From a virus (lineage: Duplodnaviria; Caudoviricetes): a stretch of 64,000 nucleotides of DNA. A model generated the notes under the pieces. That model saw only the letters and a list, made by a program, of their open reading frames with translations, did no database searches and had not been told where the DNA came from. A program made the translations under genes and the position numbers. The DNA lies in IMG/VR virus record IMGVR_UViG_3300031912_000871, positions 23,322-87,321 of that record. One strand, 5' to 3'. This document shows, piece after piece, positions 1 to 64,000 of the stretch (the first letter of the stretch is position 1; the number at the start of each line of letters is the position of its first letter).

Positions 1-601
1 GCTCCTCGTGGACGACGCTCAGGTCGGCGTCGGTGGGGTCGACCAGGCCGGCCCACACCAGGATGCGGCGCGGGGAAAGGCGGAACGCTCCGCTCTTGCG
101 GACCGACTCCCCGGCCGCTGCGGCCCGCTTCACGACGTCCGGGGCGTAGGGGATCCACCAGACGACGGCGACGAGCAGCGGCAGAACGATCCGCAGCGCG
201 AACTCGGCCGTGGTGGCGGCGGTCAGGGCGACGACGAAGCCCATCGGGACGGCCACGATCCACACGAGCCGGCCGGGCCAGCCGAGGTTCCCGTGCTTCT
301 TGTGGTGGTCGTCGGCGTAGGCGGCGAGGGTGATCAGCACGGCGCTGGTGACGCCGGCCAGCACCCACGCCGCTACGCCCTTCGCGCCGCTGATGACGGC
401 GAGGTGGTGGAGACCCTGCGCCTCCCACAGCAGCACGAGCGGGGTGGTGACGGCGCGGCCGACCTTGGCCAGGGAGCGGCGCCGCACCTGCCACCACAGC
501 AGACCGATCAGTACGGCGGCCAGGGCGGCACCGGTTGGCACGATCATCGCGCCCACCTGGTCGAGGGCCGGCGCCCACTGCGCCGGGTCGAACTGGTCCA
601 C
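1..601 (-). CDS. Multi-pass membrane protein, Spd (plasmid spread)-like; runs off the left edge
   Basis: Not in ORF track; translated by hand from GTG 601 behind RBS GGAGACCCC: MDQFDPAQWAPALDQVGAMIVPTGAALAAVLIGLLWWQ...FRLSPRRILVWAGLVDPTDAD. Several hydrophobic helices; lies downstream of traB. Confidence 0.65.
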   Translation of the reverse strand, partial: MDQFDPAQWAPALDQVGAMIVPTGAALAAVLIGLLWWQVRRRSLAKVGRAVTTPLVLLWEAQGLHHLAVISGAKGVAAWVLAGVTSAVLITLAAYADDHHKKHGNLGWPGRLVWIVAVPMGFVVALTAATTAEFALRIVLPLLVAVVWWIPYAPDVVKRAAAAGESVRKSGAFRLSPRRILVWAGLVDPTDADLSVVHEE

Positions 602-628
602 AGGGGTCTCCTCAGTGTCGGGGCTCGC

Positions 629-847
629 TCAGCCGCTGATCTTCTGGCGCACGGAGTTGTCGGAGGCGTAGTCGAGGTGGCGGGCCAGCGCGCGCTTCGG
701 CACGCGGTGAACGCGCACCAGGCGGAGCAGACGCGCGCCGAGGGTGCCGCGTAGCTCGGCGACGCGCGCCTCCAGCTGCTCGATCTCGTCCTTCGCGGCG
801 CGTGCCGCGTCGAGGTCGGCGCGCGCGTCGGGGGGCAGGGTCTCCAT
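629..847 (-). CDS. Small coiled-coil/HTH-like protein
   Basis: METLPPDARADLDAARAAKDEIEQLEARVAELRG...VPKRALARHLDYASDNSVRQKISG; ATG 847 with TACGGT -10-like hexamer just upstream. Confidence 0.6.
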   Translation of the reverse strand: METLPPDARADLDAARAAKDEIEQLEARVAELRGTLGARLLRLVRVHRVPKRALARHLDYASDNSVRQKISG

Positions 848-929
848 GTCGGAGCACCGTACCGTCGGGCGCGCACTGGTGTGCGCGGTCGGGGCGGGGT
901 GAGCGTGTCGCAGATGCATCGGCGCGCTC

Positions 930-1313
930 CTAGCGGGCGATGGCGCGCGCCGGGCGCGCGTTGGAGGTGAGGGGGTTCGCGCGCCGGGGCGCGCTGGCGG
1001 GGAGTTCCGGCGCGCGGCGGGGCGTGCCAGCGATCTGGGTGAGCGCGGCGGCGAGCTGATCGGCGACCACCTCGGCGCGTAGCGCGGCGCGGTGGTCGCT
1101 GGGCAGCGGCGCGGAGAGAGTCACGTCGAGCCGAACCCGCCGGCCGGGGATCTGGGTGAGGGTGGCGACGACGACGCCGAGGTCCGGAACGTGCCGGCGG
1201 ATCGGCTCGCTGCGGTGCTCGCCGGACAGGCTGAGGGCTTGGCAACGGGGGACGTCGCACCACTCGGGGTGGGTCTTCGGCGGGCGGGTCCAGCGGCGGC
1301 CGGTGATGGTCAC
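930..1313 (-). CDS. Hypothetical protein of conjugative module (HPEWC...C...H motif)
   Basis: GTG 1313 overlaps traB stop (GTGA); MTITGRRWTRPPKTHPEWCDVPRCQALSLSGEHRS. Confidence 0.6.
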   Translation of the reverse strand: MTITGRRWTRPPKTHPEWCDVPRCQALSLSGEHRSEPIRRHVPDLGVVVATLTQIPGRRVRLDVTLSAPLPSDHRAALRAEVVADQLAAALTQIAGTPRRAPELPASAPRRANPLTSNARPARAIAR

Positions 1314-3427
1314 GCTACCTCCTGAAGCTGCCGGGCGGTACGGGTCGCGAGCGCCCACTCGCCGTCGCGGTCGGTGCGGCGCACGCGGGCGCCGGGTCGG
1401 GACACCTCCCGGCCGAGGGAGGTGGAGACGGTGCTGCGGGTCGCGTTGATGGCGGTGGCGATGACGGAGGTGGTGGCCGGGCCGTGCTCGGTGAGGAAGT
1501 CGACCGCCTTGTCCACGACCGTGCCGCGCGCCCTGGGCTGCGCCGCCGCGGCAGGCGCAGCGGCCGGGACGGGAGCCGGGGAAGGGGCAGGGGCCGGGTT
1601 GGCTGCCTGAACGGTGATGACCTCACGGGCCGGGGCCTCTACGGGCATCGTGGGTTCGGTGGCCCGGTTGTAGCCGGGGCGGACCGCCTTCGGTGCCAGC
1701 GGCGACCGCTTCCACTGCTCGTAGTAGTCGCGGCCCGCGCCGCGGGCGGTGATCTCGTCCAGCGCCGGGCGGCGGGCGGCTGCCGCCTCCGCGTGCTCGA
1801 AGTCGTCCTCGTCCGCGACCGACGGCGTGCGGGAGAACGTGGCGCGGGCGCTGCCGGGGGCGATGGACTCCAGCACGCAGGTGCCCTTGGTGTGCTCGTA
1901 CGGCTGGCCCGGGGGGTGCAGCGGGATCTGGTCCGGTGACGGCATGTGCGCCGAGAGGATCATGCCCTTGCCGACGGGCTCGTTGTTCCGGAACGCGACG
2001 ACGTTGCCCTTGGTGTTCTGCCGGATGGTGTCGTTGTTGCCCAGCTCGGGGATGGACGGCATCTGCACGCCGACGGCCAGGCAGCCGCCGACCTTGCCGT
2101 CGAGCTTGACGATCTCGGCGACGAGGGACCGGCTGTCGGGGTCGTAGCGGAACAGGACGGGAATCTCGTCGGCGGCGACCCACAGGATCGGCATGTACTC
2201 GCCGAGGCGCATGGGCTGCCCGTCGACCAGCACCATGATGTCCGGGTCGTAGCGGGCGATGCCGTGGCGGATCTTGCCCTTGCTGGTCTGGAACGGCAGC
2301 TCACCGAGGACCGCGGACCGGGCGAACAGGGCGTTGCGGAACGCCTCCAGCAGCTCGATGCACTGCTCCGGGTCGCGGGCGATGTAGTCGGCCTGGCCCT
2401 CCTTGCCAGCCCAGGCCGGGAAGGACTGGCCGCCCTGCGGGCACGCCGCCCACGGCACGACCAGGCCGGTGTCGGTGACCTGGGTGCAGGCGGTGGAGAA
2501 GCCCTTACTCTTCCCGGACCCCGAGTCGCCGGCGAACACCGAGTTGACGGTGCCGGCCTGCGGCACGTAGATCGCGAACCGGCCCCGCGCCCCGTCGGGG
2601 TAGGTGGTGAGGGCTACGGAGCCGTGCTCCAGGCCCTTCCAGCTGTCGTCGTAGTCGGTCTTCGCGTACGTCTTGTTGGCGTTGACCTTCATAACGCGGG
2701 CGGTGTCGAGACGCTCCGACGCCTCCGGCTCGACCACGAACTCACCGCGCGAGCACCGGTATGCGGAGCCGATGAACTCCTGAGCGGCGACGGCCTGGCC
2801 GGTGGTGAACAGGCCCGGCTCCCCGACGATCACGCCTTCCCACTCGATGTTGCCCTTGCCGGGCTTCACGTCGATCAGCTCGGTGCCGGCGAGCCTCCGG
2901 TTCGGGGCACCCAGCTTCTCCGCCCAGATGACCTGCTGCGGGGTCAGCGGCTTCGGGCGGCGTACCCGCCGGTCCCAGATCCACGGGCCGGCGGCGGCGA
3001 TGGTGAGCGCGGCGTGGATGCCGGCGGTCCAGGTCAGCGGCAGGGTCCAGGTGGTGAGGATCAGGGACCAGACGGCGGCGGTGGTGAGGCACGCCCAGGC
3101 GTAGACCTGCTTCGCGCGGCGGAGCTTGCGGCTCTGCCTGCTGCGGCGGCGGATCCAGAGGGCGAGGTAGACGGCGGCGATCGCGGTGCCGGCGGTGACG
3201 GTCTGCCATGGCTTGTGGGTGCCGTGGAGCAGCACCGCGGCGATGGCCAGCCAGAGGGAGGCGTAGAGCGGGGCGAGCAGCTGCCGGTACCGCCAGCCGT
3301 AGCGCAGCGACAGCCGGATGACCCAGGTGATCGCGCGGACGAGGCCGCTGATGAGGGCGCCGAGCGCGCGCAGCGGCCACCACACGCGGCGGCGCGGCGC
3401 GGGTTGCTGCTGGGTCTTGCCGAACAC
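1310..3427 (-). CDS. traB: FtsK/SpoIIIE-family conjugative DNA translocase (TraB-like)
   Basis: N-terminal TM helices, Walker A AGDSGSGKS, Walker B WVAADE, GVQMPSIPELG motif, C-terminal wHTH (GPATTSVIATAINATRSTVSTSLGR). RBS AAGGAGG before GTG 3427. Confidence 0.85.
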   Translation of the reverse strand: MFGKTQQQPAPRRRVWWPLRALGALISGLVRAITWVIRLSLRYGWRYRQLLAPLYASLWLAIAAVLLHGTHKPWQTVTAGTAIAAVYLALWIRRRSRQSRKLRRAKQVYAWACLTTAAVWSLILTTWTLPLTWTAGIHAALTIAAAGPWIWDRRVRRPKPLTPQQVIWAEKLGAPNRRLAGTELIDVKPGKGNIEWEGVIVGEPGLFTTGQAVAAQEFIGSAYRCSRGEFVVEPEASERLDTARVMKVNANKTYAKTDYDDSWKGLEHGSVALTTYPDGARGRFAIYVPQAGTVNSVFAGDSGSGKSKGFSTACTQVTDTGLVVPWAACPQGGQSFPAWAGKEGQADYIARDPEQCIELLEAFRNALFARSAVLGELPFQTSKGKIRHGIARYDPDIMVLVDGQPMRLGEYMPILWVAADEIPVLFRYDPDSRSLVAEIVKLDGKVGGCLAVGVQMPSIPELGNNDTIRQNTKGNVVAFRNNEPVGKGMILSAHMPSPDQIPLHPPGQPYEHTKGTCVLESIAPGSARATFSRTPSVADEDDFEHAEAAAARRPALDEITARGAGRDYYEQWKRSPLAPKAVRPGYNRATEPTMPVEAPAREVITVQAANPAPAPSPAPVPAAAPAAAAQPRARGTVVDKAVDFLTEHGPATTSVIATAINATRSTVSTSLGREVSRPGARVRRTDRDGEWALATRTARQLQEVA

Positions 3428-3488
3428 GGCTTCCTCCTTCTTCGTGGGGGCGGCCCCGGGCCGGAGTGGTCCGGGGCCGCCGGGTTGA

Positions 3489-3872
3489 TCAGTTGGTGCG
3501 GGTGGTGGTGTTCGGTCCGGCGCCGTACGTCTCGCGTTGGGCGAGGCCACCGGCGGCCTGGCCGCGTTCGCGGATGGACAGGTGCTGGTCGATCAGGCCG
3601 AGGATCGTGCTGGCGATGCCGCGGCTGGCGTCGGCGTGCTTAGCGCGGTCGGTGGCGGCCTGGGCGCGCTGCTGCGCGCGGTCGCGGAGACGACCGACGG
3701 CCGCGACACCGGCCCCGGTCGGGCCGAACAGCCGGATCATGTTGCCGTGGAAGCGGTCGAACCGGGCGAGGTCCTCGTCTGCGAGCTGGCGGGCGGCGCG
3801 GGCGTCCTCGACGTCCCGGGAGGCCGTCACCTGGAGGTCTCCGGCGTACCGCTTCGCGTCGGTGAGGTTCAT
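3489..3872 (-). CDS. Helical hypothetical protein, conjugation operon
   Basis: 127 aa, RBS AGGAG, co-directional with traB. Confidence 0.65.
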   Translation of the reverse strand: MNLTDAKRYAGDLQVTASRDVEDARAARQLADEDLARFDRFHGNMIRLFGPTGAGVAAVGRLRDRAQQRAQAATDRAKHADASRGIASTILGLIDQHLSIRERGQAAGGLAQRETYGAGPNTTTRTN

Positions 3873-3886
3873 CTGGATGCTCCTGT

Positions 3887-5308
3887 TCAGATGGCGTAGG
3901 CGTCGGTGACGGCCATGCCGCCGGCCTGGTCGACGGCGGCCTTGACCTGCCGGTGCGGGTCGACCTCGGAGAGGGCCTGCCGGGCGTCGGAGAGGGTGCC
4001 GTCGGCCGCGGCGATCCGGGCGGCGGCGGCGTTGACGCGGCCGTTCGTGTGGTCGGCGAGGTCGCGGACAGCGCCGATCACGTCATCGGGGAAGTTGTAG
4101 CCCTCCACCCAGTGCTTGAGATCGGTGTGCCACTTGGCTTCCTCCATGACCCGCTGGAGGTAGGACTGGGCGTCCTCCCGCTCGGCTTCCTGCTCGCGGA
4201 TGATGCTGTCCAGCTCGGCGCGGACCTGCTCCAGGTTCCGCACGTCACCGCCGGTCGCGGTCTCGATCGGCACCGTGGTGCCCCCTTCGGTCGTCGTGGT
4301 GTTGTCGCTGGCCAGTCGCAGGTGGCGGCGGTTGGTCCGCTCCTGCTCGTCGGCTGTCTTGGCGTGCCGCTTGCACAGGTCGCCGACCTCGGTGGCCTCG
4401 TCGGTGCACCGCTCGCCCGGACCCTGACCGCCGATCGGGGGCGACACGTGCCGGCACTGGCTGGTCCGGGCGTTCTCGGCGGCGACCAGCGCGTCGTGGC
4501 GGGTGCAGTAGCCGTTGCCGAGCTGCTCGTCGCGCAGGTCGGTGCAGTTCGAGCGGCCGGTGTTGTAGCGGCACAGGCGGTGAGGTTCGTCGCGGGCGAC
4601 CTTCTTGAGCTCCTCGGTGAGGGTCTGCTGCTTCTCGATGGTGTCGATGCAGGTCTGGCAGTACGGCTCGCCGGGGGCCTTCGGGTTGGTGCACTGCTGG
4701 GTGCTCGGCCACGGCAGCGGGAACCTCTGGCACGTGTCGTCCTGCTGCTCGGCCGGGGCGGCCGGCTTCGTTTCCGGTGCGGCTGTGGGCACCGGCTTGG
4801 CCTTGCGGTCGGCGGTGGTGTTGCAGTCGACGCACTTGTCTCCGGGCAGGAGGATGGTCTTGCAGTCGGGGCAGCGCTGCCAGCGGGAGTCGGTCTTCCA
4901 GTCGTACTGGCACAGCTCCCGCTTGCGGTTCTGGTGCTGCGCGGGCCAGCCCATCTTGGCGAGGTTGGCGCGGCAGTCGGCCTGCGGGCATAGGCCCGGT
5001 TCGTCCGTGCCCGCCTCCTTCTTGGTGCGCTGCTCGTACCACTTCCGGGCGGTCGCGGATCCGGTGGGCCAGCCCTCCTTCATGCCCTTGGCGAAGCCGC
5101 GCAGGTAGAGGAAACCGCCGACGGCGCCGGTGGCGATCGCGGCGCCCACCTTGACGCCTGCGGGGGCCGGTTCGGGGCTGGAGCCCTTCCACGCCTCGAC
5201 GCGGCCCCGGTAGAAGCCGGCGACGGCGGCCTTGCCTTTCCCTCCGGCCTTATAGATCACGGTCGCGATGACGGCGATCCAGATCAGGCCGATCCACGTG
5301 ATCTCCAT
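3887..5308 (-). CDS. Membrane-anchored protein with several Cys/His zinc-finger-like motifs and C-terminal helical domain
   Basis: N-terminal TM; CPDC..CVDC, C..C..CQTC and two C..C..CxxH clusters; C-terminal ETATGGDVRNLEQVRAEL coiled region. Confidence 0.7.
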   Translation of the reverse strand: MEITWIGLIWIAVIATVIYKAGGKGKAAVAGFYRGRVEAWKGSSPEPAPAGVKVGAAIATGAVGGFLYLRGFAKGMKEGWPTGSATARKWYEQRTKKEAGTDEPGLCPQADCRANLAKMGWPAQHQNRKRELCQYDWKTDSRWQRCPDCKTILLPGDKCVDCNTTADRKAKPVPTAAPETKPAAPAEQQDDTCQRFPLPWPSTQQCTNPKAPGEPYCQTCIDTIEKQQTLTEELKKVARDEPHRLCRYNTGRSNCTDLRDEQLGNGYCTRHDALVAAENARTSQCRHVSPPIGGQGPGERCTDEATEVGDLCKRHAKTADEQERTNRRHLRLASDNTTTTEGGTTVPIETATGGDVRNLEQVRAELDSIIREQEAEREDAQSYLQRVMEEAKWHTDLKHWVEGYNFPDDVIGAVRDLADHTNGRVNAAAARIAAADGTLSDARQALSEVDPHRQVKAAVDQAGGMAVTDAYAI

Positions 5309-5310
5309 CG

Positions 5311-5763
5311 TTACTTCTTTCCGGTGCCGGTGAAGGAGCCGACGATGCTGCCGACGAACTCGGTGATGCCCTTGACCAGCTGCTCCAGGCCGTCACCGAA
5401 GTCGCCGGTGGCGGACCGGACAGCGAGGGGGAGCAGCGCGGCGGCGGCGAGGGTGATCCAGTCGACCTGCTTGCGCCACATGTGCACGGCAACCACGAAG
5501 AAGGCCGCCAGGGCGATGAGGCCGGAGACCTTCGCGTCGAGCTTGTCCATGGTGAGCTTGTCGATCAGCTTGGTGATGGAACCGACCGCGCCGTCCGCCT
5601 GCTCGCCGGCCCAGGTGGTGATGAGGCCGGACACCCCGGTCATGACGAGGACTGTGGTGACGCGCGGCAGCATCCGGTTGCCGACCGTCCAGAGCAGAGT
5701 GGCGATGACGAGGCAGGCGAGGCCGGCCCCGGCGGACACCGCGTAGGTGGCCTCGGGCTTCAT
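5311..5763 (-). CDS. Four-helix membrane protein (Spd-like)
   Basis: 150 aa, four hydrophobic segments, 2 nt upstream of the next gene in the operon. Confidence 0.7.
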   Translation of the reverse strand: MKPEATYAVSAGAGLACLVIATLLWTVGNRMLPRVTTVLVMTGVSGLITTWAGEQADGAVGSITKLIDKLTMDKLDAKVSGLIALAAFFVVAVHMWRKQVDWITLAAAALLPLAVRSATGDFGDGLEQLVKGITEFVGSIVGSFTGTGKK

Positions 5764-5772
5764 GGGGGGTCC

Positions 5773-6030
5773 TTACTGCGAGAGTGTCTGGATGTCGCGG
5801 AGCAGGTCGTCGAGACCGACGTGGACCTTCCGCCAGGCGGCGGCGCGCTGCGCCGGCCGGAGACGCATGACGGCCGCGCGCACCTGGTCGTAGCGCACGG
5901 CGGCCTGGGCGGCCGGGTCGTCGCCGGCCTCGGCCCACTTGCGTCTCCAGGTCGCGTCTTCGCGCTGTTCCCGGCGGCTCTTGCGGGTCGACTTGACCGG
6001 GCGGCCCGGCTTGCGGTTGAGGATGTTCAC
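5773..6030 (-). CDS. Hypothetical protein
   Basis: GTG 6030 overlaps stop of upstream gene; MNILNRKPGRPVKSTRKSRREQREDATWRRKW. Confidence 0.6.
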   Translation of the reverse strand: MNILNRKPGRPVKSTRKSRREQREDATWRRKWAEAGDDPAAQAAVRYDQVRAAVMRLRPAQRAAAWRKVHVGLDDLLRDIQTLSQ

Positions 6031-6275
6031 CGGGTCACCACCGTCGCGCCGGAGCGGGCGACGGTGACGGTGGCGATGACCATGCCGCCGCCGAGCCGGT
6101 GCACCCGCAGGGTCCACTTCGTCAGGTCGGTGTTGAGGGTGCCGGTCTTGGCCTTGACCATCGCCTCGAACTGGGCCCGGAGGGCGGCGTTGTCGGCGGG
6201 GTCGATGTTGGCCTCCACCTCGGCCCTGACGAAGAGGCCGCGGTGGAGGCGCAACGTGTACCGGTAGGGGCTCAC
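6027..6275 (-). CDS. Hypothetical protein
   Basis: 82 aa ORF packed between neighbours with overlaps. Confidence 0.6.
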   Translation of the reverse strand: MSPYRYTLRLHRGLFVRAEVEANIDPADNAALRAQFEAMVKAKTGTLNTDLTKWTLRVHRLGGGMVIATVTVARSGATVVTR

Positions 6276-6278
6276 GGG

Positions 6279-6536
6279 TCAGCGGGTGACCTTCGTGCGC
6301 CGGTCGCTGATGATCCCGGCGACGACGGCGATGAGCAGGGCGCCGACGGCGCCGGCGAACGCGCCGTCGGGGTTGCCGCCGGGGGTGTGGCGCTGCACGA
6401 GCGCCACGGCGAGCAGGGTCACCATCGCGCCGAAGGCGAGGATCGTGGCGACGCTGAACGGGTTGATGGTGCTGGTGGGGCGCTGGGTGCGCCCGGGCCC
6501 CGGCATGGTTGCCGGGGCCCGACCGATCTCGGGCAT
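6279..6536 (-). CDS. Two-helix membrane protein, first gene of transfer operon
   Basis: ATG 6536 after GGAGACCCC; two hydrophobic helices. Confidence 0.6.
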   Translation of the reverse strand: MPEIGRAPATMPGPGRTQRPTSTINPFSVATILAFGAMVTLLAVALVQRHTPGGNPDGAFAGAVGALLIAVVAGIISDRRTKVTR

Positions 6537-6559
6537 GGGGTCTCCTTCGCATGAACGCT

Positions 6560-6602
6560 TACGCATAGTTGCGCATTGGCGTGCGCAGTTAGCGTATGCG
6601 GA
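6560..6602. promoter_or_regulatory. AT-richer inverted-repeat region upstream of transfer operon (possible operator)
   Basis: CGCATA...TATGCG arms enclosing two TGCGCA palindromes. Confidence 0.35.
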
Positions 6603-6660
6603 TCCATGCGGGGAGGCAAGGCGCGAACCGGGTGGGTCGGCATGGACGTCGCGCAGATGG

Positions 6661-6695
6661 CGAAAAGCCCCCGACCTGGTGCAGGTCGGGGGCTT
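6661..6695 (-). terminator. Intrinsic terminator after MFS gene
   Basis: AAGCCCCCGACCT-ggtgc-AGGTCGGGGGCTT 13-bp stem, followed by a T-run on the minus strand. Confidence 0.8.
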
Positions 6696-6710
6696 GGCTG
6701 CGCGGCCGAG

Positions 6711-7943
6711 TCAGGGCTTTCGCAGCAGGGTGGGGATGGTCGCGGCGACGGACATGGCGAGGATGACGCCTCCGGCCACCATCGGTGCTCGCAGGCCGGC
6801 ACTGGCGGCGATGAGTCCACCGAGGACCGCGCCGGCCGGTGACGCGCTGTTGGCGACGGTGCGGAACCCGGCGATGACGCGGCCGAGCATGTCCGCCGGG
6901 ACGAGCAGCTGCCGCAGTCCCGCGTTGACGGTGGTGATGAGCGTCTGCGACGCGCCGATGGCGGCGAGCAGCGGCGCCGCCACCCACGGGCTGTCGACCA
7001 CGGCGATGACCGGCCAGGCGGCGGCGTGGGCGACCACGCCGATCAGCAGGGCCGGTTCGGCGCCGACGGCACGGGTGATCCGGTGGGCGAGTGGCCCGAT
7101 GACCACGCCGCCGGCCGCGAGGGCCGCGACGAGCAGCCCGAACCCGGCGTCGGTGACCCGCAGTCCCTGCTCGGAGGTGGCGTAGAGGACGAACGTCGCC
7201 CAGGCCGCGTTGTAGGCGAGGTTCGCGGCGGCGGCGAGGAGCGCGAGCGTACGCAGCCGGCGGTGCCGGGCGAGCCACAGCAGCCCGTCCTTCACGGCCC
7301 GGCCGATCGGGGCGGTGTGGTCACCGGCGGCGCGTAGCCCTCGGGGGAGCCTGGTCAGCAGTGCGGCGCTCGCGGCGAAGCTGGCCGCGTCGACCGCGTA
7401 CGGGACGACTCGGGCCGCGGTGAACGCGGCGGCGCCGACCGGCGGCCCGATCAGGCTCTTCCCGGCGGTGTCGAGAGAGAACATGCGGCCGTTGACGTGG
7501 TGCAGGGTGTCCGGGTCGCGGTGGGCCAGCTCGGCGACGGCGGCCTGGAGGGCGATGTCGTGGAACACCTGCCCGGTGACCACGACGGCGGCGATGACGG
7601 CCAGGATCCACACGGTGGCCACGTCCAGGGCGACCGCCGCGGCGAGCGCGGCGACGGCGACAGCGCGGGTGATGTCGGCCGTCAGGACGGTCGCCCGGTA
7701 CGGCCACCGGTCGACCAGCGCGCCGGCGAACGGCGCGACGACCACCCACGGCAGGTAGCCGATGGCGGTGACGGCGGCGACGGCCGTGGGTGAGCGGGTG
7801 AGGGCGGCGGCGGTCAGCGGCACGGCGGCGAGGAACATGCCGTCGCCGACGCTGGAGACGCCGACGGAGGCGAGGATGGCCCGTAGACCGCGGCCGCCCG
7901 GCCGGGCGGTGTGCTCAGCCGGGCGGGGGTTCGTCACGGTCAT
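6711..7943 (-). CDS. MFS transporter
   Basis: SVGVSSVGDGMFLAAVPL, motif A-like GALVDRWPYRA, about 12 TM helices; ATG overlaps DUF397 stop (TGATG). Confidence 0.9.
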   Translation of the reverse strand: MTVTNPRPAEHTARPGGRGLRAILASVGVSSVGDGMFLAAVPLTAAALTRSPTAVAAVTAIGYLPWVVVAPFAGALVDRWPYRATVLTADITRAVAVAALAAAVALDVATVWILAVIAAVVVTGQVFHDIALQAAVAELAHRDPDTLHHVNGRMFSLDTAGKSLIGPPVGAAAFTAARVVPYAVDAASFAASAALLTRLPRGLRAAGDHTAPIGRAVKDGLLWLARHRRLRTLALLAAAANLAYNAAWATFVLYATSEQGLRVTDAGFGLLVAALAAGGVVIGPLAHRITRAVGAEPALLIGVVAHAAAWPVIAVVDSPWVAAPLLAAIGASQTLITTVNAGLRQLLVPADMLGRVIAGFRTVANSASPAGAVLGGLIAASAGLRAPMVAGGVILAMSVAATIPTLLRKP

Positions 7944-8155
7944 CAGTCGTGGTAGCCGGACCGGATCGCGGCCACGAAGGTGTCCCACTCGCGCGGGTTG
8001 TAGAACTGGGTGCCGCCGTCGGGGTTCTTGCTGTCGCGGATGGCGCGCCATCCGGTCGGGTGCTTCGCCACGGTGACGCAGCTGCCCTCGTTGCTGCTGG
8101 TGTCGAACGGGCCGAACTCGTTCAGCGGCGGCGGGGTCTTGTCCGTGCGGTCCAT
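7943..8155 (-). CDS. DUF397 protein
   Basis: SSNEGSCVTVA...AIRDSKNPDGGTQFY...EWDTFVAAIRSG is the DUF397 pattern. Confidence 0.9.
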   Translation of the reverse strand: MDRTDKTPPPLNEFGPFDTSSNEGSCVTVAKHPTGWRAIRDSKNPDGGTQFYNPREWDTFVAAIRSGYHD

Positions 8156-8192
8156 CGAATCTCCTCTACGGTCGACGCCCCGCAGCGTGGTG

Positions 8193-9047
8193 CTACGAGG
8201 CGGTTGTGGCCATCTGCTCGATGAAGGTCAGGGACTCGGCCGGCGGAAGCGCGGCGGCCGTCATCCGGTCGAACACGGTGGCGAAGTCGCTGGTCTCCGT
8301 ATCGCCGGCGAAGGTGATCTCGGCGGCGGCGGTCTCCACGATCACCAGCGGGTCGTCGTCGGGGAACGAGTGGAGCGTGAACCCGCTGGTGGGCAGCGCC
8401 GTCATCGGCGTGCCGGTGGGGATGACCTGCACGGTGATGGTGTCCACGTCGGCGGTGTCGAGGATGCTTTGCCACACGCCGGGGCGGGGGTCGACGTCGC
8501 CGGCGGGCCGCCACCGCAGTGCCGCTTCGGTGAGGACGGCGTGGTAGGTCGGCGCGCCGGGTGCCCGCATGCGGGTGACCCGCTCGACTCGGGCCTGCAC
8601 GGCGGCGGTCACGTCCCGCTCGCCGTGCAGGTTCGCGGCGGTGATGCAGGCGCGGGCGTAGTCGGCGGTGTGGAACAGCCCGGGGACGACCAGCGGCTGG
8701 AAGTGGCGCACGAGGGTCGCCCGGCCGTCGAGATTGGTCAGTTCCAGCTGGCGCACTTCGAGGGAGCCCCGGTGGAGGTCCCGCAGGGTGGTGACGCCGT
8801 GCTCGATAGCCTCGGCCAGGGCGAGGGCCCGATCCCGCGTGGGCTGGTCGACGTAGCAGGCGTCCAGCCAAGCGGTGATGTCGGCGATCGGCGGCCACAG
8901 CTCGCCGCTCTCGATCCGCGAGACCTTGGACTGGCTGACACCGATCCGCTCGGCCAGCTGCTTGCCGGACAGGCCGCGGGTGCGTCGGGCCACGCGCAGC
9001 TGTGCCCCCAGGCGGAGCCGGAGAGCAGAGCGAAGCGGGTCCGACAC
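8193..9047 (-). CDS. XRE HTH + DUF5753 regulator
   Basis: LGAQLRVARRTRGLSGKQLAERIGVSQSKVSRIESG; FQPLVVPGLFHTADYARA; VLTEAALRW; adjacent DUF397. Confidence 0.9.
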   Translation of the reverse strand: MSDPLRSALRLRLGAQLRVARRTRGLSGKQLAERIGVSQSKVSRIESGELWPPIADITAWLDACYVDQPTRDRALALAEAIEHGVTTLRDLHRGSLEVRQLELTNLDGRATLVRHFQPLVVPGLFHTADYARACITAANLHGERDVTAAVQARVERVTRMRAPGAPTYHAVLTEAALRWRPAGDVDPRPGVWQSILDTADVDTITVQVIPTGTPMTALPTSGFTLHSFPDDDPLVIVETAAAEITFAGDTETSDFATVFDRMTAAALPPAESLTFIEQMATTAS

Positions 9048-9230
9048 GGGTTCTCCTCGGGTTGAGCTACCGGCAGGGTATGCGGGTTTATGCGGGACAG
9101 CAAGGAGGGCGCCAGCACTTCTGCTGGCGCCCTCCGCGCGTTTCAGCGGCCAGGCACCGGTTCGCTCACCCGGTCCCGTGGCCGTCCTCACGTTGTACGG
9201 CATCCGGCCGGCTACCGTCTTGGGGCAAGA

Positions 9231-9485
9231 TCATCGGAGCCTCCGTCGGGCTTGCTGGCTGCTCTGCCGCATCGCCGCGTCGAGGGCGTTGTGGTCGACC
9301 ATCAGGATCTGGCCGGGCAGACACGCCGGCGACTCGTGCACGTCGAACTGATCGCCCATGTCGTGCTCGGTGAGCAGCTGCCGTACCTCCGTCACCCGGC
9401 CGGGCTCGCAGTAGACGGTCCTCCGCTCGTCCTCGATGACCTGCGCCCAGAACCGCACCTCGGCCTCAGCGTCGCCGCCGGTCAC
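9231..9485 (-). CDS. Hypothetical protein
   Basis: 84 aa, GTGA overlap with ATPase stop. Confidence 0.6.
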   Translation of the reverse strand: MTGGDAEAEVRFWAQVIEDERRTVYCEPGRVTEVRQLLTEHDMGDQFDVHESPACLPGQILMVDHNALDAAMRQSSQQARRRLR

Positions 9486-10378
9486 CAGTCGAGGCCCGTC
9501 AGCTGGCGGCGGTCCGGACCGAGGAACGTGAAGGCGGTGGCCCGGTCCTGGAGCCGGGAGAACAGCCGGTCGCCGAGCATGGTCTCCAGGCCCGCGACCC
9601 GGGTGCCGTCGCGGCGCTCAACGTCGCGGGCCCGCAGGTTCGTGGTCACGATCGTGCGGAGCCGCGCGTTGAGCCGGTACTCGATCAGCTCCAGCAGCTC
9701 CCGCCGTACGAACTCCCGCGCCTCGATGTCCATCTCCGCGCCGAGGTCATCGAGGATGAGCAGCTCAGCGGTGCGCGCCCGGTCGCGGATCTCCCACACC
9801 GGGTGCTTCGAGCCCTCCGGGCGCAGCTCGGCGAGGTAGCCGTGCATCGTCCAGGACCGTACGAGGAGCTGCTTGGTGACGACCTCACCGGACCGCAGCC
9901 GAGTCGCGGCGCCGCGCCGGGCGGCTTCGGCGGCCGTCGCGTATGCGGCCTGGGTCTTCCCGGAGCCGGTCTTCCCGGCGAAGATCGCCGTCCGTGCGTC
10001 CGGGTCGGCCAGCCACGCGGCGATCGCGTCCGGGTGCTGGTCCGTGTCGAGGGACGCGAGTCCCACGTCGGCGGCCACCCGGTCGTCGGGCAGGCACGCC
10101 TGCAACGCCCGTTCCCGCATCGCGGATTGGTGGCGTAGCACCAGCTCGCTGGCCGGAACGTCGTCGTCGGTTCCCGTTACGGGGGCCGGGAGACCCGCCT
10201 CGCGGGCCTGCCGCGCGGCCTCGGCACGTTCCGCTGCGAGGGCGCCCACCTGGTCGCGTAGGTGCTCCGGGAGCGCGCCGAGGAGACCCTTCGCGAGCCA
10301 GCTGGCCTGCTGGGTGTCGGGGCGGCGCTGCCGGGCGATGGCCTTGCCGACCGAACCCGTCACTTCCTGCGTGGTCAC
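9482..10378 (-). CDS. DnaC/IstB-like AAA+ ATPase (helicase loader)
   Basis: Walker A GKTGSGKT, Walker B LLILDDLGAE, TIVTTN, LFSRL; directly after initiator. Confidence 0.88.
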   Translation of the reverse strand: MTTQEVTGSVGKAIARQRRPDTQQASWLAKGLLGALPEHLRDQVGALAAERAEAARQAREAGLPAPVTGTDDDVPASELVLRHQSAMRERALQACLPDDRVAADVGLASLDTDQHPDAIAAWLADPDARTAIFAGKTGSGKTQAAYATAAEAARRGAATRLRSGEVVTKQLLVRSWTMHGYLAELRPEGSKHPVWEIRDRARTAELLILDDLGAEMDIEAREFVRRELLELIEYRLNARLRTIVTTNLRARDVERRDGTRVAGLETMLGDRLFSRLQDRATAFTFLGPDRRQLTGLDW

Positions 10379-11505
10379 CAGGCACCTCCCGCAGCAGCAC
10401 CCGCGCCGACCGGGCGGACGTCCTCAGCCCAGGCGTCGTTGACCTGCATGACGCCGGGGGAGGGCCGACCGGCCACACCGGCCGGTGGGCGGGGTGCCCG
10501 TCCACGGATCCGAACGAGCGCCCGCTCCATCTGGGCCTTCGACGGGATGCCCTCGCCGAGGCCGTTGAGGGCGCGCTTGATCTCGTCCTCGGTGTAGTCG
10601 GCATCGAGGAACGGGCGGATCAGCGAGGCGAGCTGGTGCAGGGGCCGGCCGCCGACGACGGGCACGCCGAGGTTGGCCCGGTGGTCGATCCACTTCCGGG
10701 CGATGCCCATAGCGACGTCGTGGTTTGTCGGTTGCCGCTTCGGCTCGGCTGGGGTCCGGGGCGGCGGCACGGCGCCGTCGAGGGTCGGCTGAACGGCAGC
10801 AGACCGCTCGTCGCGCCGATCATCCGCAGGATGATCGGAATCTGTGTAACCCCTCTGGTGTAACTCCTCTTGTATAGGCGCCGGGTTTCCGGACTCTGCC
10901 GCTCCGGGCCCCGGGTTTCCGGACCCCGGGTTCCCGGAGCCCGGAAACCCGTCCCCGGGGGTGTCGGAATCCTCGGAGCCCGAAAACCCGTCTCCGGGGT
11001 CTTCCTCCTCGGCGGTGCTGTCCGCGTCCGGCCGCGGCGGCGGGGGGAACTCGTCGTCTAGCAGCGTGCCGTCGGGGTACTTCACCTTGAACGAGCCGTC
11101 CGGCTGCTCCACCAGAGGGACAGCCTTCCCGCCGAAGAACTCGGCCTGCGCCGCCCAGGACGCCACCGGCGTCTCCGACACAGCCGTGCCCATGACGAAG
11201 GTGCGGTCGAGCATCCGCCGCTTCTCCAGCCGGTAGTAGCCGGCCAGGGCCAGCTCGCGGAGCGCCGTACGGACGGCCTCCCTGCCCTCGCGGGCGGCTT
11301 CACGGCCGCGGAGGGTCTTGCCCTTGCCCTCGTTCGCGATCTGGATGGAGTTGACGTCCCAGCCCTCGGGCTTGTTCAGGAGCCAGGTGAGCACGCCCAG
11401 ACTGCGGAACGGGACGGTGAAGTCGTCCACCGTGCTCGACGGCACCTGGACGAAGGGGTCGCGGCGACGCTTGCGCAGGCCACCGCGCGGGTTGTCGGAG
11501 GTCAT
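10375..11505 (-). CDS. Phage-type replication initiator
   Basis: N-terminal wHTH (GVLTWLLNKP...VRTALRELALAGYY), GFPGSGNPGSGNPG linker, C-terminal helical domain; upstream of DnaC-like gene. Confidence 0.75.
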   Translation of the reverse strand: MTSDNPRGGLRKRRRDPFVQVPSSTVDDFTVPFRSLGVLTWLLNKPEGWDVNSIQIANEGKGKTLRGREAAREGREAVRTALRELALAGYYRLEKRRMLDRTFVMGTAVSETPVASWAAQAEFFGGKAVPLVEQPDGSFKVKYPDGTLLDDEFPPPPRPDADSTAEEEDPGDGFSGSEDSDTPGDGFPGSGNPGSGNPGPGAAESGNPAPIQEELHQRGYTDSDHPADDRRDERSAAVQPTLDGAVPPPRTPAEPKRQPTNHDVAMGIARKWIDHRANLGVPVVGGRPLHQLASLIRPFLDADYTEDEIKRALNGLGEGIPSKAQMERALVRIRGRAPRPPAGVAGRPSPGVMQVNDAWAEDVRPVGAGAAAGGAW

Positions 11506-11757
11506 GCCACACCGCCAGGGATCCGGGGGGAACTCATGAGCGGGGTGTCTACCGGCACCGCGACGTTAACGTCCTCGCCGATGTGACGAACCGCGGGACG
11601 GAGGTGTGTGCGAGTGGGCGACTCGTATGCCAAAATGGGCACACGAGTACGACCCAAGGGGTCACGCATGTGGCTCCTCGGTGATGTTGCGAGGGCCGCT
11701 TCTGGGTGTGGGATCCGGGAGGCGGCCTTTGCGGCTTTTTGGGTTGTGCTCTCGTCT

Positions 11758-11979
11758 CTAGGCCGCTGCCAGCTCCAAGGGGAGCGTCGGCGCGGGCGCT
11801 GCTGCCGGGTACGGCTCGGGGAGACCCGAGGCGCGTGCCGCGAGGTTGGCGACGTAATCGGAGAACGCGATGCCGAGTTCCTTGGCCTCGCGCTCGTACC
11901 GGTCGAGGTGCTCGTCCGGGAAGCGCACGGGGCGGCGCTTGCCGCCCTTCGGCGCTCGCCCAGGTTTGGTGCCAGCCAT
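11758..11979 (-). CDS. Ribbon-helix-helix (CopG/ParG-like) protein
   Basis: RRPVRFPDEHLDRYEREAKELGIAFSDYVANLAAR strand-helix-helix pattern. Confidence 0.7.
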   Translation of the reverse strand: MAGTKPGRAPKGGKRRPVRFPDEHLDRYEREAKELGIAFSDYVANLAARASGLPEPYPAAAPAPTLPLELAAA

Positions 11980-12067
11980 GCCACGGTTCTACTCCATTGC
12001 TGATTCAGATTCACGCACCCGGTCGGCGTGTCGTGATCCGAGGAGCCGGCGCGTGCCGGCTCACCCG

Positions 12068-12559
12068 TCACGCCGCCGCTTCGACCTGCATGCCAGCCTC
12101 GCGAGCCCGCCGCCGGGCCCGCTGCACTGACCGTTCGCTGACGCCCGCGACCCGCGCGATGCTGGCCGCGCTCGCATCACCGGCGGTCAGCTCCAGCACC
12201 TGCCCGTCCAGGCCGGACACCGGGCCCGGCCTGCGCTTCGGTAGCTGCACCTCCACGTTCGTTCCGGGCACCCGGATCGACGTCAGGCGGAACCGCTGCT
12301 TCTGGCTGAGCCCGCCCCAGACGCCGATCCGCTCGTCGGTGATCACGGCGTAGCTGAGGCACATCTCCTTGACCGGGCAGCCGTCACACAGCTTCGCTGC
12401 GGCCCGCCACGTCTGGCCCTTGCCCTCGGGGAAGAAGGCTTCCGGGTCGGTCTGGGCGCACACCGCTTCCTTGACCCAGCGGCCAGGGAGCCAGCCGGCC
12501 ATGTTGGCCCACACCAGTACCCCGGCGCTGATCCACGGCCGCAGATCCTTGACCCTCAC
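12068..12559 (-). CDS. WhiB-family Fe-S regulator with C-terminal HTH
   Basis: VCAQTDPEAFF, CDGCPVKEMC, GVWGG; C-terminal SAASIARVAGVSERSVQRARR. Start may be ATG 12503. Confidence 0.9.
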   Translation of the reverse strand: MRVKDLRPWISAGVLVWANMAGWLPGRWVKEAVCAQTDPEAFFPEGKGQTWRAAAKLCDGCPVKEMCLSYAVITDERIGVWGGLSQKQRFRLTSIRVPGTNVEVQLPKRRPGPVSGLDGQVLELTAGDASAASIARVAGVSERSVQRARRRAREAGMQVEAAA

Positions 12560-12717
12560 CGCTGCACCTCCGCTCCACTGTGCGGCAGGACGGTCGACGT
12601 GCGGCGATGGCCGGAAGGTCCAGGGCTGATCGGCCGACTGGTGGCTACGATGGCCAGCGAGAGATCCGTCAGGATCGGGTCAGGAACCTGACCCGGGAGA
12701 GGTTGAAGTAGAACCAC
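12556..12717 (-). CDS. Small hypothetical protein
   Basis: GTG 12717 after GGAGACCCC and a leader hairpin; stop overlaps whiB start. Confidence 0.4.
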   Translation of the reverse strand: MVLLQPLPGQVPDPILTDLSLAIVATSRPISPGPSGHRRTSTVLPHSGAEVQR

Positions 12718-12835
12718 AGGGGTCTCCGTTCGTGCGGCGGGTCGCTCACCCGCTGGTCTGCCCCCGACGTCGAGGGCTGGCCACCCAGTCAAGTAACTGA
12801 GTGGTGTGTATGTGTGACAGTACAAACGGTGCAAC

Positions 12836-13324
12836 GTGACTCGCAAGGGGATGCGCGAGCCGGCACAGCCGCATCATGATCGGGTAGCCGGTTGGTACCC
12901 AAGCCCCGCGGAAGGCGGGCCCGTGACACATCAGCCCCAGATCAGCGACGGCGCCCGGCCTCGCCTCGTCATGTCGCAGGCGCTCCAGCTGACCGCCGAA
13001 CTGGCGACCAGCCTCGTCCCGACGTACGCCGACCAGCACGCCGAGTTCGGCGAGCACCTCCAAGCGGCCCGCCGGCTGCGGCTCTGCGCCGAGCGGGTCA
13101 TCGACGCGGCGATCGCCGTCGAGGCCGAGGCAGGGGCAACCGCTGCGGAGATCGCCGCCTGGCTCGCGCTGCCCGTAGAGCAGGTCGAGATGCGCCTGGC
13201 GAACCAACGTGCCCGCGCCGCAGCGATCGACCCGCCCAGCCTCGCCGAGGAGCTGGACGCCTGGTACGCCCGGGTGAGCGGACCAGACGCCCCCTCCAAC
13301 GCCGTCTCAGCCGGTCTGGCCTAA
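12836..13324 (+). CDS. Hypothetical protein with HTH-like segment
   Basis: GATAAEIAAWLALPVEQVEMR; true start may be GTG 12923; convergent with recT. Confidence 0.55.
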   Translation: MTRKGMREPAQPHHDRVAGWYPSPAEGGPVTHQPQISDGARPRLVMSQALQLTAELATSLVPTYADQHAEFGEHLQAARRLRLCAERVIDAAIAVEAEAGATAAEIAAWLALPVEQVEMRLANQRARAAAIDPPSLAEELDAWYARVSGPDAPSNAVSAGLA

Positions 13325-14289
13325 CCGCGCGGCTGCGCCCCGGCCGGCCAGCCAGCCTCGTCGTACGCCGCATCCGGGTTGCCCACCGTCTGGCCGGGCT
13401 CGACGTCCGCCTCGCTGTCACCAGCGTGCTCGGTCACCTCGTCCACCGGCGCGTCCGGCGAGTCGTTGTGCCGTACCCCGCCGTCAGCCGCGATGGCCTG
13501 CCGAGCGGTCGCCGACAGCGGCAACCACTTGCCCAGCTGCTTCCCGACCGTCTTGTGCGCCATCGCCTCGAAGCCATCACCAGCCACACCGCGGTCATCG
13601 AACCAGGGGCCCGACTTGATCCGGACGTAGCGGGCCCGGTGCGCCTTCATCGCATCCCGGTGCACCGGCCGGGTCAGCTGGTAGCCGCCCCCGTTGAGCA
13701 GCGCCCGAGCGTAGTAGAGCACCGGCGCACCCGGCTTGTCGTCCAGCAGCCACGGCTCGTGGACCAGCTCGTCACGGTCCTCGTGCCAGCTCAACCGGAA
13801 GGACGGCAGCTCCTTCTCGTACACCGTCCGGGCGACGATGCCACGCACCAGGCCCGACTGCATGGCCAGCTTGACCAGGCCCTTGTAGCCGAGCACGAAC
13901 GTCGCCTCCCGGCGGCCCCGGTCGTTGTTCCAGAACGGCAGCACGTACGCCTGCCCGGTCGCCCCGCCGACTCGCAGGCCCAGCTGCGCGCAGGTCATCA
14001 CCGCCCCGACGATCGTGCGGGGGTCGCACTCGTCCAGCCCCTTGACCGTCGACAGCGCAGTGACGGTATCGGTGATCAGCTGCACGCCGGTCGGCCCGCC
14101 GTCCGGAGCCGCCCGGTTGAACAGCTCCTCCCGCTGCCTCAGCGCCTCGACGGCACTGCCGTACCCGGACACCTGGACCGCGGCACGCTGGTCCGGCTGC
14201 GCGGGCATGACGGTGCCCTCGACGGCCGGGCCAGGCTGTCCGGCGGTCTGTCCGGCCCGGGCATCTTTCACTCGGTCTCGCAAGCTCAT
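13321..14289 (-). CDS. recT: RecT-family single-strand annealing protein
   Basis: CDPRTIVGAVMTCAQLGL, AYVLPF, LGYKGLVKLAMQSG, FEAMAHKTV; ATG 14289 overlaps exonuclease stop. Confidence 0.92.
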   Translation of the reverse strand: MSLRDRVKDARAGQTAGQPGPAVEGTVMPAQPDQRAAVQVSGYGSAVEALRQREELFNRAAPDGGPTGVQLITDTVTALSTVKGLDECDPRTIVGAVMTCAQLGLRVGGATGQAYVLPFWNNDRGRREATFVLGYKGLVKLAMQSGLVRGIVARTVYEKELPSFRLSWHEDRDELVHEPWLLDDKPGAPVLYYARALLNGGGYQLTRPVHRDAMKAHRARYVRIKSGPWFDDRGVAGDGFEAMAHKTVGKQLGKWLPLSATARQAIAADGGVRHNDSPDAPVDEVTEHAGDSEADVEPGQTVGNPDAAYDEAGWPAGAQPRG

Positions 14290-15302
14290 CTCTTCACCTC
14301 TCGCAACTCGACGTACTCGCAGGGGTTGACGGTGTAACCGGCGCGGGAACGGCGGGCGAGCCGGACCGCACGGCGCCCGCCGAGCCGTCCGTACTCGGCG
14401 CCCGCCTCCACCAGCTGCGCCTTGATCTCGTTCTCCACCTCGTCCAGCTCGACCTTCAGCGCCTTGCGCCGGGCCTTCAGATCCCGGCGGCGGGCGAGCA
14501 GGTCCGCGGTGTGCTCGGCCAGGTCGACTTCCTTGGCCTCGGTGATGCTCGCCAGCGCGGCGACGGCGAGCGCCTCCGACGTGGCCGCCCGCGCGTCGGC
14601 GGGCGGAGCGGTGTCCGGCCACAGGTGGTCGCGGCAGAACTGGGCGGCGGCCTCGCGCAGCTCGCCGATCAGGTCGTCGTCGCGGGCGACGTACTCCACG
14701 ACCGGTTCGTCGCAGCCGTCGACCACGGCCACGACGTACCAGCCGAGCGCCCCGGTCACTCCCATGCACCACTGCGCCTGGGCCTGCGGATAGTCCGGCA
14801 CGGAGCCACCCAGCCACAGCTTCACGTCCGGGGAATGGTCGTCCACCGTCTTGATCTCGACCCCGGCCGGCTCGCCGACGACGAACCGGTCCGGGTTGCA
14901 CAGCATGTAACGGGCGAAGCCGTCCACCTCGAACAGCGGAACCGGATGCCGCCAGGTGCCGGTCACCCCGAGCTGCTTGCCGTGCAGCTCGGCGAACCAA
15001 TCGGCTGCGACCGGCTCCAGCCGGTGCCCCCACGCCAGCCGTCCCTTCGCCGGTGTCGGCGGCAGCCGTCCGGACTTGTCCAGCCACAGCTTGTACGGCG
15101 TCGACCAGGGGGACAGGCTCAGCGCCGCGAGAGCATCACTCCCGCCGAGGCCCGTCAAGCGGATGGCGTGCCAGTCCGGCATCGGCGCGCCGTACGGCAG
15201 CACCTCCACGGCAGGGCCAGATGCCCACCACGGTCTGGAAGGCGGCGCGGGATCGGCCGGCGGTCCGGCACCCACACCATGATCATGGATGACAGCAGTC
15301 AT
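14286..15302 (-). CDS. YqaJ/lambda-exonuclease family protein
   Basis: WHAIRLTGLGGSD, WGHRLEP, NPDR, GVEIKT, YPQAQAQWCMGVTG. Confidence 0.92.
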   Translation of the reverse strand: MTAVIHDHGVGAGPPADPAPPSRPWWASGPAVEVLPYGAPMPDWHAIRLTGLGGSDALAALSLSPWSTPYKLWLDKSGRLPPTPAKGRLAWGHRLEPVAADWFAELHGKQLGVTGTWRHPVPLFEVDGFARYMLCNPDRFVVGEPAGVEIKTVDDHSPDVKLWLGGSVPDYPQAQAQWCMGVTGALGWYVVAVVDGCDEPVVEYVARDDDLIGELREAAAQFCRDHLWPDTAPPADARAATSEALAVAALASITEAKEVDLAEHTADLLARRRDLKARRKALKVELDEVENEIKAQLVEAGAEYGRLGGRRAVRLARRSRAGYTVNPCEYVELREVKR

Positions 15303-15649
15303 CGTCAGGGGTCTCCTCGTCCGGCCCGTCGCTCACGGGCCAAGCGGAACGCGGCCAGGACCATAACGTCCTGACACCCCAAAGTGTAGCAGACATGGAG
15401 CAGGGCCGCGCACCATGTCCGCGGCCCTGCAAAACGGAAGGCCAACCCCGCGAGCTGAGATCGTCATCGCGGGAGCGAACCGCTCAGACCTCGCACGCCG
15501 TCACGGTGGAGACCCCGTTGCCCGAAGGGCTCAAAGGTGCCGCAGACGGACGTGTTTCCCACGCCAGTTGGCCTTTCCACCACCCATGCTACGGCACCCC
15601 CACCGACACAACTACGCTGATCGGACCTGCGACTTGCCGACGAAAGGAC

Positions 15650-16147
15650 GTGCCCGGGTTGAGCGACCCCAGGCGCCTCGCCGAGATCGCCGCCGCCGAC
15701 GACCGCGGATTCCTCATGGAGCTGCTGCGGCACCTGGACCGGCCCACCCCCGACACGATCGCCATGTTCCGCGGTGATGTGCTCCGCCGCCGTACCCGCG
15801 CCGCCGTCGGCGAGCTGCTGAAGATGGCCGACCAGCACGACCGCAAGGGCGCCCCCGAGCAGACCCGCGCGAAGTGGAGAGCAGTCCGGACCGCCGCCCG
15901 CGCCGAGCGAGAAGCCCTCCAGGCCCTCCCACCAGAGGGCGCCGGACCCCGCCGGCGAGCGCTGGAACGCCTCGGCCAGGAACACCCGGACGAGCTGAAG
16001 GCACTGCGTGCCGGCCCGGTCGCCAAGAACGCACGCCGCAGCCTCCTCGAACAGATCGCCGCGCGTCACCCCGTCCGCATGATCGAGCTGCTGCGGGAGG
16101 AGCGGACGCGCGGCGAGTCCAGCGGCGATCAGGACGCCAGGTCGTAG
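15650..16147 (+). CDS. Hypothetical helical basic protein
   Basis: GTG 15650 after GAAAGGA; Arg-rich helical sequence. Confidence 0.55.
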   Translation: MPGLSDPRRLAEIAAADDRGFLMELLRHLDRPTPDTIAMFRGDVLRRRTRAAVGELLKMADQHDRKGAPEQTRAKWRAVRTAARAEREALQALPPEGAGPRRRALERLGQEHPDELKALRAGPVAKNARRSLLEQIAARHPVRMIELLREERTRGESSGDQDARS

Positions 16148-16455
16148 TCCTGGCGCCGGCTGGTCTTCTCCTCCACCACCGGGGCGACCTTCGAGAAGAT
16201 GGTCTTGTAGGCGGCGTGCGACGCGACCGCCACGACGGCGACCACCTGGAGCACGGTCTGGCCGTCACTGATCGAACCGTCGGCGAGGCAGCCGACGACG
16301 CCCAGCGCGACGGCGACCGCGATGGCCACCGCCTGCCGGGTCGACTTCGACCACTGCGGCTGGTTGACGATCGAGACGAGCAGCGGGTTGATGACGCCGA
16401 GCAGCAGCGCCCACGACGGGGTGTCGAGCACCCAAGCGAAGAGAGTGGTGTCCAT
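16129..16455 (-). CDS. Putative holin
   Basis: 108 aa, three hydrophobic helices, charged C-terminus, at distal end of tail operon; leaderless ATG after late-promoter motif. Confidence 0.65.
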   Translation of the reverse strand: MDTTLFAWVLDTPSWALLLGVINPLLVSIVNQPQWSKSTRQAVAIAVAVALGVVGCLADGSISDGQTVLQVVAVVAVASHAAYKTIFSKVAPVVEEKTSRRQDYDLAS

Positions 16456-16499
16456 GCCCGCCACGATCGGCCCCGCGAGGGGTTAGCGTCCCGTGGCAG

Positions 16500-17102
16500 C
16501 TACTCGCCGTCGTGGGCGCACAAGGTCACCTGCCGTGTTCCGCCGGTGGTGAGCACCATCGCCTCCTGCGGGTGGTAGCCGTCCGGGCAGGCCGGACCGT
16601 CCTCACCGGCCGGTCCAGACGGGCCCGGCGGGCCGGGCGGCCCCGAGGGGCCCGCCGGGCCTTCCGGACCGCGCGCCCCCGCCGGACCCGACGGTCCGGC
16701 AGGCCCCGCCGCGCCGGCGGCACCGACCCGGCCAGCACCATCCGCGCCATCCGCGCCGTCATCCCCGGCCGGGCCAGACGGGCCCGGCTCACCCGGCCAC
16801 CCACGCGGACCAGGCGGGCCGCTCGGACCGGCCTGCCCGTCGGCGCCCGCCGGCCCTGGATCGCCGCGCAGCTGCTCGGGGTCCTCCACGCACGTCATGC
16901 CAGCCTGCCGCACCTGGTCGCACAGCTGCTGCGCCACCGACACCGCCGTAGTGGCACGTCGCTCCGCCGTCTCCGTGCGTACCGTCGCGGCCCGCAGCGC
17001 CCAGCCCATCATCACCCCGGTCAGCGCGATCAGAGCTGCCAGGGCGATCGCCCGGCTCCGCGGCCACCGCCGCAGCGTCGTCGCCTGCTCGCCGTGCCTC
17101 AT
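16500..17102 (-). CDS. Membrane-anchored collagen-like protein
   Basis: N-terminal TM followed by long Gly-X-Y run ([19 protein letters not shown]...). Confidence 0.85.
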
Positions 17103-17425
17103 GCCGCCGCTCCGTTCAGCCTGGCCACCTCTTGCTCAAGGTGGGTGATCCGGTTGGTCTGCTTGGTGACCTGCTCGGTCAGTGCCTCGACCTTGCGGCC
17201 CAGCTCGGCCACCGAGTCCTCCGCCTTGCGCCGCAGATCCCGTTCCCGGTCCAGCTCCGCCTGCGTCTCGGCGTGGTCCCGCACTTCCTGCTTGTACCGC
17301 TCGTCGGCGGCCACCAGCTGCCCGCGGTCGTGGCCGATCATCCTGGCGAGGATGATCACAGCGGTGCCGAAGGTGCCGAACGCGCCCAAGCCGGGGATCA
17401 GCGTCTCCAGCTGTGACGTGTCCAC
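17099..17425 (-). CDS. Single-TM coiled-coil protein (lysis-cassette type)
   Basis: [29 protein letters not shown] then heptad coil. Confidence 0.7.
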
Positions 17426-17531
17426 GATCCCCCCGTTACCCCCGCAACCCGGACCGCGCCACCGTAGGGCCGTTCCGTCCCTTGCGTCCTCACGGACCGT
17501 ATGGCGGGCCGGCACCCCGCATAATCGCCCG

Positions 17532-17948
17532 GTGGCAACCAACCCTCCGACCCGGCCCGGGCGGTCCTGGCACGGCGTGACCGCGGCCGTGTTGGCCGCC
17601 GGCGCCGTCGCGCTCGTGGCCGTCGCTCCCGAACCGGTGCGGGCGACCGCCCGCCCGACCACCGTCCTGCTGATCGCGCAGCCCACCGTCAGCGCCGCGG
17701 CCGCCATCCACCGCGCTGACGGCAGCACCGTCACCCCGGCGCCCATCGGCCGGGAGATCCAGCTGAGCGGCCGTCCAGTCGGGGTGCAGGTGTTCCTCCG
17801 AGCGCCCGAGGGTGGAGTCGAGGTGTCCCAGCCGGGTGTGGACCTGCCGCTCCGCGCGACCGCCGCGTACTGCGCGATCGTCATCGACGGCGAGGTGGTC
17901 GACCAGTCCGGGCCGTCGTCGGTCGCGTCGTGCCAGTGGGACGGCTAG
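17532..17948 (+). CDS. Exported protein with MmpS-like C-terminus
   Basis: N-terminal hydrophobic signal; YCAIVIDGEVVDQSGPSSVASC resembles the MmpS C-x-I-x-x-D-G...C motif; opposite strand to tail genes. Confidence 0.55.
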   Translation: MATNPPTRPGRSWHGVTAAVLAAGAVALVAVAPEPVRATARPTTVLLIAQPTVSAAAAIHRADGSTVTPAPIGREIQLSGRPVGVQVFLRAPEGGVEVSQPGVDLPLRATAAYCAIVIDGEVVDQSGPSSVASCQWDG

Positions 17949-19927
17949 CCGGCGGCGCGCCGCTCCAGCTCCACCACCCGCTCGGCCAGCTTGGCGAGCT
18001 GCCGGTCCTGATCCCGCACCAGCAGCATCAACGCGGCCGTGAACCGGTCGTACTGGACGCCGTCCGGCTCGCCGTGGAGGTAGGTCACCAGCTCCCCCAA
18101 GCCCAGCTGGTCAACCTCCTCGGCGACGAACCCCGCGTACCAGCGCGCATCGTCGCCGCGTTCCTCGACCTCACCGCGGTCGCGGAACCGGACCGGCCGC
18201 AGCGACCGCAGCGCGTCCAGGCTGAGCTCCAGATCCTCGACGTCGGTCTTGTACCTGATGGATGACGTCGACCGGCTGATCTTGTGGGTTCCGGAGTCGA
18301 TGAAGCAGTTCGCGGCCGACGTCGTAGTGGCGTTCGTCCGCAGCCGCAGGGAACCGATGAACGCACTGCCGGCGCGCGGACCGAGGATCACCTCGCCGTT
18401 GCCGGGAGTGTCCAGCCACCACCGGTTGTTCGACCCGCCCGCGCCGGCGTTGTCCACGTAGATCGAGTAGCCCTCGTTGAACGTGATTGCCTTCGACGCC
18501 GCCGAGTGCGGCAGGGACAGCTCCAGCCCTCCGGACGGCGTGAACCGGTAGACCGAGATGGCAGTGATCGGGTCGGTCCAGCAGGAAATCTGCCACGCGA
18601 AGTCGGTGTCCTCCGCGACCATGCTGGTGCCGGCGGCGCCGAGGGTGCCGGCCGGGCCTCGGATCGTGAACCGACGGTTGGAGCCGGTGCCGATCTGGTT
18701 GGCCTGGATGACCGGCTCGTCCCAGCCCCGGCCGAGCAGGTCCCACTTGATGGAGGCGACCGCGCCGCCCTCGTACGCGGTCTCGCCCATCTCGACCCGG
18801 GGCGCGGCCGACCGGGTGAAGAACGTGCCGCCGGTGATGACCTTGCCGGTGATGGCGTTCGCGGACAGCTTGTCCGCGGTGATCGCACCGTCGGCGATGC
18901 TGACCGCGCTGATCGCCCCGGCCGGGATGACATCAACCGCTACCAGGTCCACCTCGGCGGTGCCGTTGCCCGCCACGGCGTTGAGGTTCAGCACCGGCCG
19001 CAGGTAGCGGGTGCCGGTGACGGCGGCGCCCGGGTTGTTCGGGTCCGGGCGGGCCGTACTCGTGCCGGTGGTGGCGGTGCCGCGCAGGTAACCGGTGAAC
19101 TCCTGCCACCCGGCCCCGGCCACCAGGACCGCGTTCGCGGCGGCGACGTAGTGGGCGTTCGTCGGCCCGGGCGTCGCGGTGCCGGTGACGTCCACGTACG
19201 TCGCGCCGTCGGCCATCACCGCGGCGAACCCGGCGGACACCTTGGACGCGGTGGTGTCACCGGTCGGAGCGACGGTCTGCCGGACCCGGATCTTGATGCG
19301 GTACAGGGCGGTCGGGTCGAACGGGATCACCGGCGTCCGGACCAGCCCGGTCACCGCTCCGCCGGCCCGGAACACCGTCCCGCCGGTCACCGAGTCCACC
19401 ACCTGCTGCACGGTCAGCGTCCCCGCGACGCCGGCCGCCGCCCAGTCGGCCAGGTCACCACACGCGTCGACCACCCGGGCGGCGATCGCGCCCTGGCTGC
19501 CGACGGTCAGCTTGTCGGTGCTGATCGACCCGGCTTCGATCTTCCCGGCGGTGACCGCGTTCGCGGCGATCTTGTCCGAGGTGACCGACCCGGCTTCGAT
19601 CTTGTCGGCGGTGACCGCGTTCGCCGTCAGCTTCGGCGTGCTGATCGCGTCGTCGGAGATGTCCGTCTCGGTGATTGTGCCTGCCGGCAGGTTCAGATCC
19701 TGCGCGACGACGACACCGCCGTTGACGCCGGCCACCGCGTACGTGCCGTCGCCCTGGTCGCCGATCACCAGCACCGGGTTGCCCTCGGCGTCGGAGACGG
19801 TCAGCTGTCCGGCCTCGATGGAGGAGTGCCCCAGCTGCGAACCCCGCTCCAAGGCGGCAAGCCTGGCCTCCGTCTCCGATAGCCGCTTCGCCAGCTGCGT
19901 GATCGCCTGATCGGCCGCCGTCGTCAT
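17945..19927 (-). CDS. Tail fibre/spike with C-terminal intramolecular chaperone (peptidase S74)
   Basis: ITADKI/VTSDKI repeats; TSSIRYKTDVEDL...GFVAEEV...VQYDRF plus terminal coil. Confidence 0.88.
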   Translation of the reverse strand: MTTAADQAITQLAKRLSETEARLAALERGSQLGHSSIEAGQLTVSDAEGNPVLVIGDQGDGTYAVAGVNGGVVVAQDLNLPAGTITETDISDDAISTPKLTANAVTADKIEAGSVTSDKIAANAVTAGKIEAGSISTDKLTVGSQGAIAARVVDACGDLADWAAAGVAGTLTVQQVVDSVTGGTVFRAGGAVTGLVRTPVIPFDPTALYRIKIRVRQTVAPTGDTTASKVSAGFAAVMADGATYVDVTGTATPGPTNAHYVAAANAVLVAGAGWQEFTGYLRGTATTGTSTARPDPNNPGAAVTGTRYLRPVLNLNAVAGNGTAEVDLVAVDVIPAGAISAVSIADGAITADKLSANAITGKVITGGTFFTRSAAPRVEMGETAYEGGAVASIKWDLLGRGWDEPVIQANQIGTGSNRRFTIRGPAGTLGAAGTSMVAEDTDFAWQISCWTDPITAISVYRFTPSGGLELSLPHSAASKAITFNEGYSIYVDNAGAGGSNNRWWLDTPGNGEVILGPRAGSAFIGSLRLRTNATTTSAANCFIDSGTHKISRSTSSIRYKTDVEDLELSLDALRSLRPVRFRDRGEVEERGDDARWYAGFVAEEVDQLGLGELVTYLHGEPDGVQYDRFTAALMLLVRDQDRQLAKLAERVVELERRAAG

Positions 19928-21339
19928 GCCACGCTCCCGTACGTGTACCGGTCGGCGCGCTGGAGCGCCAGCTTCGCCCGGTGCTCACCGATCAGCGACC
20001 AGCCGATCACCCGCGACCACAGCGGCACGTCACCCAGCCACGGCACCCGGGCCTGCACGAGGATGTCGTCGCCGACAGCCCATGACCCGATCCGGGCGTT
20101 CGGGTGGTCGACCACCTCGATCTCGGTGATCTCGACCAGGCCCCGCCGGCGGATCAGCTCGTCCCGGCAGATCATGTCCAGCCGAGACCCGGAGGTGACC
20201 GCCTTGTTCGACACCACCGCCACCCGGCGTAGCCGCCCGTCGATGATCGGCAGGCGGGTGTGCACCAGCGTTCGGCCCTCCCCGGCGCCGAGCCCGAACA
20301 CCTCGTTGGCGTAGTCATCGCCGTCGACCTGCACCGGCACGGCGGACACCACGTTGTCGCCCTGCACGAACGCCAGGTCGTCGCGGCGGCGACCGAGCCG
20401 CGGGTACCCGAGCCGGATCCGGTGCACGATGCTGCCCCCGGCACCCCAGGCGACGTCTTCCGCCCAGTCGAACGGCGTCTGGTTCGCCAGCTGCTCGAAC
20501 TCGCCCCCGCAGTCCTTCGCGTCCCACCACGCCAGCAGGTACGGCTCGGCCGGCTGCGCAGCCACCGTGCGGGTCTGCGTACCGTCGTGCTTGACGAGGG
20601 TGCCCTCCCGGTGCGACGTCGCCGAACTGGTGCCGTAGCCGCGTTCCAGGCCGGTCAGCTTCGTGCCGGTCCGGCCGGTCACCCGCATCGTCTCCGCGCC
20701 CACCGTGATCAGGTACGGGGGTGCCAGCTGGTCGTACAGGCCCATCGCGGCGAGGGTGAGACTGCTGTCGTTGGAGTCGATGCCGGTCTTCAGCTTCGCC
20801 GACGCTGACGGCTCGACCGAGGACGCGGGCACCGCGTCCTTCCGCACCCACTTCCCGCCCAGGAACACCTCCTCGAAGGCGGCCACGCCCGGCTTCCCGA
20901 GCCGGGCCGGGCTCTTCGTGCCGTCGAGCACCACACCCAGATCGCCGTTCGGAAAGGACTGAAGGTGCGCCCAGATCTCCCGCGCCGCGTCCAACGGGTC
21001 GACGCCGACGCGGGAGTATTCGCCGAGGTAGGGGATGCCGCGCGGGTAGGCGGACACACCAGCAGCCTCGATGCTCCACTGCGAGCCGGAAAACCGGGAC
21101 GACACGATGATGCCGCCCCACCGCAGATGCCCGTCCGCCTCGGCGAACAGCTCGGTTCCCCACTCCTCCAGCAGCAGCCGCCCGTCAGGAGCGCGCAGCT
21201 GCCCTATGTCCGGGTCGATGCTGCCGCGCAGCGACCCGGAGCGGCGCAGCCCCCACGTCAGCTCATCCCGGTGCAACGGCAGATCCCAGTCGAGGATCTC
21301 CCCGGTGACCGCGCGGCGTGCGATGTACCGCCACGTCAC
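19924..21339 (-). CDS. Minor tail protein (Gp37-like/Tal position)
   Basis: MTWRYIARRAVTGEILDWDLPL, RWGGII, RLGYPRLGRRRDDL; position after Dit. Confidence 0.8.
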   Translation of the reverse strand: MTWRYIARRAVTGEILDWDLPLHRDELTWGLRRSGSLRGSIDPDIGQLRAPDGRLLLEEWGTELFAEADGHLRWGGIIVSSRFSGSQWSIEAAGVSAYPRGIPYLGEYSRVGVDPLDAAREIWAHLQSFPNGDLGVVLDGTKSPARLGKPGVAAFEEVFLGGKWVRKDAVPASSVEPSASAKLKTGIDSNDSSLTLAAMGLYDQLAPPYLITVGAETMRVTGRTGTKLTGLERGYGTSSATSHREGTLVKHDGTQTRTVAAQPAEPYLLAWWDAKDCGGEFEQLANQTPFDWAEDVAWGAGGSIVHRIRLGYPRLGRRRDDLAFVQGDNVVSAVPVQVDGDDYANEVFGLGAGEGRTLVHTRLPIIDGRLRRVAVVSNKAVTSGSRLDMICRDELIRRRGLVEITEIEVVDHPNARIGSWAVGDDILVQARVPWLGDVPLWSRVIGWSLIGEHRAKLALQRADRYTYGSVA

Positions 21340-22298
21340 GCTGGCTTCTCCACGAACTCGTAGTCGATGGTGATGATCGACTGATAGTCCGCCTGGAAGG
21401 TGCCAGAGCCACCGGAGCGGACCCCGGCAGCGGCGAGGGTGCGGGTGGTGCCGCGGTGCGCGGCCGGGATCGCGTGCTCACCGGCCACCGAGTAGTAGCC
21501 GCGGCCGGCGACCGTCTCCACCAGGATGCCGTTCTCCGACGAGTAGTCGCTGCCGTTGTAGACGGTCTTCAGACCAGCGACCGTCGGGGTGCTGGCGCCG
21601 GGAATGTGCTCGATGCCCTGCAAGGTGATGTTGACCCGCACGTGGGTCGCCCAGGCCGGCACCTCCACGCTGATCTGCGACGCCGCCGGCCACACCCCGT
21701 ACGCGGTGCCGGAGATGTTGTTGTCGCCCCCCGGGAACTTCACCACGAGGTCTCGCTCGCGGCGCGGATTCGCGATCCGCCGCAGGTCCGCGATCATCGC
21801 CTGGGTGACGGTGGCCGTGGACGGGGGAATGTCCACCCGCGCCAGCGCGATCCCGGAGAACCCGAGGCCCAGGTCGGTGAGCCGCCTCGTGGTCGGCGGG
21901 ACGCCGGGGATGACGACGGTGTTGATGTACGGGCCGACCGCCGGGTCGGCCGGGTCGGACCACGGCTCCCCAGCGAGCCACGGGTCTTCCACCCTGGCGA
22001 TCACCAGGTCGGACCGGCCCGCGCCGGCGCCGGTCGCTGCGATGCCCGCCGTGTCCTGGGTGGCGCATCGGCCCGCGTACGCCTGGTGCAGTTGCCCGGC
22101 CGCTCGGCAGAGGATCGAGCAGGCGCCCGGGTCGACGGTCACGCCCGCGCCGGGCACGGCCAGGGCCTTGACCTTCAGGTCGTCGGGCCCGACGACGCCT
22201 TCGTTGCCGCGGAAGGCGACGAAGGCGAGCATCCGGGCTACCTCGGCGGAGTGCTGCGCCCCACCGCCCACCATCCACGGCACGCCGTCCCAGCCCAC
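21336..22298 (-). CDS. Minor tail/baseplate protein
   Basis: 320 aa between Dit and Tal-like gene; RBS GGAGG. Confidence 0.75.
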   Translation of the reverse strand: MGWDGVPWMVGGGAQHSAEVARMLAFVAFRGNEGVVGPDDLKVKALAVPGAGVTVDPGACSILCRAAGQLHQAYAGRCATQDTAGIAATGAGAGRSDLVIARVEDPWLAGEPWSDPADPAVGPYINTVVIPGVPPTTRRLTDLGLGFSGIALARVDIPPSTATVTQAMIADLRRIANPRRERDLVVKFPGGDNNISGTAYGVWPAASQISVEVPAWATHVRVNITLQGIEHIPGASTPTVAGLKTVYNGSDYSSENGILVETVAGRGYYSVAGEHAIPAAHRGTTRTLAAAGVRSGGSGTFQADYQSIITIDYEFVEKPA

Positions 22299-22306
22299 TG
22301 TGCCTC

Positions 22307-23212
22307 CTACAGCCCGCCGTACGTCTTTTGCCAGGCGAATTGCATCTGAGCGGTGCCGCTAACGTCCTGGCCCCGCATCACCACCTCGTACGTGCCGGGT
22401 GGCACGGCAGCGTCGGCCAGACGCACGCCAGTCCGGGTGAGCGCACCACCGAACGACGCGCCGTCGCCGCGCAGCACGCTGCGCCGCCACGGCCGGGTGT
22501 CGATCGTCAGGTGCTGGCCGGCCAGGATCGTTACGTTCAGGGCCATCGTCCACAAGCCCGTGACCTGCACGACCGGGTTGGTCAGCGGCGCCGACACGGC
22601 CCGCAGCGTAATGACCGGCCACGCCGGCAACTCGCCGCCCACCACGATGCCGCCCGGCGCGGCGCCCGTCGGCACGGTCGTCAGCGGGGTTATCAGCGGC
22701 GACACCAAGCCCCCGGACGGCGGCGGCACCAGCGACACCGTTTCCTGCTCGAGCACCGGGTCGTACCAGCAGTCGTCCACGGCGGCGAAGTCACACACCA
22801 CGGGAATCACGCCCTGCCGTGGCTGCTTCGCGGCGGGCGCGAAGCGGCGGGGCCGCCCGTACGCCACCCGGGGCCGCCCGGCGATCACCGTGGACAGCTC
22901 GGCGACCATGCCCGGCACGGAGCGCACCGCGTCGGCCCGCCACGCCAACGCCAGATCCGTCTGCCGCTGCCGGACCGCCAGCTCGCTGTCGCCCAGCACG
23001 AGCAACTCGAAGGTGATCGTCTGCCCGCCCCGGAAGTCCTGGCCGAAGAGCCGGCCGTCGCCGCGCGGTCTGGGCGCGTCGTCGGTGAGCAGTTCCACCG
23101 CCCCGATCTGCGGTTCCGTGGCGAGCATGATCCCGGAGGCGTACGGCCCCCACGTCAGCGACCGGCCCGGGTAGGTCAGGGTCCACTCGTCAGGTGCCTG
23201 CAACGACTCCAC
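22307..23212 (-). CDS. Distal tail (Dit)-like protein
   Basis: Directly after tape measure; AYGRPRRF, GGELPAWPVI, LTIDTRPW motifs. Confidence 0.75.
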   Translation of the reverse strand: MESLQAPDEWTLTYPGRSLTWGPYASGIMLATEPQIGAVELLTDDAPRPRGDGRLFGQDFRGGQTITFELLVLGDSELAVRQRQTDLALAWRADAVRSVPGMVAELSTVIAGRPRVAYGRPRRFAPAAKQPRQGVIPVVCDFAAVDDCWYDPVLEQETVSLVPPPSGGLVSPLITPLTTVPTGAAPGGIVVGGELPAWPVITLRAVSAPLTNPVVQVTGLWTMALNVTILAGQHLTIDTRPWRRSVLRGDGASFGGALTRTGVRLADAAVPPGTYEVVMRGQDVSGTAQMQFAWQKTYGGL

Positions 23213-26200
23213 CTCTCCGGATCACCCGCAGCCGGAACATCAGCTCCTCCAGCTGGTCGTTGAAGCTGCCCTCACTGCCCTGGAACGTGACCTGCCCGAT
23301 CAGCGGCGACGGGCCCGCCGCACCGTCGCCGGCCGGGACGCCGGCCATCGGCGTGACCGGGTTGCCCGCGCTCGCCCCGTCGGTGACGGCCGCGGCGAGC
23401 CGCTCGGCTGCCTTCACCGCGGTGGGGGCGTTCTTGTCGAGGCCCACCGTGTAGCCAGCCACCAGCTGACGGGCGATCGCCATGAACACCCGGCTCGGGC
23501 TCTTGATGCCGAGGGCGTCTTTCGCGCCGCGGATGCCGGAGTTGATCACGCCCTTGATCGCGCCGACGGCCGCGCCGGCCATCGACTTCACACCGTCGAT
23601 CAGGCCCCGGATCAGGTCCTTCCCGGCGCCGACCAGCATGGATCCGAGGTCGCCGAGCTTGCCCGGGATGCCCTTGACGGTGGAGACGGTGTTCGACACC
23701 CCGTTGGACACGGCGCTCTTCACGGCCGACCACATCGCCGAGAACGCGCCAGTCACCCGCGACTTCGCGTCCGACGCCGCGGCCGACAGCCGGCCCGGCA
23801 GTTGCAGCGCGAACGTGACCACCGCGGCGACCCCGGCGGAGAACAGCGCCCGTGCGCGCGCCCACAGATCGGTGACGATCGCGGCTACCCGGCCCGGCAG
23901 CAGCTGGAACCAGGTGATCACGGCGGACACCGCGTTGCCGACGAGCACGCCCAGCGCGGTCGCGGCAGCCATCACCCGGCCCGGCAGGTCGATGAAGAAC
24001 TTGATGATCGACCCGATGCCGAAGCCCACCCAGTAGGCCGCCTGGGTGAGCAGGAACATGAAGAACGAGGCGAGCTGGCCGGGCAGGGCGGACAGGAACG
24101 CCATGATCTGGCCCGGCAGCGCCGCGAACCACGAGCCGATGCCGGAGATCCAGCCGGGCAGTGTGACGGTGAAGAACTGGCCGATGGACGATCCGGCGCC
24201 CCGTACCGCCTGCCACGCCTGGGAGAGGAAGCCGCCCACGGCGAGCGCGGCCCCGAGGAGCACCTTCCCGAACGCCTGGGTGGCGTTCAGCGCGGTGGTG
24301 AGCCAGCCGGCCAGCATCGAGATCGGCTTGGAGAGCCCGAACAGCCAGACGGCGAGCTTGACCGCGATCAAGCCCATCTGCACCAGGTACGGCACGAGGG
24401 GGATCGCGGCGACGAGCAGCTGCGTCATCGCCAGGGCTAGTTGGAGGCCGGCTTCCACCAGTTCGGGAAGCTGCGGGGCGAGCGCCAGCAGCGCCTCCAG
24501 CAGCGCCCCGGACAGCGCCTTGGCGATCTTGATGACGGCGGGCACCAGCTGCCCGGTGAGCAGCGCCTGAAGCTCCGGCAGGTGCTCCAGCAGTTGGGAG
24601 GCGATGACCTGGGCGAGCTGCACGATCACCGGGACCAGCGGCATGAACGCCTTGGCGATCGCCAGCCCGGCGGTCGTGGCCGGGCCCAGGCCGCCGGAGA
24701 CGAGCTGCTGAAGGACCGGCAGGAGGGTCGTGGCGAGCTGGACGCCCATCCGTGCCCAGACGCCGAGTAGCGGCCCGGCCTGGCGGGCCACGACGGACAG
24801 GACGCCGGCGGCGATCGTGAGGACGTTGGCCAGCTGCGCGCCGATCAGTGGCAGCAGCGGCGCGACGGCCTTGGCTACGTCCGACAGTGCCCGGCCGACC
24901 GGCGCGGCGGCTGGCGCGAGCAGCCGCAGACCGTCGGCGAGGGCGTTGACCAGCACGGTCAGCCCTGGCGACACCGCGACCGCCAAATCACCGACGATCT
25001 TGGCGAGGGGACCGAGCCCGCCGACCACGGCGGTGAGAACCGGCGCCAAGGCGGATCCGACCTGCGACAGGGCGGTGAACACGGCGATCAGGGCCTGCTG
25101 GCCCTCCGCGCTGTTGGCGGCCTTGTTCAGGGTGTCGAGGGCCTGCTTGACGAGCGTGAACGCGCCGCCGCCGGTGGCCTCGTTCGCGGCGGCGAACACC
25201 CCGCGCAGGATCCCGATGACGTCCCGGCCCATCTGGGCCAGGTCGCCGAGCATCGACAGTCCGTCGGAGATCCACTGGTGCAGCCGGCCGTCCGACGCCG
25301 CCGCGCTGATCTTGTCGGCGAACGTGGTCGCCCACTCAGCCAGCCCCGACGTGAGACCGGGCAGGAACGCGCTGCCGACCTGGCCGATCTGAAGCAGCGC
25401 CTGACCGATCGGGCCGAGCGCACCGAACAGGTCCCACGCCGCCTGCCCAGTGTTGGCGAGCAGGCCCGCCAGAGCCGACGACGACGCGGCGTTGTCCAGC
25501 CAGGTGAGCGACTGACGGAGCCCACCGTTGATGTTCGTGGCGATGTCGCCGAGGCCGGTCTTCAGGGACGGCAGGTACCGGTCGGCCAGATCCCGCACCG
25601 CGCCGTTGAGGCCGCGGAAGAACTTCTCCTGCACGTCGAGGCGCAGGCCGTTGAGAGCTGGCGCCATCCGGGCCAGCTCCTGCACGAACGAGCGGGCGTT
25701 CGGCGACAGCTTCGCCAGCGCCTCGTTCAGTTTCTCCTGCTCAGCGGCGGTCAGCTTCCCGCCGGCAGCGAGCTTGGAGTAGGCGGAGAACGTCTCCGAG
25801 ATGGCGTCGTTGACGCCCGACAAGGCCAGCTTGAAGGTGGCGAGGATGCCGACGCTCGCGCCGATGATGGCGGGCAGCAGGCCCGCCGACTGCGCGGCGG
25901 TCGCCGCCGCAGCGGCGAACCCGAGAAGGTTCGTGGCGGCCGACGCCGCCCCGGCCGCCACCACGGCCAGACCGACGCCCTTGGCGATCGTCACCCCGAA
26001 CGACAGCGCGCTGGCTGCGGCCTTCTTCAGCCCGGCCTGGAAGCCTCGGGTGTCGACGTTGAGCTGGACCCGCTGGTGCTTCAGCCCTTCGATCGCGCGG
26101 CGGGCCGGCTTCGTGTCGGCGTCGACCCGCACCTTCGCGGCGGCCTTGTCGCCGGCTTCCTTGACCGCCCGGCGCAGCTCGGTGGCCGGGATCCGCACGC

Positions 26201-26498
26201 CGATCTTCGCGAGGGCCTTGGCCTTCTCGGCGGCCTCCTTGACCGCGCGCCGGAAGTCCGCGACGGGGATCCGCACGCCGATCTTCGCGGTGACCTTGCT
26301 CTTCTCGGCGGCCTCCTTGACCGCCGTCCGCAGCTCGGTCCGCAGACCGGTCGTCTTGACCTTGACCTGCACCTTCGCCGTGACCTTCGCCGCCGCGGCG
26401 TTGACACGGCGGCGAAGGTCCGTCACGAACCCGCGTAGGTCCGCTACGACCGAGAGGTCGAGCTGGCCGGCGTCCTCACCGCGCCCCGGCTGCGTCAC
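23190..26498 (-). CDS. Tape measure protein
   Basis: 1102 aa Ala/Gly/Leu-rich with W/F periodicity; C-terminal LGIKSPSRVF. Confidence 0.92.
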   Translation of the reverse strand: MTQPGRGEDAGQLDLSVVADLRGFVTDLRRRVNAAAAKVTAKVQVKVKTTGLRTELRTAVKEAAEKSKVTAKIGVRIPVADFRRAVKEAAEKAKALAKIGVRIPATELRRAVKEAGDKAAAKVRVDADTKPARRAIEGLKHQRVQLNVDTRGFQAGLKKAAASALSFGVTIAKGVGLAVVAAGAASAATNLLGFAAAAATAAQSAGLLPAIIGASVGILATFKLALSGVNDAISETFSAYSKLAAGGKLTAAEQEKLNEALAKLSPNARSFVQELARMAPALNGLRLDVQEKFFRGLNGAVRDLADRYLPSLKTGLGDIATNINGGLRQSLTWLDNAASSSALAGLLANTGQAAWDLFGALGPIGQALLQIGQVGSAFLPGLTSGLAEWATTFADKISAAASDGRLHQWISDGLSMLGDLAQMGRDVIGILRGVFAAANEATGGGAFTLVKQALDTLNKAANSAEGQQALIAVFTALSQVGSALAPVLTAVVGGLGPLAKIVGDLAVAVSPGLTVLVNALADGLRLLAPAAAPVGRALSDVAKAVAPLLPLIGAQLANVLTIAAGVLSVVARQAGPLLGVWARMGVQLATTLLPVLQQLVSGGLGPATTAGLAIAKAFMPLVPVIVQLAQVIASQLLEHLPELQALLTGQLVPAVIKIAKALSGALLEALLALAPQLPELVEAGLQLALAMTQLLVAAIPLVPYLVQMGLIAVKLAVWLFGLSKPISMLAGWLTTALNATQAFGKVLLGAALAVGGFLSQAWQAVRGAGSSIGQFFTVTLPGWISGIGSWFAALPGQIMAFLSALPGQLASFFMFLLTQAAYWVGFGIGSIIKFFIDLPGRVMAAATALGVLVGNAVSAVITWFQLLPGRVAAIVTDLWARARALFSAGVAAVVTFALQLPGRLSAAASDAKSRVTGAFSAMWSAVKSAVSNGVSNTVSTVKGIPGKLGDLGSMLVGAGKDLIRGLIDGVKSMAGAAVGAIKGVINSGIRGAKDALGIKSPSRVFMAIARQLVAGYTVGLDKNAPTAVKAAERLAAAVTDGASAGNPVTPMAGVPAGDGAAGPSPLIGQVTFQGSEGSFNDQLEELMFRLRVIRRGGVVAGT
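26140..26345 (-). repeat. 78-nt (26-aa) tandem repeat near TMP N-terminus
   Basis: GATCCGCACGCCGATCTTCGCG at 26190 and 26268; about three copies of R.AVKEAAEK.K..AKIGVRIP. Confidence 0.85.
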
Positions 26499-27293
26499 CG
26501 TCCCTGACCACCCTCACTCTGCCGGCAGCGGCCATTGCCTTGGCCATCTGCGCGATACCGACCGAGCCGGGGGGAGGCGTGGATTTCTTACCTGGTCGAG
26601 GGAGGCGGAGCGGTTCCTTGCGGCGGTGGTCCGACGACAGCACCGACAGCTCCTCCAGCAGCAGCGCGAGCAGCTCGTTGTGCTCGTTCCACGGCGCTTC
26701 GCCGGGCCGTCGGCGGATGGCAGCGTCCGGGGGCAGGCTGCGGATCAGCGCCCGGACGCGGCGTACGCCGATCAGCTCCGGGTGCCACGCCGGGAGCCAG
26801 ATCCGCCGCGCGTCGTACCCGCGGGCTTCGAGGTCGGCTTCGAGGTCGTCCCACCGGTGTCGGCAGAGGGCGACAAGCCCAACGCTTCCCCCAGGCTCAC
26901 CCCGTACTCGCCGAACGCGGCGCGGCCGAGCCGGAAGTAGTCACCGAGGCCGGGCCGGCCGGCGAGCCACTGCGCCCACTGCTCCTCGCCGAGCAGCTCG
27001 GAGAACGCCCGCCGGATGGCCCGGAGGGTGGTCGACAGCAGGGCAGGGTTGCGGGCCAGGATCGGCAGCAGCTTCATCGGGTCGAAGTCGACCCTCTCGG
27101 TGTCGCCGTCGCCGATGAGTTCGATCAGCAGGGCGAGCAGGTCGTCCAGCTCACCCTCGAACAGCGGGTCGAGCACCGACGCCGGGAACTCCGGCGGCAG
27201 CGTCCACTCCCGCCGGTTGAGCAAGACGACGATCGGCTCCCCGGCCCCTTCGCGGGCCGGGGCGTTGACGTCGAGGTCGATCACACGGGCCAC
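26476..27293 (-). CDS. Tail assembly chaperone, -1 frameshift extended form
   Basis: Slippery GGGGGAA at 26886-26892 (minus); -1 frame open to 26476: VGLVALCRHRWDDLEADL...PELIGVRRVRALIRSLPPDAA...WNEHNELLA. Confidence 0.8.
26772..27293 (-). CDS. Tail assembly chaperone, short form
   Basis: GTG 27293, MARVIDLDVNAPAREGAGEPIVV; between major tail and TMP. Confidence 0.82.
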   Translation of the reverse strand: MARVIDLDVNAPAREGAGEPIVVLLNRREWTLPPEFPASVLDPLFEGELDDLLALLIELIGDGDTERVDFDPMKLLPILARNPALLSTTLRAIRRAFSELLGEEQWAQWLAGRPGLGDYFRLGRAAFGEYGVSLGEALGLSPSADTGGTTSKPTSKPAGTTRGGSGSRRGTRS

Positions 27294-27331
27294 AGGGGGG
27301 CCGCCTCTCTCGGTAGGGAAGGGATCGCAGG

Positions 27332-27901
27332 TCAGGGGGTGGGCTCCGGGTCGAACGCCGCGTCGTTGGTGACCATGTACCAGGCGTCCGTGGAGTCCCC
27401 GCCCAAGATCGACAGGCGGAGCGGCAGTTTCGCCTCGGGGTTCTTGTTGAGCTCCAGCTCCACCTCGGACTCGTTGAACACCCGGGCGGCGATGAACCGG
27501 TACTTCTTGGCCCCGTCGATCACGTCGAGGATCGCGGCCAACTCGTCCCGGTTGCCGAAGCTCGGCGGCACGAACTTGTACAGGTTCGGGGTGCCGCTGA
27601 TGGCGGTGATGTTGCCGCCGCCGTACACGGCCTTGAAGTTCGCGCCGTTCCATTGGAGCAGGTCGACGTCCATGCCGGCCGCGTCCGAGGTCTGGAGGAT
27701 CTTCACCGGGTAGTTCGACTGGTGCGCGAACACCCGCTCGAATTCCGGCGACACCCGGAACCGGCACGACTCCGGGTTGGTCAGGCCGACGTTGAAGAAC
27801 CCGCTCCCGGGCGCGGACAGGTCCGCCGGCAGAGTGGAGCCGACCACACCGAGGTAGAGGGCGATGGTCTTGGCCTGGACAAGCTGGTTGGGCTGCGTCA
27901 T
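27332..27901 (-). CDS. Major tail protein
   Basis: 189 aa, phage tail-tube-like; own late promoter; upstream of chaperone. Confidence 0.82.
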   Translation of the reverse strand: MTQPNQLVQAKTIALYLGVVGSTLPADLSAPGSGFFNVGLTNPESCRFRVSPEFERVFAHQSNYPVKILQTSDAAGMDVDLLQWNGANFKAVYGGGNITAISGTPNLYKFVPPSFGNRDELAAILDVIDGAKKYRFIAARVFNESEVELELNKNPEAKLPLRLSILGGDSTDAWYMVTNDAAFDPEPTP

Positions 27902-27975
27902 CTCACGCCTCGCGGTGCTGGTCGATCAGGACGACCGCACGCTAGGGCCGGGCGACAGTTAACGTCCCAGGCCGG

Positions 27976-28416
27976 TCAGCCGTTGTCCGGGTGAGCGACG
28001 ATCCGGACGGTATGCGCCCAGCACAGCTGCCCCGTCGCCGGGTCCGGCTGGAGGCGCCCGGAACCCACCGTGTACGCGTCCGTGACCACCGGCCGGCCCG
28101 GCACGTGCGGGCGGCCCGCCGCCCGCACCAGGTGGTGCACCGCCAGGTACAGCAGCCGGCGCAGCGCCGCCGAACCGGGCCGCCCGTCGGGGCCCGCCCA
28201 GGCCAGCAACACGACCTCGCCAGTCACCGACCACACCAGCCGGCCGTCCTCACCGCCAGGGGAGGGCCGGACCTGAAGATGCGGATACGGGCCCTCGTTC
28301 AGCCCGGACACATGTTCGGCGCCGCCGGAGCCGTACTCGGCGAGCATCTCGGTGGCCGAGGTCAGCTCGGCGAGCGCGATGGCCACCGGGTCGACGTCGA
28401 CCACCGGCTCGATCAC
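27976..28416 (-). CDS. Tail terminator-like protein
   Basis: GTG overlaps upstream stop; GPYPHLQV motif; position before major tail. Confidence 0.6.
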   Translation of the reverse strand: MIEPVVDVDPVAIALAELTSATEMLAEYGSGGAEHVSGLNEGPYPHLQVRPSPGGEDGRLVWSVTGEVVLLAWAGPDGRPGSAALRRLLYLAVHHLVRAAGRPHVPGRPVVTDAYTVGSGRLQPDPATGQLCWAHTVRIVAHPDNG

Positions 28417-28631
28417 GGCCGCGTGTCGCTGTCCGGCTCTTCCAGGCGGGCGTACCCCGCCCAGACCCACGACTGCGCCACGTCGACCGGCACGGTCAGC
28501 TTGTCGCCCGGCTTGTAGCTCTTGCCGTCGTAGTCGTGGAAGTGCGACAGGACCACCTTGACGCCCGTCTCGGCGGCCTGCTGCGTCTCGGTCGGGGTCT
28601 CCTCGGCGGGTGCCGGGTTACTGCGTGCCAT
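28413..28631 (-). CDS. Small virion-associated protein
   Basis: ATG 28631 with GGAGG; VKVVLSHFHDYDGKSYKPGDKLTVPVDVAQSWVWAGYA. Confidence 0.65.
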   Translation of the reverse strand: MARSNPAPAEETPTETQQAAETGVKVVLSHFHDYDGKSYKPGDKLTVPVDVAQSWVWAGYARLEEPDSDTRP

Positions 28632-28700
28632 CGCTGCCTCCAGGTGCTCGACGGCCCGCACGATAGGCGGCCAGAGCCGGTAGCGTCCCGGGCCGCCCGT

Positions 28701-29222
28701 CTACTTGGCGCGCAGCCGGCGAGCCACCTCGGACACAGCCCGGCCCATGAAGCGGGCCGCCTCGTCCTTGTCGGTGCCGAACTCGGACTCCACCACCCGG
28801 TGGCCGTGGCAGGTGACCGTTCCCTCCACCCGTGAGCCGGACACCCGGACCGGGTGGGCGTGGATGTTCCGGGCGATGCCATCCGGGTCCTTCACCGCCT
28901 GGCAGCGGCAGTTCTCCGTCAGCCCCGGAGTGCCCTCCCGGTCGCGGGGCTCCCGCAGCTGCTGGTGCGGGCCGGCGCCGTAGTGGTGCTGGTCGTACTC
29001 CGGGGACTGGAGCACGAACCGCAGGTTGTCGGGCTGCTCCTGGCCGTGGGCCTCCCGGTGCTCGGGCCGGACCACCGCGTCACCCTTGGACACCCACGTC
29101 TTCGTCGGCGGGGCGTTGCGCTGCGCCGCGTCGGCCAGGTCATCGGTGATGCGCTGCACGCGGGGCGCGATCAGCCGCGCGATCGCCTCCTCCAAGCCCG
29201 GACGGGGCCGGTACCGGGTCAC
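28701..29222 (-). CDS. Neck (HK97 gp10-position) protein carrying a MuF-like C-terminal motif block
   Basis: KTWVSKGDAVVRPEH...LREPRD...ENCRC inside an otherwise gp10-like frame (ESEFGT...FMGRAV). Confidence 0.6.
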   Translation of the reverse strand: MTRYRPRPGLEEAIARLIAPRVQRITDDLADAAQRNAPPTKTWVSKGDAVVRPEHREAHGQEQPDNLRFVLQSPEYDQHHYGAGPHQQLREPRDREGTPGLTENCRCQAVKDPDGIARNIHAHPVRVSGSRVEGTVTCHGHRVVESEFGTDKDEAARFMGRAVSEVARRLRAK

Positions 29223-29596
29223 GTCACGCTCCTCACCGGGTAGCCCCGGTCGACGTCCGGCGGGTCCTGCACCGCGGTCACCGCCACGTAGTCCACGTCC
29301 GAGTGCCCGGCGACCTGATGGCGCAGGGGAGTGCCGGTCACCACCCACCGCCGGTCGTCGGCGACCCGGGTGATGACGTCCCCGGCCGCGACCGGCCAGA
29401 GTGCAGGGTCGAGGCGCAGCGACCAGGATCCGTCGACCTGCCGCGTCGCCGCCCCGTCGGCCGGGCCGACCGGCGTCGGCGGCGGTCCGGGCATGGGGGT
29501 GCCGTGCGCGTCGCGAGGTTGCGGGTGGACTTCCTGGAGGAGCAGGTACAAGCCGTCCGCGAGCAGCACCGCCACAGTCACCACCTCCGCCTGCAT
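29219..29596 (-). CDS. Head closure/head-tail protein
   Basis: WSLRLDPALWPVAAGDVITRVADDRRWVVTG; neck-gene position. Confidence 0.6.
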   Translation of the reverse strand: MQAEVVTVAVLLADGLYLLLQEVHPQPRDAHGTPMPGPPPTPVGPADGAATRQVDGSWSLRLDPALWPVAAGDVITRVADDRRWVVTGTPLRHQVAGHSDVDYVAVTAVQDPPDVDRGYPVRSVT

Positions 29597-29621
29597 GGTG
29601 CCGGGCGAGGTGGAGTTGCGT

Positions 29622-30625
29622 CCTGGAGGCGAGCCTCCAAAAGCGACTTTTTTGCCGCTACGAATGTCACCTTCTTCGCACAGCCGTTCGATGCGAAAGG
29701 CTGATTTTTCAGGCACTTTCCGTGCTCAATGCGCCCTTCGCTCCGCATATGTCCACGTAGACGCCCTCATTGGTGACCCTCTGTGTTCCGAACACTACGC
29801 GCACAAGGTTGCGGAGGATGACCATGCGCGGCATAGGGTGTACCCCGATCCACAGCGGCGGACCTCTGGTCTGCGTCACGGTCTACGCTATGGGTCGCAC
29901 CACGCTGATCCGTCTCGCCTTGCTGTCCCCCGGGGGGCAAGGACGCTCCCGAACCACCAGGAGTGCGACGGAGAGGACTGTGGTGGGAACACCCAACCGC
30001 CGGCGATGCTGCCGGCACTGCAAAACAGCTCGGCGGAAGGCCACCGATCGGTGGCGGAACGCCGAGCGAGCGGCGAACCTCCTCGCGAGGATCGCCGTGA
30101 TCGTCGAAGCGGCGCACCAGGTCGCTCGCGACGCCGGGCTGATGTGACCGGTCACGGTCATCGACGCCCGAAACGGGTGTGACCCCACCTAAACGGCAGG
30201 GTCACGATTCCGTGCGGTTAGGGCAAGCGGATCCCCGCTGGGTGGCCGCCCAGTGGAACAAGGGTCCGCTTGTTCCTATTTACGGGCCATGTTACGGCCC
30301 GGTATCGCCCTCGCAGGTTACTCCAGAGTTCTGGATGAGCCTGACAGGAGCGAAGTGTGGCACAGCGTTCGTTGTGGCGAAAGCCCCGGGGGCGGCGCAA
30401 GTTGCCCCGGTCAAGATTCTCACAGCGCCGAGGTGAGCAGCTTGCTGAGCAGGAGAAACGGCCTTCACCTGCGCAAAGGCGTGTCCTAGGACGGACTAAA
30501 CGGCACGCGGTGTGTCACACGCCCGAGGCGCCTACCCGCCGGTAGTTTGTTGGGCGGTGAGCCCGGCCTGGAACGTCCGGACCCACCACCAACACCCCAC
30601 TAGGGGAAACGACCCCCCCGGATCG
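29622..30625 (-). ncRNA. Candidate ~1 kb structured non-coding RNA (strand partly uncertain)
   Basis: No ORF with phage-like protein character; more than 20 short stems; late-promoter motif at 30652 points into it; closing hairpin at 29624-29639. Confidence 0.55.
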
Positions 30626-30632
30626 TGAGCGC

Positions 30633-30662
30633 ACAGTATCGACCGTCCTGACGTAGCGTCCC
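30633..30662 (-). promoter_or_regulatory. Late-promoter motif copy driving the non-coding region
   Basis: GGGACGCTACG (30652-30662), 13 nt, TACTGT (30633-30638); same geometry as other copies. Confidence 0.7.
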
Positions 30663-30679
30663 TCGCCAAGATCACAGCG

Positions 30680-31273
30680 CTACAGCCAGGGCAAACCATC
30701 ACCGGGAATGGTCTCGGCGCGATCCGACCGCTGCCACGCCAGCCCATCGGCGGACCGCCAGAAGTCGAGCGACGTCAGCGGCGGCACGCCCGCCGTCGGC
30801 GCCGCACTAGCCCCCGGGATCGGCTCGTACGACACGGACTGTCCCTCGGCGCTGACCGACCTCACCTCGCGCCCGGCGGACCCGGAGAGCCGACGTACCG
30901 CTGGGTGAACCTGCGCCGCCGCTGTCACCCACTCCCGGATCGCCGCGTACTGCGGCTCCCGGCCGTCGAGGCCCGTCTCGTACACGACGGTGAAAAACCC
31001 GGTCTCCCACCCGGTCGGGTCGGTCTCCGGCGTCACCGACACGATCCGGGCGGGCGGGTGCTCCAGCGGCCATCCGGAGTCGAGCGGCCGGACCCCGCGC
31101 TGCGTGAGCTGCACCGGCACCACCATGCGCCGCAGGTAGCCCTCGGCCGCCGCGGTGGCGGCCCGGATCGCCGCTTCCACCGCGAACTGCACCTGTTCCT
31201 CGGTGGGGTCGAGCCCGGCCAGCCGGGCCACCTGGTCGACGGGCACGATCAGCGGGGGAAGCGGCGCCGTCAC
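30680..31273 (-). CDS. Head-tail adaptor
   Basis: AIRAATAAAEGYLRR, EVRSVSAEGQSVSY; typical position after capsid. Confidence 0.7.
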   Translation of the reverse strand: MTAPLPPLIVPVDQVARLAGLDPTEEQVQFAVEAAIRAATAAAEGYLRRMVVPVQLTQRGVRPLDSGWPLEHPPARIVSVTPETDPTGWETGFFTVVYETGLDGREPQYAAIREWVTAAAQVHPAVRRLSGSAGREVRSVSAEGQSVSYEPIPGASAAPTAGVPPLTSLDFWRSADGLAWQRSDRAETIPGDGLPWL

Positions 31274-31276
31274 CGA

Positions 31277-31852
31277 TCAGCCCTCGGTTGCAGGGGCGGC
31301 GGCGCGGGCCAGCGCGATCGCCTCCAGCGCGGTCGCCCGGTTGACCTCCGTGCCTTTCGGGAACGCCAGCGACATCAGCTCGGTCCGGGAGTTGCCGCGC
31401 CGGATCAGGGCGTTCGCGCGGACCTTCGCCACCACGATCGTGCCGACCCCGGACATGTCGAACAGGTCGTCGGGGTCGATCGGGTTGCCGGCGTCGTCCA
31501 CATAGCCCAGGAAGGCGTCCGCGTCGGCGGGCGCCACCGGGGCCGGTGCGACCAGCGGTGCCGCGGGAGCGGTGTTCGGGCTCGCCGGCGGGGCGAGCGG
31601 AGCGGCGGCTGGTTGAGGCGCGGCGGCCGGGGCCTGCGCGGTCGGCGGTGCCTGCTCGGTCGGCGGTGCCAGCGGTGCGGATGGCTCCGGCGTGCTGCTC
31701 GGGGCCTGCGCGGCGGCCGGGGCCTGCGTGCTGGTCGAGGGCTGCTCGGCCGGCTGAGCGGCGCCCTCCGCCTGGCCGCTTGGCTCGGCGGTCTCCTTGG
31801 GCGCGGTCGGCGCGGCCGGCGCGGTGGCCTTCCTGGCGGTGCTGCGGCTCAT
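31277..31852 (-). CDS. Pro/Ala-rich virion-associated protein
   Basis: ATG 31852; low-complexity N-half, globular C-half; own late promoter at 31907. Confidence 0.65.
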   Translation of the reverse strand: MSRSTARKATAPAAPTAPKETAEPSGQAEGAAQPAEQPSTSTQAPAAAQAPSSTPEPSAPLAPPTEQAPPTAQAPAAAPQPAAAPLAPPASPNTAPAAPLVAPAPVAPADADAFLGYVDDAGNPIDPDDLFDMSGVGTIVVAKVRANALIRRGNSRTELMSLAFPKGTEVNRATALEAIALARAAAPATEG

Positions 31853-31920
31853 CAGGATCTCCTGCTGACGGGTGACGGATCGTCCCGCACCGTACGGCCG
31901 CAACCGGCTAACGTCCCCGG

Positions 31921-32199
31921 CTAGAACACCACGTCCTCTGGCGTGGGGCCGGGCGGCGGCACCGAGGGAGGGTCGCCGGTGATCGTCAGCGGCCCGGGTA
32001 CGACGTGCAGCACCACCAGGTACTGCCACACGGGGTCCGTGGCGCTCAGCGGCGCGTACGCCGGCCCGGTTGGGGTGATCGGCACCGCCCGCCCCTCGAA
32101 CGCGGTCAGGTCCGCGAACGTCGCGTCGTCGCAGTCCAGCTGCCCGTTCTCGCCGAGCGCCGCCCACCGGCCGTCTCGGCCTTCCACACGCCAGGTCAC
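31921..32199 (-). CDS. Small partner protein (possible immunity)
   Basis: GTGA overlap with the peptidase gene; 92 aa, ends PTPEDVVF. Confidence 0.6.
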   Translation of the reverse strand: MTWRVEGRDGRWAALGENGQLDCDDATFADLTAFEGRAVPITPTGPAYAPLSATDPVWQYLVVLHVVPGPLTITGDPPSVPPPGPTPEDVVF

Positions 32200-33782
32200 C
32201 GGCTCCTCCGCTTCCTCTTCGGCTTCGTGGTCTCGGTACGGGCGAGGGTAGCCAGCACACCCAGGGTGAAGTGCTGCAACTCGTCGTCGCCGAAGCGCGG
32301 GTTCCGGCCGAAGGTGTCCTGCAACCCGACCTGGAACACCTCCCACGGCCGAGCGCCCGGGTCGGGGTCCTGCACGAACGGCCGACCGTTGACGCGCCCG
32401 ATCTGCTCGTACGACTTGCCCGCGTACGGGTTGCGCCAGTCGTCCGGGAAGGCCACCTCCCGCTCGTCGTAGCCGCTGTGCCGCACGATGTCCTTCAGCC
32501 GGGCCAGTGGCTCCAGGCTGCTGCCGCGCATGGACCGGCGCCGCACGAACGTGAACTCGAGTTCCTGCAACCCGGGCACCATCATCTCCATGCGGTGGCC
32601 CATCTCGTGGACGTTCACCTCGTGCGTGTAGTCCCGGAACGCGCCGATGTAGACGTCCTGGTCGCGTGCTGTGACCGGCATGGCCAGCAAGGACGAGTCG
32701 TGGCCCCGTCCACCCGCGTGGAAGGCCCGCTGGCTGGACGCGATCCGCAGCTCGGCCTTGGCCGACAGACTCAGCCAGTCGTCGGGGAAGTACGCCTCCG
32801 CCTCCCGCAGCCGCGCCTCCCAGTCTGGACGGGCGGCCTCAGCGCCATACACGCGGCGGCTGCTCTCTCCAGCCGGGGCGGCCTTATGCCGCACACCGCC
32901 GAACGGCCTCACCGAGGCGAGCAGCTGCTTCAGTAGCTCATGCTCCCGGCGGGTCTGTGCCTTCTGCGCCGCGTTCCGCCGGGCCATCAGGTCGTGCCGG
33001 CCCGGGTCCTGGGCGGCGAACGCCTTCCGGATCGCCTCGGGGCCCAGCTCCCCGTCGAGCTTCCGTTGCAGGTCGTTGTACTCCTTGTCGCGGCGCTTCG
33101 CGTCGAGGAAGTCGTCGTGCAGCGCCTTCCCGGCCTCCAGCACCTGGTCGAGGGCCTTGTGGTACTCCTCGGGCGGCAGCACCCGGCCCACCGGGTCCTT
33201 CGGGTAGACCATCTCGACCTGCGCCGCAAGCATGTTGCCGAGACCACGGTTGGAGGGCTTCGCCAGCTCCTCCGGGTTTTCGGCGATGCCACGCATCCAG
33301 GCCAGCTGGGACTCCGCCATAGCCACGTCGCGGATCTCGTCGGCGAGCCGGTCGTTGGCGATCTGCTCCCGCTTCGACTTCGGGGTGCGCTTGCGCCGGA
33401 ACTCGTCGGCCAGCTCGGCGCGCCGCTTCGCGAGAGTGTCCCGGACGGCGGCCAGCTCCGCTTCGAGCTCAGCGACCCGCCGGTCGACGGCCCGCTCTGC
33501 CGGGCGGATCTCCTTGCGCACCGCGGACCGCCACCCGGCCTCGTCTGCGGGCAGCGCCTGACGTGCCCGCTGCGCCGCCTCCCACGCCCGAGTGGACGCG
33601 ACGTGGTTGCGGGCGGACGGCCGGCGGGGCCGTTTCGGGCCGCCCGGCTTCGGGATGAACCGGCCGGTGCGCGGGTCACGAGGGTGGTCCTCGGCTCGCC
33701 ACAGCTTCACCGCGTAGCGGGCGTAGCCGAGCGGTGTGAGTAGGGGTGCCACCACCTGGTAGCGGGCCCGCGTCGACAGCAT
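32196..33782 (-). CDS. Head-associated protein with HPRD motif, coiled coil and C-terminal HExxH metallopeptidase-like domain
   Basis: ATG 33782 with AGGAG; WRAEDHPRDPRTGRFIPK; VHEMGHRME; NPYAGKSY...WEVFQVGLQ. Confidence 0.75.
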   Translation of the reverse strand: MLSTRARYQVVAPLLTPLGYARYAVKLWRAEDHPRDPRTGRFIPKPGGPKRPRRPSARNHVASTRAWEAAQRARQALPADEAGWRSAVRKEIRPAERAVDRRVAELEAELAAVRDTLAKRRAELADEFRRKRTPKSKREQIANDRLADEIRDVAMAESQLAWMRGIAENPEELAKPSNRGLGNMLAAQVEMVYPKDPVGRVLPPEEYHKALDQVLEAGKALHDDFLDAKRRDKEYNDLQRKLDGELGPEAIRKAFAAQDPGRHDLMARRNAAQKAQTRREHELLKQLLASVRPFGGVRHKAAPAGESSRRVYGAEAARPDWEARLREAEAYFPDDWLSLSAKAELRIASSQRAFHAGGRGHDSSLLAMPVTARDQDVYIGAFRDYTHEVNVHEMGHRMEMMVPGLQELEFTFVRRRSMRGSSLEPLARLKDIVRHSGYDEREVAFPDDWRNPYAGKSYEQIGRVNGRPFVQDPDPGARPWEVFQVGLQDTFGRNPRFGDDELQHFTLGVLATLARTETTKPKRKRRSR

Positions 33783-33818
33783 GGTGCTCCTCACCGAGGC
33801 AGGGGACAGGGCTGGTAC

Positions 33819-33858
33819 GAGGCGGGGCCGCAGGAGAACGTCCTGCGGCCCCGCCCTC
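33819..33858 (-). terminator. Hairpin after major capsid gene
   Basis: GCGGGGCCGCAGGA-gaacg-TCCTGCGGCCCCGC 14-bp stem. Confidence 0.7.
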
Positions 33859-33868
33859 ACGTGCCTCG

Positions 33869-35224
33869 TCAGCCGACGTGCAGGGTGCCCTGCACGAACG
33901 CCTCCGGCCGGTCCACGGTCAGACCGACCCGCTCGTGGCCCTTCAGGGTCACGCCGTCGCGCTCGAACAGGTCCTGGTTCTCCGTCGACACGTCGACCTG
34001 GACGCTGCGCCGGTCGAACAGCTGCGCGCCCAGCCCGAACGCACCGAGCAGGTACCGGCCCTCCGGCATCGCGGTGGTCGCGACGACCGGCAGCCGCCAC
34101 ACCCGCTCCTCGGCGCCGACGGCGATGGAGGTGACCAGGGTCAGGCGACCGTTGTCGTCGGTCTCCAGCTCCATGTCCTCCCAGTCCAGCGGGTTGATGA
34201 TGATCCCGGTGGGGGCCATCTCGGCCAGCTGGACGCGGGTGATCGCCCGCCGCAGCGTGACGGTCTTCTTCTCCGACGGGTTGCCGGAGTTCAGCGGCTG
34301 GTTGTAGGTCTGCACGCCGGTCGTGTTGAGGATGCCGCGGATGTTGGCACCCTGACCGTTACCGAAGAGGATCTGGTCGTCCTCCTCCAGCCGCACGCCC
34401 TCGATCAGCTGCCGGTTGATCAGGCCGCGCATGCGCGGCTCGTCGTCCAGGGTCTGCTGGTGGGCGTACATGACGTGGCTGATGGTGGCCAGCGGGTACG
34501 TGACCACCTCCAGCGTGAGCTTGCTGCGGGGCGCGCGACCGAACACGTCGGTGTCGCCACCGGTCGGGGCGCTGGTGCCGTCGGCGGCGGTACGCTCCCG
34601 CACCGCGGCGGCGTTGTTCACGAAACCGGTCTGCCGGATGCCGTAGAGGATCGCGGCGGTGGTCTCGTCCGGCGGGAACAGGTTCCGCACGTGCATCAGG
34701 CGGGGCAGCTTCTCCACCAGGGGCCGCTGCTGGTGGTTGCCGAGGGCCTGCACGCCGGTCAGGTTGCCGGCCATCGCGGAGAAGACGTCCTTCGCGCCGA
34801 TCTCCCCGGCGTCGACGCCCTTGCGGAACATGCTCTCGCCGTCGACCTCGAAGGTCATGCGACCCCGGTAGCCGCGGCCCTTGTACTCGGCCCACGACTC
34901 CGAGGCGAGGAACTGCTCGCCGAGGCTCTGCCCGCCGTTCATCGCGTGGTGGGCGGCGCTCGCGGCGCCGGCGACCGACCCGCCTTCGGGGGCGTCGAGC
35001 CACTCCCGCAGGCCCGCGTTGCTGGCCTTGGCGTCGATCAGCGCCTTCAGCGTCTTCGCCTCTTCGGTGGCCGCGAGGTACGCCTTGGCCTGGTCACCGT
35101 GGAGGCTGACCTTGCCGTCCTTCACCTCGAACGCGCCGGTCATGGCGTCGATCTCGGCGGTCTTCTCCTTCAGCGCGTTCTTGAGACCGGTGATCTCGTC
35201 GCGCACCTTCGTGCTGGTGGTCAT
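33869..35224 (-). CDS. Major capsid protein, HK97 fold, with N-terminal delta domain
   Basis: Coiled N-terminus, SLGEQFLASE, EEDDQILFGNGQGANIRGILN, IIINPLDWEDM, ERVGLTVDRPEAFV; RBS GGGAGA. Confidence 0.93.
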   Translation of the reverse strand: MTTSTKVRDEITGLKNALKEKTAEIDAMTGAFEVKDGKVSLHGDQAKAYLAATEEAKTLKALIDAKASNAGLREWLDAPEGGSVAGAASAAHHAMNGGQSLGEQFLASESWAEYKGRGYRGRMTFEVDGESMFRKGVDAGEIGAKDVFSAMAGNLTGVQALGNHQQRPLVEKLPRLMHVRNLFPPDETTAAILYGIRQTGFVNNAAAVRERTAADGTSAPTGGDTDVFGRAPRSKLTLEVVTYPLATISHVMYAHQQTLDDEPRMRGLINRQLIEGVRLEEDDQILFGNGQGANIRGILNTTGVQTYNQPLNSGNPSEKKTVTLRRAITRVQLAEMAPTGIIINPLDWEDMELETDDNGRLTLVTSIAVGAEERVWRLPVVATTAMPEGRYLLGAFGLGAQLFDRRSVQVDVSTENQDLFERDGVTLKGHERVGLTVDRPEAFVQGTLHVG

Positions 35225-35388
35225 GGTGGTCTCCCAGATGGGCACGGATTCGTTGTCGTGCCCGGGCGGGAGGCGTCGCGTCGGCCCGGCCACCGCCGGG
35301 AACGCCCGCAGGCCGATCGCCCGTGGCTGCCCGGAAACGTAGAGGCGGGCCGGGGTTAACGTCCCCGGCCCGCCCGTTACCCGTTCGG

Positions 35389-37239
35389 TCAGTCGCGCAG
35401 CGCCGCCAGGTCAGCCTGCATCTGCTCGAAGTCGAGCACCATGCTGTCGTCCGGCTCGCCGGTCTTCTCCTCCACCTGGCCGCCGGTCTTCTCACCCGGC
35501 TCGCCGTCGGGGTCGAGCACCGCGCCCAGGTCCACGCCCGCCTCGGTGAGCGCGTCCAGCAGCTGCCCGACCGACGCGGCGAGCCGCTCCGACCCATCAC
35601 CGGCAACCTGGGCGCCCTTCACCCCGGCCGCGTCGGCGGCCACCGCCAGGGACAACTGCGCGGTCGCGTCGGCCAGCAGCTCGGCGACCGACGCGACGGT
35701 CGCCTCCGCCACCTCCGGCACGTCGCCGGACTTGGTGGCCGGCACCACCTGGGCGACCAGCTGCACCCGCAGCATCTCCCCGAAGCTGATCGTCCCGTCC
35801 TCGCCGACGGTGTAGGGGATCTGCCAGGTCTGCGTCTCCCCGTCGTCGCGGGGCGACCGGTTGACGACCACGTGGTCGTCCCAGGTACCCACGACGTACA
35901 CCCACCACTCCGGCTGCCCGTGCTGATCCCTCGGCCCGGCCAGTGCCTGCCGGGCGGCCTCCCGCAGCGCGTCCCGCCGCTCCTCGTACGAGCCGGGAAG
36001 CACGTCCCTGACCTTGGTTTCCAGCGTCACCGAAGCGCCCTTCTCGCCGGTGTCACCGGCGGTCTCCTCGTCGCCCACCTCGTCGGTGAGCGCATCGTCG
36101 TCCACCGCCAGCTCCAGGTCCCCATCGAGCTCCGGGTACACCTCGGCGGTCTTCTTCCCTCGCTGCGCGGCCGACCACTTGCGGCGCCGCTCCCGCTCGG
36201 CGTCCCGCGCGGAGTCGAACGCCTCCTGCCACTGGCGGCGCCGTTCCCGCTCCGCCGCCTGGAGTTCCTTCTTCGTCTCGCCGGTCGCGGCCTCGACCGT
36301 CCGGTCGGCGTCCGCGCGCCGTATGCGCTCGGCGGCCCGCTCCCGGTCGAACGCGGCCTGCACCTTGTCCCGCCGGGCCGCCTCGGCGTCGCGTTCCTTC
36401 TTCCGCGCCGCCCCGTCGCCCGACCCGGAGCTGCCCGAACCACCGCTGCCCTCGACGAGCGCGCGGTCGCCGCCGAGGACCCGCTTCAGCCAGTCCGGGC
36501 CGAGCTTGGCGTTCGGGTCGCCGCCCGGCCCGGCCGGGGCCGCGCCGCCGGACCCGCCGGCCGTCCACTGGCCGGAGGCGTCGCGGGGCTGCGACGGGTC
36601 GAACTTGGCCTCCAGCTCGTCCGGCTGGTCCAAGGCGGCACCGAACCCGCCGCCCGTCGCGTCCTTCACGCCGAGGGTGGACGTCTGGGTGTTCGCGCCG
36701 TGCAGCACATCGGACCACTCGAAGAAGTCGACCTTCGCCATCACCCGCGCGCCGTCGCCCTTGCGGCGGGTGACGTGGCCCGGCACCGCCCGGTAGCCGA
36801 TCGACCACTGGCCCTCGTCCGCGTAGAACTTCGCGTTCGAGTAGCCCTCCTTGCCGTCCTTCGTGTCCAGGTTGTACTGGCCCTTGATGTACAGCGCCCC
36901 GGCTTCCTTCGGCCACGGGGAGCCGTCCGGCAGGGTCTTCGGCAGCCGGGAGTCACCCGGCAGCCACTCCTCCTGGACGAGGGTCTTCGCGGCCATCCGA
37001 GCCCAGTCGTGGTGCCGGACACCCTTGCTCTTGCGCCTGGCGAGCGTGTCGGCGTACGCGCCGGGGGTGATGATGTCGCCCTGGTCGTCCTTGATGCCGG
37101 TGATCGACACCAGGCACTCCACGATGCCGTGCTCGTCGTCGTGGTCGAGCAGCACACCGGACGCGCCGGCGGCCTTGTACTCCAGCTGCGGCGGCGGAGC
37201 CGACAGGTCGAGGTCGGCGGTGCCGGCAGATGCTCCCAT
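35389..37239 (-). CDS. HK97-type prohead protease with long inserted/scaffold regions
   Basis: GIVECLVSITGIKDDQGDIITPGAY, HHDW, QWSIGY, FEWSDVLHGAN. Confidence 0.85.
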   Translation of the reverse strand: MGASAGTADLDLSAPPPQLEYKAAGASGVLLDHDDEHGIVECLVSITGIKDDQGDIITPGAYADTLARRKSKGVRHHDWARMAAKTLVQEEWLPGDSRLPKTLPDGSPWPKEAGALYIKGQYNLDTKDGKEGYSNAKFYADEGQWSIGYRAVPGHVTRRKGDGARVMAKVDFFEWSDVLHGANTQTSTLGVKDATGGGFGAALDQPDELEAKFDPSQPRDASGQWTAGGSGGAAPAGPGGDPNAKLGPDWLKRVLGGDRALVEGSGGSGSSGSGDGAARKKERDAEAARRDKVQAAFDRERAAERIRRADADRTVEAATGETKKELQAAERERRRQWQEAFDSARDAERERRRKWSAAQRGKKTAEVYPELDGDLELAVDDDALTDEVGDEETAGDTGEKGASVTLETKVRDVLPGSYEERRDALREAARQALAGPRDQHGQPEWWVYVVGTWDDHVVVNRSPRDDGETQTWQIPYTVGEDGTISFGEMLRVQLVAQVVPATKSGDVPEVAEATVASVAELLADATAQLSLAVAADAAGVKGAQVAGDGSERLAASVGQLLDALTEAGVDLGAVLDPDGEPGEKTGGQVEEKTGEPDDSMVLDFEQMQADLAALRD

Positions 37240-37297
37240 GAGCGTGCCTCCAGATGGGCGGGCAGAGTCTGCCCGGCATGGTCGCTCCGCCGCCGGG

Positions 37298-39637
37298 TTA
37301 GCGTCCCGCTCGTGTGGCCCGCTTGGCGCTGAGGGTCAGCCGACACCGGCAGCCGATCGTCTCCTCCAGCGGGCCGTCCGGGTCGCGCGGGTACCGCAGC
37401 TGCGCCTTGCCCACGGAGAACGTCTTGCCGACCGGTCGGGCTTGCCCGTTGGCGTTGCGGTGGGTGGTCCGGACGGCGCTGTCACGGCGGTCCCGCCACG
37501 TCGCGGTCACCTCCAGCCCGAGCGCGGCAGCAGCCCGCGCCGCGGCGTACATGCCGCCGGTGACAGCCGTGCGGACGGCGTGACCGGCGACGCTCTTCGC
37601 CCAGCTGAGCAGCGACCCGGCGTCGACCCGGGCGGTGAGCTGCTCCATGGTCTCTCCGGCGGCCTCCCCGGCGGCGAGGGACGCGGCGAGCTTGAGGCCG
37701 GCCGCGCGGGCGGCGTCAGCGGCGGCTGTGACCGCTGCGGTGGCCACGGCCGCCGCTTCCCGGCCTGCGGCGGCCGTGCCTGCCGACGGACCGGCGAGCA
37801 GCCCCACCGCGGTGACGGCGGCGCCCGTAGCTGCGGCCGCGATCAGCGGGCTCAAGGCATCCTCGGTGTCCTGCGCCCACACGTCGGGGTCGACGGCCGC
37901 CGTGGTGTCGAGGGCCTTCAGCCCGACCCGCCGGTCCACCTCCATATCGGGGTCGGCCGTCCAGTGCCGGGTGCCCTTGCGGGCCTTCGGGGACCGCAGC
38001 CGCGCCGACGTCCGCGCCGCCCATCGGGCCGTCAGAGCCGTCAGTGCCGCGGTCACCGCGGCCTCGGCTGCCTCGCCGCCCACCTGCTCGCTGCTCACCG
38101 TGCGGGCTGGCGCGGCGGCGGCCTTCAGCCCGTACCGGGCTACCCCGAGGGCGGTTTTGCCGGCCGGTTCGCCGGCTGGCTTCTCACGGTCGGCGGCGTC
38201 GCGTGGCTTCCTGCCGGCAGGTGGCTTCGTCTCGCTGTCCGGCTTCTCGTCCGGCTTCTTCCCGGTGGGGGGCTTGTCGCCGGGCTGCTCCTCGTCGCCG
38301 CCGTCGGCCGCAGGGGCCATCTGGGCGGCCATCTCCTCGCGGCGCTTCTCGGCCTCCTCGACGTCCTCCGGTGTCTGCGGGATCTGTGCCTTCCCGGTGT
38401 TGGGCAGCCACAGCGCCCGGGTCTCGGGCGTGGAGTGCACCTCGTAGCCGGCCAGCTCCGCGTACGACTCGATGGTGCGGAGGCCCTGCTGCACCTCCAG
38501 CCGGGCCTCCTCGCGGACGGCCCGCTGAGGTAGCCGCAGCGCTTCGACACCGGACAGGTCGAACTCCGGTTCGAGGTCGCGCTCGTCCAACGGGTCGACC
38601 ATCTCCGCTGCGATCAGCTCCAGCGGCGGCGGCATGGTCTCGGTCCAGAAGTTGTACTTGTCCTGCGCGGCGTTGTCGAACGTCGAGCCCTTGGAGATGC
38701 CGAGCAGGCTCTCGGGTACACCGATGCCGCCGAGGATCTCCTCCCGCGCGTTGCGGGTCAGCTGCTCGTACAGCATGTCCTTCGGCCGGGCCGACAGGTC
38801 GGCGTAGCTCACCTGGTCGGAGTTGACGATGGTGACCTTGCCGGCGTCGACCGGACCCCGACCGAAGCGGCGCTCCAGCTTCGTGGTGTCCTCGCCGTTG
38901 AGGCCGCCCTTGATGCCGACGATCGCGCGTACGTGCCCGTCGTTGAGCATCCAGTGCACGTTGATCTGCCGGGCCAGGTCGTCCATCTCGACGGACGCGC
39001 CGAGCGCCGACATCACCGTGTCCGCCCGGAACGGGTCCAGCGGGTGCGGCTCGCGGATCCACCACACCCGGTCGAACGGCACGGTCCGGACCGAGCCGTC
39101 GGGCATCTTCGTCTCGAAGTGGGAGATCAGCCGGTCACCGGCCACGACCCGCCCACTCTTCGCGCTCTCGGTGGGCACCGGCACGGTGCGGCCTGGGGGC
39201 AGCAGGTCCAGGCGGATGATGTCCCCGCCACGGGAACGGGTGAACTCCACGAACGCGCCACGCGGCGAGTACATGACCTGGATGAACAGGCGCCGCTTGA
39301 ACGCGCGGCCCTTCTCCAACGGGTTGGTCTGAGCGTGCGGCTGGAGCAGCCGGACCACGGGGTGGTCGTCCACGTACTCGTCGGTCCCGGCGACCTTGTA
39401 CCGGAACGGCAGCCGGGAGAAGTGCCCGGCCATCAGGGAGGTGCCCCGCCACAGCCAGACGGTCCGCTCATACGCCTGGTAGACGGCCCGCTCGACGTCC
39501 CACTTCTGCTGGCGGCGTTTCCCGCCGAGCCAGTCGGGCATCTGCCCGCTGTCGGTGGACCACCGGATCGTATCGACCGTCTTGGTCTCCACGTCGTCGG
39601 CGCGGCGGCCGAGGCGGAGGCTGGGGAACAGCGGCAC
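37298..39637 (-). CDS. Portal protein fused to MuF-like minor head domain
   Basis: Portal motifs (FRYK, VPFDRVWWIREPHPLDPFRA, REEILGGIGVPESLLG); C-terminal TWRDRRDSAVRTTH...LRYPRDPDGPLEETIGCRC. Confidence 0.88.
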   Translation of the reverse strand: MPLFPSLRLGRRADDVETKTVDTIRWSTDSGQMPDWLGGKRRQQKWDVERAVYQAYERTVWLWRGTSLMAGHFSRLPFRYKVAGTDEYVDDHPVVRLLQPHAQTNPLEKGRAFKRRLFIQVMYSPRGAFVEFTRSRGGDIIRLDLLPPGRTVPVPTESAKSGRVVAGDRLISHFETKMPDGSVRTVPFDRVWWIREPHPLDPFRADTVMSALGASVEMDDLARQINVHWMLNDGHVRAIVGIKGGLNGEDTTKLERRFGRGPVDAGKVTIVNSDQVSYADLSARPKDMLYEQLTRNAREEILGGIGVPESLLGISKGSTFDNAAQDKYNFWTETMPPPLELIAAEMVDPLDERDLEPEFDLSGVEALRLPQRAVREEARLEVQQGLRTIESYAELAGYEVHSTPETRALWLPNTGKAQIPQTPEDVEEAEKRREEMAAQMAPAADGGDEEQPGDKPPTGKKPDEKPDSETKPPAGRKPRDAADREKPAGEPAGKTALGVARYGLKAAAAPARTVSSEQVGGEAAEAAVTAALTALTARWAARTSARLRSPKARKGTRHWTADPDMEVDRRVGLKALDTTAAVDPDVWAQDTEDALSPLIAAAATGAAVTAVGLLAGPSAGTAAAGREAAAVATAAVTAAADAARAAGLKLAASLAAGEAAGETMEQLTARVDAGSLLSWAKSVAGHAVRTAVTGGMYAAARAAAALGLEVTATWRDRRDSAVRTTHRNANGQARPVGKTFSVGKAQLRYPRDPDGPLEETIGCRCRLTLSAKRATRAGR

Positions 39638-39641
39638 CCGG

Positions 39642-39827
39642 TTACTCCCTACCCAGCAGGAAACCGACTCCGGCGGTGAGGCCGCCGGCCAGCGCGGCAC
39701 CGGCGAGCGGATGCCAGCCGAACGCGGCGACCACTGCGGCAGCCGCGACGGTCAGGACCCCGGCGGCGAGCAGGACGGCGCCGGTGATGTCGCGGGCGCG
39801 GCGGCTGGTCAGAAGTCGGCGGCTCAC
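39642..39827 (-). CDS. Small two-helix membrane protein preceding portal
   Basis: 61 aa hydrophobic; leaderless GTG 27 nt from late-promoter motif. Confidence 0.7.
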   Translation of the reverse strand: MSRRLLTSRRARDITGAVLLAAGVLTVAAAAVVAAFGWHPLAGAALAGGLTAGVGFLLGRE

Positions 39828-39876
39828 GGCCGGGACGGTAGGCCCACCGAAGGGCTAGCGTCCCCCGGGCGCGTGG

Positions 39877-40230
39877 TCAGGCGACCGCCATCGCGGGCAT
39901 GGGAGGCCGGCCGTAGTTGTGGGGCTCCTCGTGCAGGTGCTCGCAGGCGTCCCAGGGCATCAGGTGAGTGGGGCACTTGCGCTTGCGGCGCCCGTCCGGG
40001 CCGCCGCGCAGGTGAGCGGTGCCGACGGTCGCGGCCGAGCATGTCTGTCCGCGCACTGCGTCGTACCAGCCCTGGCACTGAGCGCACCGCAGGTCGAGCA
40101 CATCTACCCTGACCCCCGCGGTCAGGACGATGTACCCGTCTTCGAGGGCCTGTTCGGCGGACTCGGGTTCGATGGTGACGTTTGCTGCCGCGTACCACTG
40201 GTGTTCGGGGCTGAAGACCGCTGCTGGCAA
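39877..40230 (-). CDS. Cys/His-rich hypothetical protein
   Basis: TTG 40230 with GGAGG; CAQC...C...H and CPTH...CEH. Confidence 0.6.
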   Translation of the reverse strand: MPAAVFSPEHQWYAAANVTIEPESAEQALEDGYIVLTAGVRVDVLDLRCAQCQGWYDAVRGQTCSAATVGTAHLRGGPDGRRKRKCPTHLMPWDACEHLHEEPHNYGRPPMPAMAVA

Positions 40231-40478
40231 GGGGGTGACCTCCAAGCACGAGGGGAGGGATCTGCTTGTTTCGGCGACATCTGGGGCAGGGTTGCGGCCC
40301 GCCGTCCTCCCCGGCTCGCGTAGCGAAGTATGTCGATGACCAGCGAAAACCGGTCGATGTCGCTGGCTGCTGTGATGCCCGAGCATACGGTGATCACCCG
40401 CCCCCGCGTCAACTACAGTGAACGAATCTAGCGCCAGGCCGTCCGGTTGACTTGACTGGCCGGATGGCCGAGGGAAGC

Positions 40479-40874
40479 ATGGTGGAAATGTCGACCCCCC
40501 CGCGGCAGACCTTCGCCGAACTCCTCGAACATCTCTTCGTCACCCATCCGAACCCAGCAACCCGGCGCCGCTACAGCGACGCCGAGGTCGCCATAGCCGT
40601 CGGAATCTCCAAGACCGCCGTCTGGGCGTTACGCACCGGCCAGTCGAGCAACCCCACCCTGGAGACCATCTACGGCTTGGCCCGCTTCTTCGGTGTGACG
40701 CCCGGCTACTTCTTCGGTGAGCACGACACCATCGACCCCGAGCTGCGTGCCGCGATGGCCGACGCCGGCGTGCGGCACATCGCCGCCCGCGCGGCCGGCC
40801 TCACCGAGCAGAGCCAGCAGATGGTCCTGAACGTCCTCGAACAGGTCCGCCGACTCGAACACCGAGGTGAATAG
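40479..40874 (+). CDS. XRE-family HTH regulator (EspR-like layout)
   Basis: YSDAEVAIAVGISKTAVWALRTGQSSNPTLETIYGLARFFGVTPGYFF; C-terminal GVRHIAARAAGL. Confidence 0.88.
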   Translation: MVEMSTPPRQTFAELLEHLFVTHPNPATRRRYSDAEVAIAVGISKTAVWALRTGQSSNPTLETIYGLARFFGVTPGYFFGEHDTIDPELRAAMADAGVRHIAARAAGLTEQSQQMVLNVLEQVRRLEHRGE

Positions 40875-41041
40875 TGGCAGTCAACACCCGATCGGGGCTA
40901 AAGTCCCGTTAACGGGATCGACCACGCTGGCACTCATCGGCGGGAATTTCATCCCTGAGTGAAGATCCTTGCCAGAAAGCCCTCCCTCATGCAGCGTGGT
41001 GGACCCCCACCGGTACTGGATCCACCGGAGCGCCCCGCCCC

Positions 41042-41566
41042 ATGCCGATCAACCAGCTCCGCCGACAGATCACCCCCCTCGTGGACCGGTTCTCACCACC
41101 GGCCCCCTGGGACATCGCCCGCTACGTCGAGACGATCAGCGCCCGACGCGGACGACCCATCCAGCTGCTGCCGACCGACACCGCCGGCGGCGTCTGCGGC
41201 CTATGGGTCGCCACCGACCAGGCCGACTACATCGCCTACGAGCGCGGCACCTCCGGCCCCCACCGCGACTTGATCATCCTGCACGAGCTGGGACACATCC
41301 TGTTCGGCCACGACGGCCGCACCCTCGCCCACACCGGCTCCCGCTCCCGCTACCCGGACATCCAGGAACAACAGGCCGAGGTGTTCGCCACCGAGGTGCT
41401 CCAGCGAGCCGGCCAGAAACGCCCAGCCCCGCCGTCGCGGCAGGCCGTGGCCATCCTCGCTACCTTCAACGCGATAGGACCCGCCCGTGCCGCCCACACT
41501 GCTGATCCTGCTGCTGTGCGCCGCCACCGCGTACGTGGCTTGGGCGCCGCTGCGCAGTACACCTGA
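41042..41566 (+). CDS. ImmA/IrrE-like zinc peptidase
   Basis: CGLWVAT, HRDLIILHELGHILFGH, QEQQAEVFA. Confidence 0.82.
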   Translation: MPINQLRRQITPLVDRFSPPAPWDIARYVETISARRGRPIQLLPTDTAGGVCGLWVATDQADYIAYERGTSGPHRDLIILHELGHILFGHDGRTLAHTGSRSRYPDIQEQQAEVFATEVLQRAGQKRPAPPSRQAVAILATFNAIGPARAAHTADPAAVRRHRVRGLGAAAQYT

Positions 41567-42758
41567 GCCGCCCCGCCGGTCACCGGCCCGCCAAGCACTC
41601 ATCCTCGGCATGGCGTTCCTCACCATCGGCGTGTGGGCCGGCTACCAGGCAGACGACGCTCTCAACAGGCTCACCGGCTGGACCGGCACCTCCGAACTCA
41701 GCCAGCACCTCGCCATCATCGCCTCGCTGACCGCCCTGGAAGTCATGCTGCTGCACTGGCATCTGCCGCCGGAAGCGGCCCGGAGCGAAAGCCAGTGGCG
41801 CTACATCCTCGCCCTCGGCGTCGCGGTTGGCATGGTCGGCTTGTTCCTGCTCGGCGGCCCCGACGCCCGCCCCGCGACCGAGGGCGCCTACTACCGGGCG
41901 ACGCCAACCGTCGCGATCCACGAGAGCGTGTACGCGCTGCTCCTCGCCGCCGCCACAACAGACCTGGCCGTACAGTCCGGCATCTACCGCCGTTGGCTGC
42001 GTGACTACCCGTACAGCTGGTGGGGCCTGACGGCGTTCGCGGTCGCGGGCTGGCTGGCCCTTCCCTTCGCGCTGCTGTCCGGTATCGACGCCGCCGCCGA
42101 AGGACTCGGCCTGTTCGAGGTGAGCTCGCAGCTGCTCGCCGCCACCGAGTCCCTGATCCTCACTGCCTGCGCCCTGTTCGCCGTCGGCGCGGTCCTCCCC
42201 ACCGCCGGACCGAGGATCGCCGCCGGCGTCCGTCGCGTCCGCCGCGCCCGAGCCGCCCAAAAACTACGGCCCCTGTGGCAGGCCGTCCTCGACGGAAACC
42301 CCGGCTTGGCCCTCGACCGGCCCCGAGGAGCCGACTCCGCAGGCGAGGTGCTGCGCACCCTCATCTCCGGCGACGACTGGCGGGTCTACCGCCGCGTCAT
42401 CGAGGTCCGCGACGGCTACCTGGAACTGCGGCCCTGGCTCGACCAGGACGTCATGAACCTCGCCCTGTTCAAATGCCAGCAGGCCGGGCTGACCGGCCAC
42501 GACCTGCACGCCGCCGTCGAGGCAGCCGTCATCGCCGCCGCGCTGCGCGCCAAGGACCGCGCTGACCAGCCCCGCGAGGGCACCCACGTCGACCCGGGCG
42601 GCGCCGACATGTCGGGGGAGATCCGCTGGCTCGCCCGGGTGTCCCAGCACCTCCGCCACCCCGTCGTACGGGAGGTGCTGCACGAACTGGACCTGCGGCG
42701 CGAGTCCGAACGTAGCTGGGTGGACCAGCAGCTGGACAAGCTCGGCATCAAGCGATGA
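41487..42758 (+). CDS. Multi-TM protein with C-terminal cytoplasmic domain (MAB_1171c/DUF6545-like)
   Basis: About 7 TM helices then LRPLWQAV...VYRRVIEVRDGYLEL...GEIRWLARV. Confidence 0.75.
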   Translation: MPPTLLILLLCAATAYVAWAPLRSTPEPPRRSPARQALILGMAFLTIGVWAGYQADDALNRLTGWTGTSELSQHLAIIASLTALEVMLLHWHLPPEAARSESQWRYILALGVAVGMVGLFLLGGPDARPATEGAYYRATPTVAIHESVYALLLAAATTDLAVQSGIYRRWLRDYPYSWWGLTAFAVAGWLALPFALLSGIDAAAEGLGLFEVSSQLLAATESLILTACALFAVGAVLPTAGPRIAAGVRRVRRARAAQKLRPLWQAVLDGNPGLALDRPRGADSAGEVLRTLISGDDWRVYRRVIEVRDGYLELRPWLDQDVMNLALFKCQQAGLTGHDLHAAVEAAVIAAALRAKDRADQPREGTHVDPGGADMSGEIRWLARVSQHLRHPVVREVLHELDLRRESERSWVDQQLDKLGIKR

Positions 42759-44481
42759 GCCGGGCCCGGTGCACCGCCGGCTCGTACACGGCCAGGCAGC
42801 ACGCCTCCGCCCGGTCCGGTGACCGGACGCCCCGCTTCCGCATGCTGTCCTTCGACTCGACCACCGTGTTGCCCTGCGAGTCGGTGGAGTAGCGCGGCGC
42901 CGACATCTGCGACACGGTGCGGTCGTCCACCCGCAGCCGCACGATCGGATCCCCATCACCGGCCGCCGCAGCCAGTAGGCCCCGCATGGCCAGCCACATC
43001 TCGTCGCGCTTGCGCGCCGGCCGCAGCGTCGCGGTGTCAGCGTCCCGGTTCGGAGACTCCCGCACGTCGACCGGAACGATGTCGGCCTGGTGCTTGCCCT
43101 CCCGGCCCCACGCCTCCAGCAGCCCGAACACACCCCAGCCGACGCCGATGATGTCGACCTTCACCCGCACCCGCGCCGGCGTACCCAGCGCCCGCGCCAG
43201 GTCGGTGGCCCGTTTGATCTGCTCCAGCACCATTCCCGCGACCGCCACGCTGTCGGTGTTCGCCTGCCCGGCACTGGTCTTCTCGATCGTGATCAGGTCG
43301 CCGACGCAGCGGGTGATGGCCAGCTCGTCACCGCCGTCCGCCGCTACGTCCACGCCGAGGCGTACCCACGCGCCGCGCTGCACCCGATGCTGCGCGGTCT
43401 CCGCCCGCAGGCCCAGGTCGCACAGCCGCACGACGTCCGGACCGTCGGCGGGTTCGTCGGCGCGCACCGCGGCGTCGACCCACGACCACGGGATCAGCGT
43501 GTTCGGCCCACCCCTCGGGAACTGCGCGCGGACCTTGGCGATCACGAACCGGGAGTCGTCGCCGTGGTCGGCGATCGCGTTGGCCACCCACCGCTGGTCG
43601 ACCAGGTGCGTGGCCAGGGGATGGGGCGGGGTGGCCGGCGGGCACGACCGGCACGTCGCGGTCGCCTCGCCCGTGAAGTTCGGGGTGCCGTACGCATCGA
43701 GGGGGATGACGCTGGTCCGGTCGTCGGACGCACACAGCCGCTCGAACCACGACCCTTCCTCGTCGGTGGGCGGGTTCCCGATGCACACCATCGCCGCGTT
43801 CGAGCCGGTCAGCAGACCCCGCATGTTCTGGCCGATGGTCTGGGAGATACCGCCGGCCTCGTCCACGACCAGCAGCAGGTTCGGCGCGTGGATACCCTGC
43901 ACCGCGTCCTCGGCGTGCGGGGCCGCCGCGATGCCGTACGCCACCACGTACTCCTGCCCGGCGACGGTAGGCACCTTCCACTGCGTCGTGTCCACGGACC
44001 CGAACAAGTCCGCGCGTTTGGTGACGCCCCGGATCTCCGGCCAGATCTGCCGGGCCACCTGCCGCCACCGCGGCGCAATCGTCACCACCACGGCGGTGCC
44101 CGGCGGGTACACCGCCCCGAAGTAGGTGGCGGCCAGCGCCATCGAGCGCGTCTTCCCGGATCCGAAGCACGAGGGGACTGCCGTCACCTGGTTGCGGACC
44201 ATCGACCGCAGGATCTTCCGCTGCCCCGACCACAGGGCCTCACCGAGCACCTGCGTCGCGAAGCCCACCGGGTCGCCCTGCCACACCGCGTACGGGGTGC
44301 CCAGCTCTACCGCCGACGCCGCCAACAGCGCCACCAGATCGTCCCGGTCCAGCGCGGCGAGCACCCGCCGCCGAGCCGGCACGGGCGCGGCCATCAGGTC
44401 GGTGAGCATCCGCGCCGCGGCCGTGGACCGGACAGCCCGGCGGCCTGCGGCTACCCGGGCGGCGCCGGCGACGTCGAACAC
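42748..44481 (-). CDS. terL: Terminase large subunit
   Basis: SCFGSGKT, LLVVDEAGGI, CIGNP, LGVDVAADGGD, SPDRAEA. Start may be ATG 44409. Confidence 0.9.
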   Translation of the reverse strand: MFDVAGAARVAAGRRAVRSTAAARMLTDLMAAPVPARRRVLAALDRDDLVALLAASAVELGTPYAVWQGDPVGFATQVLGEALWSGQRKILRSMVRNQVTAVPSCFGSGKTRSMALAATYFGAVYPPGTAVVVTIAPRWRQVARQIWPEIRGVTKRADLFGSVDTTQWKVPTVAGQEYVVAYGIAAAPHAEDAVQGIHAPNLLLVVDEAGGISQTIGQNMRGLLTGSNAAMVCIGNPPTDEEGSWFERLCASDDRTSVIPLDAYGTPNFTGEATATCRSCPPATPPHPLATHLVDQRWVANAIADHGDDSRFVIAKVRAQFPRGGPNTLIPWSWVDAAVRADEPADGPDVVRLCDLGLRAETAQHRVQRGAWVRLGVDVAADGGDELAITRCVGDLITIEKTSAGQANTDSVAVAGMVLEQIKRATDLARALGTPARVRVKVDIIGVGWGVFGLLEAWGREGKHQADIVPVDVRESPNRDADTATLRPARKRDEMWLAMRGLLAAAAGDGDPIVRLRVDDRTVSQMSAPRYSTDSQGNTVVESKDSMRKRGVRSPDRAEACCLAVYEPAVHRARLIA

Positions 44482-44571
44482 ATCGTCACCCGGGGGAGAG
44501 GCACACCGGGGCGCGCGGCAGCAGCGACCCCCGTCGTGGACATGCCGAAGATCGTGCAGCCCGGCGGGGTC

Positions 44572-45081
44572 TTACGTCCGGATGCCGTCCGGGCCGCAGT
44601 GCTGGCAGCTGCAAGGCAGGCCGAGACGCGCTCGCCGCTCACGGTGGCGCCGCGCGAGGGCCGCCACCCGCGCCGGGTCGCCCGGGTCGCAGCCGGCCCG
44701 CGCCAGGTAGGCCCGCGCCGCCGGCTCCCACCAGTCGTAGTCCTCCAGCCCGGGAAGCCGTGCCCACAGCTCAAGCTCCCCGAGCCAGCCGTTGCAGCTG
44801 CTACACAGCAGGCCCCGAACGCATCTGCCGCAGGTCTTGTGATGGTCCTGGCAACATGCGTGGTCATGGTCGATGTAGAGCGGTGCCGGGCCGTCGCCCC
44901 GGAAGTTGGCCCTTCGGCAGATGCCGCACTGCCCGTCCTGAGTGGCGCGGAGCCGCCGGTAGTCGGCTGCGGTGAGGCGATGCCGACCCAGCGCGCGAAC
45001 CGGAAGAGCCGTGCAGCACACGTCCCGCCACTGAGGTACGGCGACGTGGACCAGGCCGCCCCGGCCGTACGTAAGTGCCAT
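44572..45081 (-). CDS. Endonuclease VII-family nuclease
   Basis: QDGQCGIC...IDHDH...VRGLLCSSCNGWLG. Confidence 0.88.
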   Translation of the reverse strand: MALTYGRGGLVHVAVPQWRDVCCTALPVRALGRHRLTAADYRRLRATQDGQCGICRRANFRGDGPAPLYIDHDHACCQDHHKTCGRCVRGLLCSSCNGWLGELELWARLPGLEDYDWWEPAARAYLARAGCDPGDPARVAALARRHRERRARLGLPCSCQHCGPDGIRT

Positions 45082-45142
45082 GACGTGAGTGTGCCGGTGG
45101 GCCGGACGGCAACTCCGCCCAGCCCACCGGCAACCTGCTGCG

Positions 45143-45481
45143 TCAGCCCACCCAGTCCGCCATCTCCGGGATCGGCCGGTAGCCGACCTCCCGGCTGTCG
45201 GTGTCGACCCGGGCGATCACCCCGGATCGGGCCAGCGCGGCGAGGTGCCCGCTGACGGTGGACCGGTCGAGCACGATCAGCGCGGCGACGTCCCCGGCGG
45301 CGGTGTGCCGGTAGCCGTCGGGGTGCCGCAGCATCAGGTCGGCGTGCTGGTGCACCGCCAGGTACACCAGCTGCCGGGTGGGCTTCAAGTTGGTGCTGCC
45401 GGCGAGCACGACGAACGCGCCGGCCGTGAAGGTACGCAGCCGGCGGGCCAACTGCTGGTGCACCTCGGGGGAGAAGGGCAT
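45143..45481 (-). CDS. Winged-HTH protein
   Basis: TAAGDVAALIVLDRSTVSGHLAALARSGVIAR; RBS GGAGACCCC. Confidence 0.7.
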   Translation of the reverse strand: MPFSPEVHQQLARRLRTFTAGAFVVLAGSTNLKPTRQLVYLAVHQHADLMLRHPDGYRHTAAGDVAALIVLDRSTVSGHLAALARSGVIARVDTDSREVGYRPIPEMADWVG

Positions 45482-45529
45482 GGGGTCTCCGATCGCTGGT
45501 GGCGCCGGGTCGCTCACCCGGCGCCGGGT

Positions 45530-45721
45530 CTACTGGGACGTCGCCGACTCGCGGCTCTGCCCGGCTGCCTGCCAGCGCTCGGCCAGGCGGATGACCTGCC
45601 TGCCGGTGAGGTGCGGCGCGTACCCGACCCACGCCACGTTCGACGGCTTCGGGGGAATGGCGGTCAGCTTGTTGACGGTGCAGCACCAGAGGGTGCAGCC
45701 GTCGACCGGGCGAGTGGCCAC
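45530..45721 (-). CDS. Small hypothetical early protein
   Basis: First gene after an early cassette. Confidence 0.55.
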   Translation of the reverse strand: MATRPVDGCTLWCCTVNKLTAIPPKPSNVAWVGYAPHLTGRQVIRLAERWQAAGQSRESATSQ

Positions 45722-45891
45722 GGGGGTCTCCTGTTCTGCGCGGGTCGCTCACCCGCACACCCCGAAGTGTAGCAAGCCTACAGTGTGTTGTCGATTGTCT
45801 GCGTCGTAGGGTAGGAATACGGCGGCCTTGGGTCTTCACCTGCCCGCGGGTGGGCGGCCGTCCGATCCCCTCAAGAACCCCGGGAGCCAGC

Positions 45892-46860
45892 GTGACCGAT
45901 TCCGAGGAGCGCCGTATCAGGCTCTTGGAATGGCTCTACGAGCACGACGGTGCCTCCATGCCGTCGATGTACGAGTTCCTCGGCGAGGTTCCTGACGAGA
46001 AGACCGAAGAGTTGTGGCGCGGCACTCTCCGCAGGCTGTTCAAGGATGGCCTGATCATGCTGGGCGAGACGTACGAGATCGCGCATACCTCCGCTGACCT
46101 CACAGACGCAGGGCGAGCCAATGTGGAGGAACGCCGTCATCGCCAAGCCGCCGAGCGAGAGATGCAAGCGCGTCGGCGCGCAGATCCTGCACTCCGCCGC
46201 GCCGCGGCAAGCAACGGACTGCTGCGCTGGGCTTACGACCAGGATCCCGACGGCGGCAAGTGGCTGTACGTCGACCAGTTCCTGTCGAGCGGGCACGCCG
46301 TCTTCGAGGGGGAGAGCCTCCCCGAGAGCGTGGTTCGGCGCGCCGCACTCAACCTTCAGGAGAACGGTCTGGTTCGCGGCGACAGCGGCGTGGCCGAGAT
46401 CGAGGGGCCGATCACCCTGCAGATCACGTCGGCCGGCCAAGACTGCATCGAATCCGGAGGCGACGTGGCTGACTACCTGCGGCGACGCAACGATCGCGCT
46501 GCCAACATCACCAACTTCCACGGGCCGGTGTCCGGCAACGTCAGCTGGGACAGCACCCATGTCACCCAGACGGCCACCACGACCGGCGTGGCTGGCGACG
46601 AACTTGCCGTACTGGTTCGCGCCATCGCTGAGGCCATCCCCGTGCTCGATTTGTCCGAGGAGCAGCAGGCGGCGGTGCGGCGCAACGTGGACGTCATCGA
46701 GGGCGAGCTGGAGCAGCCGGAGCCTGACCAGCACACCGTCAAAAATCTGATGCGCCGCACGCTCGACGTCATCGAAGGCTCGACCACCAGCGCGCTCGGG
46801 ATCTTGCTCACCGGGTACGCCAAGGAGTTGATGAGAAGCGCCGGCGTTCCGATCGGGTAG
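45892..46860 (+). CDS. Accessory protein with duplicated wHTH-like domain and helical C-terminus
   Basis: LLEWLYEHDG.../LLRWAYDQDPDG... internal duplication; more A/T-ending codons than neighbours. Confidence 0.75.
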   Translation: MTDSEERRIRLLEWLYEHDGASMPSMYEFLGEVPDEKTEELWRGTLRRLFKDGLIMLGETYEIAHTSADLTDAGRANVEERRHRQAAEREMQARRRADPALRRAAASNGLLRWAYDQDPDGGKWLYVDQFLSSGHAVFEGESLPESVVRRAALNLQENGLVRGDSGVAEIEGPITLQITSAGQDCIESGGDVADYLRRRNDRAANITNFHGPVSGNVSWDSTHVTQTATTTGVAGDELAVLVRAIAEAIPVLDLSEEQQAAVRRNVDVIEGELEQPEPDQHTVKNLMRRTLDVIEGSTTSALGILLTGYAKELMRSAGVPIG

Positions 46861-46880
46861 GGCGTTCCCTGCCTCGCAGT

Positions 46881-46908
46881 ACCGCGCATAATTCCGATTA
46901 TGTCCGCG
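46881..46908. other. dif-like Xer recombination site
   Basis: ACCGCGCATAA-TTCCGA-TTATGTCCGCG, 11-6-11 layout; GCGCATAA and TTATGT match E. coli dif (GGTGCGCATAA-TGTATA-TTATGTTAAAT). Confidence 0.72.
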
Positions 46909-46951
46909 CGTCGGAGGGGATTCGCCGACCGCCGACCGTAGGCTCGACGGC

Positions 46952-47431
46952 ATGACGACCCCCGACGCGGTGAGCGACCGCGACCTGGAGACCCAGCCGA
47001 TCCCACTGCCGAGCGCCCCCGCGCCCGCCAGCCCTCCGCAACTGAGCCTCGCCAACGCACTGCGGGACACGACCGCCAACCTCTCCGCGTACATCGAGCA
47101 GCGCGCCCATGAGATCGCCGCGCCCCGGATCGCCAAGATCGAGCAGGAAGCCGCCGCGCGGGTCGCCGCGGCCGAGAGCGAGCGCGATGTCAACGCCCGC
47201 CGGTTCAATGACGTCGAGGTGGAGTTCCGCCGCCAGTACAAGGCCCTGGAGACTCGCCGCGACGAGTTGGCCTGGGCCGCTCGATACCTGCCCGCCGGAC
47301 TGCGGGGCTTCGTCCTCGGCGATGACACGCGGCGACACGTCTACCCGCAGCCCCGAGAGTCGTTCGCCGCCGCCGTCGACCAGGCCGCCGCCGGGCTCGG
47401 CCTCACCCCGTACGCCGAGGAGAGCCAGTGA
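46952..47431 (+). CDS. Coiled-coil hypothetical protein
   Basis: First gene of recombinase operon; TAGGCT hexamer upstream. Confidence 0.65.
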   Translation: MTTPDAVSDRDLETQPIPLPSAPAPASPPQLSLANALRDTTANLSAYIEQRAHEIAAPRIAKIEQEAAARVAAAESERDVNARRFNDVEVEFRRQYKALETRRDELAWAARYLPAGLRGFVLGDDTRRHVYPQPRESFAAAVDQAAAGLGLTPYAEESQ

Positions 47432-47985
47432 CCACGACCGACACGTCCCGCCCTCGCTGGCGAGGCCCGAAGACCCACAAGATCACATGGGTGGTCGACC
47501 GGCCCATCGACGCCCGCCCCGACAGCCCCTGGACGTGCTCCTGCGGCAAGGTCGGCGACGGGACCGACCTGCCCGCCCAGCAGCACCTCGCCACCGCGTC
47601 AGCATCGGCCTTCAAGCGGCTGGAGCACCACCAGGCGTACGCCATCCTGGGCATCAGTGCGTCCGGCGACGACAAGACCGCGATCGAGGTCCTGTTCATG
47701 CACCCGGCCTGGCCCCAACTCCGCCGGTACGTTGCCACCGGGTACGACCACTGGGGCATGCTCACCGCCGAGGTGCGCTGGAACGACGTTGCCGTGGCGC
47801 TCGACGCCGGCGACATCACCGGCGAGGACGAAGACCTGCTCGTGCTCCGGTTCGCCGCCTCCGTCGTCGGCGCCGGTTCGGTGAACGTCGGCCGGCTCTC
47901 CCGAATCACCTTCGACCAGCACCGGAACCGTCGCATCCGCAGCGCGATCGACGCTATCTTCCCGCCAGCGGAGGAGAGCGAGTGA
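47428..47985 (+). CDS. Hypothetical protein with CxC...H motif
   Basis: Overlaps both neighbours; WTCSCG...QQHL. Confidence 0.65.
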   Translation: MTTTDTSRPRWRGPKTHKITWVVDRPIDARPDSPWTCSCGKVGDGTDLPAQQHLATASASAFKRLEHHQAYAILGISASGDDKTAIEVLFMHPAWPQLRRYVATGYDHWGMLTAEVRWNDVAVALDAGDITGEDEDLLVLRFAASVVGAGSVNVGRLSRITFDQHRNRRIRSAIDAIFPPAEESE

Positions 47986-48968
47986 CCGACCTGGCTCGGT
48001 TCACCACCACGGCGGTCGTGGCCGGCGAGCAGGACGCCCTGCGGGACTTCACCGAGCGGTGGCTGACCAACCGGCGGCTGTCCGAGCACACCCGGGCCGC
48101 GTACCGCCGCGACGTCGGCCTCTGGGCCGCCTGGTGCGCGGAGCGCGGACTGAACCCGCTGCAGGCGACGTTCCTCGACGTCAACGCGTGGGGCCGCCAC
48201 CTGGAGCAGCCAGACCCGCGCACCGGGAAGCCCGCCTCCCCCGCCACGGTCGCCCGCCGACTCTCGGCCGTGTCCAGCTGGTACGACTTCCTCGCGAAGC
48301 TCGGCGCGGTGGCCACCAACCCGGCCGCCGTCGCTGATCGGCCCCGCGTCGACCGGGACCACTCCCCCACGATCGGGTTCACCGCTACCGACGCCACCGC
48401 GATGCTCACCGCAGCCGCCCGGGGCGACCGGTGGATCGGCTCAGCCGGCCCGGCGGTCGCCTCCATGCTGGTAGACCTCGGCATCCGGGTGTCCGAACTG
48501 TGCGCCCTCGACGTCGAGCACCTCGGCCACCGCGAAGGCCACCGCACCGTCGACCTGCTCGCCATGAAGGGCGGGAAGCGGCGCACCCGGTCCATGCCGC
48601 CCGCCGTGGCCAAGGTGGTCGACGCGTACCTCGAGTTCCGGGCCGGCCGGGAGCAGATGCCGGTCGAGCAGCTGCACGGGCCGCTGTTCCTCAACGCCAA
48701 GGGCCAGCGGATCGGCCGGCACGAGGTGTACCGGTTCGTGCGCCGGCTGGCCAAGGCCGCGGGCATGGCCGGCTGGGAGAAGATCAGCCCGCACTCGTTC
48801 CGGCACGCCTGGAACACCATCGCCCGGGAGCGGGGCGCTGATCTGGAAGACCGCCAGCACGCCCTCGGTCACGCCGACCCGCGTACGACCCAGCGGTACG
48901 ACCGGAACCGCGGCGCCCTCGACCGCGACCCGTCGTGGCTGGTGGCCGCCGCAACGTCGGGCAGCTGA
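47982..48968 (+). CDS. Xer-type tyrosine recombinase
   Basis: SEHTRAAYRRDV, DLGIRVSE (R), KGGK (K), HSFRH, LGH, TTQRY; no N-terminal arm-binding domain. Confidence 0.92.
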   Translation: MTDLARFTTTAVVAGEQDALRDFTERWLTNRRLSEHTRAAYRRDVGLWAAWCAERGLNPLQATFLDVNAWGRHLEQPDPRTGKPASPATVARRLSAVSSWYDFLAKLGAVATNPAAVADRPRVDRDHSPTIGFTATDATAMLTAAARGDRWIGSAGPAVASMLVDLGIRVSELCALDVEHLGHREGHRTVDLLAMKGGKRRTRSMPPAVAKVVDAYLEFRAGREQMPVEQLHGPLFLNAKGQRIGRHEVYRFVRRLAKAAGMAGWEKISPHSFRHAWNTIARERGADLEDRQHALGHADPRTTQRYDRNRGALDRDPSWLVAAATSGS

Positions 48969-48979
48969 CCGTCGCAGAA

Positions 48980-49011
48980 CGAGCCGGCACCCGGGAACGG
49001 GTGCCGGCTCG
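48980..49011. terminator. Hairpin between convergent genes
   Basis: CGAGCCGGCACCCG-ggaa-CGGGTGCCGGCTCG perfect 14-bp stem. Confidence 0.75.
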
Positions 49012-49016
49012 CGGTG

Positions 49017-49319
49017 TCAGCGGAGGGCTTCAGGCTGGCTGAGGGCCTTCACAGCCTCGGCCAGCGACTGCGCCGACGACTGCTGCTCGGTCAGCGCCCT
49101 GCGGAGCAGCGCCGCCGCCCTGCCGCGCCCAGCAGCGTCAGTGGCATCGGCCAGCTCCCCGATGCTGTTCCCCAGAGCAATCGCTGTGGCCCGGATCAGC
49201 GCGAGCAGCACGTCGGGATGGTCGACTTGAACGTCACCTCGGAGGCACGCGGCCAACTCGAACGCCGACTCGCGCATCTGCATCGCAGGGCCGGCGTACC
49301 CCGGGACCGGTTCTGGCAT
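49017..49319 (-). CDS. Hypothetical protein
   Basis: 100 aa helical ORF at end of early operon. Confidence 0.55.
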   Translation of the reverse strand: MPEPVPGYAGPAMQMRESAFELAACLRGDVQVDHPDVLLALIRATAIALGNSIGELADATDAAGRGRAAALLRRALTEQQSSAQSLAEAVKALSQPEALR

Positions 49320-49363
49320 AGGTCTATCGTGCCAGCGGCCAGCCGCCGGTGCCCGCCCGACGA

Positions 49364-49891
49364 TCAGACGTTGAAGCCACGGCCCTTCAGGTACGCGACC
49401 AAGCGGTCGTACGAGCGTCGGGCCTCGCCCAGGAATCGACGCGCACCGCGCAGCAACTCTCGCTGGAATCGTTCGTCGGCGGGTCGTCCCGTCGAGTCCG
49501 GCATGGAAAGCAGCTGATAGCCGATCAAGCCGGACGCGGCCATAGCTGCTTGTCCGGCCGCCTTCAGTGGCAGCACCTCGGCGCCGTCATCCATCGTGGT
49601 GTCACGCAGCTGGAACGCCATCACGCGGAGCCGCGCGTCCATCAGGCGAGCGGCGCCCAGGCCATCGTTGTCAAGCTGACGGGCGTACCCCTCGGCGAAC
49701 TGCTCGATCTCGTGTACGTCGCTGGCGTGGTCGTGCAGCCCGGCCTCCACGGAGGCGGTCAGCTGTCCGAGCAGAGCAGGCAGGTCGTCCGGGGTGGGAT
49801 CGTCCAGCATGACCGTCGGCGTGCCGAGCGCAGCGAGGGCCTGAAGCACACGGTCGGCCGTGAGGGGGCCGCCGTGGCGAGTCGTCGTCAT
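49364..49891 (-). CDS. Hypothetical protein
   Basis: ATG overlaps upstream stop (ATGA). Confidence 0.65.
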   Translation of the reverse strand: MTTTRHGGPLTADRVLQALAALGTPTVMLDDPTPDDLPALLGQLTASVEAGLHDHASDVHEIEQFAEGYARQLDNDGLGAARLMDARLRVMAFQLRDTTMDDGAEVLPLKAAGQAAMAASGLIGYQLLSMPDSTGRPADERFQRELLRGARRFLGEARRSYDRLVAYLKGRGFNV

Positions 49892-51114
49892 CGGGTTAGT
49901 TCGTCCTTTCGCGGTACGAAGGGTTCGGCGAGCACCGGAACGTCCGGATACAGCCGCTGGTAGGCGGCGCGGTGTTCGGCGACGTGGGCGCGGCCGGCGT
50001 CGGTGAGGCACACCAGCGCGACGTTGGCTGGCAGGTTGAGATGCACGCCAGGACGACGGCCCGTCTGAACGTCGAGGACCTCGACCAAGGCGCCACCCGG
50101 ATACGCCTTCAACCTGTTCACCACGGCCGTCGACCGGGCGGTCTTCTTCACGTGCGGCAGCGTCATCCCCGGCGGGATCGCTGCCACCTCAGCTGGCATC
50201 TCAACGCGCTCTCCCGGCGACACCCACCGGTTGTAGCTGTCGTACTCCTGGATGATCCGCCGCAGTAGTGGGCACCGGCCGCCGGACTCCAGTCCGGCCA
50301 GCTCGGCCAGAACCCGCCAGTCCGGCTCCCGGACCAGGTGCTTCGGCCGGCGCGTCGGCGAGTGATCGGCCAGGCCGGTGTGCGCGCCGTCGACCGGCTC
50401 CGGATCGGCGGCCTTGACGTCGGGGTGCAGTTCCCGGTAACAGGCGTGGTGCAGGTCGTAGTGCCGGCGCCCGGCCGGGGTGATCCGTACCCACCAGTCC
50501 CCGCGACCGCCCGGGTGGAACTCCTCGATGTACGGCCCGTCGCGCTGGTCGTCGCGAAGCTTCTGCAGTGCCCGCCACGTCGGGGTGCGCTCAGACAGCG
50601 GGATTTCGCGCGGTTGCAGACCCATCGTCATGCCGTCCTCGCCAGCCCGGTACAGCTTGGCCAGGGACTCCCACAACCACTCGGAGAGCAGACCGGCCGG
50701 CTTCTTCGCTGGCGCGGCGGCGGCCGGAAGCCCCGCGCGGGCGGCTGCCCGGCCGGGTGTGGTGAGGGTGACGTACACGCACTTCACCACCATGATGCCC
50801 AGGTCCGCCCAGCCGTGCTCGGTCTTGACCAGGCCGCGCCGTCGCAGAGCCGCGAGCGTCGCCCCGGCACCGGAATCGTGCTCGCCGGCGGCCCGGAGAA
50901 CGTCCTGGACGGTGGTGTACCCGAACAGCGTCCGGGGCAGCTCCAGGGAGAACCGCAGCTTCCGCCACTCTGCCGCCGGCGGAACCTCGATCCGGGCGAG
51001 CCGCTTCCCGGCGATCTCCTTCTCCCGCTCCTGGTCGGCGTTGTAGATCGCCGTCAGGTACGTGCGCTGCCGGTCGTTCAGACCCGCCCACGCGGCAGCG
51101 GCTTTACCGGTCAC
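49888..51114 (-). CDS. Protein with three wHTH-like repeats
   Basis: Repeated wing motif: YVTLTTPGRAAA, WVRITPAGRRHY, LVCLTDAGRAHV. Confidence 0.7.
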   Translation of the reverse strand: MTGKAAAAWAGLNDRQRTYLTAIYNADQEREKEIAGKRLARIEVPPAAEWRKLRFSLELPRTLFGYTTVQDVLRAAGEHDSGAGATLAALRRRGLVKTEHGWADLGIMVVKCVYVTLTTPGRAAARAGLPAAAAPAKKPAGLLSEWLWESLAKLYRAGEDGMTMGLQPREIPLSERTPTWRALQKLRDDQRDGPYIEEFHPGGRGDWWVRITPAGRRHYDLHHACYRELHPDVKAADPEPVDGAHTGLADHSPTRRPKHLVREPDWRVLAELAGLESGGRCPLLRRIIQEYDSYNRWVSPGERVEMPAEVAAIPPGMTLPHVKKTARSTAVVNRLKAYPGGALVEVLDVQTGRRPGVHLNLPANVALVCLTDAGRAHVAEHRAAYQRLYPDVPVLAEPFVPRKDELTR

Positions 51115-51413
51115 CGCGCCGGCCGCTTCCTCGCGATCGTGCTTCGATCCCGGACCAGCTGATGGGTGAGGAACCCGTACCCGATCACCAGGGAGGCCGC
51201 CGCGGTGGCCCAGGGCAGCCACAGTGGAGACGGGCCGGGCAGCAGCTGCACGACGGCGCCGGCCGCTGACACGGCGGTGATGGCGGCGACCATGGCCACG
51301 GCGGCCCGGGTCACTCGGCCGCGGCGGCGCAGGTGCACGACCGCGCCGGTGAGGAGGATCCCGGGGGCGAGCCCCATGACCGCGATGGCGAAGCCGAACC
51401 CGTCCATGATCAC
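51111..51413 (-). CDS. Small membrane protein
   Basis: Three hydrophobic helices; overlaps both neighbours. Confidence 0.6.
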   Translation of the reverse strand: MIMDGFGFAIAVMGLAPGILLTGAVVHLRRRGRVTRAAVAMVAAITAVSAAGAVVQLLPGPSPLWLPWATAAASLVIGYGFLTHQLVRDRSTIARKRPAR

Positions 51414-51772
51414 TGCTCGGACTCCCGCCGCGCCGCCTCCGCCAGCTGGGCGTGCGTGGCCTTGATCTGCTGGACCAGCCCGTGCATGGTGGGGTCCACC
51501 GGCGTACCCGTGGTCAACCCGGTCGGGTCGACGCTGGCCGGCGGGTAGGCGAGTCCGCAGCCAGCGCACCCGAGGACCACCGGGTCGGTCTCCTGTGGGC
51601 TGGCGATCCGCCAGGCGCAGAGGACGTCGTGGATGACGCGGGGCACGATCCGGAGCCGGTAGCCATCCACCTCGTCGTGGCGGAGCACGGGCAGGCGCGT
51701 CGTGCCGGCGGCGATCGAGTCGGCCAGGGCGCGCAGTTCAGCGGAGGCGGTCGCGGGGTCGATGGGCTTCAT
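51410..51772 (-). CDS. Hypothetical protein
   Basis: Overlap chain; CAGC motif. Confidence 0.6.
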   Translation of the reverse strand: MKPIDPATASAELRALADSIAAGTTRLPVLRHDEVDGYRLRIVPRVIHDVLCAWRIASPQETDPVVLGCAGCGLAYPPASVDPTGLTTGTPVDPTMHGLVQQIKATHAQLAEAARRESEQ

Positions 51773-52305
51773 CAGTAGTCATCCCCCATGCGCCGCTTGT
51801 AGGCGGCGACGGCGGCGCGGAGCCGTTCACACGTCTCGGCGTGCCCGCTCTCCTGGTCCTCGGGGTGCGGGTCGTACGGGCCGTGGTCCTTGATGCCTTG
51901 GCCGCAGGCACCGCAGTCGTAGTAGACGTTCTGGTCGCTGAAGCTGTAGCCGAGGGCGTACTCGAACGCGGCCACGGCCAGGTCGTAGTCGCCACGCTGC
52001 TCGGGCAGATCCAGCACCTTGCCGATTTCCGCCCAGGTCGCGCCGGCGCCGCGCGCCTTCGTGATGGCGCTGTGAACCTGCTGGTCGGCGCGACCACGCA
52101 GCCAGACGGCCGCCTCCAGCCGGGTCAGCGGCCGGACCGTAGGTTCGGTGGTCTTCGCGCCTACGAAGATCGGCGCGTTGGCGACGTGGGCCGGATCCTC
52201 CAGCATCAAGGCAACCCGGTGCACCGCGTTGTGCGCGGCGCTCATCATCTCGCTCTGCGCATTCTGCCGGCGTTCCTGCGCCGCCGGGTCCTCGTGCTTT
52301 CGCAT
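51772..52305 (-). CDS. HTH-like protein with C-terminal Zn-ribbon
   Basis: ARGAGATWAEIGKVL; CGAC...H..TC. Confidence 0.65.
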   Translation of the reverse strand: MRKHEDPAAQERRQNAQSEMMSAAHNAVHRVALMLEDPAHVANAPIFVGAKTTEPTVRPLTRLEAAVWLRGRADQQVHSAITKARGAGATWAEIGKVLDLPEQRGDYDLAVAAFEYALGYSFSDQNVYYDCGACGQGIKDHGPYDPHPEDQESGHAETCERLRAAVAAYKRRMGDDY

Positions 52306-52379
52306 CGGGGTCTCCTTCTGTTCGCTCTCGGTGAGGATAGGCCGCCGGGCCGACACAGGGTCGGCCCGGCGGGCGCGGG

Positions 52380-52985
52380 TCAGGGTTGTGGGCGGGCGAC
52401 GGCGGCCCACAGGTCGCCTTCTTCGCGGCGGATGATCAGCCGGTGGTTGAGGTACACATCCCAGCCGAAGTTGGTCATCGTGTACTCGCGTCCACGGCCG
52501 TGGTCAACGAGGCCACCCTCGGCGAGGATGCCCTTGTCGCGGAGGGCGTGGATGGTCTGCCGGTAGGCGGCGTCGCCGTGGAAGTGGCCGGTCGATGTGG
52601 TGATCTTGCCGCCGTTGCAGGCGGCCCGCTCGATCTCCTCGGCCTGGTTCTCGGACAGCCGTACGCCTCTCGGCGTGGCTGGCTTCGTGGCCTTGGTGGG
52701 GATGGGCTTGGCGGCGGCTTCGGCCTCGGCGAGCAGGTCGGCGGGCGCGGTCCACGGTTCGCGGCTGTAGAGCACGACAAGTCCGCCGTACCGGTGGCGC
52801 TGTTCGGTGGTCCAGTCAGCGGTCCGGTCCCTGCGTGCCTTGTGGGTGGCGACCTGGGCGTAGTGCCCGCCGCCGGTGGACACGCACGAACCGAACTTGA
52901 CCTTGCATTTGGGGCAGGGCACTGCCTGGTCGGCCATCCAGTAGGCGCGTGATCGCTGGTAGTCGGTCAGCTCGACGGCCGTCAT
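52380..52985 (-). CDS. Zinc-finger plus wHTH protein
   Basis: CPKCKVKFGSC...HKARR; YRQTIHALRDKGIL...YTMTNFG. Confidence 0.7.
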   Translation of the reverse strand: MTAVELTDYQRSRAYWMADQAVPCPKCKVKFGSCVSTGGGHYAQVATHKARRDRTADWTTEQRHRYGGLVVLYSREPWTAPADLLAEAEAAAKPIPTKATKPATPRGVRLSENQAEEIERAACNGGKITTSTGHFHGDAAYRQTIHALRDKGILAEGGLVDHGRGREYTMTNFGWDVYLNHRLIIRREEGDLWAAVARPQP

Positions 52986-53101
52986 CAGGGTCTCCGTCCC
53001 GTGCGGGTCGCTCACCCGCACACCCCAAAGTGTAGCAGAACTATGCCGGTAGGGGGTGCCCGCCGCCGGGCCGACATCGAAGCCGACCCGGCGGCGCGGG
53101 G

Positions 53102-53857
53102 TCAGCGGTCCAGCAGGGTCAGGTTCATGGCCGTAAGCCACTGCTCCAGCAGGGGCACAACGTCTGCGCCGGGCAGCTCGCGGTGCTCGGCCTTCACAGC
53201 GGCCAGTTGCTCGCGGAGAAGCAGGATGGCCTGGCCTTCCCGGGTGGTCGGGTCAGGCGTCCACCGCCGGTCCAAGGGCTGCCGGTCACGGATCGCTGCC
53301 TGCTCGGCGTACGCGGCGTGCTGCTTCGCCAGATCCTTCAGCAGCTCGGCGAGTTTGACGTTCAGCAGGTCGACCTGGTTGGCGTGCATGCGCATCCGTT
53401 CGGGGGCGAGGTGCCACCGGTGGAGCGCGATCAGCTCCTGGTGGTCGTCGCGGCCGAGCCAATGCCGGACCAGCGCGTGGACGATCTGCCCGGTGTAGCG
53501 GCGGGTGCCGTCGGGCACGCTGCGGATGCCGCTGTCCCGCTGGAGGGACAGCCAGCCGTACGGGCTGGCCGGGTTGATGGTGGCCGGGCTGAAGCGGGAC
53601 GCGCCGTACAGCGTGACGCGGTTGACGACGGGCCGGTCGGGCAACTGCTCGTAGCGGACCCAGCGGTGTTCGCCCTCGACGCGGCCGAAGGTTACCTGCA
53701 CCCTGTCGTGGCCGTCGTAGATGTGTGCGTAGGGGTCAGGTTCGATGGTGAACGCGCCGATGCCGTGGACCTGGTAGACGCAGCGGCCGTACTGATCGGG
53801 TGTGGCGGTGAAGGTGATCGACCGGCGGGCGGTCAGCTGGATGGTGGTGCTGTCCAA
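53102..53857 (-). CDS. Hypothetical early protein
   Basis: RBS GGAGACCCC, leader-hairpin variant upstream. Confidence 0.65.
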   Translation of the reverse strand: MDSTTIQLTARRSITFTATPDQYGRCVYQVHGIGAFTIEPDPYAHIYDGHDRVQVTFGRVEGEHRWVRYEQLPDRPVVNRVTLYGASRFSPATINPASPYGWLSLQRDSGIRSVPDGTRRYTGQIVHALVRHWLGRDDHQELIALHRWHLAPERMRMHANQVDLLNVKLAELLKDLAKQHAAYAEQAAIRDRQPLDRRWTPDPTTREGQAILLLREQLAAVKAEHRELPGADVVPLLEQWLTAMNLTLLDR

Positions 53858-53916
53858 GAGGGGTCTCCCGAAGGTGGCCCGGGGGCGGGGTCGCTCTCCC
53901 CGCCCCCGGTGGGTGG

Positions 53917-54315
53917 TCAGCGGTCGGTGGTGCGGGCCTCGGCCAGCGCGCGGCGGGCGTCAGCGCCGCGCACGGCGGCCTTACGCATCATCGTGAGCAG
54001 CCACGCCGCGCCGACGCTCTCGTGCACGATGTAGCCTGCGCCCATCGCGATGCCGGTCTGCACGGCCAGGGGCATCGTGTCGGAGGACAGGAGCACGATG
54101 TCGCCGCAGTGCTCGGCGTTCGGCAGCGCCGAGGTGAGCACGGTGGCAACCATGTCGGAGGCCACGACGACCAGCGGCGCGGACATCCACCCGTCGGCGG
54201 CGGACCCGCTGGTGTCAGCGGTGGCCACGGCCGCGCCGGTGTGCTCGGCGTAGACGGCGAACTCCTGCTTGCGCCGGTCGTCGCCGGTGAGGAGGAGAAC
54301 GTCGGGGAGTTCCAT
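53917..54315 (-). CDS. Stand-alone Ssd (Rv3660c)-like CheY-fold domain
   Basis: VLLLTGD...GWMSAPLVVVASD...IVLL...GIAMGAGYIV...AAWL resembles the N-terminal domain of septum-site-determining protein. Confidence 0.6.
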   Translation of the reverse strand: MELPDVLLLTGDDRRKQEFAVYAEHTGAAVATADTSGSAADGWMSAPLVVVASDMVATVLTSALPNAEHCGDIVLLSSDTMPLAVQTGIAMGAGYIVHESVGAAWLLTMMRKAAVRGADARRALAEARTTDR

Positions 54316-54439
54316 AGGGGTCTCCAATCGATCGGCGGGTCGCTCACCCGCTTACACCCCAAAGTGTAGCACATATTCGCCTATAGATGCAGGTCAGGGG
54401 CCGGGTTACTACCCAGCCCCTGCTGCCCCGCTCCCCCGG

Positions 54440-55243
54440 TCAGGCCGCGTCGCGGATCTGCACCACCCGCTCGTCGGTGAGCCGCGCCAACCGCGCCAGC
54501 TCCGCCGGACCCATGCTCGCCGACAGCTCCCGGATCGCCCCGTCCCGCGCCCGCGTCAGCGCGGCCCGCAGCGCGGCGAGCCTGCGCACCTCACCGGCGC
54601 GCTCCGCCACCAGCTCCGGGTCGGCCTCCGAACGGGGCGCCGACGCCTGGTGCGGGTAGATGTCCCGCACGGCGGCGCCGGCCAGCTGCGCGGCCTGCCG
54701 GTTCGACCAGCCGGCGTGCTTCGTCAACGCCGCGGCGGCACGGTTGCGGGCCTCCACCGCGTCGGCGTACGCCCGGTTCGTGGTCTCCAGCTGACCGGCG
54801 GCGGCCTCCAGGCGCGCGATCGGCACGTCGGGCAGGTCCAGCACCACGTCCGCGTCCGGGCTCGCGGCCACGGCCGGCTCGTTGGCGAGCGCGCGGGCCT
54901 GCTTGTAGAGCGCCCACAGCTCGCGCACGTCGACCTGCGCGATTTTGAACGCCTCCTCGGCGCGTCCGGCGCTCACCCGCCGCGGCGGGGTGACCTTCTC
55001 GATGGCCTCGCGCACCTGGGCGACCTTGTTGGGTCGGCCGTGGATCTCGGTGCACAGCTGGGTCCAGGACCAGCCGTGGTGGAAGTGCAGAGCGGCGGCG
55101 TGCCGGTCGCGGACACCGAGGGCCTTGCGGTGCTCGGCGCGCAGCTCACCGGCGAGGATCCGGCCGGTGATCGCGCGGTCCGGTCCGGCCCGCTCGGCCG
55201 CTTCGGCGAGCCGTGCTCGGTACGTGTGAATGGCGGGGTTCAT
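54440..55243 (-). CDS. Helical protein with repeated HTH-like units
   Basis: GWSWTQLC, GWSNRQAAQLAG, MGPAELARLARLTDERVVQIR. Confidence 0.65.
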   Translation of the reverse strand: MNPAIHTYRARLAEAAERAGPDRAITGRILAGELRAEHRKALGVRDRHAAALHFHHGWSWTQLCTEIHGRPNKVAQVREAIEKVTPPRRVSAGRAEEAFKIAQVDVRELWALYKQARALANEPAVAASPDADVVLDLPDVPIARLEAAAGQLETTNRAYADAVEARNRAAAALTKHAGWSNRQAAQLAGAAVRDIYPHQASAPRSEADPELVAERAGEVRRLAALRAALTRARDGAIRELSASMGPAELARLARLTDERVVQIRDAA

Positions 55244-55351
55244 GGGGGTCTCCAAGTTCGCGGGGCGCCGGGGGTGGCTGTGTTCAGGTGTTGCCAGGTC
55301 AACGGCGGGGCGGGGCGGGGCACATGACCACCCACCCCACCCCTTACCGTA

Positions 55352-55540
55352 TCAGAGGTTAACGGGGGTTCGGTTGGTCGGCGTGCAGTTCGGGCACGAC
55401 CGGCGGGCGGCGCCGACCACCTTGATCTCCGGGATCGTGCTGGCCGGCCGCGACGGCTTCGCGTGCATCCGGGGCGGCCCGTCGGCCAGCTCGGTGAGCA
55501 GCTGCGCGGCTTCGCGTGCAGCAGTCGCGATGGCGTCCAT
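55352..55540 (-). CDS. Small hypothetical protein
   Basis: First gene after early cassette; CPNC. Confidence 0.5.
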   Translation of the reverse strand: MDAIATAAREAAQLLTELADGPPRMHAKPSRPASTIPEIKVVGAARRSCPNCTPTNRTPVNL

Positions 55541-55664
55541 GAGGTCTCCGTTCGTCCGGAACGGGTCGCTCACCCGCTCACACCCCTCAATGTAGCGGTC
55601 ATTAACGCGGGAGGGCAAGCGCGCCGGCCAGATTGCGCCCGCCGCGCCCGCCGCTCCACCGCCG

Positions 55665-55796
55665 CTACCAGAACAGCCTGGTGATGATGTCCACCGCCGT
55701 CACGATGGCCCTGATCAGCGTCAGCATCCAATCCGCGCCGGGACGCTGACGCCTGCCTGGTCGCCGCCGCCGGCTACTTCTATTTGACTTGGCCAT
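55665..55796 (-). CDS. 43-aa basic/hydrophobic peptide
   Basis: Below ORF-track cutoff; AAGGAGG RBS; MAKSNRSSRRRRPGRRQRPGADWMLTLIRAIVTAVDIITRLFW. Confidence 0.6.
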   Translation of the reverse strand: MAKSNRSSRRRRPGRRQRPGADWMLTLIRAIVTAVDIITRLFW

Positions 55797-55932
55797 GAGT
55801 GCCTCCTTGGTGAGTGGGCACGCTTCTCGCGCCTCTTACTCACGTATCGGCACTCACGAAGCCGGAATACAGCATGGGTGACGCATGATCTGCGTCACCC
55901 ATGCCGGGAACGGGCCGGGCCCGCCGGAGCGG

Positions 55933-56307
55933 TCAGAACAGCGCGCCCACCGGGACGGCCACCGGCTCGGCCGTGGTGGTCGACGGGTAGAGGAACGACC
56001 GCATGTCGGCCAGCAGCTCGGCCTCCCACCGCTCGTCGGCCTCCCGGTCCGCCTCCGGGGTGAGCGCGTCCATGACCCGCTGAAGGATCGCCTCCAGGTA
56101 GAGGCCACGGGCGGCGCAGTCGTCGGCGGCCACGAACCGGAGCATGTCGGTGATGGTGGCGCGGGCCTCGTCGGCGCTGTGGTTGAGGCGGGCGCGGACC
56201 GGGGCGAGCACCTCGCGGGCCTCGCGGCCCCAGCCCTGCATGACGGAGCTGGCGAGGCCGTCGTTGAGGATCTCGGCGGCCCGGGCGAACATCGTGTCGG
56301 TGATCAT
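55933..56307 (-). CDS. Hypothetical early protein
   Basis: First gene after early cassette. Confidence 0.65.
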   Translation of the reverse strand: MITDTMFARAAEILNDGLASSVMQGWGREAREVLAPVRARLNHSADEARATITDMLRFVAADDCAARGLYLEAILQRVMDALTPEADREADERWEAELLADMRSFLYPSTTTAEPVAVPVGALF

Positions 56308-56334
56308 GGGGTCTCCCTCAGTTGAGCGGGTCGC

Positions 56335-56772
56335 TCACCCGCTTACACCCCAAAGTGTAGCACAGATTAGATACTGCGGCACTGGTGGGCCGCCCCTGAC
56401 GCAGACGGGCTCGGGCGTGCGGGGCCGGTTCGCCCGCTCCATGAGGACCCGGCGGTGGCACACGTCCCGCTCCCCCGGCTCGGGCAGCGGGCAGTAGCAG
56501 GCCAGGTCCCGGCCGACCAGCTGGTGCAGGTGTGCGAGCAGGACCACCCGGGTCCGCTCCTGCGGCGGCTTCGGCACGCCGAGCCCGCAGTCCAGCCACG
56601 CGGCGAACATCTCCACCGCCGCCTCTCGGGCGGTCTCGGGAACGGCGATGCCGCACGCCACGACGTCCGCGGCGGTGAACGGGTTCCCGAACCGGCTGGG
56701 CCGGGTCACGATCACCGCGCCGTCCGGCTTCCGCCAGCCCTTGCGGCGGAACCGCTGGATCGGCTCAGGCAT
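56335..56772 (-). CDS. DUF4326 protein
   Basis: IQRFRRKGWRKPDGAVIVTRPSRFGNPF...LVGRDLACYC...CH. Confidence 0.85.
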   Translation of the reverse strand: MPEPIQRFRRKGWRKPDGAVIVTRPSRFGNPFTAADVVACGIAVPETAREAAVEMFAAWLDCGLGVPKPPQERTRVVLLAHLHQLVGRDLACYCPLPEPGERDVCHRRVLMERANRPRTPEPVCVRGGPPVPQYLICATLWGVSG

Positions 56773-57049
56773 CGCTGCTCCCCTCGGGTCGCCGGCAGCC
56801 GTCGCAGCGGGAGCCGGGCAGGGCGTTGATGGGCCGGTAGCAGCCGGCGCAGGCCACCAGCTCGTAACCGGCCGGTCGGGACGCGGCCGGCGCGGCCGGC
56901 GCCGGGAGGTCCGGGGCGGGTCGGCCTTCCCGGGCGGCGGCGAGGGCCTCCCGGACGAGGGCGCCGCCCCGGGTGGCCCTCTGGCGGGCTTCGTCGGGGG
57001 TGCGCGGCTCGCGGATGGCCAGTTCCCGCTCCCACGGTCGGTGCCTCAC
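56765..57049 (-). CDS. Hypothetical protein with C-terminal CxxC...CxxC
   Basis: GTGA overlap; CAGC...CDGC. Confidence 0.55.
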   Translation of the reverse strand: MRHRPWERELAIREPRTPDEARQRATRGGALVREALAAAREGRPAPDLPAPAAPAASRPAGYELVACAGCYRPINALPGSRCDGCRRPEGSSDA

Positions 57050-58380
57050 CGGACGGCCGCCAGCAGCGACGGGTACTCCTCGATGACCTCGCCGTCCAGC
57101 TCGTTGCGGTGGCGCGGACCGCGCTGGAAGGTCCAGGACTCCCGGGTGTCGCCGCAGAACCTCAGCGTCCAGGCGGGGTCGTTCAGGACCAGCTGGGTCG
57201 GCGCGGGATGCCAGTCGCCCCACTGCTTGAAGAAGAACTTCGTGCCGGCGCTGTTCCGGCACTGGTCGCGAAGCGAGCGCGCCCAGTCGGGGTGCATCGG
57301 CCGACAGCCGGGGCCGGTTTCGCCGCCGACGACGACCCAGTGCAGGCCGAGCTGGTCGCGGACGTGCCGCTCGGTGAAGGAGGTGTAGCCCATGCTGCCG
57401 TCGGGCAGCGCGAGGCGACCGATGTTGTTCCAGGCGTGGATGTACCGGCCGGTGTGCCGGTCGGCGGGAGAGCCGGCCGGGCGCATGCTCGGGTGGGTCG
57501 TCCACTCCTGTCCGAAGGCGGGCGCACCGTTGTCGTGGGCGTTCTGCAGCCAGCGGCGCGGGCTCCTGCCGATGCTCTCCGACCAGAACGACTCGATCTG
57601 CTGGCGGGCGTCGGCCGGCACCCAGTCCGGCCAGGTCCACTCGTGCCAGGTGGCCGGGGCATCGGCCGAGTCGGCCGGGGTGCGGGGTGCCATCCAGGCG
57701 GTCAGGTCGACCGGGCCAAGGAGCGGTTCGGCGGAGATCCAGCGGACGGCCGCCGGGGTGTCCAGCAGCGCCGGGATGCGCAGGTTGGCGGTGGCCTGGT
57801 CCTCGACGCTGACCCCGATCCACACGTTCGGCAGCGGCGGCATCGGCTCGCCATCTGGCCGGTCCGTGATCAGCTTGATCGCGGCATCGATCCGCTCGGC
57901 CGGCACCCGCCTGTCTTCGGCCGGCGGCTCGGCGAAGGTCCGGACCCAGTCCCACACCAGCCGGGCGAACTCGGCCGACCGCAGGACCGACCGCATCCGG
58001 CCGTGCCGCTTGGTGAGCAGCTGGTAATGGTGCTGCGGGGTCAGCGCCATGACGGCGAACGCCTCGGCGATCACGCCGATCGGCACGTCAGCGTGGAACA
58101 GGTCGCTCATGGAGTTGACGAAGATCCGGCGCGGCTTCCGCCACGTCAGCGGCTTGTGGAGCCGGTCCTCGACCACCCGGACCTGCCCGGTCCAGTCGAG
58201 CCGGCCGGTCTCGTTCCGCTCGACCAGCCCGGCGTACGCGGCGGCGATCTTCGGGTTCGGGTTGCTCTTGCGGATGTTCGCCGTGGTGATGGCGTAGCAG
58301 CCGTCGCAGCCCTTGGTGACGCGCTCGCAGCCGAGGAGGAAGTTCCACGTCTCGTCGGTCCAGCCGATGTTACTGCTCAC
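57046..58380 (-). CDS. Gp37/Gp68 (DUF5131) family protein with internal insertion
   Basis: MSSNIGWTDETWN, GCERVTKGCDGCYA, RIFVNSMSDLFH, WIGVSVEDQ, SAEPLLGPV, WVVVGGETG, FFFKQWG. Confidence 0.9.
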   Translation of the reverse strand: MSSNIGWTDETWNFLLGCERVTKGCDGCYAITTANIRKSNPNPKIAAAYAGLVERNETGRLDWTGQVRVVEDRLHKPLTWRKPRRIFVNSMSDLFHADVPIGVIAEAFAVMALTPQHHYQLLTKRHGRMRSVLRSAEFARLVWDWVRTFAEPPAEDRRVPAERIDAAIKLITDRPDGEPMPPLPNVWIGVSVEDQATANLRIPALLDTPAAVRWISAEPLLGPVDLTAWMAPRTPADSADAPATWHEWTWPDWVPADARQQIESFWSESIGRSPRRWLQNAHDNGAPAFGQEWTTHPSMRPAGSPADRHTGRYIHAWNNIGRLALPDGSMGYTSFTERHVRDQLGLHWVVVGGETGPGCRPMHPDWARSLRDQCRNSAGTKFFFKQWGDWHPAPTQLVLNDPAWTLRFCGDTRESWTFQRGPRHRNELDGEVIEEYPSLLAAVR

Positions 58381-58642
58381 GCGATGCTCCTTGGGGGAAG
58401 GTGATGTGGAAGCCGTGCCCGAGCGGGCACGGGCGGACGGTGGGTGCCGCGCCGGTCGCGGCGGCGATCGACGCGGCGACCTGGACGGCGATGGACTCGC
58501 TGCCGAACCGGGCGACGCCGCGGCAGGGGCCGCAGCGGCGGGGCCGCTGGTGGCGGCGGGCGGTCCGGAGGCGGGGGCGGCAGCAGCCGGACAGGCCAGC
58601 ACGGCAGCGGCGGCACCGGCCGACGAGGACGGTGTGAGCCAC
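58370..58642 (-). CDS. Cys-rich hypothetical protein
   Basis: RBS GGAGAAACCC; CRRC, CGPC, RPCPLGHGFHIT. Confidence 0.6.
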   Translation of the reverse strand: MAHTVLVGRCRRCRAGLSGCCRPRLRTARRHQRPRRCGPCRGVARFGSESIAVQVAASIAAATGAAPTVRPCPLGHGFHITFPQGASREQ

Positions 58643-58658
58643 GGGTTTCTCCGATCGG

Positions 58659-58844
58659 TCAGGTGGCGCACGGGCAGAGGACAACGCGGGCGGGTTTGCC
58701 GCCTTCGGTGGTTCCGGTCCACACACGCCAGCCGGCGGCCCGGGCGGACTCCTCGCTGGAGCGCCGCCGGGCGCCGCATTGCTGGCAGGTCAGTCGCCGT
58801 CGTGGGGCGGCGGGCGGTGGACGGAACAGGGCTGGGGTGTGCAC
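58659..58844 (-). CDS. Small Zn-ribbon-like protein
   Basis: CQQC...AAGWRV...LCPC. Confidence 0.5.
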   Translation of the reverse strand: MHTPALFRPPPAAPRRRLTCQQCGARRRSSEESARAAGWRVWTGTTEGGKPARVVLCPCAT

Positions 58845-58849
58845 ACCCC

Positions 58850-59386
58850 TCAGCCGGGCTGCTGCTGGTGGCGCTTGCCGTAGAGCCGGGCGTGCATGTC
58901 TTCGGTCCACCGGTGCGGGGGCAGCCAGTTGTAGAGCGGGGTGAGGTCACCTCCGGCGACGCGGGCGGCGTCGTCCAGGGCGAGGGCCTGAAGGTTGAGG
59001 TTGTCGGCGATGACCGGGTGGTCGCCCTTGATGCCCCGGGCCAGTTCGCGGCGGCCGTCGGCGGCGGCGCGGAACGTCTCGGCGAGGACGGCGGTACCGG
59101 TGACCTCGGTGAGCAGCTGCATGCCGGCGTCGAGGGTCTCGCGCGCGGTGGCGGCCTCGGGGCTGGTCGGGTCGAGCCACACGATGGCGGTGGGCTGGGT
59201 GCCGCCGTGGGAGTGGATGTGCTCGGCGTCGGCGACGGTCCGCCACACGACGGTGGACGGCCGGTCGGACAGCCACTGCACGAGGGCGCGGCCTCCGGGG
59301 AGGGTGGCGCCGTAGGCGACGGTCCCGGTGCCGGACATGCCGGTCGGGTCGGCGTCGCGGCGCAGCGCGAACAGGCGGTCGATCAT
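58850..59386 (-). CDS. Hypothetical actinophage-type early protein
   Basis: FALRRDADPTGMSGTGTVAYG...HIHSHGG. Confidence 0.7.
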   Translation of the reverse strand: MIDRLFALRRDADPTGMSGTGTVAYGATLPGGRALVQWLSDRPSTVVWRTVADAEHIHSHGGTQPTAIVWLDPTSPEAATARETLDAGMQLLTEVTGTAVLAETFRAAADGRRELARGIKGDHPVIADNLNLQALALDDAARVAGGDLTPLYNWLPPHRWTEDMHARLYGKRHQQQPG

Positions 59387-59796
59387 GACGCTCCGATCAG
59401 GTCTGGGAGACGACGACGCAGGGCGGTCATCGCGGCCGAGGCTTTCCCACCAGCCCGCCAGCACCGCAGTCCCTGCCACTGCCGACGGGGGCTCCACCAG
59501 CGGCGGCGATGACCGCCCTGCGCGTGACAGCGGGCCCGCTGGTACGGGCGCGCTGTTGGAGGTCCAGGTCCGCCGCTCGGGCGGTGGTGGTGTGGCTCAC
59601 CGGGGCCTCCTCGCGGTGCCGGGTCGCTCACCCGATACCGATGTATGCGATTCTATGCGACACCCCAAGGTGTGGCAAGCCTTCGGGCCGGGTGCCTTGA
59701 CGGTGACCCCGTCCGGCCGCCCGCCGGGACGCAGCGGGCAGCCGGTGGGCGGGCAGTGCGCACAGACCTCCGCCTTGCCCGCCCCGACGTGTTCCA

Positions 59797-60747
59797 TCAG
59801 CCGTTGACCAGCCGCGCCCAGGTCTTCGACCCGACCACACCGTCCACGGTGAGGCTCTTGGCCTTCTGGAACGCGCGCACCGCGGCGGTGGTCTTCGACC
59901 CGAAGTCCCGGTCGACGGCGACGTTCCAGCCGGCCGCGACGAGCAGCGCCTGCGCCAGCGCGACCGCGAACCCGCTGTCGCCCTGCCGGACGGTCGCCTG
60001 ACCGGCGAGGGCCTTCGCCCACGTCTGGTCACCGACGATCCCGTCGACCGTGATCCGCTTGCGGGCCTGGAAGGACCGGACCGCCGCGTAGGTACGCGCC
60101 CCGAAGTCGCCGTCCACCTTCAACTGGTAGCCGTGCGCGACCAGGGCGCCCTGAAGCCGGCCGACCGCCGCGCCCTTCGAGCCCTTGCGCAGCGTCGGAC
60201 GGCCGGAGGTCGACGGCTTCGGCGCGGGCGGCTTCGGCTTCGCCGGCGCGGGCGGCTTACCGGTGCGGTACCGCTCGTAGTCGGCGAGGATCGTGCTGTC
60301 GGCGTACTCGCTGCCCGGATCGAACGACAGGTGCAGGTGCACGTCGCCGCTGTAGGACGGCTTCCAACCGGTCTTCTGGTTGTAGTGCCGGTTGTTGATG
60401 TTCCAATACTTGACGTGCGGGTACGCGCCGGCCTTCAGCCGTCCGAGGAACCACGTCTCGAACTTCTGCGGCTCGGGCACCCGGCCGTCGATGGCGTACA
60501 CCCAGCCCGACTTCGGGTAGACGGTCTTCCCGCCGATCACCGTGCTGTGGGAGCTGCGGGAGGTGTGGTCACCGGTGTTCTTCTTGTTCCAGTGCGCCGC
60601 GTTGCCCACCACGCCGAGGCACACGTACCCGTCGTCGGCCGACGCGGTGTAGAACTGCCACTCGTCCACGACCGGGCCGATCGGCCGCCAGCTGCGGGTC
60701 GTCTTGTAGTACGTGTCGTAGACCGTCCCGCCGGTCAGCGCGCCCAT
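59797..60747 (-). CDS. Endolysin: Zn peptidase-like catalytic domain plus two peptidoglycan-binding domains
   Basis: GDH...AID...HLHLS ligand pattern; two LRKGS/VDGDFG..T..AVR.FQ...VDG.VG..TW repeats. Confidence 0.85.
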   Translation of the reverse strand: MGALTGGTVYDTYYKTTRSWRPIGPVVDEWQFYTASADDGYVCLGVVGNAAHWNKKNTGDHTSRSSHSTVIGGKTVYPKSGWVYAIDGRVPEPQKFETWFLGRLKAGAYPHVKYWNINNRHYNQKTGWKPSYSGDVHLHLSFDPGSEYADSTILADYERYRTGKPPAPAKPKPPAPKPSTSGRPTLRKGSKGAAVGRLQGALVAHGYQLKVDGDFGARTYAAVRSFQARKRITVDGIVGDQTWAKALAGQATVRQGDSGFAVALAQALLVAAGWNVAVDRDFGSKTTAAVRAFQKAKSLTVDGVVGSKTWARLVNG

Positions 60748-60914
60748 CAGGCGTCGCCTCCGTCGGCCGGCTCGTCGCCCTCGCCCTCGTCGCTGTCGTC
60801 GGCCGGGCACTCCGGCATCAGCTCGGCGGCGGCGTCGAGCGCCTCGTCGGTCTTCTCCCAGGGCTCGATGTCCGGCGCCTGGGCGGTGTCTTCGGTGATC
60901 GGGTCGGCGTCCAT
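60747..60914 (-). CDS. Small acidic protein
   Basis: Leaderless ATG 27 nt from late motif; stop overlaps endolysin ATG. Confidence 0.6.
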   Translation of the reverse strand: MDADPITEDTAQAPDIEPWEKTDEALDAAAELMPECPADDSDEGEGDEPADGGDA

Positions 60915-60960
60915 GCCCGGCACCATCACCCCGGCTGGCGGTTAACGTCCCGGCCCTAGA

Positions 60961-61734
60961 TCAGCCGGTGGTGGACACCGATCCGACCTCCACGAGCAGG
61001 CCGATCATGGAGGACAGCGTGGCGGGGCTGGTGCTCGCGGTGTCACCGCCGTAGACGGTGCCGGCGGTCGCGTCACGGTGGCCGAGGGCCATCCGCAGGT
61101 TCGCGCTGCTGGTGTTGCGGCTGGTGCCGTGGTCGACGGGCTTCGTCCAGCCAGCGGCGAGGTTCAGCGCGGTGGGCGGGGTGCCGGAGCCGATCCGGGA
61201 GTGCACGTTCGCGAGGATCACCGACCCGGCGAGCGCGGCGGTCAGGGCAGGCAGGGCCAGGGAGCCGGCGTTCGCCGCGGTCGAGTTGGCGACCTGGCGG
61301 ATACGGTCCGCTCCGCGCAGCACGATCAGCTCCCATCCGGCAGTGATCGCTCCGGACGGGGTGAGCGGCGGCGGGGTGTCACCGGCCTGCAAAACACGCG
61401 ACCACAGGTAGAGGCGGGAGTTGCTGCCCTGGTCGAGTGGGGACACCGCCGGGTGTGGTGTCCAGTCCGGGAAGGGCGCGGACAGGGTGAGCGCGGTCGC
61501 GGACCCGTGCCCGAACAGCAGCGCGAAGTCCCCAGCCGCCCACCCGTCGGGGAACGCCAGGTCGAACGGGGTGTTGCGGGTGCCGCCGCCGGTGTTCCCG
61601 GAGGTGGGTGTGCCGACGACCGTGACCTGCGTGGCCGGCGGCCCGAACGGCACCGACGCGCCGGCGGCGTTGCGGTACCGGCCGCTGGTTGCTGCCACGA
61701 CCAGGCCGCCTGGGGTGCGGTAGCGGAGACTCAT
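60961..61734 (-). CDS. Beta-rich minor virion/fibre-associated protein
   Basis: ATG overlaps fibre stop; FPDGWAAGDFALLF motif. Confidence 0.65.
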   Translation of the reverse strand: MSLRYRTPGGLVVAATSGRYRNAAGASVPFGPPATQVTVVGTPTSGNTGGGTRNTPFDLAFPDGWAAGDFALLFGHGSATALTLSAPFPDWTPHPAVSPLDQGSNSRLYLWSRVLQAGDTPPPLTPSGAITAGWELIVLRGADRIRQVANSTAANAGSLALPALTAALAGSVILANVHSRIGSGTPPTALNLAAGWTKPVDHGTSRNTSSANLRMALGHRDATAGTVYGGDTASTSPATLSSMIGLLVEVGSVSTTG

Positions 61735-63743
61735 GACGGCTGGATCCAGATGTCGCCGGGGTTGACGGTCGGGTCGCTGCTGCCGCCGATGTAGATGACC
61801 GCGCCGGTGACGGCCTGGTACTCGGTGCCGTTCCACAGCCGTACGGTGGGCCGGCTGCCGAGGCCGGGCACGGTCGGCGCGGCGGCGGTACCGGCGAGGT
61901 CCCCGGCGAGCTGCACGATGCCGCGCGTGCCGGTGGTGGCGTCGGGGAGCCGGGCCACGGCGAGGGTGCCGGAGCCGATGTCGGAGGCGGGGTGGGAGTG
62001 CGATGCGGCCGCCGCGCCCGCTTCGGCCGGGCTGTGTGTGTGGCTGGCGGGCGCGGCCCCGGCCTCGGCCGGGCTGTGCGTGTGGCTCGCTGCCGCCGCG
62101 CCGACCTGCGCGGCGGTGTGGCTGTGCGCGGCGGCTGCCGCACCGACCTCAGCCGCGGTGTGCCCGTGGCCTGCGGCGGCGGCCCCGACCTGCGCGGCCG
62201 TGTGAGTGTGTCCGGCCGTCGCGGCCCCGATCTCAGCCGGCGTGTGCGTGTGGTCGGTCGCTGCGGCGCCGACGTCAGCGGCTGCGAGAACGACCACGCC
62301 GGTGCGGCCGTTCACGGACAGCACCGCGTCCGCCGGGGTGGGCAGCTGCTTCCAGCTGGCCAGCGCCGACGGCGGGTCGGCGGCGAGGATCAGCGCGCCC
62401 GGCAGGTCGGTGCGGATCGCGACGTCGCCGCGCTGTGCGGCCAGGGCCAGCATCTCCGCCTCGCTGGCGACGGTGAACACGTCGGTGATCGCGAGGGCGG
62501 GCAACTGGCTGGTGGGCAGCACTCCGCCGACGAGCGGGCCGGCAGGGCCGCCTTCGACTCCGACGGTGGAGGTGGGCACGTAGCCGGGGTGGGAGTGGAC
62601 GTCTTCGGCCTTCGTGGCGAGGGCCTCGGCGACTTCGGTCTCGGTGGGGTACCGGTCGTCGTGGTCGTGGACGGCAGGCGCGGCGCCGACGTCCGCCGCG
62701 GTGATCGCGGGTAGCTGGCTGGCGGTGAGCTGGCCGGACCCGTCGAGGGTGGCCACCCCACCGGCGGTGCCCTTCTCCACGACCGGCACGTACGGGTGCG
62801 CGTGGGTGGGGGCCTTCCCTGCGAGGGCGGCGTCTACCTCCACCTCGGTGTAGTAGCGGTCGTCGTGCTGGTGCACGGACGGGGCCGCGCCGACGTCGGC
62901 GGCGGTGAGCGCGGGCAGCTGCGCGGCCAGCAACCGTCCGGACCCGTCGAGCGGTGCGACACCGCCTGCCACGCCGACCGCGCTGGTCGGCACGTACGGG
63001 TGGGCGTGGTCGGCCGGGGCTCGGCTGGCGAGCGCCACGTCCACCTCGGACTCGGTGTAGTAGCGGTCGTCGTGGCTGTGCACGGCCGGGGCGGCTCCGA
63101 CCTGCCCGGCGGTGATGGGCGGGAGCTGCGCGGCCGGGAGCCGACCGGACCCGTCGAGGGACGCGACCCCGCCGGCCTGGCCGCGCGCCGACTTCGCCAG
63201 GTACCGGTCGGACAGGTCGACGGCGCCGGTGAGGCCGTCCACGGAGTCGACGGCCCCGCCGCCGCCCGGTCCCCCACCACCGGCGGGGAGGTGCTTGGCG
63301 GGGACCAGGCCGTCCGGGCCGAGCGGGGCGACGCCGTCGGGCTGGCCGACCTGCGCGGCGAGGACGTACGAAACCGTGCCGCGGGACGGTGTGGCCGGGG
63401 CGAGGTCGGCCAGGTTGACGGTGGCCGGGCCGGGCGGCAGGTGGATGTCGTAGGTGCGCGGCTGCGCGCCGGTGATCCGCTCGACTACCCACCAGGTCAC
63501 TCCGGCAGGGCTGACGGCCGGGCTGGCGACGGACGGCAGCTCCACCTGGAGTTGCCCGTCGACCAGCTCGGCGTCCACCTTCTTGGGGATGAGCACGAGG
63601 TCGTCGGCGGGCACCTGCACGGTGTCGCGGAGGCGGAAGGTGACGGTGCCGGCCGCGGGCGTGCCGCCCTGGTCGTCGGCCAGCTTGTAGGTGGCGTTGA
63701 CGGTGACGGGGGCGAGGTTCGGCGGGTACGACACGAGGGGCAT
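61731..63743 (-). CDS. Second tail-fibre-like protein with HxH and GGVA.LDG repeats
   Basis: Three ~68-aa repeats (GVASLDGSGRLPAAQLP...HDDRYYTE.EV) and HTHT.AEVGAA repeats. Probable start GTG 63734. Confidence 0.8.
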   Translation of the reverse strand: MPLVSYPPNLAPVTVNATYKLADDQGGTPAAGTVTFRLRDTVQVPADDLVLIPKKVDAELVDGQLQVELPSVASPAVSPAGVTWWVVERITGAQPRTYDIHLPPGPATVNLADLAPATPSRGTVSYVLAAQVGQPDGVAPLGPDGLVPAKHLPAGGGGPGGGGAVDSVDGLTGAVDLSDRYLAKSARGQAGGVASLDGSGRLPAAQLPPITAGQVGAAPAVHSHDDRYYTESEVDVALASRAPADHAHPYVPTSAVGVAGGVAPLDGSGRLLAAQLPALTAADVGAAPSVHQHDDRYYTEVEVDAALAGKAPTHAHPYVPVVEKGTAGGVATLDGSGQLTASQLPAITAADVGAAPAVHDHDDRYPTETEVAEALATKAEDVHSHPGYVPTSTVGVEGGPAGPLVGGVLPTSQLPALAITDVFTVASEAEMLALAAQRGDVAIRTDLPGALILAADPPSALASWKQLPTPADAVLSVNGRTGVVVLAAADVGAAATDHTHTPAEIGAATAGHTHTAAQVGAAAAGHGHTAAEVGAAAAAHSHTAAQVGAAAASHTHSPAEAGAAPASHTHSPAEAGAAAASHSHPASDIGSGTLAVARLPDATTGTRGIVQLAGDLAGTAAAPTVPGLGSRPTVRLWNGTEYQAVTGAVIYIGGSSDPTVNPGDIWIQPS

Positions 63744-63887
63744 GGTGGCCGCTCGGCCGGGTTAGCGTCCCTGCTCACCGCCCGCTGGCGGGTCGGCAGT
63801 CGACGTCGAGGGCCGGTGGAGGGCACCTATTCGACTTCTGCGCTATTCGTCGATCTTGGCATTCTCGGTGGCATGCAGCCGGCACTA

Positions 63888-63947
63888 CTAGGTATCGCCG
63901 GCCATGAGCTGCCGAAGGTGCCACCGGTAACCCATCTTCTTGATCAC
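63888..63947 (-). pseudogene. Truncated HTH-gene start
   Basis: MIKKMGYRWHLRQLMAGDT then two stops; start overlaps the stop of an upstream ORF ending QRALQDRLGRMWEA. Confidence 0.45.
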
Positions 63948-64000
63948 TACGCCTCCCACATCCGTCCGAGCCGGTCCTGCAAGGCGCGTTGCAGCAGCTG

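Follow-up and report, generated by a model that had tools for sequence, protein, structure and literature searches.

The 87,321-bp (87.3-kb) contig is probably a single temperate siphovirus that is related to Streptomyces phage Gilgamesh, has a host of the Micromonospora type and lives as a phage-plasmid. Elements of this kind are known in Streptomyces since pZL12, so the present one is an added member and not a new kind; its precedents are pZL12, pCQ3 and PhiNon1. A sequence-only reading of the window (the 64,000-nucleotide stretch of the contig analysed here) had placed such an element at positions 1–48968. This range was too short, as the element filled the whole contig: the window up to 64000 still contained phage genes (lysin, DUF5131 and a second tail protein), and the 23.3 kb ahead of the window contained ParA (E 5e-35), a ParB-like gene, a small terminase (contig 15414–15989) and SSB. 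Both parA and an integrase, predicted by that reading to lie beyond the window, were present.

As listed in Table 1, the virion and packaging gene set was complete, including the head-tail set that had been claimed (portal-MuF, protease, HK97 capsid, adaptor, tail genes and fibre). Partition and replication functions were found as ParA, a ParB-like protein, a DnaC-like ATPase and an initiator-like protein, the latter two being the loader and initiator of the earlier claim. The large terminase was 50.6% identical to Gilgamesh gp1 and matched P1-type “terminase B” genes of phage-plasmids, and the immunity-type trio was also found in Gilgamesh (gp98–100). An RHH protein was claimed as well, but a scan of the small proteins found none.

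Table 1. Features of the element (window positions unless marked as contig positions)
Feature	Position	Strand	Remarks
Membrane protein, 487 aa, last gene of TraB operon	1-601 (N-terminal 200 aa); contig 22459-23922	-	~4-5 TM helices in N-terminal 200 aa; no Pfam match
Two small genes (72 and 127 aa) downstream of traB	629-1313	-	GC3 gene call; conserved in relatives
TraB/FtsK-family dsDNA translocase, 705 aa	1310-3427	-	Family profile and fold
Six operon genes upstream of traB	3489-6536	-	127 aa; 473 aa (1 TM, Cys-rich, coiled coil); 150 aa (3-4 TM); 85 aa; 82 aa; first gene ~85 aa (2 TM, ATG at 6536)
Variable cargo slot	6711-8155	-	MFS transporter 6711-7943, DUF397 protein 7943-8155; absent or replaced in relatives
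XRE HTH_31-DUF5753 regulator	8193-8993	-	Conserved in relatives
Replication module	9231-11505	-	84-aa gene, ATPase, initiator-like protein; Gilgamesh gp80 and gp81 homologues
IstB/DnaC-like ATPase	9482-10378	-	
HTH initiator-like protein	10375-11505	-	
WhiB-HTH regulator, RecT, YqaJ exonuclease	12068-15302	-	12068-12559; 13321-14208; 14286-15302
Tail and neck genes	17945-29596	-	Fibre with S74 chaperone domain, three minor tail proteins, tape measure 23190-26498, chaperone, tail tube 27332-27901, tail terminator, minor capsid/MuF-like protein, neck protein
Head genes	30680-40245	-	Adaptor, 532-aa accessory protein 32196-33794, HK97 capsid 33869-35293, protease-like protein 35389-37155, portal-MuF fusion 37298-39637, small gene
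Immunity-type cassette	40479-42758	+	HTH repressor-like protein, ImmA/IrrE M78 protease, DUF6545 membrane protein
Large terminase	42748-44409	-	P1 PacB-like (headful-type)
dif-like 11-6-11 site	46881-46908	+	ACCGCGCATAA-TTCCGA-TTATGTCCGCG; upstream of recombinase operon
Three-gene operon ending in Xer-like tyrosine recombinase	46952-48968	+	Recombinase 47982-48968; terminator hairpin 48980-49011
Further phage genes beyond the earlier range	49017-64000	-	Zn-finger protein, DUF5131 57046-58380, Acb5-like protein 58850-59386, PG-binding lysin 59797-60747, 670-aa tail protein 61731-63743

Three close Micromonospora relatives (75–88% identity) were found, two of them being M. echinospora CP191497.1 and an 86,731-bp contig of Micromonospora sp. 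NPDC006766. Because the homologue of contig 1222–1577 adjoined the homologue of 87101–86132 in both relatives, the genetic map of the element is judged from gene order to be circular. That the contig is instead a piece of chromosome carrying an ordinary integrating prophage, with ParA and TraB as remnants, is improbable. The M. echinospora copy, the closest complete relative, was integrated in the chromosome between clpC1 and a bmp gene, and our own contig, which was not closed and whose break fell within an integrase-bearing insertion, had no terminal overlap, both of which would suit such a prophage. However, no host gene was present within the 87 kb, the stand-alone contigs of 87.3 and 86.7 kb from two assemblies were circular permutations of each other, and in the run of a related isolate the depth of the element contig was 1081 vs 307–380 for other long contigs (~3-fold). 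Moreover, the integrated copy was split inside a membrane-protein gene and had no clear att core, and related Streptomyces elements were deposited as separate plasmids of complete genomes.

The transfer and virion halves were together and in the same order in all three close relatives, with a conserved capsid-TraB spacing of ~31 kb, so the reading of the element as one unit was not refuted. An HK97 capsid also occurred on both IMG/VR contigs containing a TraB relative, and a TraB-type gene accompanied a virion half in PhiNon1, pCQ3, pZL12, phage Gilgamesh and six Streptomyces plasmids of 125–133 kb. A second reading, in which an AICE or plasmid transfer module lies beside a prophage or was recently inserted into it, could draw on the cargo stretch (MFS and DUF397) between the TraB operon and the replication genes, and on the presence of the TraB subfamily on non-phage plasmids; we consider it very improbable. 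No integrase, att repeat or composition step was found at the 6.7–9 kb junction, G+C being flat (0.70–0.76), and no integrase and att sites of the kind that bound the small rep-tra-spd module of an AICE flanked the operon. In M. echinospora a different 434-aa gene occupied the cargo slot, while in NPDC006766 the slot was empty and the TraB operon directly followed the conserved XRE-DUF5753 gene. By this comparison of relatives, the 6.7–9 kb stretch is a variable cargo slot and not a junction. Because the TraB operon had ParA beyond it, the operon was internal to the replicon. The two halves also had regulatory motifs in common: GGAGACCCC was enriched (13 found vs 1.8 expected), and a start context of a GAGCG-loop hairpin and GGAGACCCC stood before a TraB-operon gene and early phage genes alike. 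Two of the copies were at 603–611, immediately upstream of the 487-aa membrane protein gene and together with the hairpin, and at 6537–6545, ahead of the first operon gene, bearing out the RBS style that the sequence-only reading had described for the transfer genes (601 and 6536) and the early phage genes.

The translocase, the central gene of the transfer claim, was borne out by family profile and fold. It comprised five N-terminal helices, a motor and a C-terminal winged helix, with Walker A (GDSGSGKS), Walker B (..DE) and QxPS motifs, the first two of which were invariant across the family. The protein is divergent: on its own it had no direct match in Pfam, NCBIfam, PHROG or PDB, fell below every curated family threshold and was recognized by family profile and fold only. 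A profile of 57 family members matched EccC (E 6e-19) and FtsK (E 6e-13), as well as wHTH domains at profile positions 580–645, and Pfam FtsK_SpoIIIE was matched by 25 of the 57. The AlphaFold model (pLDDT 88.7) matched TcpA and FtsK motors in Foldseek at E ~1e-12; it contained a membrane anchor of five long hydrophobic helices (residues 17–152) and an H-H-H-E-E winged helix (residues 637–693, pLDDT ~95). By hhalign the family matched pIJ101 Tra at 98.5% probability (E 1.7e-15, columns 168–643), the winged-helix region aligning with the Tra C-terminus, Gilgamesh gp10 at 99.3% and pZL12.71c at 96.7%. Pairwise BLASTP against pIJ101 Tra alone was not significant; tblastn against pCQ3 TraB gave E 2.5e-6. 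Of the five plasmids carrying the closest homologues, four had neither capsid nor portal, indicating that the translocase is a plasmid-type gene. These profile and fold matches place the protein among the conjugative dsDNA translocases (TraB/Tra family) of actinomycetes, and its predicted function is conjugative.

The translocase gene belonged to an operon of ten genes that also encodes four membrane proteins. The “spread-type membrane genes” of the sequence-only reading thus stood as membrane proteins of the TraB operon but not as Spd proteins: no Spd family was matched, the operon membrane proteins had no sequence homology to known Spd proteins, and the six upstream proteins had no family matches. 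A k-mer cluster scan for a clt-type array of 8-bp repeats gave generic GC-rich 8-mers only, and a 33-bp coding repeat in three copies (contig 23000–23100) that was not conserved in relatives.

It is rather unlikely that the FtsK/TraB-like operon serves the prophage within one mycelium, possibly in the passage of plasmid copies through cross-walls or to spore compartments, in exclusion or in defence, and not in conjugation between strains. This would agree with the lack of an identified clt and of Spd homology, with the adjoining ParA, with HerA/FtsK ATPases in defence systems, and with retention of a divergent FtsK-like gene across the Gilgamesh-like lineage, including a plaque-isolated phage. 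Yet in its order of TM helices, motor and C-terminal wHTH, and in its collinear homology, the translocase conforms to Tra/TraB from pIJ101 and pCQ3, and the same subfamily occurs on ordinary plasmids without virion genes. In Streptomyces, one TraB/Spd machinery reportedly serves intermycelial transfer as well as intramycelial spread, so neither role precludes the other.

Xer/dif resolution had also been claimed. An Xer-like recombinase with a SAM-like N-terminal domain and a dif-like site were found, but the recombinase scored ~140 bits vs XerC/XerD cut-offs of 279–335, ruling it out as a XerC or XerD orthologue. The 28-bp site was single on the contig, with 0.1 expected by chance. Its arms matched E. 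coli dif at 8/11 and 6/11 positions and predicted Frankia dif at 7/11 and 7/11 (reference sequences from PMC3025954). In the NPDC006766 relative, the recombinase in this slot was non-orthologous and adjoined another inverted repeat.

The dual spread by virion and hyphal conjugation of the sequence-only reading was supported by this architecture, from which we infer both transfer and virion production. Terminally redundant DNA would be circularised after infection, and multimers would be resolved by the recombinase at the dif-like site, as by Cre at loxP or XerS at difSL. The circle would be partitioned by ParA. A TraB hexamer may bind the element via its winged helix and pump double-stranded copies across hyphal contacts and cross-walls, which would be a spread without virions, while virions would arise on induction through an ImmA-type (ImmR/ImmA-like) switch. 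Chromosomal integration may be a second resting state, as in one relative. “Plasmid” is not the sole state of such elements, given the chromosome-integrated close relative.

We tentatively suggest, more as a possibility than as an expectation, that conjugative spread by a TraB motor is no peculiarity of pZL12 but a constant trait throughout a widespread lineage of large actinomycete siphoviruses. Its transfer operon might be wired into early-gene control by GAGCG-hairpin/GGAGACCCC leaders, its members might routinely move between hyphae as naked dsDNA plasmids as well as particles, and a swappable cassette of recombinase and core site (here a dif mimic) might maintain the circle. The lineage meant comprises Gilgamesh-like phages, Streptomyces, Nonomuraea and Thermobispora replicons of 115–145 kb and the 87-kb Micromonospora elements.

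Phage-plasmids are usually described as moving by virions only. Since conjugation in mycelial actinomycetes needs no more than one TraB-type motor, a second horizontal route comes at little cost to a phage. The few characterised Streptomyces and Nonomuraea cases are now extended to Micromonospora, a producer genus, and our comparisons point to conservation of the TraB trait across the Gilgamesh-like lineage. As this lineage includes a laboratory-growable phage, virion-independent transfer and the function of the recombinase and dif-like site are tractable. In practice the consequence is modest, in that cargo may be carried by such elements between virion-insensitive strains; in the present case this cargo is an MFS transporter together with anti-defence genes.

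The nearest named relative, Streptomyces phage Gilgamesh (MN234216, 129 kb), had the same function set, with 26 proteins in common at 25–63% identity and a syntenic virion module. Shared features were the portal-MuF fusion, PacB-like large terminase, ParA, PAPS reductase, tyrosine recombinases, a ParB-like gene adjoining the small terminase, the HTH/metalloprotease/membrane cassette, the DnaC-like ATPase and HTH initiator, and an FtsK-like translocase that has a membrane protein beside it. The Streptomyces plasmids of 125–133 kb shared the Gilgamesh capsid, terminase and FtsK-like gene. In contrast to Gilgamesh and these plasmids (~130 kb), the present element is 87 kb and from another host genus; its translocase was akin to that of Gilgamesh at the profile level only, with no BLAST match and a different gene neighbourhood, and the recombinases were not detectably orthologous.

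Like TraB/Tra (KilA) of pIJ101, pSVH1 and pCQ3, the translocase is a membrane-anchored FtsK-like motor with a C-terminal winged helix and small membrane proteins in the same operon, collinear with pIJ101 Tra by profile and matching pCQ3 TraB at the BLAST level. Unlike them, it fell below Pfam/NCBIfam thresholds, had no identified clt repeats and no recognisable Spd neighbours, and was embedded in a phage genome. As in P1 Cre/loxP and XerS/difSL, one tyrosine recombinase was linked to one inverted-repeat core (here 11-6-11), and as in P1, a phage-plasmid had a PacB-like terminase alongside recombinase and core site. Unlike P1 loxP, the arms resembled chromosomal dif, and the function of the site is putative.

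Plasmid-phage pZL12/phiZL12 of Streptomyces (GQ919031, 90.4 kb, circular) was similar in size. [quoted passage not shown] It belongs to another phage lineage: similarity (29–54%) was confined to SSB, four tail proteins and one small protein, while capsid and terminase showed no relation in BLAST. A TraB-subfamily homologue (27% identity, E 5e-11), an HK97 capsid and a portal were present in PhiNon1 (NZ_LT559120, 59 kb) from Nonomuraea gerenzanensis. PhiNon1 is smaller and integrates at a tRNA-Val attB by a defined site, whereas the integrated relative here had no clear core. PhiNon1 was reported both as a multicopy circle and integrated (PMC5431353), and these two states match the plasmid-like and integrated relatives of the present element.

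Genes were called by third-position G+C log-odds because the G+C content was high (0.65-0.77 along the window, with no step). The window yielded 74 genes, almost all of them minus-strand, and 41 further genes were called on the contig (the full 87,321-bp record) upstream of it; no tRNA genes were found in the window. The sequence-only reading had placed the element at 1-48968. As listed in the table, phage genes continued past 48968 and the 23 kb ahead of the window carried plasmid and phage genes, including the partition genes and the integrase sought beyond the window. Thus, the element was the entire contig. Its protein relatives pointed to Micromonospora as the host genus. A search of sequencing runs detected the element in two isolate-sized data sets and in soil metagenomes, and megablast of 23.5-kb and 12.6-kb pieces against phage and plasmid collections gave no match.

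Features of the element and of its relatives (positions in the window unless stated; L numbers denote regions of relatives)
Feature	Position	Strand	Remark
ParA, ParB-like protein adjoining small terminase, SSB, PAPS-reductase-like protein, truncated tyrosine recombinase	23 kb upstream of window
End insertion	contig 1-1221 and 87102-87321 (latter, window 63781-64000)
Three tandem 33-bp repeats	contig 23000-23100		CCGGCACGCGCGC...GACGA
TraB operon	6536 down to contig 22459
Translocase	1310-3427	-
Cargo slot	6711-8155
Region without credible gene	29597-30679		~1.08 kb
532-aa protein	32196-33794
Head: portal-MuF fusion, prohead-protease-like protein, HK97 capsid, adaptor
Neck and tail: tail terminator, tail tube, chaperone, 1102-aa tape measure, three minor tail proteins
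Fibre with S74 chaperone domain
Early region: RecT, YqaJ exonuclease, WhiB, DnaC-like ATPase and HTH initiator-like partner
Large terminase	42748-44409	-	50.6% identical to Gilgamesh gp1
dif-like site	46881-46908		ACCGCGCATAA-TTCCGA-TTATGTCCGCG
Recombinase	47982-48968
Terminator hairpin	48980-49011
Phage genes: DUF5131, Acb5-like protein, lysin, second tail protein	beyond 48968
DUF5131 protein	57046-58380
178-aa protein	58850-59386
NPDC006766 inverted repeat	L020:8772-8805		CTCATTCACGA-N12-TCGTGAATGAG
M. echinospora, integrated copy, split in homologue of 487-aa gene	L019:7831-9231 and L004:12784-13800
M. echinospora, extra cargo	L007:455-3785, 7236-7991 and L017:19412-21681
M. echinospora, tRNA-Gly	L019:11627-11708

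Three close relatives were followed. The capsid and translocase genes lay at 4,572,322 and 4,603,275 in M. echinospora CP191497.1 and about 28 kb apart on an 86,731-bp contig of Micromonospora sp. NPDC006766, in the same order and orientation as in the window. A junction between two elements had been suspected at 6.7-9 kb. DNA comparison identified instead a variable cargo slot with no G+C step: it held an MFS transporter and a DUF397 protein beside an XRE-DUF5753 regulator in our element and a different 434-aa gene in M. echinospora, and was empty in NPDC006766, where the TraB operon directly followed the conserved XRE-DUF5753 gene. The GGAGACCCC motif, described earlier as an RBS style common to transfer and early phage genes, occurred 13 times in the window (1.8 expected) and 25 times on the contig, usually directly next to a start codon and, in many cases, preceded by a GAGCG-loop hairpin. 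It did precede both outer genes of the TraB operon, alone at the first and with the GAGCG-loop hairpin at the last. The matching gene order in the relatives, the cargo slot and the shared motif indicated that the TraB operon is internal to the element and styled like its remainder. Many small early genes were preceded by a ~57-nt leader of a TACACTTTGGGGTGT box, a CGGGT-GAGCG-ACCCG hairpin and GGAGACCCC; this leader was found contig-wide (e.g. window 45731, 54325 and 56316; contig 6156, 8003 and 20431) and also in the M. echinospora copy.

The suggested check for circularity found no terminal overlap of the contig and, by comparison with the relatives, a circular map. In both M. echinospora and NPDC006766, the homologue of contig 1222-1577 was followed within about 20 bp by that of contig 87101-86132, indicating that the contig ends are neighbours on the circular map, with nothing between them but an insertion that neither relative has. 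This insertion encoded a tyrosine recombinase of at least 341 aa that was cut off at the start of the contig, and may represent a repeated mobile element at which assembly stopped. A Logan contig from isolate run X2 reached 1,031 nt past contig position 1. When the contig ends were joined directly, the reading frame of the truncated integrase continued into sequence with a GC3 of 0.58 that was not coding, so a simple abutment of the two ends was rejected. In run X3, from a related isolate, the element contig had a depth of 1081, against 307-380 for three other long contigs unrelated to it, which hints at roughly three element copies per chromosome. The element may be maintained as an episome in this host.

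The translocase contained a Walker A motif (GDSGSGKS) at residue 300. Direct searches of Pfam, NCBIfam, PHROGs and PDB sequences gave no match, and a single-protein search of genome and viral contigs revealed no related loci; the family was recognised solely through a profile. An exhaustive HMMER search yielded 243 related cluster representatives, of which 57 were used to build this profile; divergence in the broad alignment (A2) was too great for pattern scans. The 57-member profile matched FtsK/SpoIIIE ATPases (EccC, E 6e-19; FtsK, E 6e-13; and TcpA), its C-terminal end matched winged-helix domains, and 25 of the 57 members individually reached Pfam FtsK_SpoIIIE. In an AlphaFold model (pLDDT 88.7), five helices at the N-terminus were followed by a beta-rich domain and a RecA-like core, and a disordered linker led from there to a winged helix at the C-terminus. 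Foldseek placed TcpA, the coupling protein of pCW3, and FtsK motors at the top of its ranking for this model (E about 1e-12). Profile-to-sequence alignments were collinear for pIJ101 Tra/KilA (98.5% probability, E 1.7e-15), where the match ran from the pre-motor domain through the winged helix, for Gilgamesh gp10 (annotated as 'FtsK-like DNA translocase', 99.3%) and for pZL12.71c (96.7%). The translocase also matched pCQ3 TraB directly in tblastn (E 2.5e-6). Thus, the earlier naming of a TraB/FtsK translocase was correct at the family level.

The translocase gene was the seventh of ten tightly packed genes, four of which encoded predicted membrane proteins. These had been called 'spread-type'; none of the four matched any known Spd family, so the term describes their topology only. 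The RHH protein also reported was not found among ten small proteins checked, and a scan for clt-type repeats gave nothing convincing. The operon would be expected to serve transfer. Just before the window, tandem repeats encoding TGTRADD-type peptide repeats lay inside a 487-aa gene, at the same position where the M. echinospora copy splits; they were not conserved in the relatives.

The M. echinospora copy was integrated between clpC1 and a bmp gene, was about 100.8 kb long and retained ParA. The break in this copy fell within its homologue of the 487-aa membrane gene that lies downstream of traB, with residues 4-307 at the right end of the copy and 295-443 at the left. The only bases common to both ends, the 12-bp GACGCGCGCGCC, lay in low-complexity DNA and were not convincing as an att core. 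A C19 run occurred at the left end. This copy also carried a tRNA-Gly and, beyond our cargo, a GGDEF-EAL protein, a methyltransferase, Abi_C, an SNF2 helicase and PycTM (Pycsar effector-like).

The recombinase described as Xer-type had a SAM-like and a catalytic domain, as tyrosine recombinases do; the NCBIfam models that fitted it best were XerC and XerD, with scores far below their cut-offs. A site with dif geometry, unique on the contig (0.1 expected by chance), lay 1.07 kb upstream of its gene. The inner arms of this site were those of E. coli dif, and the right inner arm was also that of the predicted Frankia dif. The only inverted repeat adjoining the recombinase gene was a terminator hairpin. 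In NPDC006766, the genes flanking this slot were conserved, but the recombinase between them was a different, non-orthologous one that shared 25% identity with ours and 35% with pZL12.36c; the equivalent intergenic position held a perfect inverted repeat, with 11-bp arms around a 12-bp spacer. This joint exchange argues that the recombinase and the dif-like site are a cognate pair. The most economical role for the recombinase would be circularisation and multimer resolution, by analogy with Cre/loxP or XerS/difSL, acting at the dif-like site of a replicon with a headful-type terminase. Alternatively, the recombinase might integrate the element at a chromosomal dif-like site; a genome-wide scan for a host dif (CGCATAA-N6-TTATGTC) returned at least 120 matches in unrelated bacteria, with no Micromonospora among the matches listed.

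Virion genes were assigned through Pfam, PHROG and homology to the Streptomyces phage Gilgamesh, the nearest named relative, which bore out the proposed siphovirus head-tail set; virion production is predicted. The large terminase was related to the P1-type 'terminase B' genes of many phage-plasmids. An HTH/ImmA-protease/DUF6545 cassette lay between terminase and portal, as in Gilgamesh. The virion operon was tightly packed except for one region without a credible gene. The capsid gene was immediately followed by that of a 532-aa protein (530 aa in M. echinospora); because this protein was missing in NPDC006766, which had a small HNH gene downstream of its capsid instead, comparison indicates an accessory rather than a core virion protein. 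The 444-aa DUF5131 protein covered a 243-position profile end to end and so holds an insertion of roughly 190 aa. The Acb5-like protein of 178 aa was 51% identical to a pZL12 protein over 69 aa, and its homologues in both relatives carried Pfam Acb5 (anti-CBASS family).

It had been asked whether the phage and transfer halves co-occur in relatives, and they did. Besides the two Micromonospora copies, both of the IMG/VR contigs that encoded a TraB-family member (64 and 53 kb; CheckV completeness 100% and 97%) had an HK97 capsid, as did PhiNon1 and pCQ3, each with a TraB-family gene. An FtsK-like tra gene accompanied a virion operon in pZL12, and capsid, terminase and FtsK-like gene were kept together in Gilgamesh and six Streptomyces plasmids of 125-133 kb. 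The TraB trait thus looks conserved across the Gilgamesh-like lineage, a lead to follow. Of the five plasmids whose translocase homologues were nearest, four lacked capsid and portal, indicating that the TraB genes are a plasmid family that phages share and favouring a transfer or plasmid function.

Plasmid-phages with tra loci are already documented, so our element is a further example and not a new kind. They include pZL12, whose major tra gene and two neighbours are needed for transfer (PMC3583192), its relative pSLE1 (PMC4487206) and PhiNon1 (PMC5431353). No paper was found in the literature treating Gilgamesh-like replicons as conjugative phage-plasmids. Our element belongs with Gilgamesh, whereas pZL12 is only a distant relative. 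Integration in M. echinospora versus the circular map here recalls the dual plasmid/integrated state of PhiNon1 (PMC5431353).

Follow-up and report, generated by a model that had tools for sequence, protein, structure and literature searches.

GAGCGA-loop hairpins in the leaders of non-virion genes of a temperate Micromonospora phage-like element

Introduction

Many genes of the viral DNA considered here are preceded by the same small hairpin. What is this repeated element for, and is it read as DNA or as RNA? An earlier note on the window (the whole stretch of DNA analysed, 64 kb) had counted ten such hairpins and compared them with lambda boxB. We examine the family in four steps: its occurrence, the behaviour of loop and stem, its position in the transcription unit and its relation to known systems. 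Finally, we consider which protein might read it.

Occurrence of the hairpin family

All ten hairpins are present on the minus strand of the window. Allowing at most 2 mismatches, the 15-mer CGGGTGAGCGACCCG matches 10 times where 1.47 matches are expected, and none of 100 shuffles attains this number. The strands differ across the genome as a whole: of the 23 TGAGCGA heptamers on the minus strand, 20 lie within stems of at least 4 bp, against one of five on the plus strand. The whole 87-kb element holds about 25 copies.

The hairpins also occur in an 80%-identical Micromonospora element, in a distant relative and in four phage fragments (L208, L209, L253 and L025, all partial contigs). The distant relative retains the hairpin despite other −10 boxes, another ribosome-binding site and almost no common early proteins. 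The Micromonospora element forms its own contig within the genome of an isolate, and when that genome was searched with a model of the hairpin, 24 of 32 matches, the best 18 included, fell on this contig. The family is confined to the element. Broader scans gave little more: a 17-mer scan of genome contigs yielded, among the matches listed, single and mostly chance occurrences, one of which (L096) pointed to the Micromonospora element, and a search of viral sequences for the stem variant CCGGTGAGCGACCGG returned 59 single matches, which served as a background estimate and included L253 as a true family member.

The tagged genes are some 25 non-virion genes of a temperate Micromonospora phage-like element. 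The virion genes have promoters of another class and no hairpin.

Copies in the window

Each of the ten minus-strand copies is followed by the ribosome-binding site GGAGACCCC. The copy with the highest coordinates, TCGGG-TGAGCGA-CCCGG (59619–59635), stands 3′ of a promoter TTGCCA-17-TAGAAT and is followed by a Shine-Dalgarno sequence at 59609–59612 and a GTG start at 59600; its G005 orthologue carries a C/T stem change. The promoter box formerly placed at 59660–59676 makes better sense as the spacer within this ordinary promoter. The copy at 56325–56343 (AGCGGG-TGAGCGA-CCCGCT) follows an extended −10 TGCTACACT with its hexamer at 56354–56359, precedes a 124-aa gene (ATG 56307) and is the minimum-energy element of its leader (z −2.75). 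At 55559–55579, GAGCGGG-TGAGCGA-CCCGTTC contains an internal G.U pair, between a −10 TACATT (55589–55594) and an ATG at 55540; in the orthologue the wobble is shifted (GAGTGGG/CCCGCTC). The hairpin GCGGG-TGAGCGA-CCCGC at 54335–54351 lies between TACACT (54363–54368) and the ATG (54315) of a 132-aa gene.

Two copies share the 5′ arm TGTGCGGG and a TACACT box. In TGTGCGGG-TGAGCGA-CCCGCACG (53000–53022) the box is at 53029–53034 and the ATG at 52985 opens a 201-aa gene that weakly matches a zinc finger, while TGTGCGGG-TGAGCGA-CCCGCGCA (45737–45759) has the box at 45766–45771 and a 63-aa gene starting with GTG at 45721. The ‘flipped’ stem TTGGCCCG-TGAGCGA-CGGGCCGG (15321–15343) precedes a RecE-like exonuclease gene (ATG 15302), with an early −10 box 30 nt 5′ at 15374–15390; its CCCG/CGGG stem type also occurs in G003, G005 and L278–L280.

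The remaining three copies lack a promoter box. A 12-bp G/C hairpin, CCGGGGGCGGGG-AGAGCGA-CCCCGCCCCCGG (53879–53909; −35.8 kcal/mol, z −3.3), immediately follows a TGA stop and precedes the TTG start (53857) of a 251-aa gene; the orthologue differs in stem length. The 10-bp hairpin GGCGCCGGGT-GAGCG-ACCCGGCGCC (45501–45525) stands behind a TAG stop and before the ATG (45481) of a 112-aa gene with weak winged-helix matches, and its orthologue has the stem CGGCCGGG/CCTGGCCG. Lastly, GCGGG-TGAGCGA-CCCGC at 12737–12753 is followed by a GTG at 12717, a small ORF and a WhiB-HTH gene (12068–12559). The absence of a promoter from these three sites, and the stem variants at 15321 (GGCCCGT/ACGGGCC), 45501 and 53879, agree with the earlier description.

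Further members of the family were found in the window. On the plus strand, GTGTGCGAG-TGGGCGA-CTCGTATGC (11606–11630) carries the loop variant GGGCGA and has no ribosome-binding site behind it; relative to G005 it shows a compensatory G-C to A-T change, and the 30 nt 3′ of it are identical. The plus-strand 15-mer GCGGGAGCGAACCGC (15469–15483), with a 4-bp stem and the loop GAGCGAA, lies 190 nt 5′ of a gene for a 162-aa protein and does not differ among G000, G005, L278, L279 and L280, whose flanks vary. Membership is uncertain for CGCGG-TGAGCGA-CCGCG (46966–46982, plus strand), which lies within a plus-strand recombinase cluster and has no start codon at the usual distance. On the minus strand, ACCGG-GTGAGCGAA-CCGGT (9156–9174) displays a 9-nt loop 5′ of an XRE/DUF5753 regulator gene, and a weak 4-bp copy, GGCT-GAGCG-AGCC (622–634), is followed by GAGGAGACCCC and a GTG at 601. 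A last copy of the motif runs across the start codon at 15659.

Invariant loop and covarying stem

The six bases GAGCGA, displayed in a loop of 7–9 nt, are taken as the fixed part because the closing T varies: the copy at 53879 has A instead, and others have C, A or G there. The claim that the loop never changes thus applies to this core, apart from the rare variants GGGCGA and GAGTGA. When G000 is compared with the 80%-identical Micromonospora element over 15 orthologous hairpin pairs, 0 of 90 GAGCGA positions have changed, against 21–23% in the flanks. The stem drifts while pairing holds. Seventeen of the 20 changed stem pairs in these orthologues still pair, the 20 changes comprising 11 compensatory double changes, six between Watson–Crick and G.U, two between Watson–Crick and A.C, and one mismatch. 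Across 52 copies, 86.5% of cells are paired, against 72% when shuffled and 36–46% when slid; eight of nine pairs vary on both sides and the observed value is reached by none of 500 shuffles. Two divergent copies were left out of alignment A2 because MAFFT misplaced them. The same loop is also mounted on wholly different stems, for example GCCCTGCCAAGCCCC in L208, TGCCGG and CCGGGG in L253 and TGGTCGC in G001.

One feature runs against free variation of the stem. The commonest stem, GCGGGT/ACCCGC, keeps its sequence even between distant lineages, something not required if any stem simply will do. This conservation of the modal 17-mer fits a double-stranded DNA operator. A repressor would bind the near-palindrome GCGGGT-GAGCG-ACCCGC, located at +1 of all early promoters, and at the promoter-less copies it would block the elongating polymerase, an arrangement resembling phiC31 CIRs or L5 stoperators. 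The placement at +1 to +20 is a classical operator position, and the element is a temperate one that carries tyrosine recombinases as well as a Cro/C1-type HTH gene, the latter conserved in the distant lineage. The phiC31 layout is comparable as well, having repeated intergenic inverted repeats, some of them within long stems. However, in about one third of the copies the arms are quite unlike the usual ones, every change affecting both sides, and therefore no half-site is common to all copies. The invariant part is the asymmetric centre, orientation follows the gene, and the HTH gene has no adjoining copy. Wobbles also favour one strand: read on the sense strand, internal pairs give 10 G.U against two A.C, a bias that comprises 12 events, some of them paralogous (internal pairs were counted, a count over fixed stem positions having been uninformative). 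G001 contributes one plus-strand copy with an internal C.A. We consider the operator unlikely; a one-strand structure with a sequence-specific loop is supported as a better fit than a classical dimer operator.

The phiC31 repeats are repressor operators; CIRs and L5 stoperators are double-stranded DNA sites, and stoperators are orientation-dependent and lack a dyad. The hairpins resemble both in their many intergenic copies in a temperate actinophage, at or 3′ of early promoters. In contrast to the CIRs, perfect palindromes with conserved arms, they have an asymmetric centre and variable arms; with the stoperators they share the one-orientation rule, but they possess a covarying dyad too. An identity with the phiC31 CIR was rejected, since the CIR sequence CTACTCACGTGAGTAG is a different, perfect 16-bp palindrome.

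Position in the transcription unit

Every copy is oriented as its downstream gene, plus-strand genes included. In 37 of about 52 copies a −10 hexamer lies 4–12 nt 5′ of the stem, with TG in 21 of the 37, and 13–16 nt separate the −10 from the loop. The promoters are of the extended −10, host sigma-70 type (TGnTAnnnT). Since the −10 ends 4–12 nt 5′ of the stem, the transcript is expected to start at or near the stem, and from this geometry we deduce that the hairpin is probably transcribed, beginning at about +1. Promoter-less copies stand behind a stop codon. A strong Shine-Dalgarno sequence follows 0–10 nt 3′ of the hairpin; in predicted leaders the hairpin is the minimum-energy element and the Shine-Dalgarno sequence is left mostly free.

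From the observed structure, covariation, loop invariance, strand specificity and position, we infer, with a probability of about 0.5, an RNA leader tag on the non-virion messages, whose stem would protect the message and whose GAGCGA loop would dock one translation or stability factor. A transcript would begin at the stem or a few bases from it, cross the hairpin and then meet the strong Shine-Dalgarno sequence; within operons it would lie between a stop codon and the following ribosome-binding site, its stem often being longer there. The stem would need only to pair, the loop to present GAGCGA. A 5′-terminal or intercistronic stem may shield the message from end-dependent decay, and the factor docked on the fixed loop may switch translation or stability of early and middle genes jointly. 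The earlier preference for recognition at the RNA level over a DNA operator is supported by the covarying stem, the frozen loop, the orientation, the wobbles and the 5′ leader position, the action as RNA itself being the conjectural part.

Stabiliser hairpins are among the related known elements. Those of the ompA and T7 phi10 leaders are 5′-terminal and require no specific loop. The present hairpin resembles them in that its stem stands at the very 5′ end, ahead of a strong Shine-Dalgarno sequence, and differs by its fixed loop. Its stems, mostly 5–9 bp and at the longest 12–15 bp, fall short of the duplex of about 20 bp of a T7-type RNase III site.

Relation to known leader elements

In lambda, boxB occurs at two sites per genome together with boxA, has a GNRA-like purine loop and serves antitermination. 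A nut site of this kind, on which an N-like arginine-rich protein would bind the nascent hairpin and make polymerase resistant to terminators, shares with our family a small early-leader hairpin, in which a short stem closed by a U-A pair carries a loop of five bases. An arginine-rich candidate exists, with a motif hairpin 131–277 nt 5′ of its own gene, as the lambda reader is an arginine-rich peptide, and in the G001 lineage a terminator-like hairpin 5′ of the −10 of each cassette could be read through. The boxA, the GNRA-like loop and the small number of sites are nevertheless lacking. In the 60 nt around the window copies no boxA-like GCTCTT or GTTCTTT occurs; the loop GAGCG, whose fourth base is C and fifth base G, cannot take up a GNRA-like fold, and many loops measure 7–9 nt. 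Each genome has about 25 sites, of which most possess a promoter of their own and therefore have less need of processive antitermination, and the tight Shine-Dalgarno spacing indicates translation instead. There is also no Rfam match. The boxB analogy of the earlier note is weak, and we regard a nut-like function as improbable.

The RNA leader tag must also be weighed against a cassette that has no dedicated reader. Promoter-early stem-loop (PeSL) cassettes accompany small non-essential early genes of the T4-type phages RB49 and phi1 (PMC2839356). There, many cassettes share the order stop codon, sigma-70-type promoter, stem-loop, Shine-Dalgarno sequence and start, and the intervening genes vary among relatives (PMC2839356). 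The same combination is repeated before the early ORFs here. Between G000 and G001 nearly all early genes that lie between hairpins differ, whereas the cassettes are kept, and promoter-less copies place 10–13 bp G/C stems directly behind stop codons. A PeSL-like mobile cassette would attenuate or terminate upstream transcription and stabilise messages, the repeat acting as a recombination joint that shuffles early genes. This leaves unexplained both the loop that stays unchanged amid drifting stems and flanks and its recurrence on unrelated stems. No U-tract follows the stems, and the G001 cassettes already own a separate terminator-like hairpin. PeSL stem-loops lie mostly within or 5′ of the promoter and terminate transcription, with no fixed loop described (PMC2839356), whereas the present hairpin lies in the transcribed leader, 3′ of the −10, with an invariant loop. 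We judge the cassette without a reader distinctly unlikely.

The SAS/ESAS elements of cluster K mycobacteriophages, known since 2011 and still of unknown function in 2025 (PMC3203893; PMC12699233), are likewise actinophage elements with a repeated ribosome-binding motif before starts, to which GGAGACCCC corresponds here, an inverted repeat 5′ of it and one orientation. ESAS has conserved 17-bp arms around a variable spacer of 4–13 bp; the present hairpin is the reverse, with compensating arms around a fixed centre.

Could the loop be the target of a small RNA? An antisense RNA whose UCGCUC loop kisses the hairpin loops would shut early genes off, and the virion modules of both G000 and G001 do contain sense-strand UCGCUC in their non-coding gaps. 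None of these sites lies in a conserved hairpin loop, and six bases confer little specificity. The C4 RNA of P1 and P7 provides a precedent for such loop kissing, yet for this family we consider it hardly credible.

The family looks undescribed in Rfam, the literature searched and isolated phages. An Rfam scan of the window gave no match at the gathering score and no tRNAs were found in the window. Cassette BLAST against isolated phages gave no match, and literature on phiC31 operators and Streptomyces phage stem-loops yielded nothing relevant. A GAGCGA hairpin family is also absent from Streptomyces phage Gilgamesh, the closest isolate (terminase 50%): its GAGCGA hexamers number 42 and 38 on the two strands, with stems at chance level.

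A candidate reader

Circumstantial evidence makes an arginine-rich, all-helical orphan protein of 162 aa the best candidate for the loop reader. Its gene (15659–16147, plus strand) is divergently transcribed, and its UUG start lies inside the motif UUGAGCGA. The protein is among the very few non-virion proteins common to the distant lineage (42% identity) and has arginine-rich invariant columns; the hairpin 5′ of its gene has an invariant GAGCGAA. For the nut-like reading, lambda offers a parallel: nutL precedes the gene for N there, and the N protein reportedly represses its own translation by way of nutL. The 162-aa protein has no homology to N. It belongs to no Pfam family, a Foldseek search against the PDB gave no match at E ≤ 0.001, VIA-align found only generic helical repeats (best Z 8.3) and Atlas gave nothing usable. 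Relatives were not found in isolated phages or IMG/VR, nor was the protein found in the hairpin-bearing fragments, which are partial contigs. The Cro/C1-type HTH protein (40479–40874) is also kept between lineages and could be a DNA reader, which counts against the leader-tag reading. Separately, a 53-aa ‘conserved ORF’ (P0001) was discarded as an antisense reading of a surface-protein gene.

As the putative docked factor, the 162-aa protein may also control its own translation. In the fullest form of this proposal, which we hold as a tentative and rather doubtful extension, it would read GAGCGA loops on some 25 messages, silencing or licensing all non-virion genes post-transcriptionally from a divergent, lysogeny-type position, and would act on its own translation through the motif-embedded start codon.

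Significance

The family is an unusually clean case, combining a six-base invariant loop with plentiful natural compensatory mutants. Its practical assets are a cultured host genus, Micromonospora, and a specific protein as candidate reader. Should a single factor read the loop, a temperate phage-plasmid would co-regulate, through their RNA, dozens of genes that are transcribed independently, and the hairpin and its protein would form a compact, portable pair with which genes of high-GC actinomycetes could be controlled. Were the 162-aa protein to govern such an RNA-level regulon, this would be a post-transcriptional counterpart of the phage immunity repressor.

The element and its host

The IMG/VR virus record (87.3 kb, 72% G+C, CheckV completeness 95%) carries nearly all of its genes on the minus strand. 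The window spans bases 23322-87321 of this record. Within it, the virion module comprises the large terminase (42748-44481), the portal (37298-39637), the major head protein (33869-35224), the tape measure (23190-26498) and tail genes down to 17945. RecE/RecT-like genes occupy 13321-15302, and the other genes include a WhiB-HTH gene, a tyrosine recombinase and many small orphan genes. Over a length of 53 kb the element shares ~80% identity with an 86.7-kb contig (NZ_JBEYIX010000021) of Micromonospora sp. NPDC006766. The two are collinear, with a circular permutation between them; the host genus is accordingly Micromonospora, and the element forms one complete unit of ~87 kb. The closest relative of one element protein is carried by a 7.16-Mb M. 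echinospora contig. Together with the permuted contig, this agrees with a Micromonospora host and suggests that the element may occur in a free as well as an integrated form. The element also contains genes for an MFS transporter and an XRE/DUF5753 regulator (6711-9047, minus strand); cargo of this sort would be more expected on an actinomycete chromosome or plasmid than in a phage.

An invariant word in a variable stem

The ten leader hairpins of the earlier note were all recovered in place on the minus strand, and the observation can be extended. The core 15-mer occurs 10 times in the window, against 1.5 expected. The whole record holds 14 exact core copies, all 14 on the minus strand, and about 25 hairpins once stem variants are allowed. 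TGAGCGA heptamers lie in stems of 4-13 bp in 20 of 23 cases on the minus strand and in one of five on the plus strand. Among genome hairpins with 6-bp stems, the loop GAGCG far outnumbers every other (17 copies, against 5 for the second most frequent). The loop had been described as an unchanging pentamer. The word GAGCGA is indeed constant, but the strict pentaloop is not, as several copies have A, C or G in place of the closing T while its partner A is unchanged. Furthermore, CGGAGCGA is seen in one lineage and 9-nt loops also occur. The invariant feature is thus GAGCGA shown in a loop.

At 11606-11665 on the plus strand, the 30 nt or more that come after a hairpin with the loop TGGGCGA are the same in the 80%-identical relative. 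Neither a ribosome binding site nor an ORF start follows at this locus, which may encode a small RNA or a long leader.

Selection on the structure

When 52 copies are aligned without gaps, 86.5% of cells are paired; shuffling lowers this share to 72%, and sliding the partner lowers it to 36-46%. The copies were picked for at least four pairs, and the inner pairs are therefore partly selected. Changes on both sides affect eight of the nine pairs, and none of 500 shuffles reached the observed values. The comparison of orthologues between the record (G000) and its Micromonospora relative (G005) is free of this selection bias. Across 15 orthologous pairs, GAGCGA is unchanged at each of 90 positions; the first base of the loop, which is variable, differs in 2 of 15, and the 25-nt flanks are 21-23% different. 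In the stems, 95 pairs are unchanged and 11 are changed on both sides and still Watson-Crick; six switch between Watson-Crick and G.U, two become A.C and one shows another mismatch. That the hairpins are the target of an antisense RNA is highly improbable.

Strand and leader geometry

GAGCGA lies on the sense strand of the downstream gene in every copy, including four plus-strand genes of G001, a contig of a distant lineage. Internal non-Watson-Crick pairs, counted only when two good pairs flank each side, comprise 10 G.U, two A.C and six other mismatches at 75 non-redundant sites. Since a wobble on the opposite strand would appear as A.C, the excess of G.U points to sense-strand pairing, as expected of RNA, the events being few and not all independent.

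A TAnnnT hexamer ends 4-12 nt before the stem in 37 copies, preceded by TG in 21 of them, and lies 13-16 nt from the loop. With standard sigma-70 geometry, this spacing places the predicted start site at the stem base. The 'promoter box' of the earlier note, TGCTACACT, can accordingly be read as a putative extended -10 element, and the following TTGGGGTGT as the probable start region. Copies lacking a promoter are found 10-20 nt after a stop codon, and their stems tend to be long and G/C. The Shine-Dalgarno (SD) sequence begins 0-10 nt past the stem. In the predicted leaders the hairpin is the dominant fold (-11 to -36 kcal/mol, z -1.0 to -3.4) and the SD is mostly open. The conserved ribosome binding word GGGAGACCCC can also fold on itself into a 3-bp mini-hairpin (GGG-AGA-CCC) holding the SD, at 53855-53870, 56305-56320 and other such sites; it is visible in the predicted leader folds.

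Gene classes

The genes which follow hairpins are recombination, regulatory and orphan genes; the virion operon contains no hairpin. This operon is served by a second class of promoter, in which TAnnGT comes 12-13 nt after GGGACGYTA. In the wider form (A/G)GGACG(C/T)(A/T)A with TAnnGT at 12-13 nt, it precedes virion genes on the minus strand at window positions 17490, 27968, 28689, 30662, 31917, 35365 and 39864. Two further minus-strand copies (genome 16238 and 17270) make nine in all. This class probably marks late transcription by an element-encoded factor. The WhiB-HTH protein (12068-12559, minus strand; 163 aa), a WhiB domain fused to a C-terminal helix-turn-helix, is a possible activator of this late promoter class.

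Relatives carrying the hairpin

An exact-word scan of IMG/VR retrieved multi-copy contigs of one distant lineage (G001-G004), which carries about 30 copies of the hairpin. The virion proteins of this lineage share 30-65% identity with those of the window. The only non-virion proteins in common are the DUF5131 protein, a lysin, a recombinase and a few small proteins. The DUF5131 (Gp37/Gp68) protein (57046-58380, minus strand; 444 aa) is ~200 aa longer than the Pfam model and is also present in many mycobacteriophages. The -10 boxes of the distant lineage differ from those of the window (TATCAT, TAGACT, TACCAT and others), GGAGGGAG serves as its SD, and directly next to each -10 stands a separate hairpin resembling a terminator. 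In G001 40001-60000, each early cassette contains a strong G/C hairpin (for example at 15853-15900 of that segment, minus strand) that stops at the -10, in the place of a -35; these early promoters depend on TGn-extended -10 boxes. Each small early gene of this lineage looks like its own transcription unit.

Four phage fragments (L208, L209, L253, L025), which encode terminases of 48-57% identity, display GAGCGA loops on unrelated stems, such as the 15-bp stem GCCCTGCCAAGCCCC. In the Micromonospora genome, 24 of 32 covariance-model matches, including the 18 best, fall on the element's contig; with 150 of ~16,000 first-look candidates scored, the hairpin does not seem to be used by the host for genes of its own.

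Comparison with known systems

Rfam 15 gave no match, and neither the cassette nor the candidate protein described below was found in isolated phages. The proposed analogy with lambda boxB does not hold beyond general shape: boxA, a GNRA-like loop and a low copy number are all lacking, and N-like antitermination is unlikely. In phiC31, the CIRs have conserved arms and form perfect palindromes. The ESAS of cluster K combine conserved arms with a spacer that varies, opposite to the pattern of the GAGCGA hairpins, and have no assigned function (PMC3203893; PMC12699233). The PeSL cassettes of T4-type phages are similar in layout and in their link to shuffled early orphan genes, but their stem-loops work as terminators and lack a fixed loop (PMC2839356). 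A PeSL-like cassette operating without any reader is unlikely.

A candidate reader

A 162-aa protein (15659-16147, plus strand) is among the few non-virion proteins common to both distant lineages (42% identity to G003 3229-3708). Its gene is divergent from the RecE hairpin gene. The protein has eight relatives among 5.8 billion proteins, the closest in Micromonospora echinospora, and no Pfam family. Ten of its 25 invariant columns are arginine and one is tryptophan. AlphaFold gives a confident model (pLDDT 86) that is helical throughout and matched no solved fold beyond generic helical repeats.

In three small contigs (L278, L279, L280) encoding relatives of 53-76% identity, the gene is again divergent beside a GAGCGA hairpin gene. 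The 15-mer GCGGGAGCGAACCGC, a 4-bp stem with the loop GAGCGAA, is identical in these contigs, G000 and G005, 131-277 nt upstream of the candidate gene on the same strand, while its flanks differ. In addition, the UUG start codon lies inside UUGAGCGA in G000, G005, L279 and L280; in L280 this sequence forms a clean 5-bp hairpin, and in G003 the motif is found in the 5′ leader of the gene. This circumstantial pattern fits an RNA-binding regulator that would also control its own translation, but the protein could equally bind DNA.

A Cro/C1-type HTH gene (40479-40874) and a DUF6545 gene, conserved in the distant lineage, run against the virion operon between portal and terminase (40479-42758, plus strand). 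The pair is the likely immunity module, and if a repressor acts at the DNA level, the HTH protein (131 aa) is its natural candidate. Next to the HTH gene there is neither a hairpin nor a similar dyad. That the hairpins are double-stranded DNA operators is rather unlikely.

Proposed role

Our best reading, with a probability of about 0.5, is that a sense-strand RNA hairpin, located in leaders or between cistrons, tags the non-virion messages of the element for a common sequence-specific reader. The same hairpin would probably also stabilise the messages it tags.

Follow-up and report, generated by a model that had tools for sequence, protein, structure and literature searches.

A probable plus-strand small-peptide cassette within the neck genes of a Micromonospora phage

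The gap between the adaptor and head-closure genes

We analysed a window of 64,000 nucleotides, the whole stretch of DNA considered here, from the 87-kb record of a Micromonospora phage. The neck genes of this phage are interrupted at 29597-30679, between the adaptor gene, whose stop lies at 30680, and the head-closure gene. An initial annotation had described a break of about 1 kb in the virion operon here, which was borne out: on the minus strand, the virion sense, GC3 gives no sign of coding in the gap, and the G+C content is 0.64, as against 0.72-0.75 in the flanks. The consecutive stems listed in that annotation could all be located at their coordinates, and the hairpin at 29624-29639, with which the gap was said to end, exists. 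Hairpin packing of the entire kilobase, by contrast, held for the middle only. In 150-nt windows, folding exceeds chance only at ~29950-30400 (z of -3 to -6 on both strands), with the plus strand folding more strongly than the minus at 29950-30100; the flanking stretches 29650-29900 and 30325-30450 fold ordinarily (z of +1 to -1.4). Homologous loci conserve just ~450 of the ~1,080 nt of the gap.

Spacers lie on both sides of the conserved part. The first, at 29640-29833, is a lineage-specific stretch of lower G+C that is common to one relative, L021, only, where 1-nt indels disrupt all frames; it comprises a few small hairpins and no conserved frame, folds at z of ~0 to -1.4 and could not be aligned to L018, L024, L061 or L062. 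The second, at 30285-30454, shows no excess folding and holds a few conserved islands (alignments A6 and A8), among them GTAAC(A/C)T motifs, which on the virion strand would count as TANNNT -10 boxes. The search for tRNA and tmRNA genes was negative. The inserted part of the gap, defined below, is single-copy within the record, and a test for repeats and mobile elements found no terminal inverted repeats at its ends. BLASTN of the insert against phage records returned no match, and the comparison with 201 Micromonospora genomes gave two short matches (47 and 64 nt) that we judged to be chance; exact-pattern scans of viral and metagenome contigs for its invariant hairpin gave none. When the window gap was compared with L018 by tblastx, all frames scored equally and all contained stops, so the conservation is at the nucleotide level and not that of a long ORF.

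Late promoters and the operon leader

The pattern GGACGCWA-N16-AYYRT has seven matches in the window, all of them minus-strand, against none expected by chance; the late-promoter copy seen at the gap by the initial annotation is genuine. This copy, at 30633-30661 on the minus strand, comprises GGACGCTA, a 15-nt spacer and TACTGT, and is conserved in L007, L021 and L018. Judged by sequence comparison, it is the ancestral backbone promoter of the head-closure/tail operon and lies outside the insert. The late-transcript leader (30493-30625, minus strand) has GATCCGGGGGGGTCG and, after it, hairpins; its part at 30548-30625 aligns with the cassette-free Micromonospora prophage L007, and that at 30493-30547 is common to the cassette-bearing relatives. 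The promoter had been read as belonging to the unit in the gap, a view that does not hold, since promoter and ~130 nt of leader also occur in the insert-free L007.

A second late-promoter copy, the seventh pattern match, follows the end hairpin on the minus strand (29595-29639 with the hairpin). It lies at 29595-29623 and comprises GGACGCAA, a 15-nt spacer and CACCAT at 29595-29600, with the spacer length and -10 box of the copy at 63742-63770. This promoter would restart the late operon 3' of the cassette, ahead of the head-closure gene. The latter (29219-29575, minus strand) probably starts at GTG 29575, with a Shine-Dalgarno (SD) sequence, GGAGG, at 29583-29587, rather than at ATG 29596, which falls within the -10 box of the second promoter copy. 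In L007, the head-closure protein begins M-A-V-L-L at the position aligned to 29575. At the other end, just inside the cassette, a small hairpin followed by GUUUYYCC (30455-30480, minus strand) was picked up by a terminator scan, and by eye we found the conserved GTTTYYCCTGMTCAG preceded by a hairpin of differing sequence in 6/6 family-A members (defined below). This site may act as a terminator in the virion sense, and in phages with the cassette its hairpin and U-tract probably damp late transcription that converges on the cassette; the cassette may thus be insulated.

Insertion and distribution of the cassette

L007 is the closest cassette-free relative, with an adaptor 78% identical to that of the window phage. 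Its interval measures ~190 nt and holds the promoter, the leader and the palindrome GTCCTAGGAC, followed by the head-closure gene; it connects window position 30548 to 29574 with just ~52 nt between. Given so short an interval, ~0.9 kb has been inserted in the window phage. The perfect 10-bp palindrome GTCCTAGGAC is found at the backbone-cassette junction (30483-30492), and an imperfect direct copy of it, TCCAGGAC, at 29622-29629. Five of the six members of family A carry the palindrome, as does the empty site of L007, and L024 differs from it by one base; the family-B version is TCCTAGGAA. We considered TCCTAGGA as a repeated operator and rejected it, there being one exact copy only in the 64-kb window.

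The cassettes form two families. Family A (n = 6) consists of the window phage, which is identical to L020, together with L021, L018, L024, L061 and L062, and has in common a stretch corresponding to window ~29884-30301, at 70-88% identity. Family B (n = 9: L019, L026, L027 and L029-L034) cannot be aligned to A as DNA and carries an ORF of the same kind in the same place. At one and the same junction, the cassette is absent from L007 and present in L018, L020, L021 and L024, and L019, L026 and L027 have an analogous cassette at the corresponding junction; in family B it lies upstream of the late promoter. The L030 module also adjoins an integrase and a TraG-like gene. L018 is a prophage integrated in a 7.16-Mb chromosome. 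L061 is a decayed prophage remnant, with the family-A module intact and the flanking virion genes truncated. In L024, the junction is rearranged in the alignment; a duplicated head-closure fragment there is visible by eye and was unrecovered by tblastn. A conserved 60-nt block in family B was considered as an RNA and rejected, as it is a decayed, frameshifted fragment of a dCTP deaminase gene.

A small open reading frame and its predicted peptide

None of the ORFs in the gap had been thought to look like a protein. We found on the plus strand, at 29983-30147, an ORF of 54 amino acids with a GTG start and the SD sequence GGAGAGGA, and a homologue in every related gap. Its frame is open in 15/15 copies of both cassette families and is the only frame open in all of the 13 sequences scored. 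GC3 is 0.81-0.95, against a GC2 of 0.48-0.67, and an SD lies 5-7 nt 5' of the start in every copy scored. All nine indel events within the ORF are multiples of 3, whereas those outside it are of any length. The peptide has an Arg-rich N-terminal half, an 'RW' motif and a hydrophobic or amphipathic C-terminal half ending in RDAGLM, and AlphaFold predicts a single helix for residues 11-50 (mean pLDDT 74). Across the peptide family, the C-terminal hydropathy (Kyte-Doolittle maximum over 19 residues, 0.6-1.7) is borderline for a membrane span. A profile search yielded 13 cluster representatives, those read being 44-58 amino acids long apart from one 107-residue gene call, and it matched solely proteins of similar size and build. 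The peptide has no credible match in Pfam, PHROGs, PADLOC or NCBIfam.

Selection at the level of codons gives a different picture. The initial annotation had held that an ORF conserved at the codon level would speak against an RNA; the frame is indeed conserved, but pN/pS in it is ~1 (0.6-1.4) and no better than in control frames, so codon-level purifying selection is absent. Three hairpins lie inside the ORF (29999-30016, 30029-30066 and 30070-30098), and the codons of the best-conserved peptide motif, A-T-x-R-W, lie in both arms of a conserved hairpin; the constraint could therefore be RNA structure and not protein. Within the family-B module, variation is greatest in the ORF, and the non-coding flanks are more conserved than it.

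These observations, together with covariation that spans the whole unit, are what would be expected of a plus-strand structured non-coding RNA of ~450 nt, in which the frame is untranslated, or its product irrelevant, and is kept open by hairpin constraints. We consider this reading unlikely. It does not account for indels confined to multiples of 3 within the ORF and of arbitrary length outside it, for the high GC3 or for the SD and start codon in every scored copy, nor for the same peptide build in two families that are unalignable as DNA. The ORF behaves as coding, and these features suggest that it is translated.

Structure and strand of the putative transcript

The region 5' of the ORF (29834-29982, plus strand) comprises two -10-like TANNNT boxes, at 29834-29839 (TAGGGT) and 29884-29889 (TACGCT), followed by a hairpin CCTTGC...GCAAGG at ~29918-29942, a second hairpin CTCC...GGAG and the SD. 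Six sequences agree in the T, A and T of both boxes and differ in the middle bases; in L061 and L018, both hairpins are substituted by hairpins of different sequence. We take this region to be a candidate promoter plus 5'UTR for the small gene, with a transcription start probably within it. The putative 3'UTR (30148-30220, plus strand) carries a near-invariant GTGACCC/GGGTCAC stem at 30179-30205, extended to 30173-30213. It is followed by a predicted intrinsic terminator (30221-30284, plus strand), with a long imperfect hairpin at 30221-30275 and a U-rich tail 3' of it in 6/6 sequences. Across the 22 pairs of the terminator stem, 130/132 cells are paired on the plus strand, 24 of them as G·U, compared with 106/132 and no G·U on the virion strand, and four pairs are changed on both sides. 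Promoter boxes and terminator are assigned by their patterns and so are candidates.

The initial annotation had proposed covariation among homologous intervals as a check, and such covariation was observed. Across the conserved helices, 91.9% of cells are paired, compared with 87.1% in shuffles, and 19 pairs are doubly changed, compared with 9.6 (in neither case did any of 500 shuffles score as high); the observed score was 0.231 against 0.06-0.09 for slid controls, in a test where the structure was derived from the same sequences as were used for scoring. In one consensus fold, 29898-29914 forms a helix with the SD and start codon that includes some double changes. This candidate SD-sequestering helix was unstable to the range of the alignment and vanished when the 3' part was left out of the folding.

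The same helices distinguish the strands. Read on the virion strand, the paired cells fall to 82.1%; G·U cells number 67 on the plus strand and 11 on the virion strand, and consensus energies are lower for the plus strand in all blocks tested. By these criteria, the plus strand is the one that folds. A minus-strand G·U bias at both ends of the gap, with a plus-strand signal in its middle, had been noted earlier; the overall bias is to the plus strand, and a few helices have G·U solely in the virion sense, notably the centre of the 30179-30205 stem. As to strand, the 30173-30213 hairpin gives mixed evidence, since G·U is confined to the virion sense in its two central pairs and to the plus sense in its outer helix.

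The large structured RNA proposed for the gap, expressed with the virion genes and possibly GOLLD-like, is therefore upheld only as conserved, covarying structure in mid-gap, since no more than ~450 nt are conserved and the better-folding strand is opposite to the virion genes and the late promoter. We found no match to Rfam covariance models, GOLLD, ROOL and introns included: none in the whole window at the gathering score, none in six related loci at E up to 0.1 and, at 29300-30900 with E up to 10, only short chance matches of miRNA and sRNA models to single hairpins. The locus resembles GOLLD and ROOL in its prophage location, its many consecutive stems and the lack of an obvious long ORF, but differs in that its conserved part measures ~450 nt, lies on the opposite strand and carries a conserved ORF.

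More generally, we consider it highly unlikely that a virion-sense structured RNA of ~1 kb runs from the late promoter at 30662 to the hairpin at 29624-29639, be it GOLLD/ROOL-like, new or a long structured leader of the tail operon. A genuine promoter copy does point into the gap, the region beats shuffles in folding on the virion strand too, and the virion-only G·U pairs at the centre of 30179-30205, with the CCGG/CUGG variant of L018, fit that strand. Yet conservation is limited to the central ~450 nt between lineage-specific flanks, a relative has the same promoter without the entire insert, and the family-B cassette is upstream of the late promoter. The lack of an Rfam match, the lower pairing of the virion strand and the terminator G·U counts (24 to 0) likewise stand against such an RNA, as does a terminator-like hairpin and U-tract ~170 nt past its predicted start. 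For pairing in trans between a putative virion-sense RNA and the translation start, RNAduplex gave z of about -1.4 to +1.6, within the shuffle range, and so no support.

Discussion

The gap is probably an inserted cassette bearing a plus-strand small-peptide gene on a folded mRNA, and not a giant RNA of the GOLLD kind. We propose that the leader of the head-closure/tail operon received a moron-type cassette of ~0.9 kb at, or next to, the palindrome. Its conserved core, ~29834-30284, would form a self-contained plus-strand transcription unit antisense to the virion genes, consisting of a -10-like box, a hairpinned 5'UTR of ~90-135 nt, the SD and 54-codon ORF, a hairpinned 3'UTR and a terminator of the long-stem, U-tail intrinsic type. 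The consecutive stems seen earlier would then be helices of an mRNA of ~450 nt, and the product would be a peptide of one helix, rich in Arg in its N-terminal half and hydrophobic in its C-terminal half.

Morons are autonomous promoter-gene-terminator units between conserved late genes, for example in lambdoid phages and actinophages. As with morons, the cassette is present in some relatives and absent from the same junction in another, has a lower G+C than its flanks, is oriented against the operon, appears to have its own -10-like box and intrinsic terminator and is also found in other mobile contexts. Unlike them, it has a cargo of just 54 codons on a helix-rich, covarying putative mRNA of ~450 nt, and it is bracketed by two phage late-promoter copies.

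Two further readings deserve mention. That the gap is decayed cargo, the functionless remains of an older gene or mobile element with chance G+C-rich palindromes for hairpins, is less probable still than a virion-sense RNA: although the same site in family B holds the dCTP deaminase gene fragment, the outer parts of the gap are lineage-specific, with folding at chance level, and the L024 junction is rearranged, the core is 70-88% conserved across six phages and remnants, shows compensatory changes, keeps its frame and is intact in a remnant with truncated virion genes on its flanks. The least probable of all is an RNA-based replication origin of an extrachromosomal prophage, like those next to parABS in cluster A mycobacteriophages, which are non-coding, span ~600 bp, express non-coding RNA, lack a conserved ORF and are required to maintain the prophage (Wetzel et al. 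2020, PMC7157519). The gap is likewise an actinophage interval of ~0.6-1 kb with a promoter, putative structured RNA and no long ORF, the record encodes a ParA-like ATPase, and the identical phage forms its own phage-sized contig (85,477 nt) in an NCBI assembly; but the cassette is dispensable in a close relative, L007, which is likewise on a phage-sized contig, is carried by L018 while integrated in the chromosome, sits within virion genes ~30 kb from the ParA-like gene, with no ParB_N domain found, and has a conserved in-frame ORF.

Returning to the small-peptide cassette, our guess, a tentative one, is that the peptide serves as a toxin or exclusion factor that acts on membranes or binds nucleic acids, and that the prophage makes it under tight post-transcriptional control. 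We hold it doubtful, if worth stating, that the cassette is a type I toxin-antitoxin-like switch tied to the lysis-lysogeny programme. Under such a switch, a toxic or exclusion peptide would be encoded by a structured prophage mRNA whose translation is restrained, and a convergent antisense RNA controlling it would come from virion-sense transcription, initiated at the late promoter (family A) or at the conserved -10 of the module itself (family B). This would explain the survival of the module in decaying prophages and its presence on ICE-like elements.

Known type I systems include hok/sok, fst/RNAII, txpA/RatA and the modules of C. difficile prophages (PMC6563280, PMC7699646). The cassette resembles them in its peptide of fewer than 60 amino acids with a predicted hydrophobic helix, its long and highly structured putative mRNA, its carriage on prophages and other mobile elements, and putative transcription convergent on the gene. 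The late promoter and TANNNT boxes face the small gene, but virion-sense transcription would meet the terminator-like site before the gene. In family B, a conserved -10 (TACTGT, TAGCGT or TACCGT) lies ~265 nt before a shared hairpin, and the stop codon falls, again as in type I systems, within a hairpin that could terminate both strands. Unlike these systems, the cassette showed no trans complementarity to its translation start, and its peptide has the charged half at the N-terminus rather than the C-terminus, a hydrophobicity borderline for a membrane span and only a putative toxicity. According to a 2025 paper, type I systems are so far confined to Proteobacteria, Firmicutes and Tenericutes (PMC12390103); were the peptide a toxin under antisense control, type I biology would extend to Actinobacteria.

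With the false lead of a GOLLD-like giant RNA removed, the locus yields an unannotated peptide family, mostly 44-58 residues long, Arg-rich at the head and hydrophobic at the tail, each member encoded on a helix-rich putative mRNA of ~450 nt. As a cassette, the unit travels between prophages of Micromonospora, remnants of prophages and an ICE-like element. In a phage of high G+C, a 'non-coding' gap full of hairpins can thus conceal a micro-gene on the reverse strand, one that is only sometimes called. The seven mapped late-promoter copies, finally, should aid the annotation of this phage group.

The gap between the adaptor and head-closure genes

The gap between the head-tail adaptor stop and the head-closure gene (window 29597–30679) is best described as the site of an inserted cassette, a micro-gene in reverse orientation that has a strongly structured mRNA and represents a new, small peptide family. 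The IMG/VR record containing the window (87,321 nt, G+C 70–75%) carries its virion genes on the minus strand of the window; ORF 30680–31273 matches a head-tail adaptor PHROG, and the ORF that follows head-closure contains a MuF-like segment. One NCBI assembly contains an identical phage, L020, as a separate contig of 85,477 nt, and the close relatives found are all Micromonospora prophages. The record also has genes for two tyrosine recombinases and for a ParA-like ATPase (AAA_31) at G000:C1:18–608, 21375–21893 and 71774–72229, the last being window 48453–48908; no ParB_N domain was found in it.

G+C drops to 0.57–0.69 in the gap. The initial annotation saw in this interval a non-coding, hairpin-packed unit of ~1 kb that has a late promoter of its own and is a candidate GOLLD-like or new large RNA. 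The third-position G+C signal of the flanking genes is absent. A conserved plus-strand ORF is present at 29983–30147. All of the listed stems were found in the sequence; excess folding (z of −3 to −6 on both strands, 150-nt windows, dinucleotide shuffles) is limited to ~29950–30400, whereas the outer thirds resemble coding flanks. Searched against Rfam, the whole window had no match at gathering score; under permissive settings the gap matched only unrelated hairpin models (E ~0.4–5), and in six related loci nothing scored at E ≤ 0.1. Genes for tRNA or tmRNA were not found. The GOLLD-like reading is not supported, although the sequence features behind it are real.

Late promoter and insertion junctions

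As a motif family, GGACGCWA-N16-AYYRT, the late promoter is real, with seven copies in the window against 0 expected by chance, all on the minus strand and each before a late gene block: 63742–63770, 39835–39863, 37278–37306, 30633–30661 (copy 1), 29595–29623 (copy 2), 28660–28688 and 16463–16491. Their layout is GGACGC(T/A)A, a 15-nt spacer and (T/G/C)A(C/T)(C/T)(A/G)T. In their −35 part (GGGACGC), and in a −10 that often includes CGT, the copies resemble ECF-type sigma promoters, which suggests that a phage-directed late sigma factor or activator may serve the late genes.

Copy 1 is not the unit's own promoter. The prophage L007, whose adaptor is 78% identical to that of the window, aligns through the adaptor, the promoter and a leader of ~130 nt as far as window 30548, and by eye on to the palindrome GTCCTAGGAC (30483–30492); no more than ~52 unaligned L007 bases follow before the two sequences align again from the head-closure start (29574). 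Since L007 keeps both promoter and leader without an insert, these are backbone, and the addition amounts to ~0.9 kb relative to the L007 state. The insert ends at TCCAGGAC (29622–29629), an imperfect direct copy of the junction that overlaps the −35 part of copy 2. ATG 29596 falls within the −10 box of copy 2, and the L007 protein has its M-A-V-L-L start at the aligned position; the probable start of the head-closure gene is therefore GTG 29575, with a Shine-Dalgarno (SD) GGAGG at 29583–29587, rather than ATG 29596.

In the Micromonospora haikouensis prophage L024 (1713–2250), the adaptor is followed by TCCTAGGAAAAC, a late promoter, a leader and the first ~8 head-closure codons (M-A-V-L-L-A-D-G), then by ~250 nt, the family-A cassette (see below) and a complete head-closure gene. 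The extra promoter-leader-start copy ahead of the cassette suggests that the junction was duplicated; tblastn did not confirm duplication of a longer stretch of coding sequence.

Two cassette families at an insertion hot spot

Gaps of 1.1–1.3 kb separate the adaptor and head-closure genes in six related loci (L018, L019, L021, L024, L026 and L027). Family A, defined by a core common to the window, L021, L024 and L018, was later extended with L061 and L062 (~70% identity, window 29911/29964 to 30271/30301). L021 is 85–88% identical to the window across the whole gap; window 29640–29833 and much of 30285–30454 are shared only with L021 or only as short conserved islands. Family B comprises L019, L026 and L027 together with L029–L034 from a scan of 275 Micromonospora genomes, and its members align with one another, not with family A. 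Because the family-B cassette lies upstream of the late promoter, not downstream, the unit does not include this promoter.

An autonomous unit, the cassette occupies a hot spot for insertion. The ~500-nt module of family B, an ORF with ~285 nt of conserved 3′ flank, adjoins a tyrosine integrase and a TraG/TraD-like gene in L030 and an aldolase gene in L029. In the metagenome contig L061 (1–5596), the remnant of a prophage whose adaptor and head-closure genes are truncated, the cassette is intact; its neighbours are a serine resolvase and an AAA_21/AAA_15 ATPase gene, surroundings reminiscent of a defence island or mobile element. The family-B gap also contains a decayed N-terminal gene fragment (L019:5454–5515, also aligned in L026 and L027), which is frameshifted in L019 yet keeps its frame in L027. 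It was recognised as dCTP deaminase because this 60-nt piece matched ~55 Micromonospora genomes, being 82–86% identical to their chromosomal dcd, and it is a remnant of earlier cargo at the hot spot. Elsewhere, a reverse-strand gene with a faint HNH_3 match lies between the tail-tube and downstream tail genes of a related phage contig (L025:2284–2916), and represents one more insertion within the same structural operon.

A conserved small ORF

The plus-strand ORF at 29983–30147 has a GTG start and the SD GGAGAGGA, and a counterpart occurs in every other member of both families; existing gene calls include a 54–56-codon reverse-strand gene in L018, L024 and L027. In each product the N-terminal half (~25 residues) is rich in Arg; a Trp, usually as R-W, follows, and then ~25 hydrophobic or amphipathic residues, with an RDAGLM-like end in family A and a YRAWKGM-like end in family B. 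AlphaFold predicts one long helix (residues 11–50, mean pLDDT 74). Pfam, PHROG, PADLOC and NCBIfam models gave no match. A profile search of 1.8 billion representatives returned 13 proteins; the 11 whose sequences were read all share this build, ten of them being 44–58 aa and the other, of 107 aa, an extended call of the ORF in the window itself.

This frame is the only one open in all 13 scored sequences, with GC3 of 0.81–0.95 versus GC2 of 0.48–0.67 and an SD 5–7 nt ahead of each start. All nine indel events within it are multiples of three, while flank indels are of any length. Against coding, pN/pS is 0.6–1.4 with control frames no worse, the ORF is the most variable segment of family B, and the best-conserved motif, A-T-x-R-W, is encoded by both arms of a conserved hairpin. 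The ORF is quite probably translated.

A structured plus-strand unit

The consensus fold of a six-sequence family-A alignment (95 pairs scored) comprises, on the plus strand, two 5′UTR hairpins upstream of the ORF, replaced in L061 and L018 by hairpins of other sequence; three hairpins within the ORF (29999–30016, 30029–30066 and 30070–30098); a nearly invariant hairpin (30173–30213); and a long hairpin (30221–30275) followed by a U-rich tail in every sequence. Paired cells reached 91.9% versus 87.1% in shuffles (0/500 as high), 19 pairs had changed on both sides versus 9.6 (0/500), and the covariation score was 0.231 versus 0.15 shuffled and 0.06–0.09 slid.

Folding on the virion strand fares worse: there the same helices are only 82.1% paired, with 11 G·U cells versus 67 on the plus strand (none versus 24 in the putative terminator stem, 30221–30275), and for every block in both families the plus strand has the lower consensus energy. 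These statistics favour both the helices and the plus strand, though all the figures, strand comparison included, are inflated, as the structure was derived from the few sequences on which it was tested. The stems are those of a plus-strand unit. In a few places, namely the two central pairs of 30179–30205 and a CCGG/CUGG variant of L018, wobble pairs arise only when read in the virion sense, so a virion-sense transcript may also fold to some extent.

The conserved core starts at GGCNTASGSTGTACC, contains a TANNNT box at 29834–29839 (T, A and T invariant, middle bases variable) and a second in the core alignment at 29884–29889 (plus strand), and ends with the U-rich tail near 30284; judged by these boundaries, it resembles a promoter-to-terminator unit of ~450 nt. 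In the virion sense, every family-A member has a small hairpin of variable sequence just after the palindrome and then a conserved GTTTYYCC (window 30455–30480), a plausible terminator for copy 1 transcripts. Taken with promoter copy 2, this candidate suggests that the cassette is insulated.

Possible function

We favour a moron that would be expressed from the prophage, its basic single-helix peptide acting on membrane or nucleic acid. Four features make a type I toxin-like arrangement attractive: a small peptide, a long structured mRNA, carriage on mobile elements and promoters converging on the gene, among which counts, in family B, a conserved −10 (TACTGT, TAGCGT or TACCGT) ~265 nt before the hairpin containing the ORF stop codon. 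However, the antisense RNA is putative, its trans pairing to the start region is within chance, the SD-masking helix is unstable and the peptide's hydrophobicity is borderline. An RNA-based prophage origin (PMC7157519) is unlikely, because L007 lacks the cassette, L018 has it while chromosomally integrated, and the ParA-like gene is distant.

One further pairing could represent either an RNA helix or a DNA site. In family B, GTGTGTCA pairs with TGACACAC ~145 nt downstream (columns 7–14 and 158–165 of alignment A7; L019:4711–4718 and ~4853–4860). Family A has these arms side by side, as the palindrome GTGTGACACAC (window ~30506–30516), just upstream of GTCCTAGGAC.
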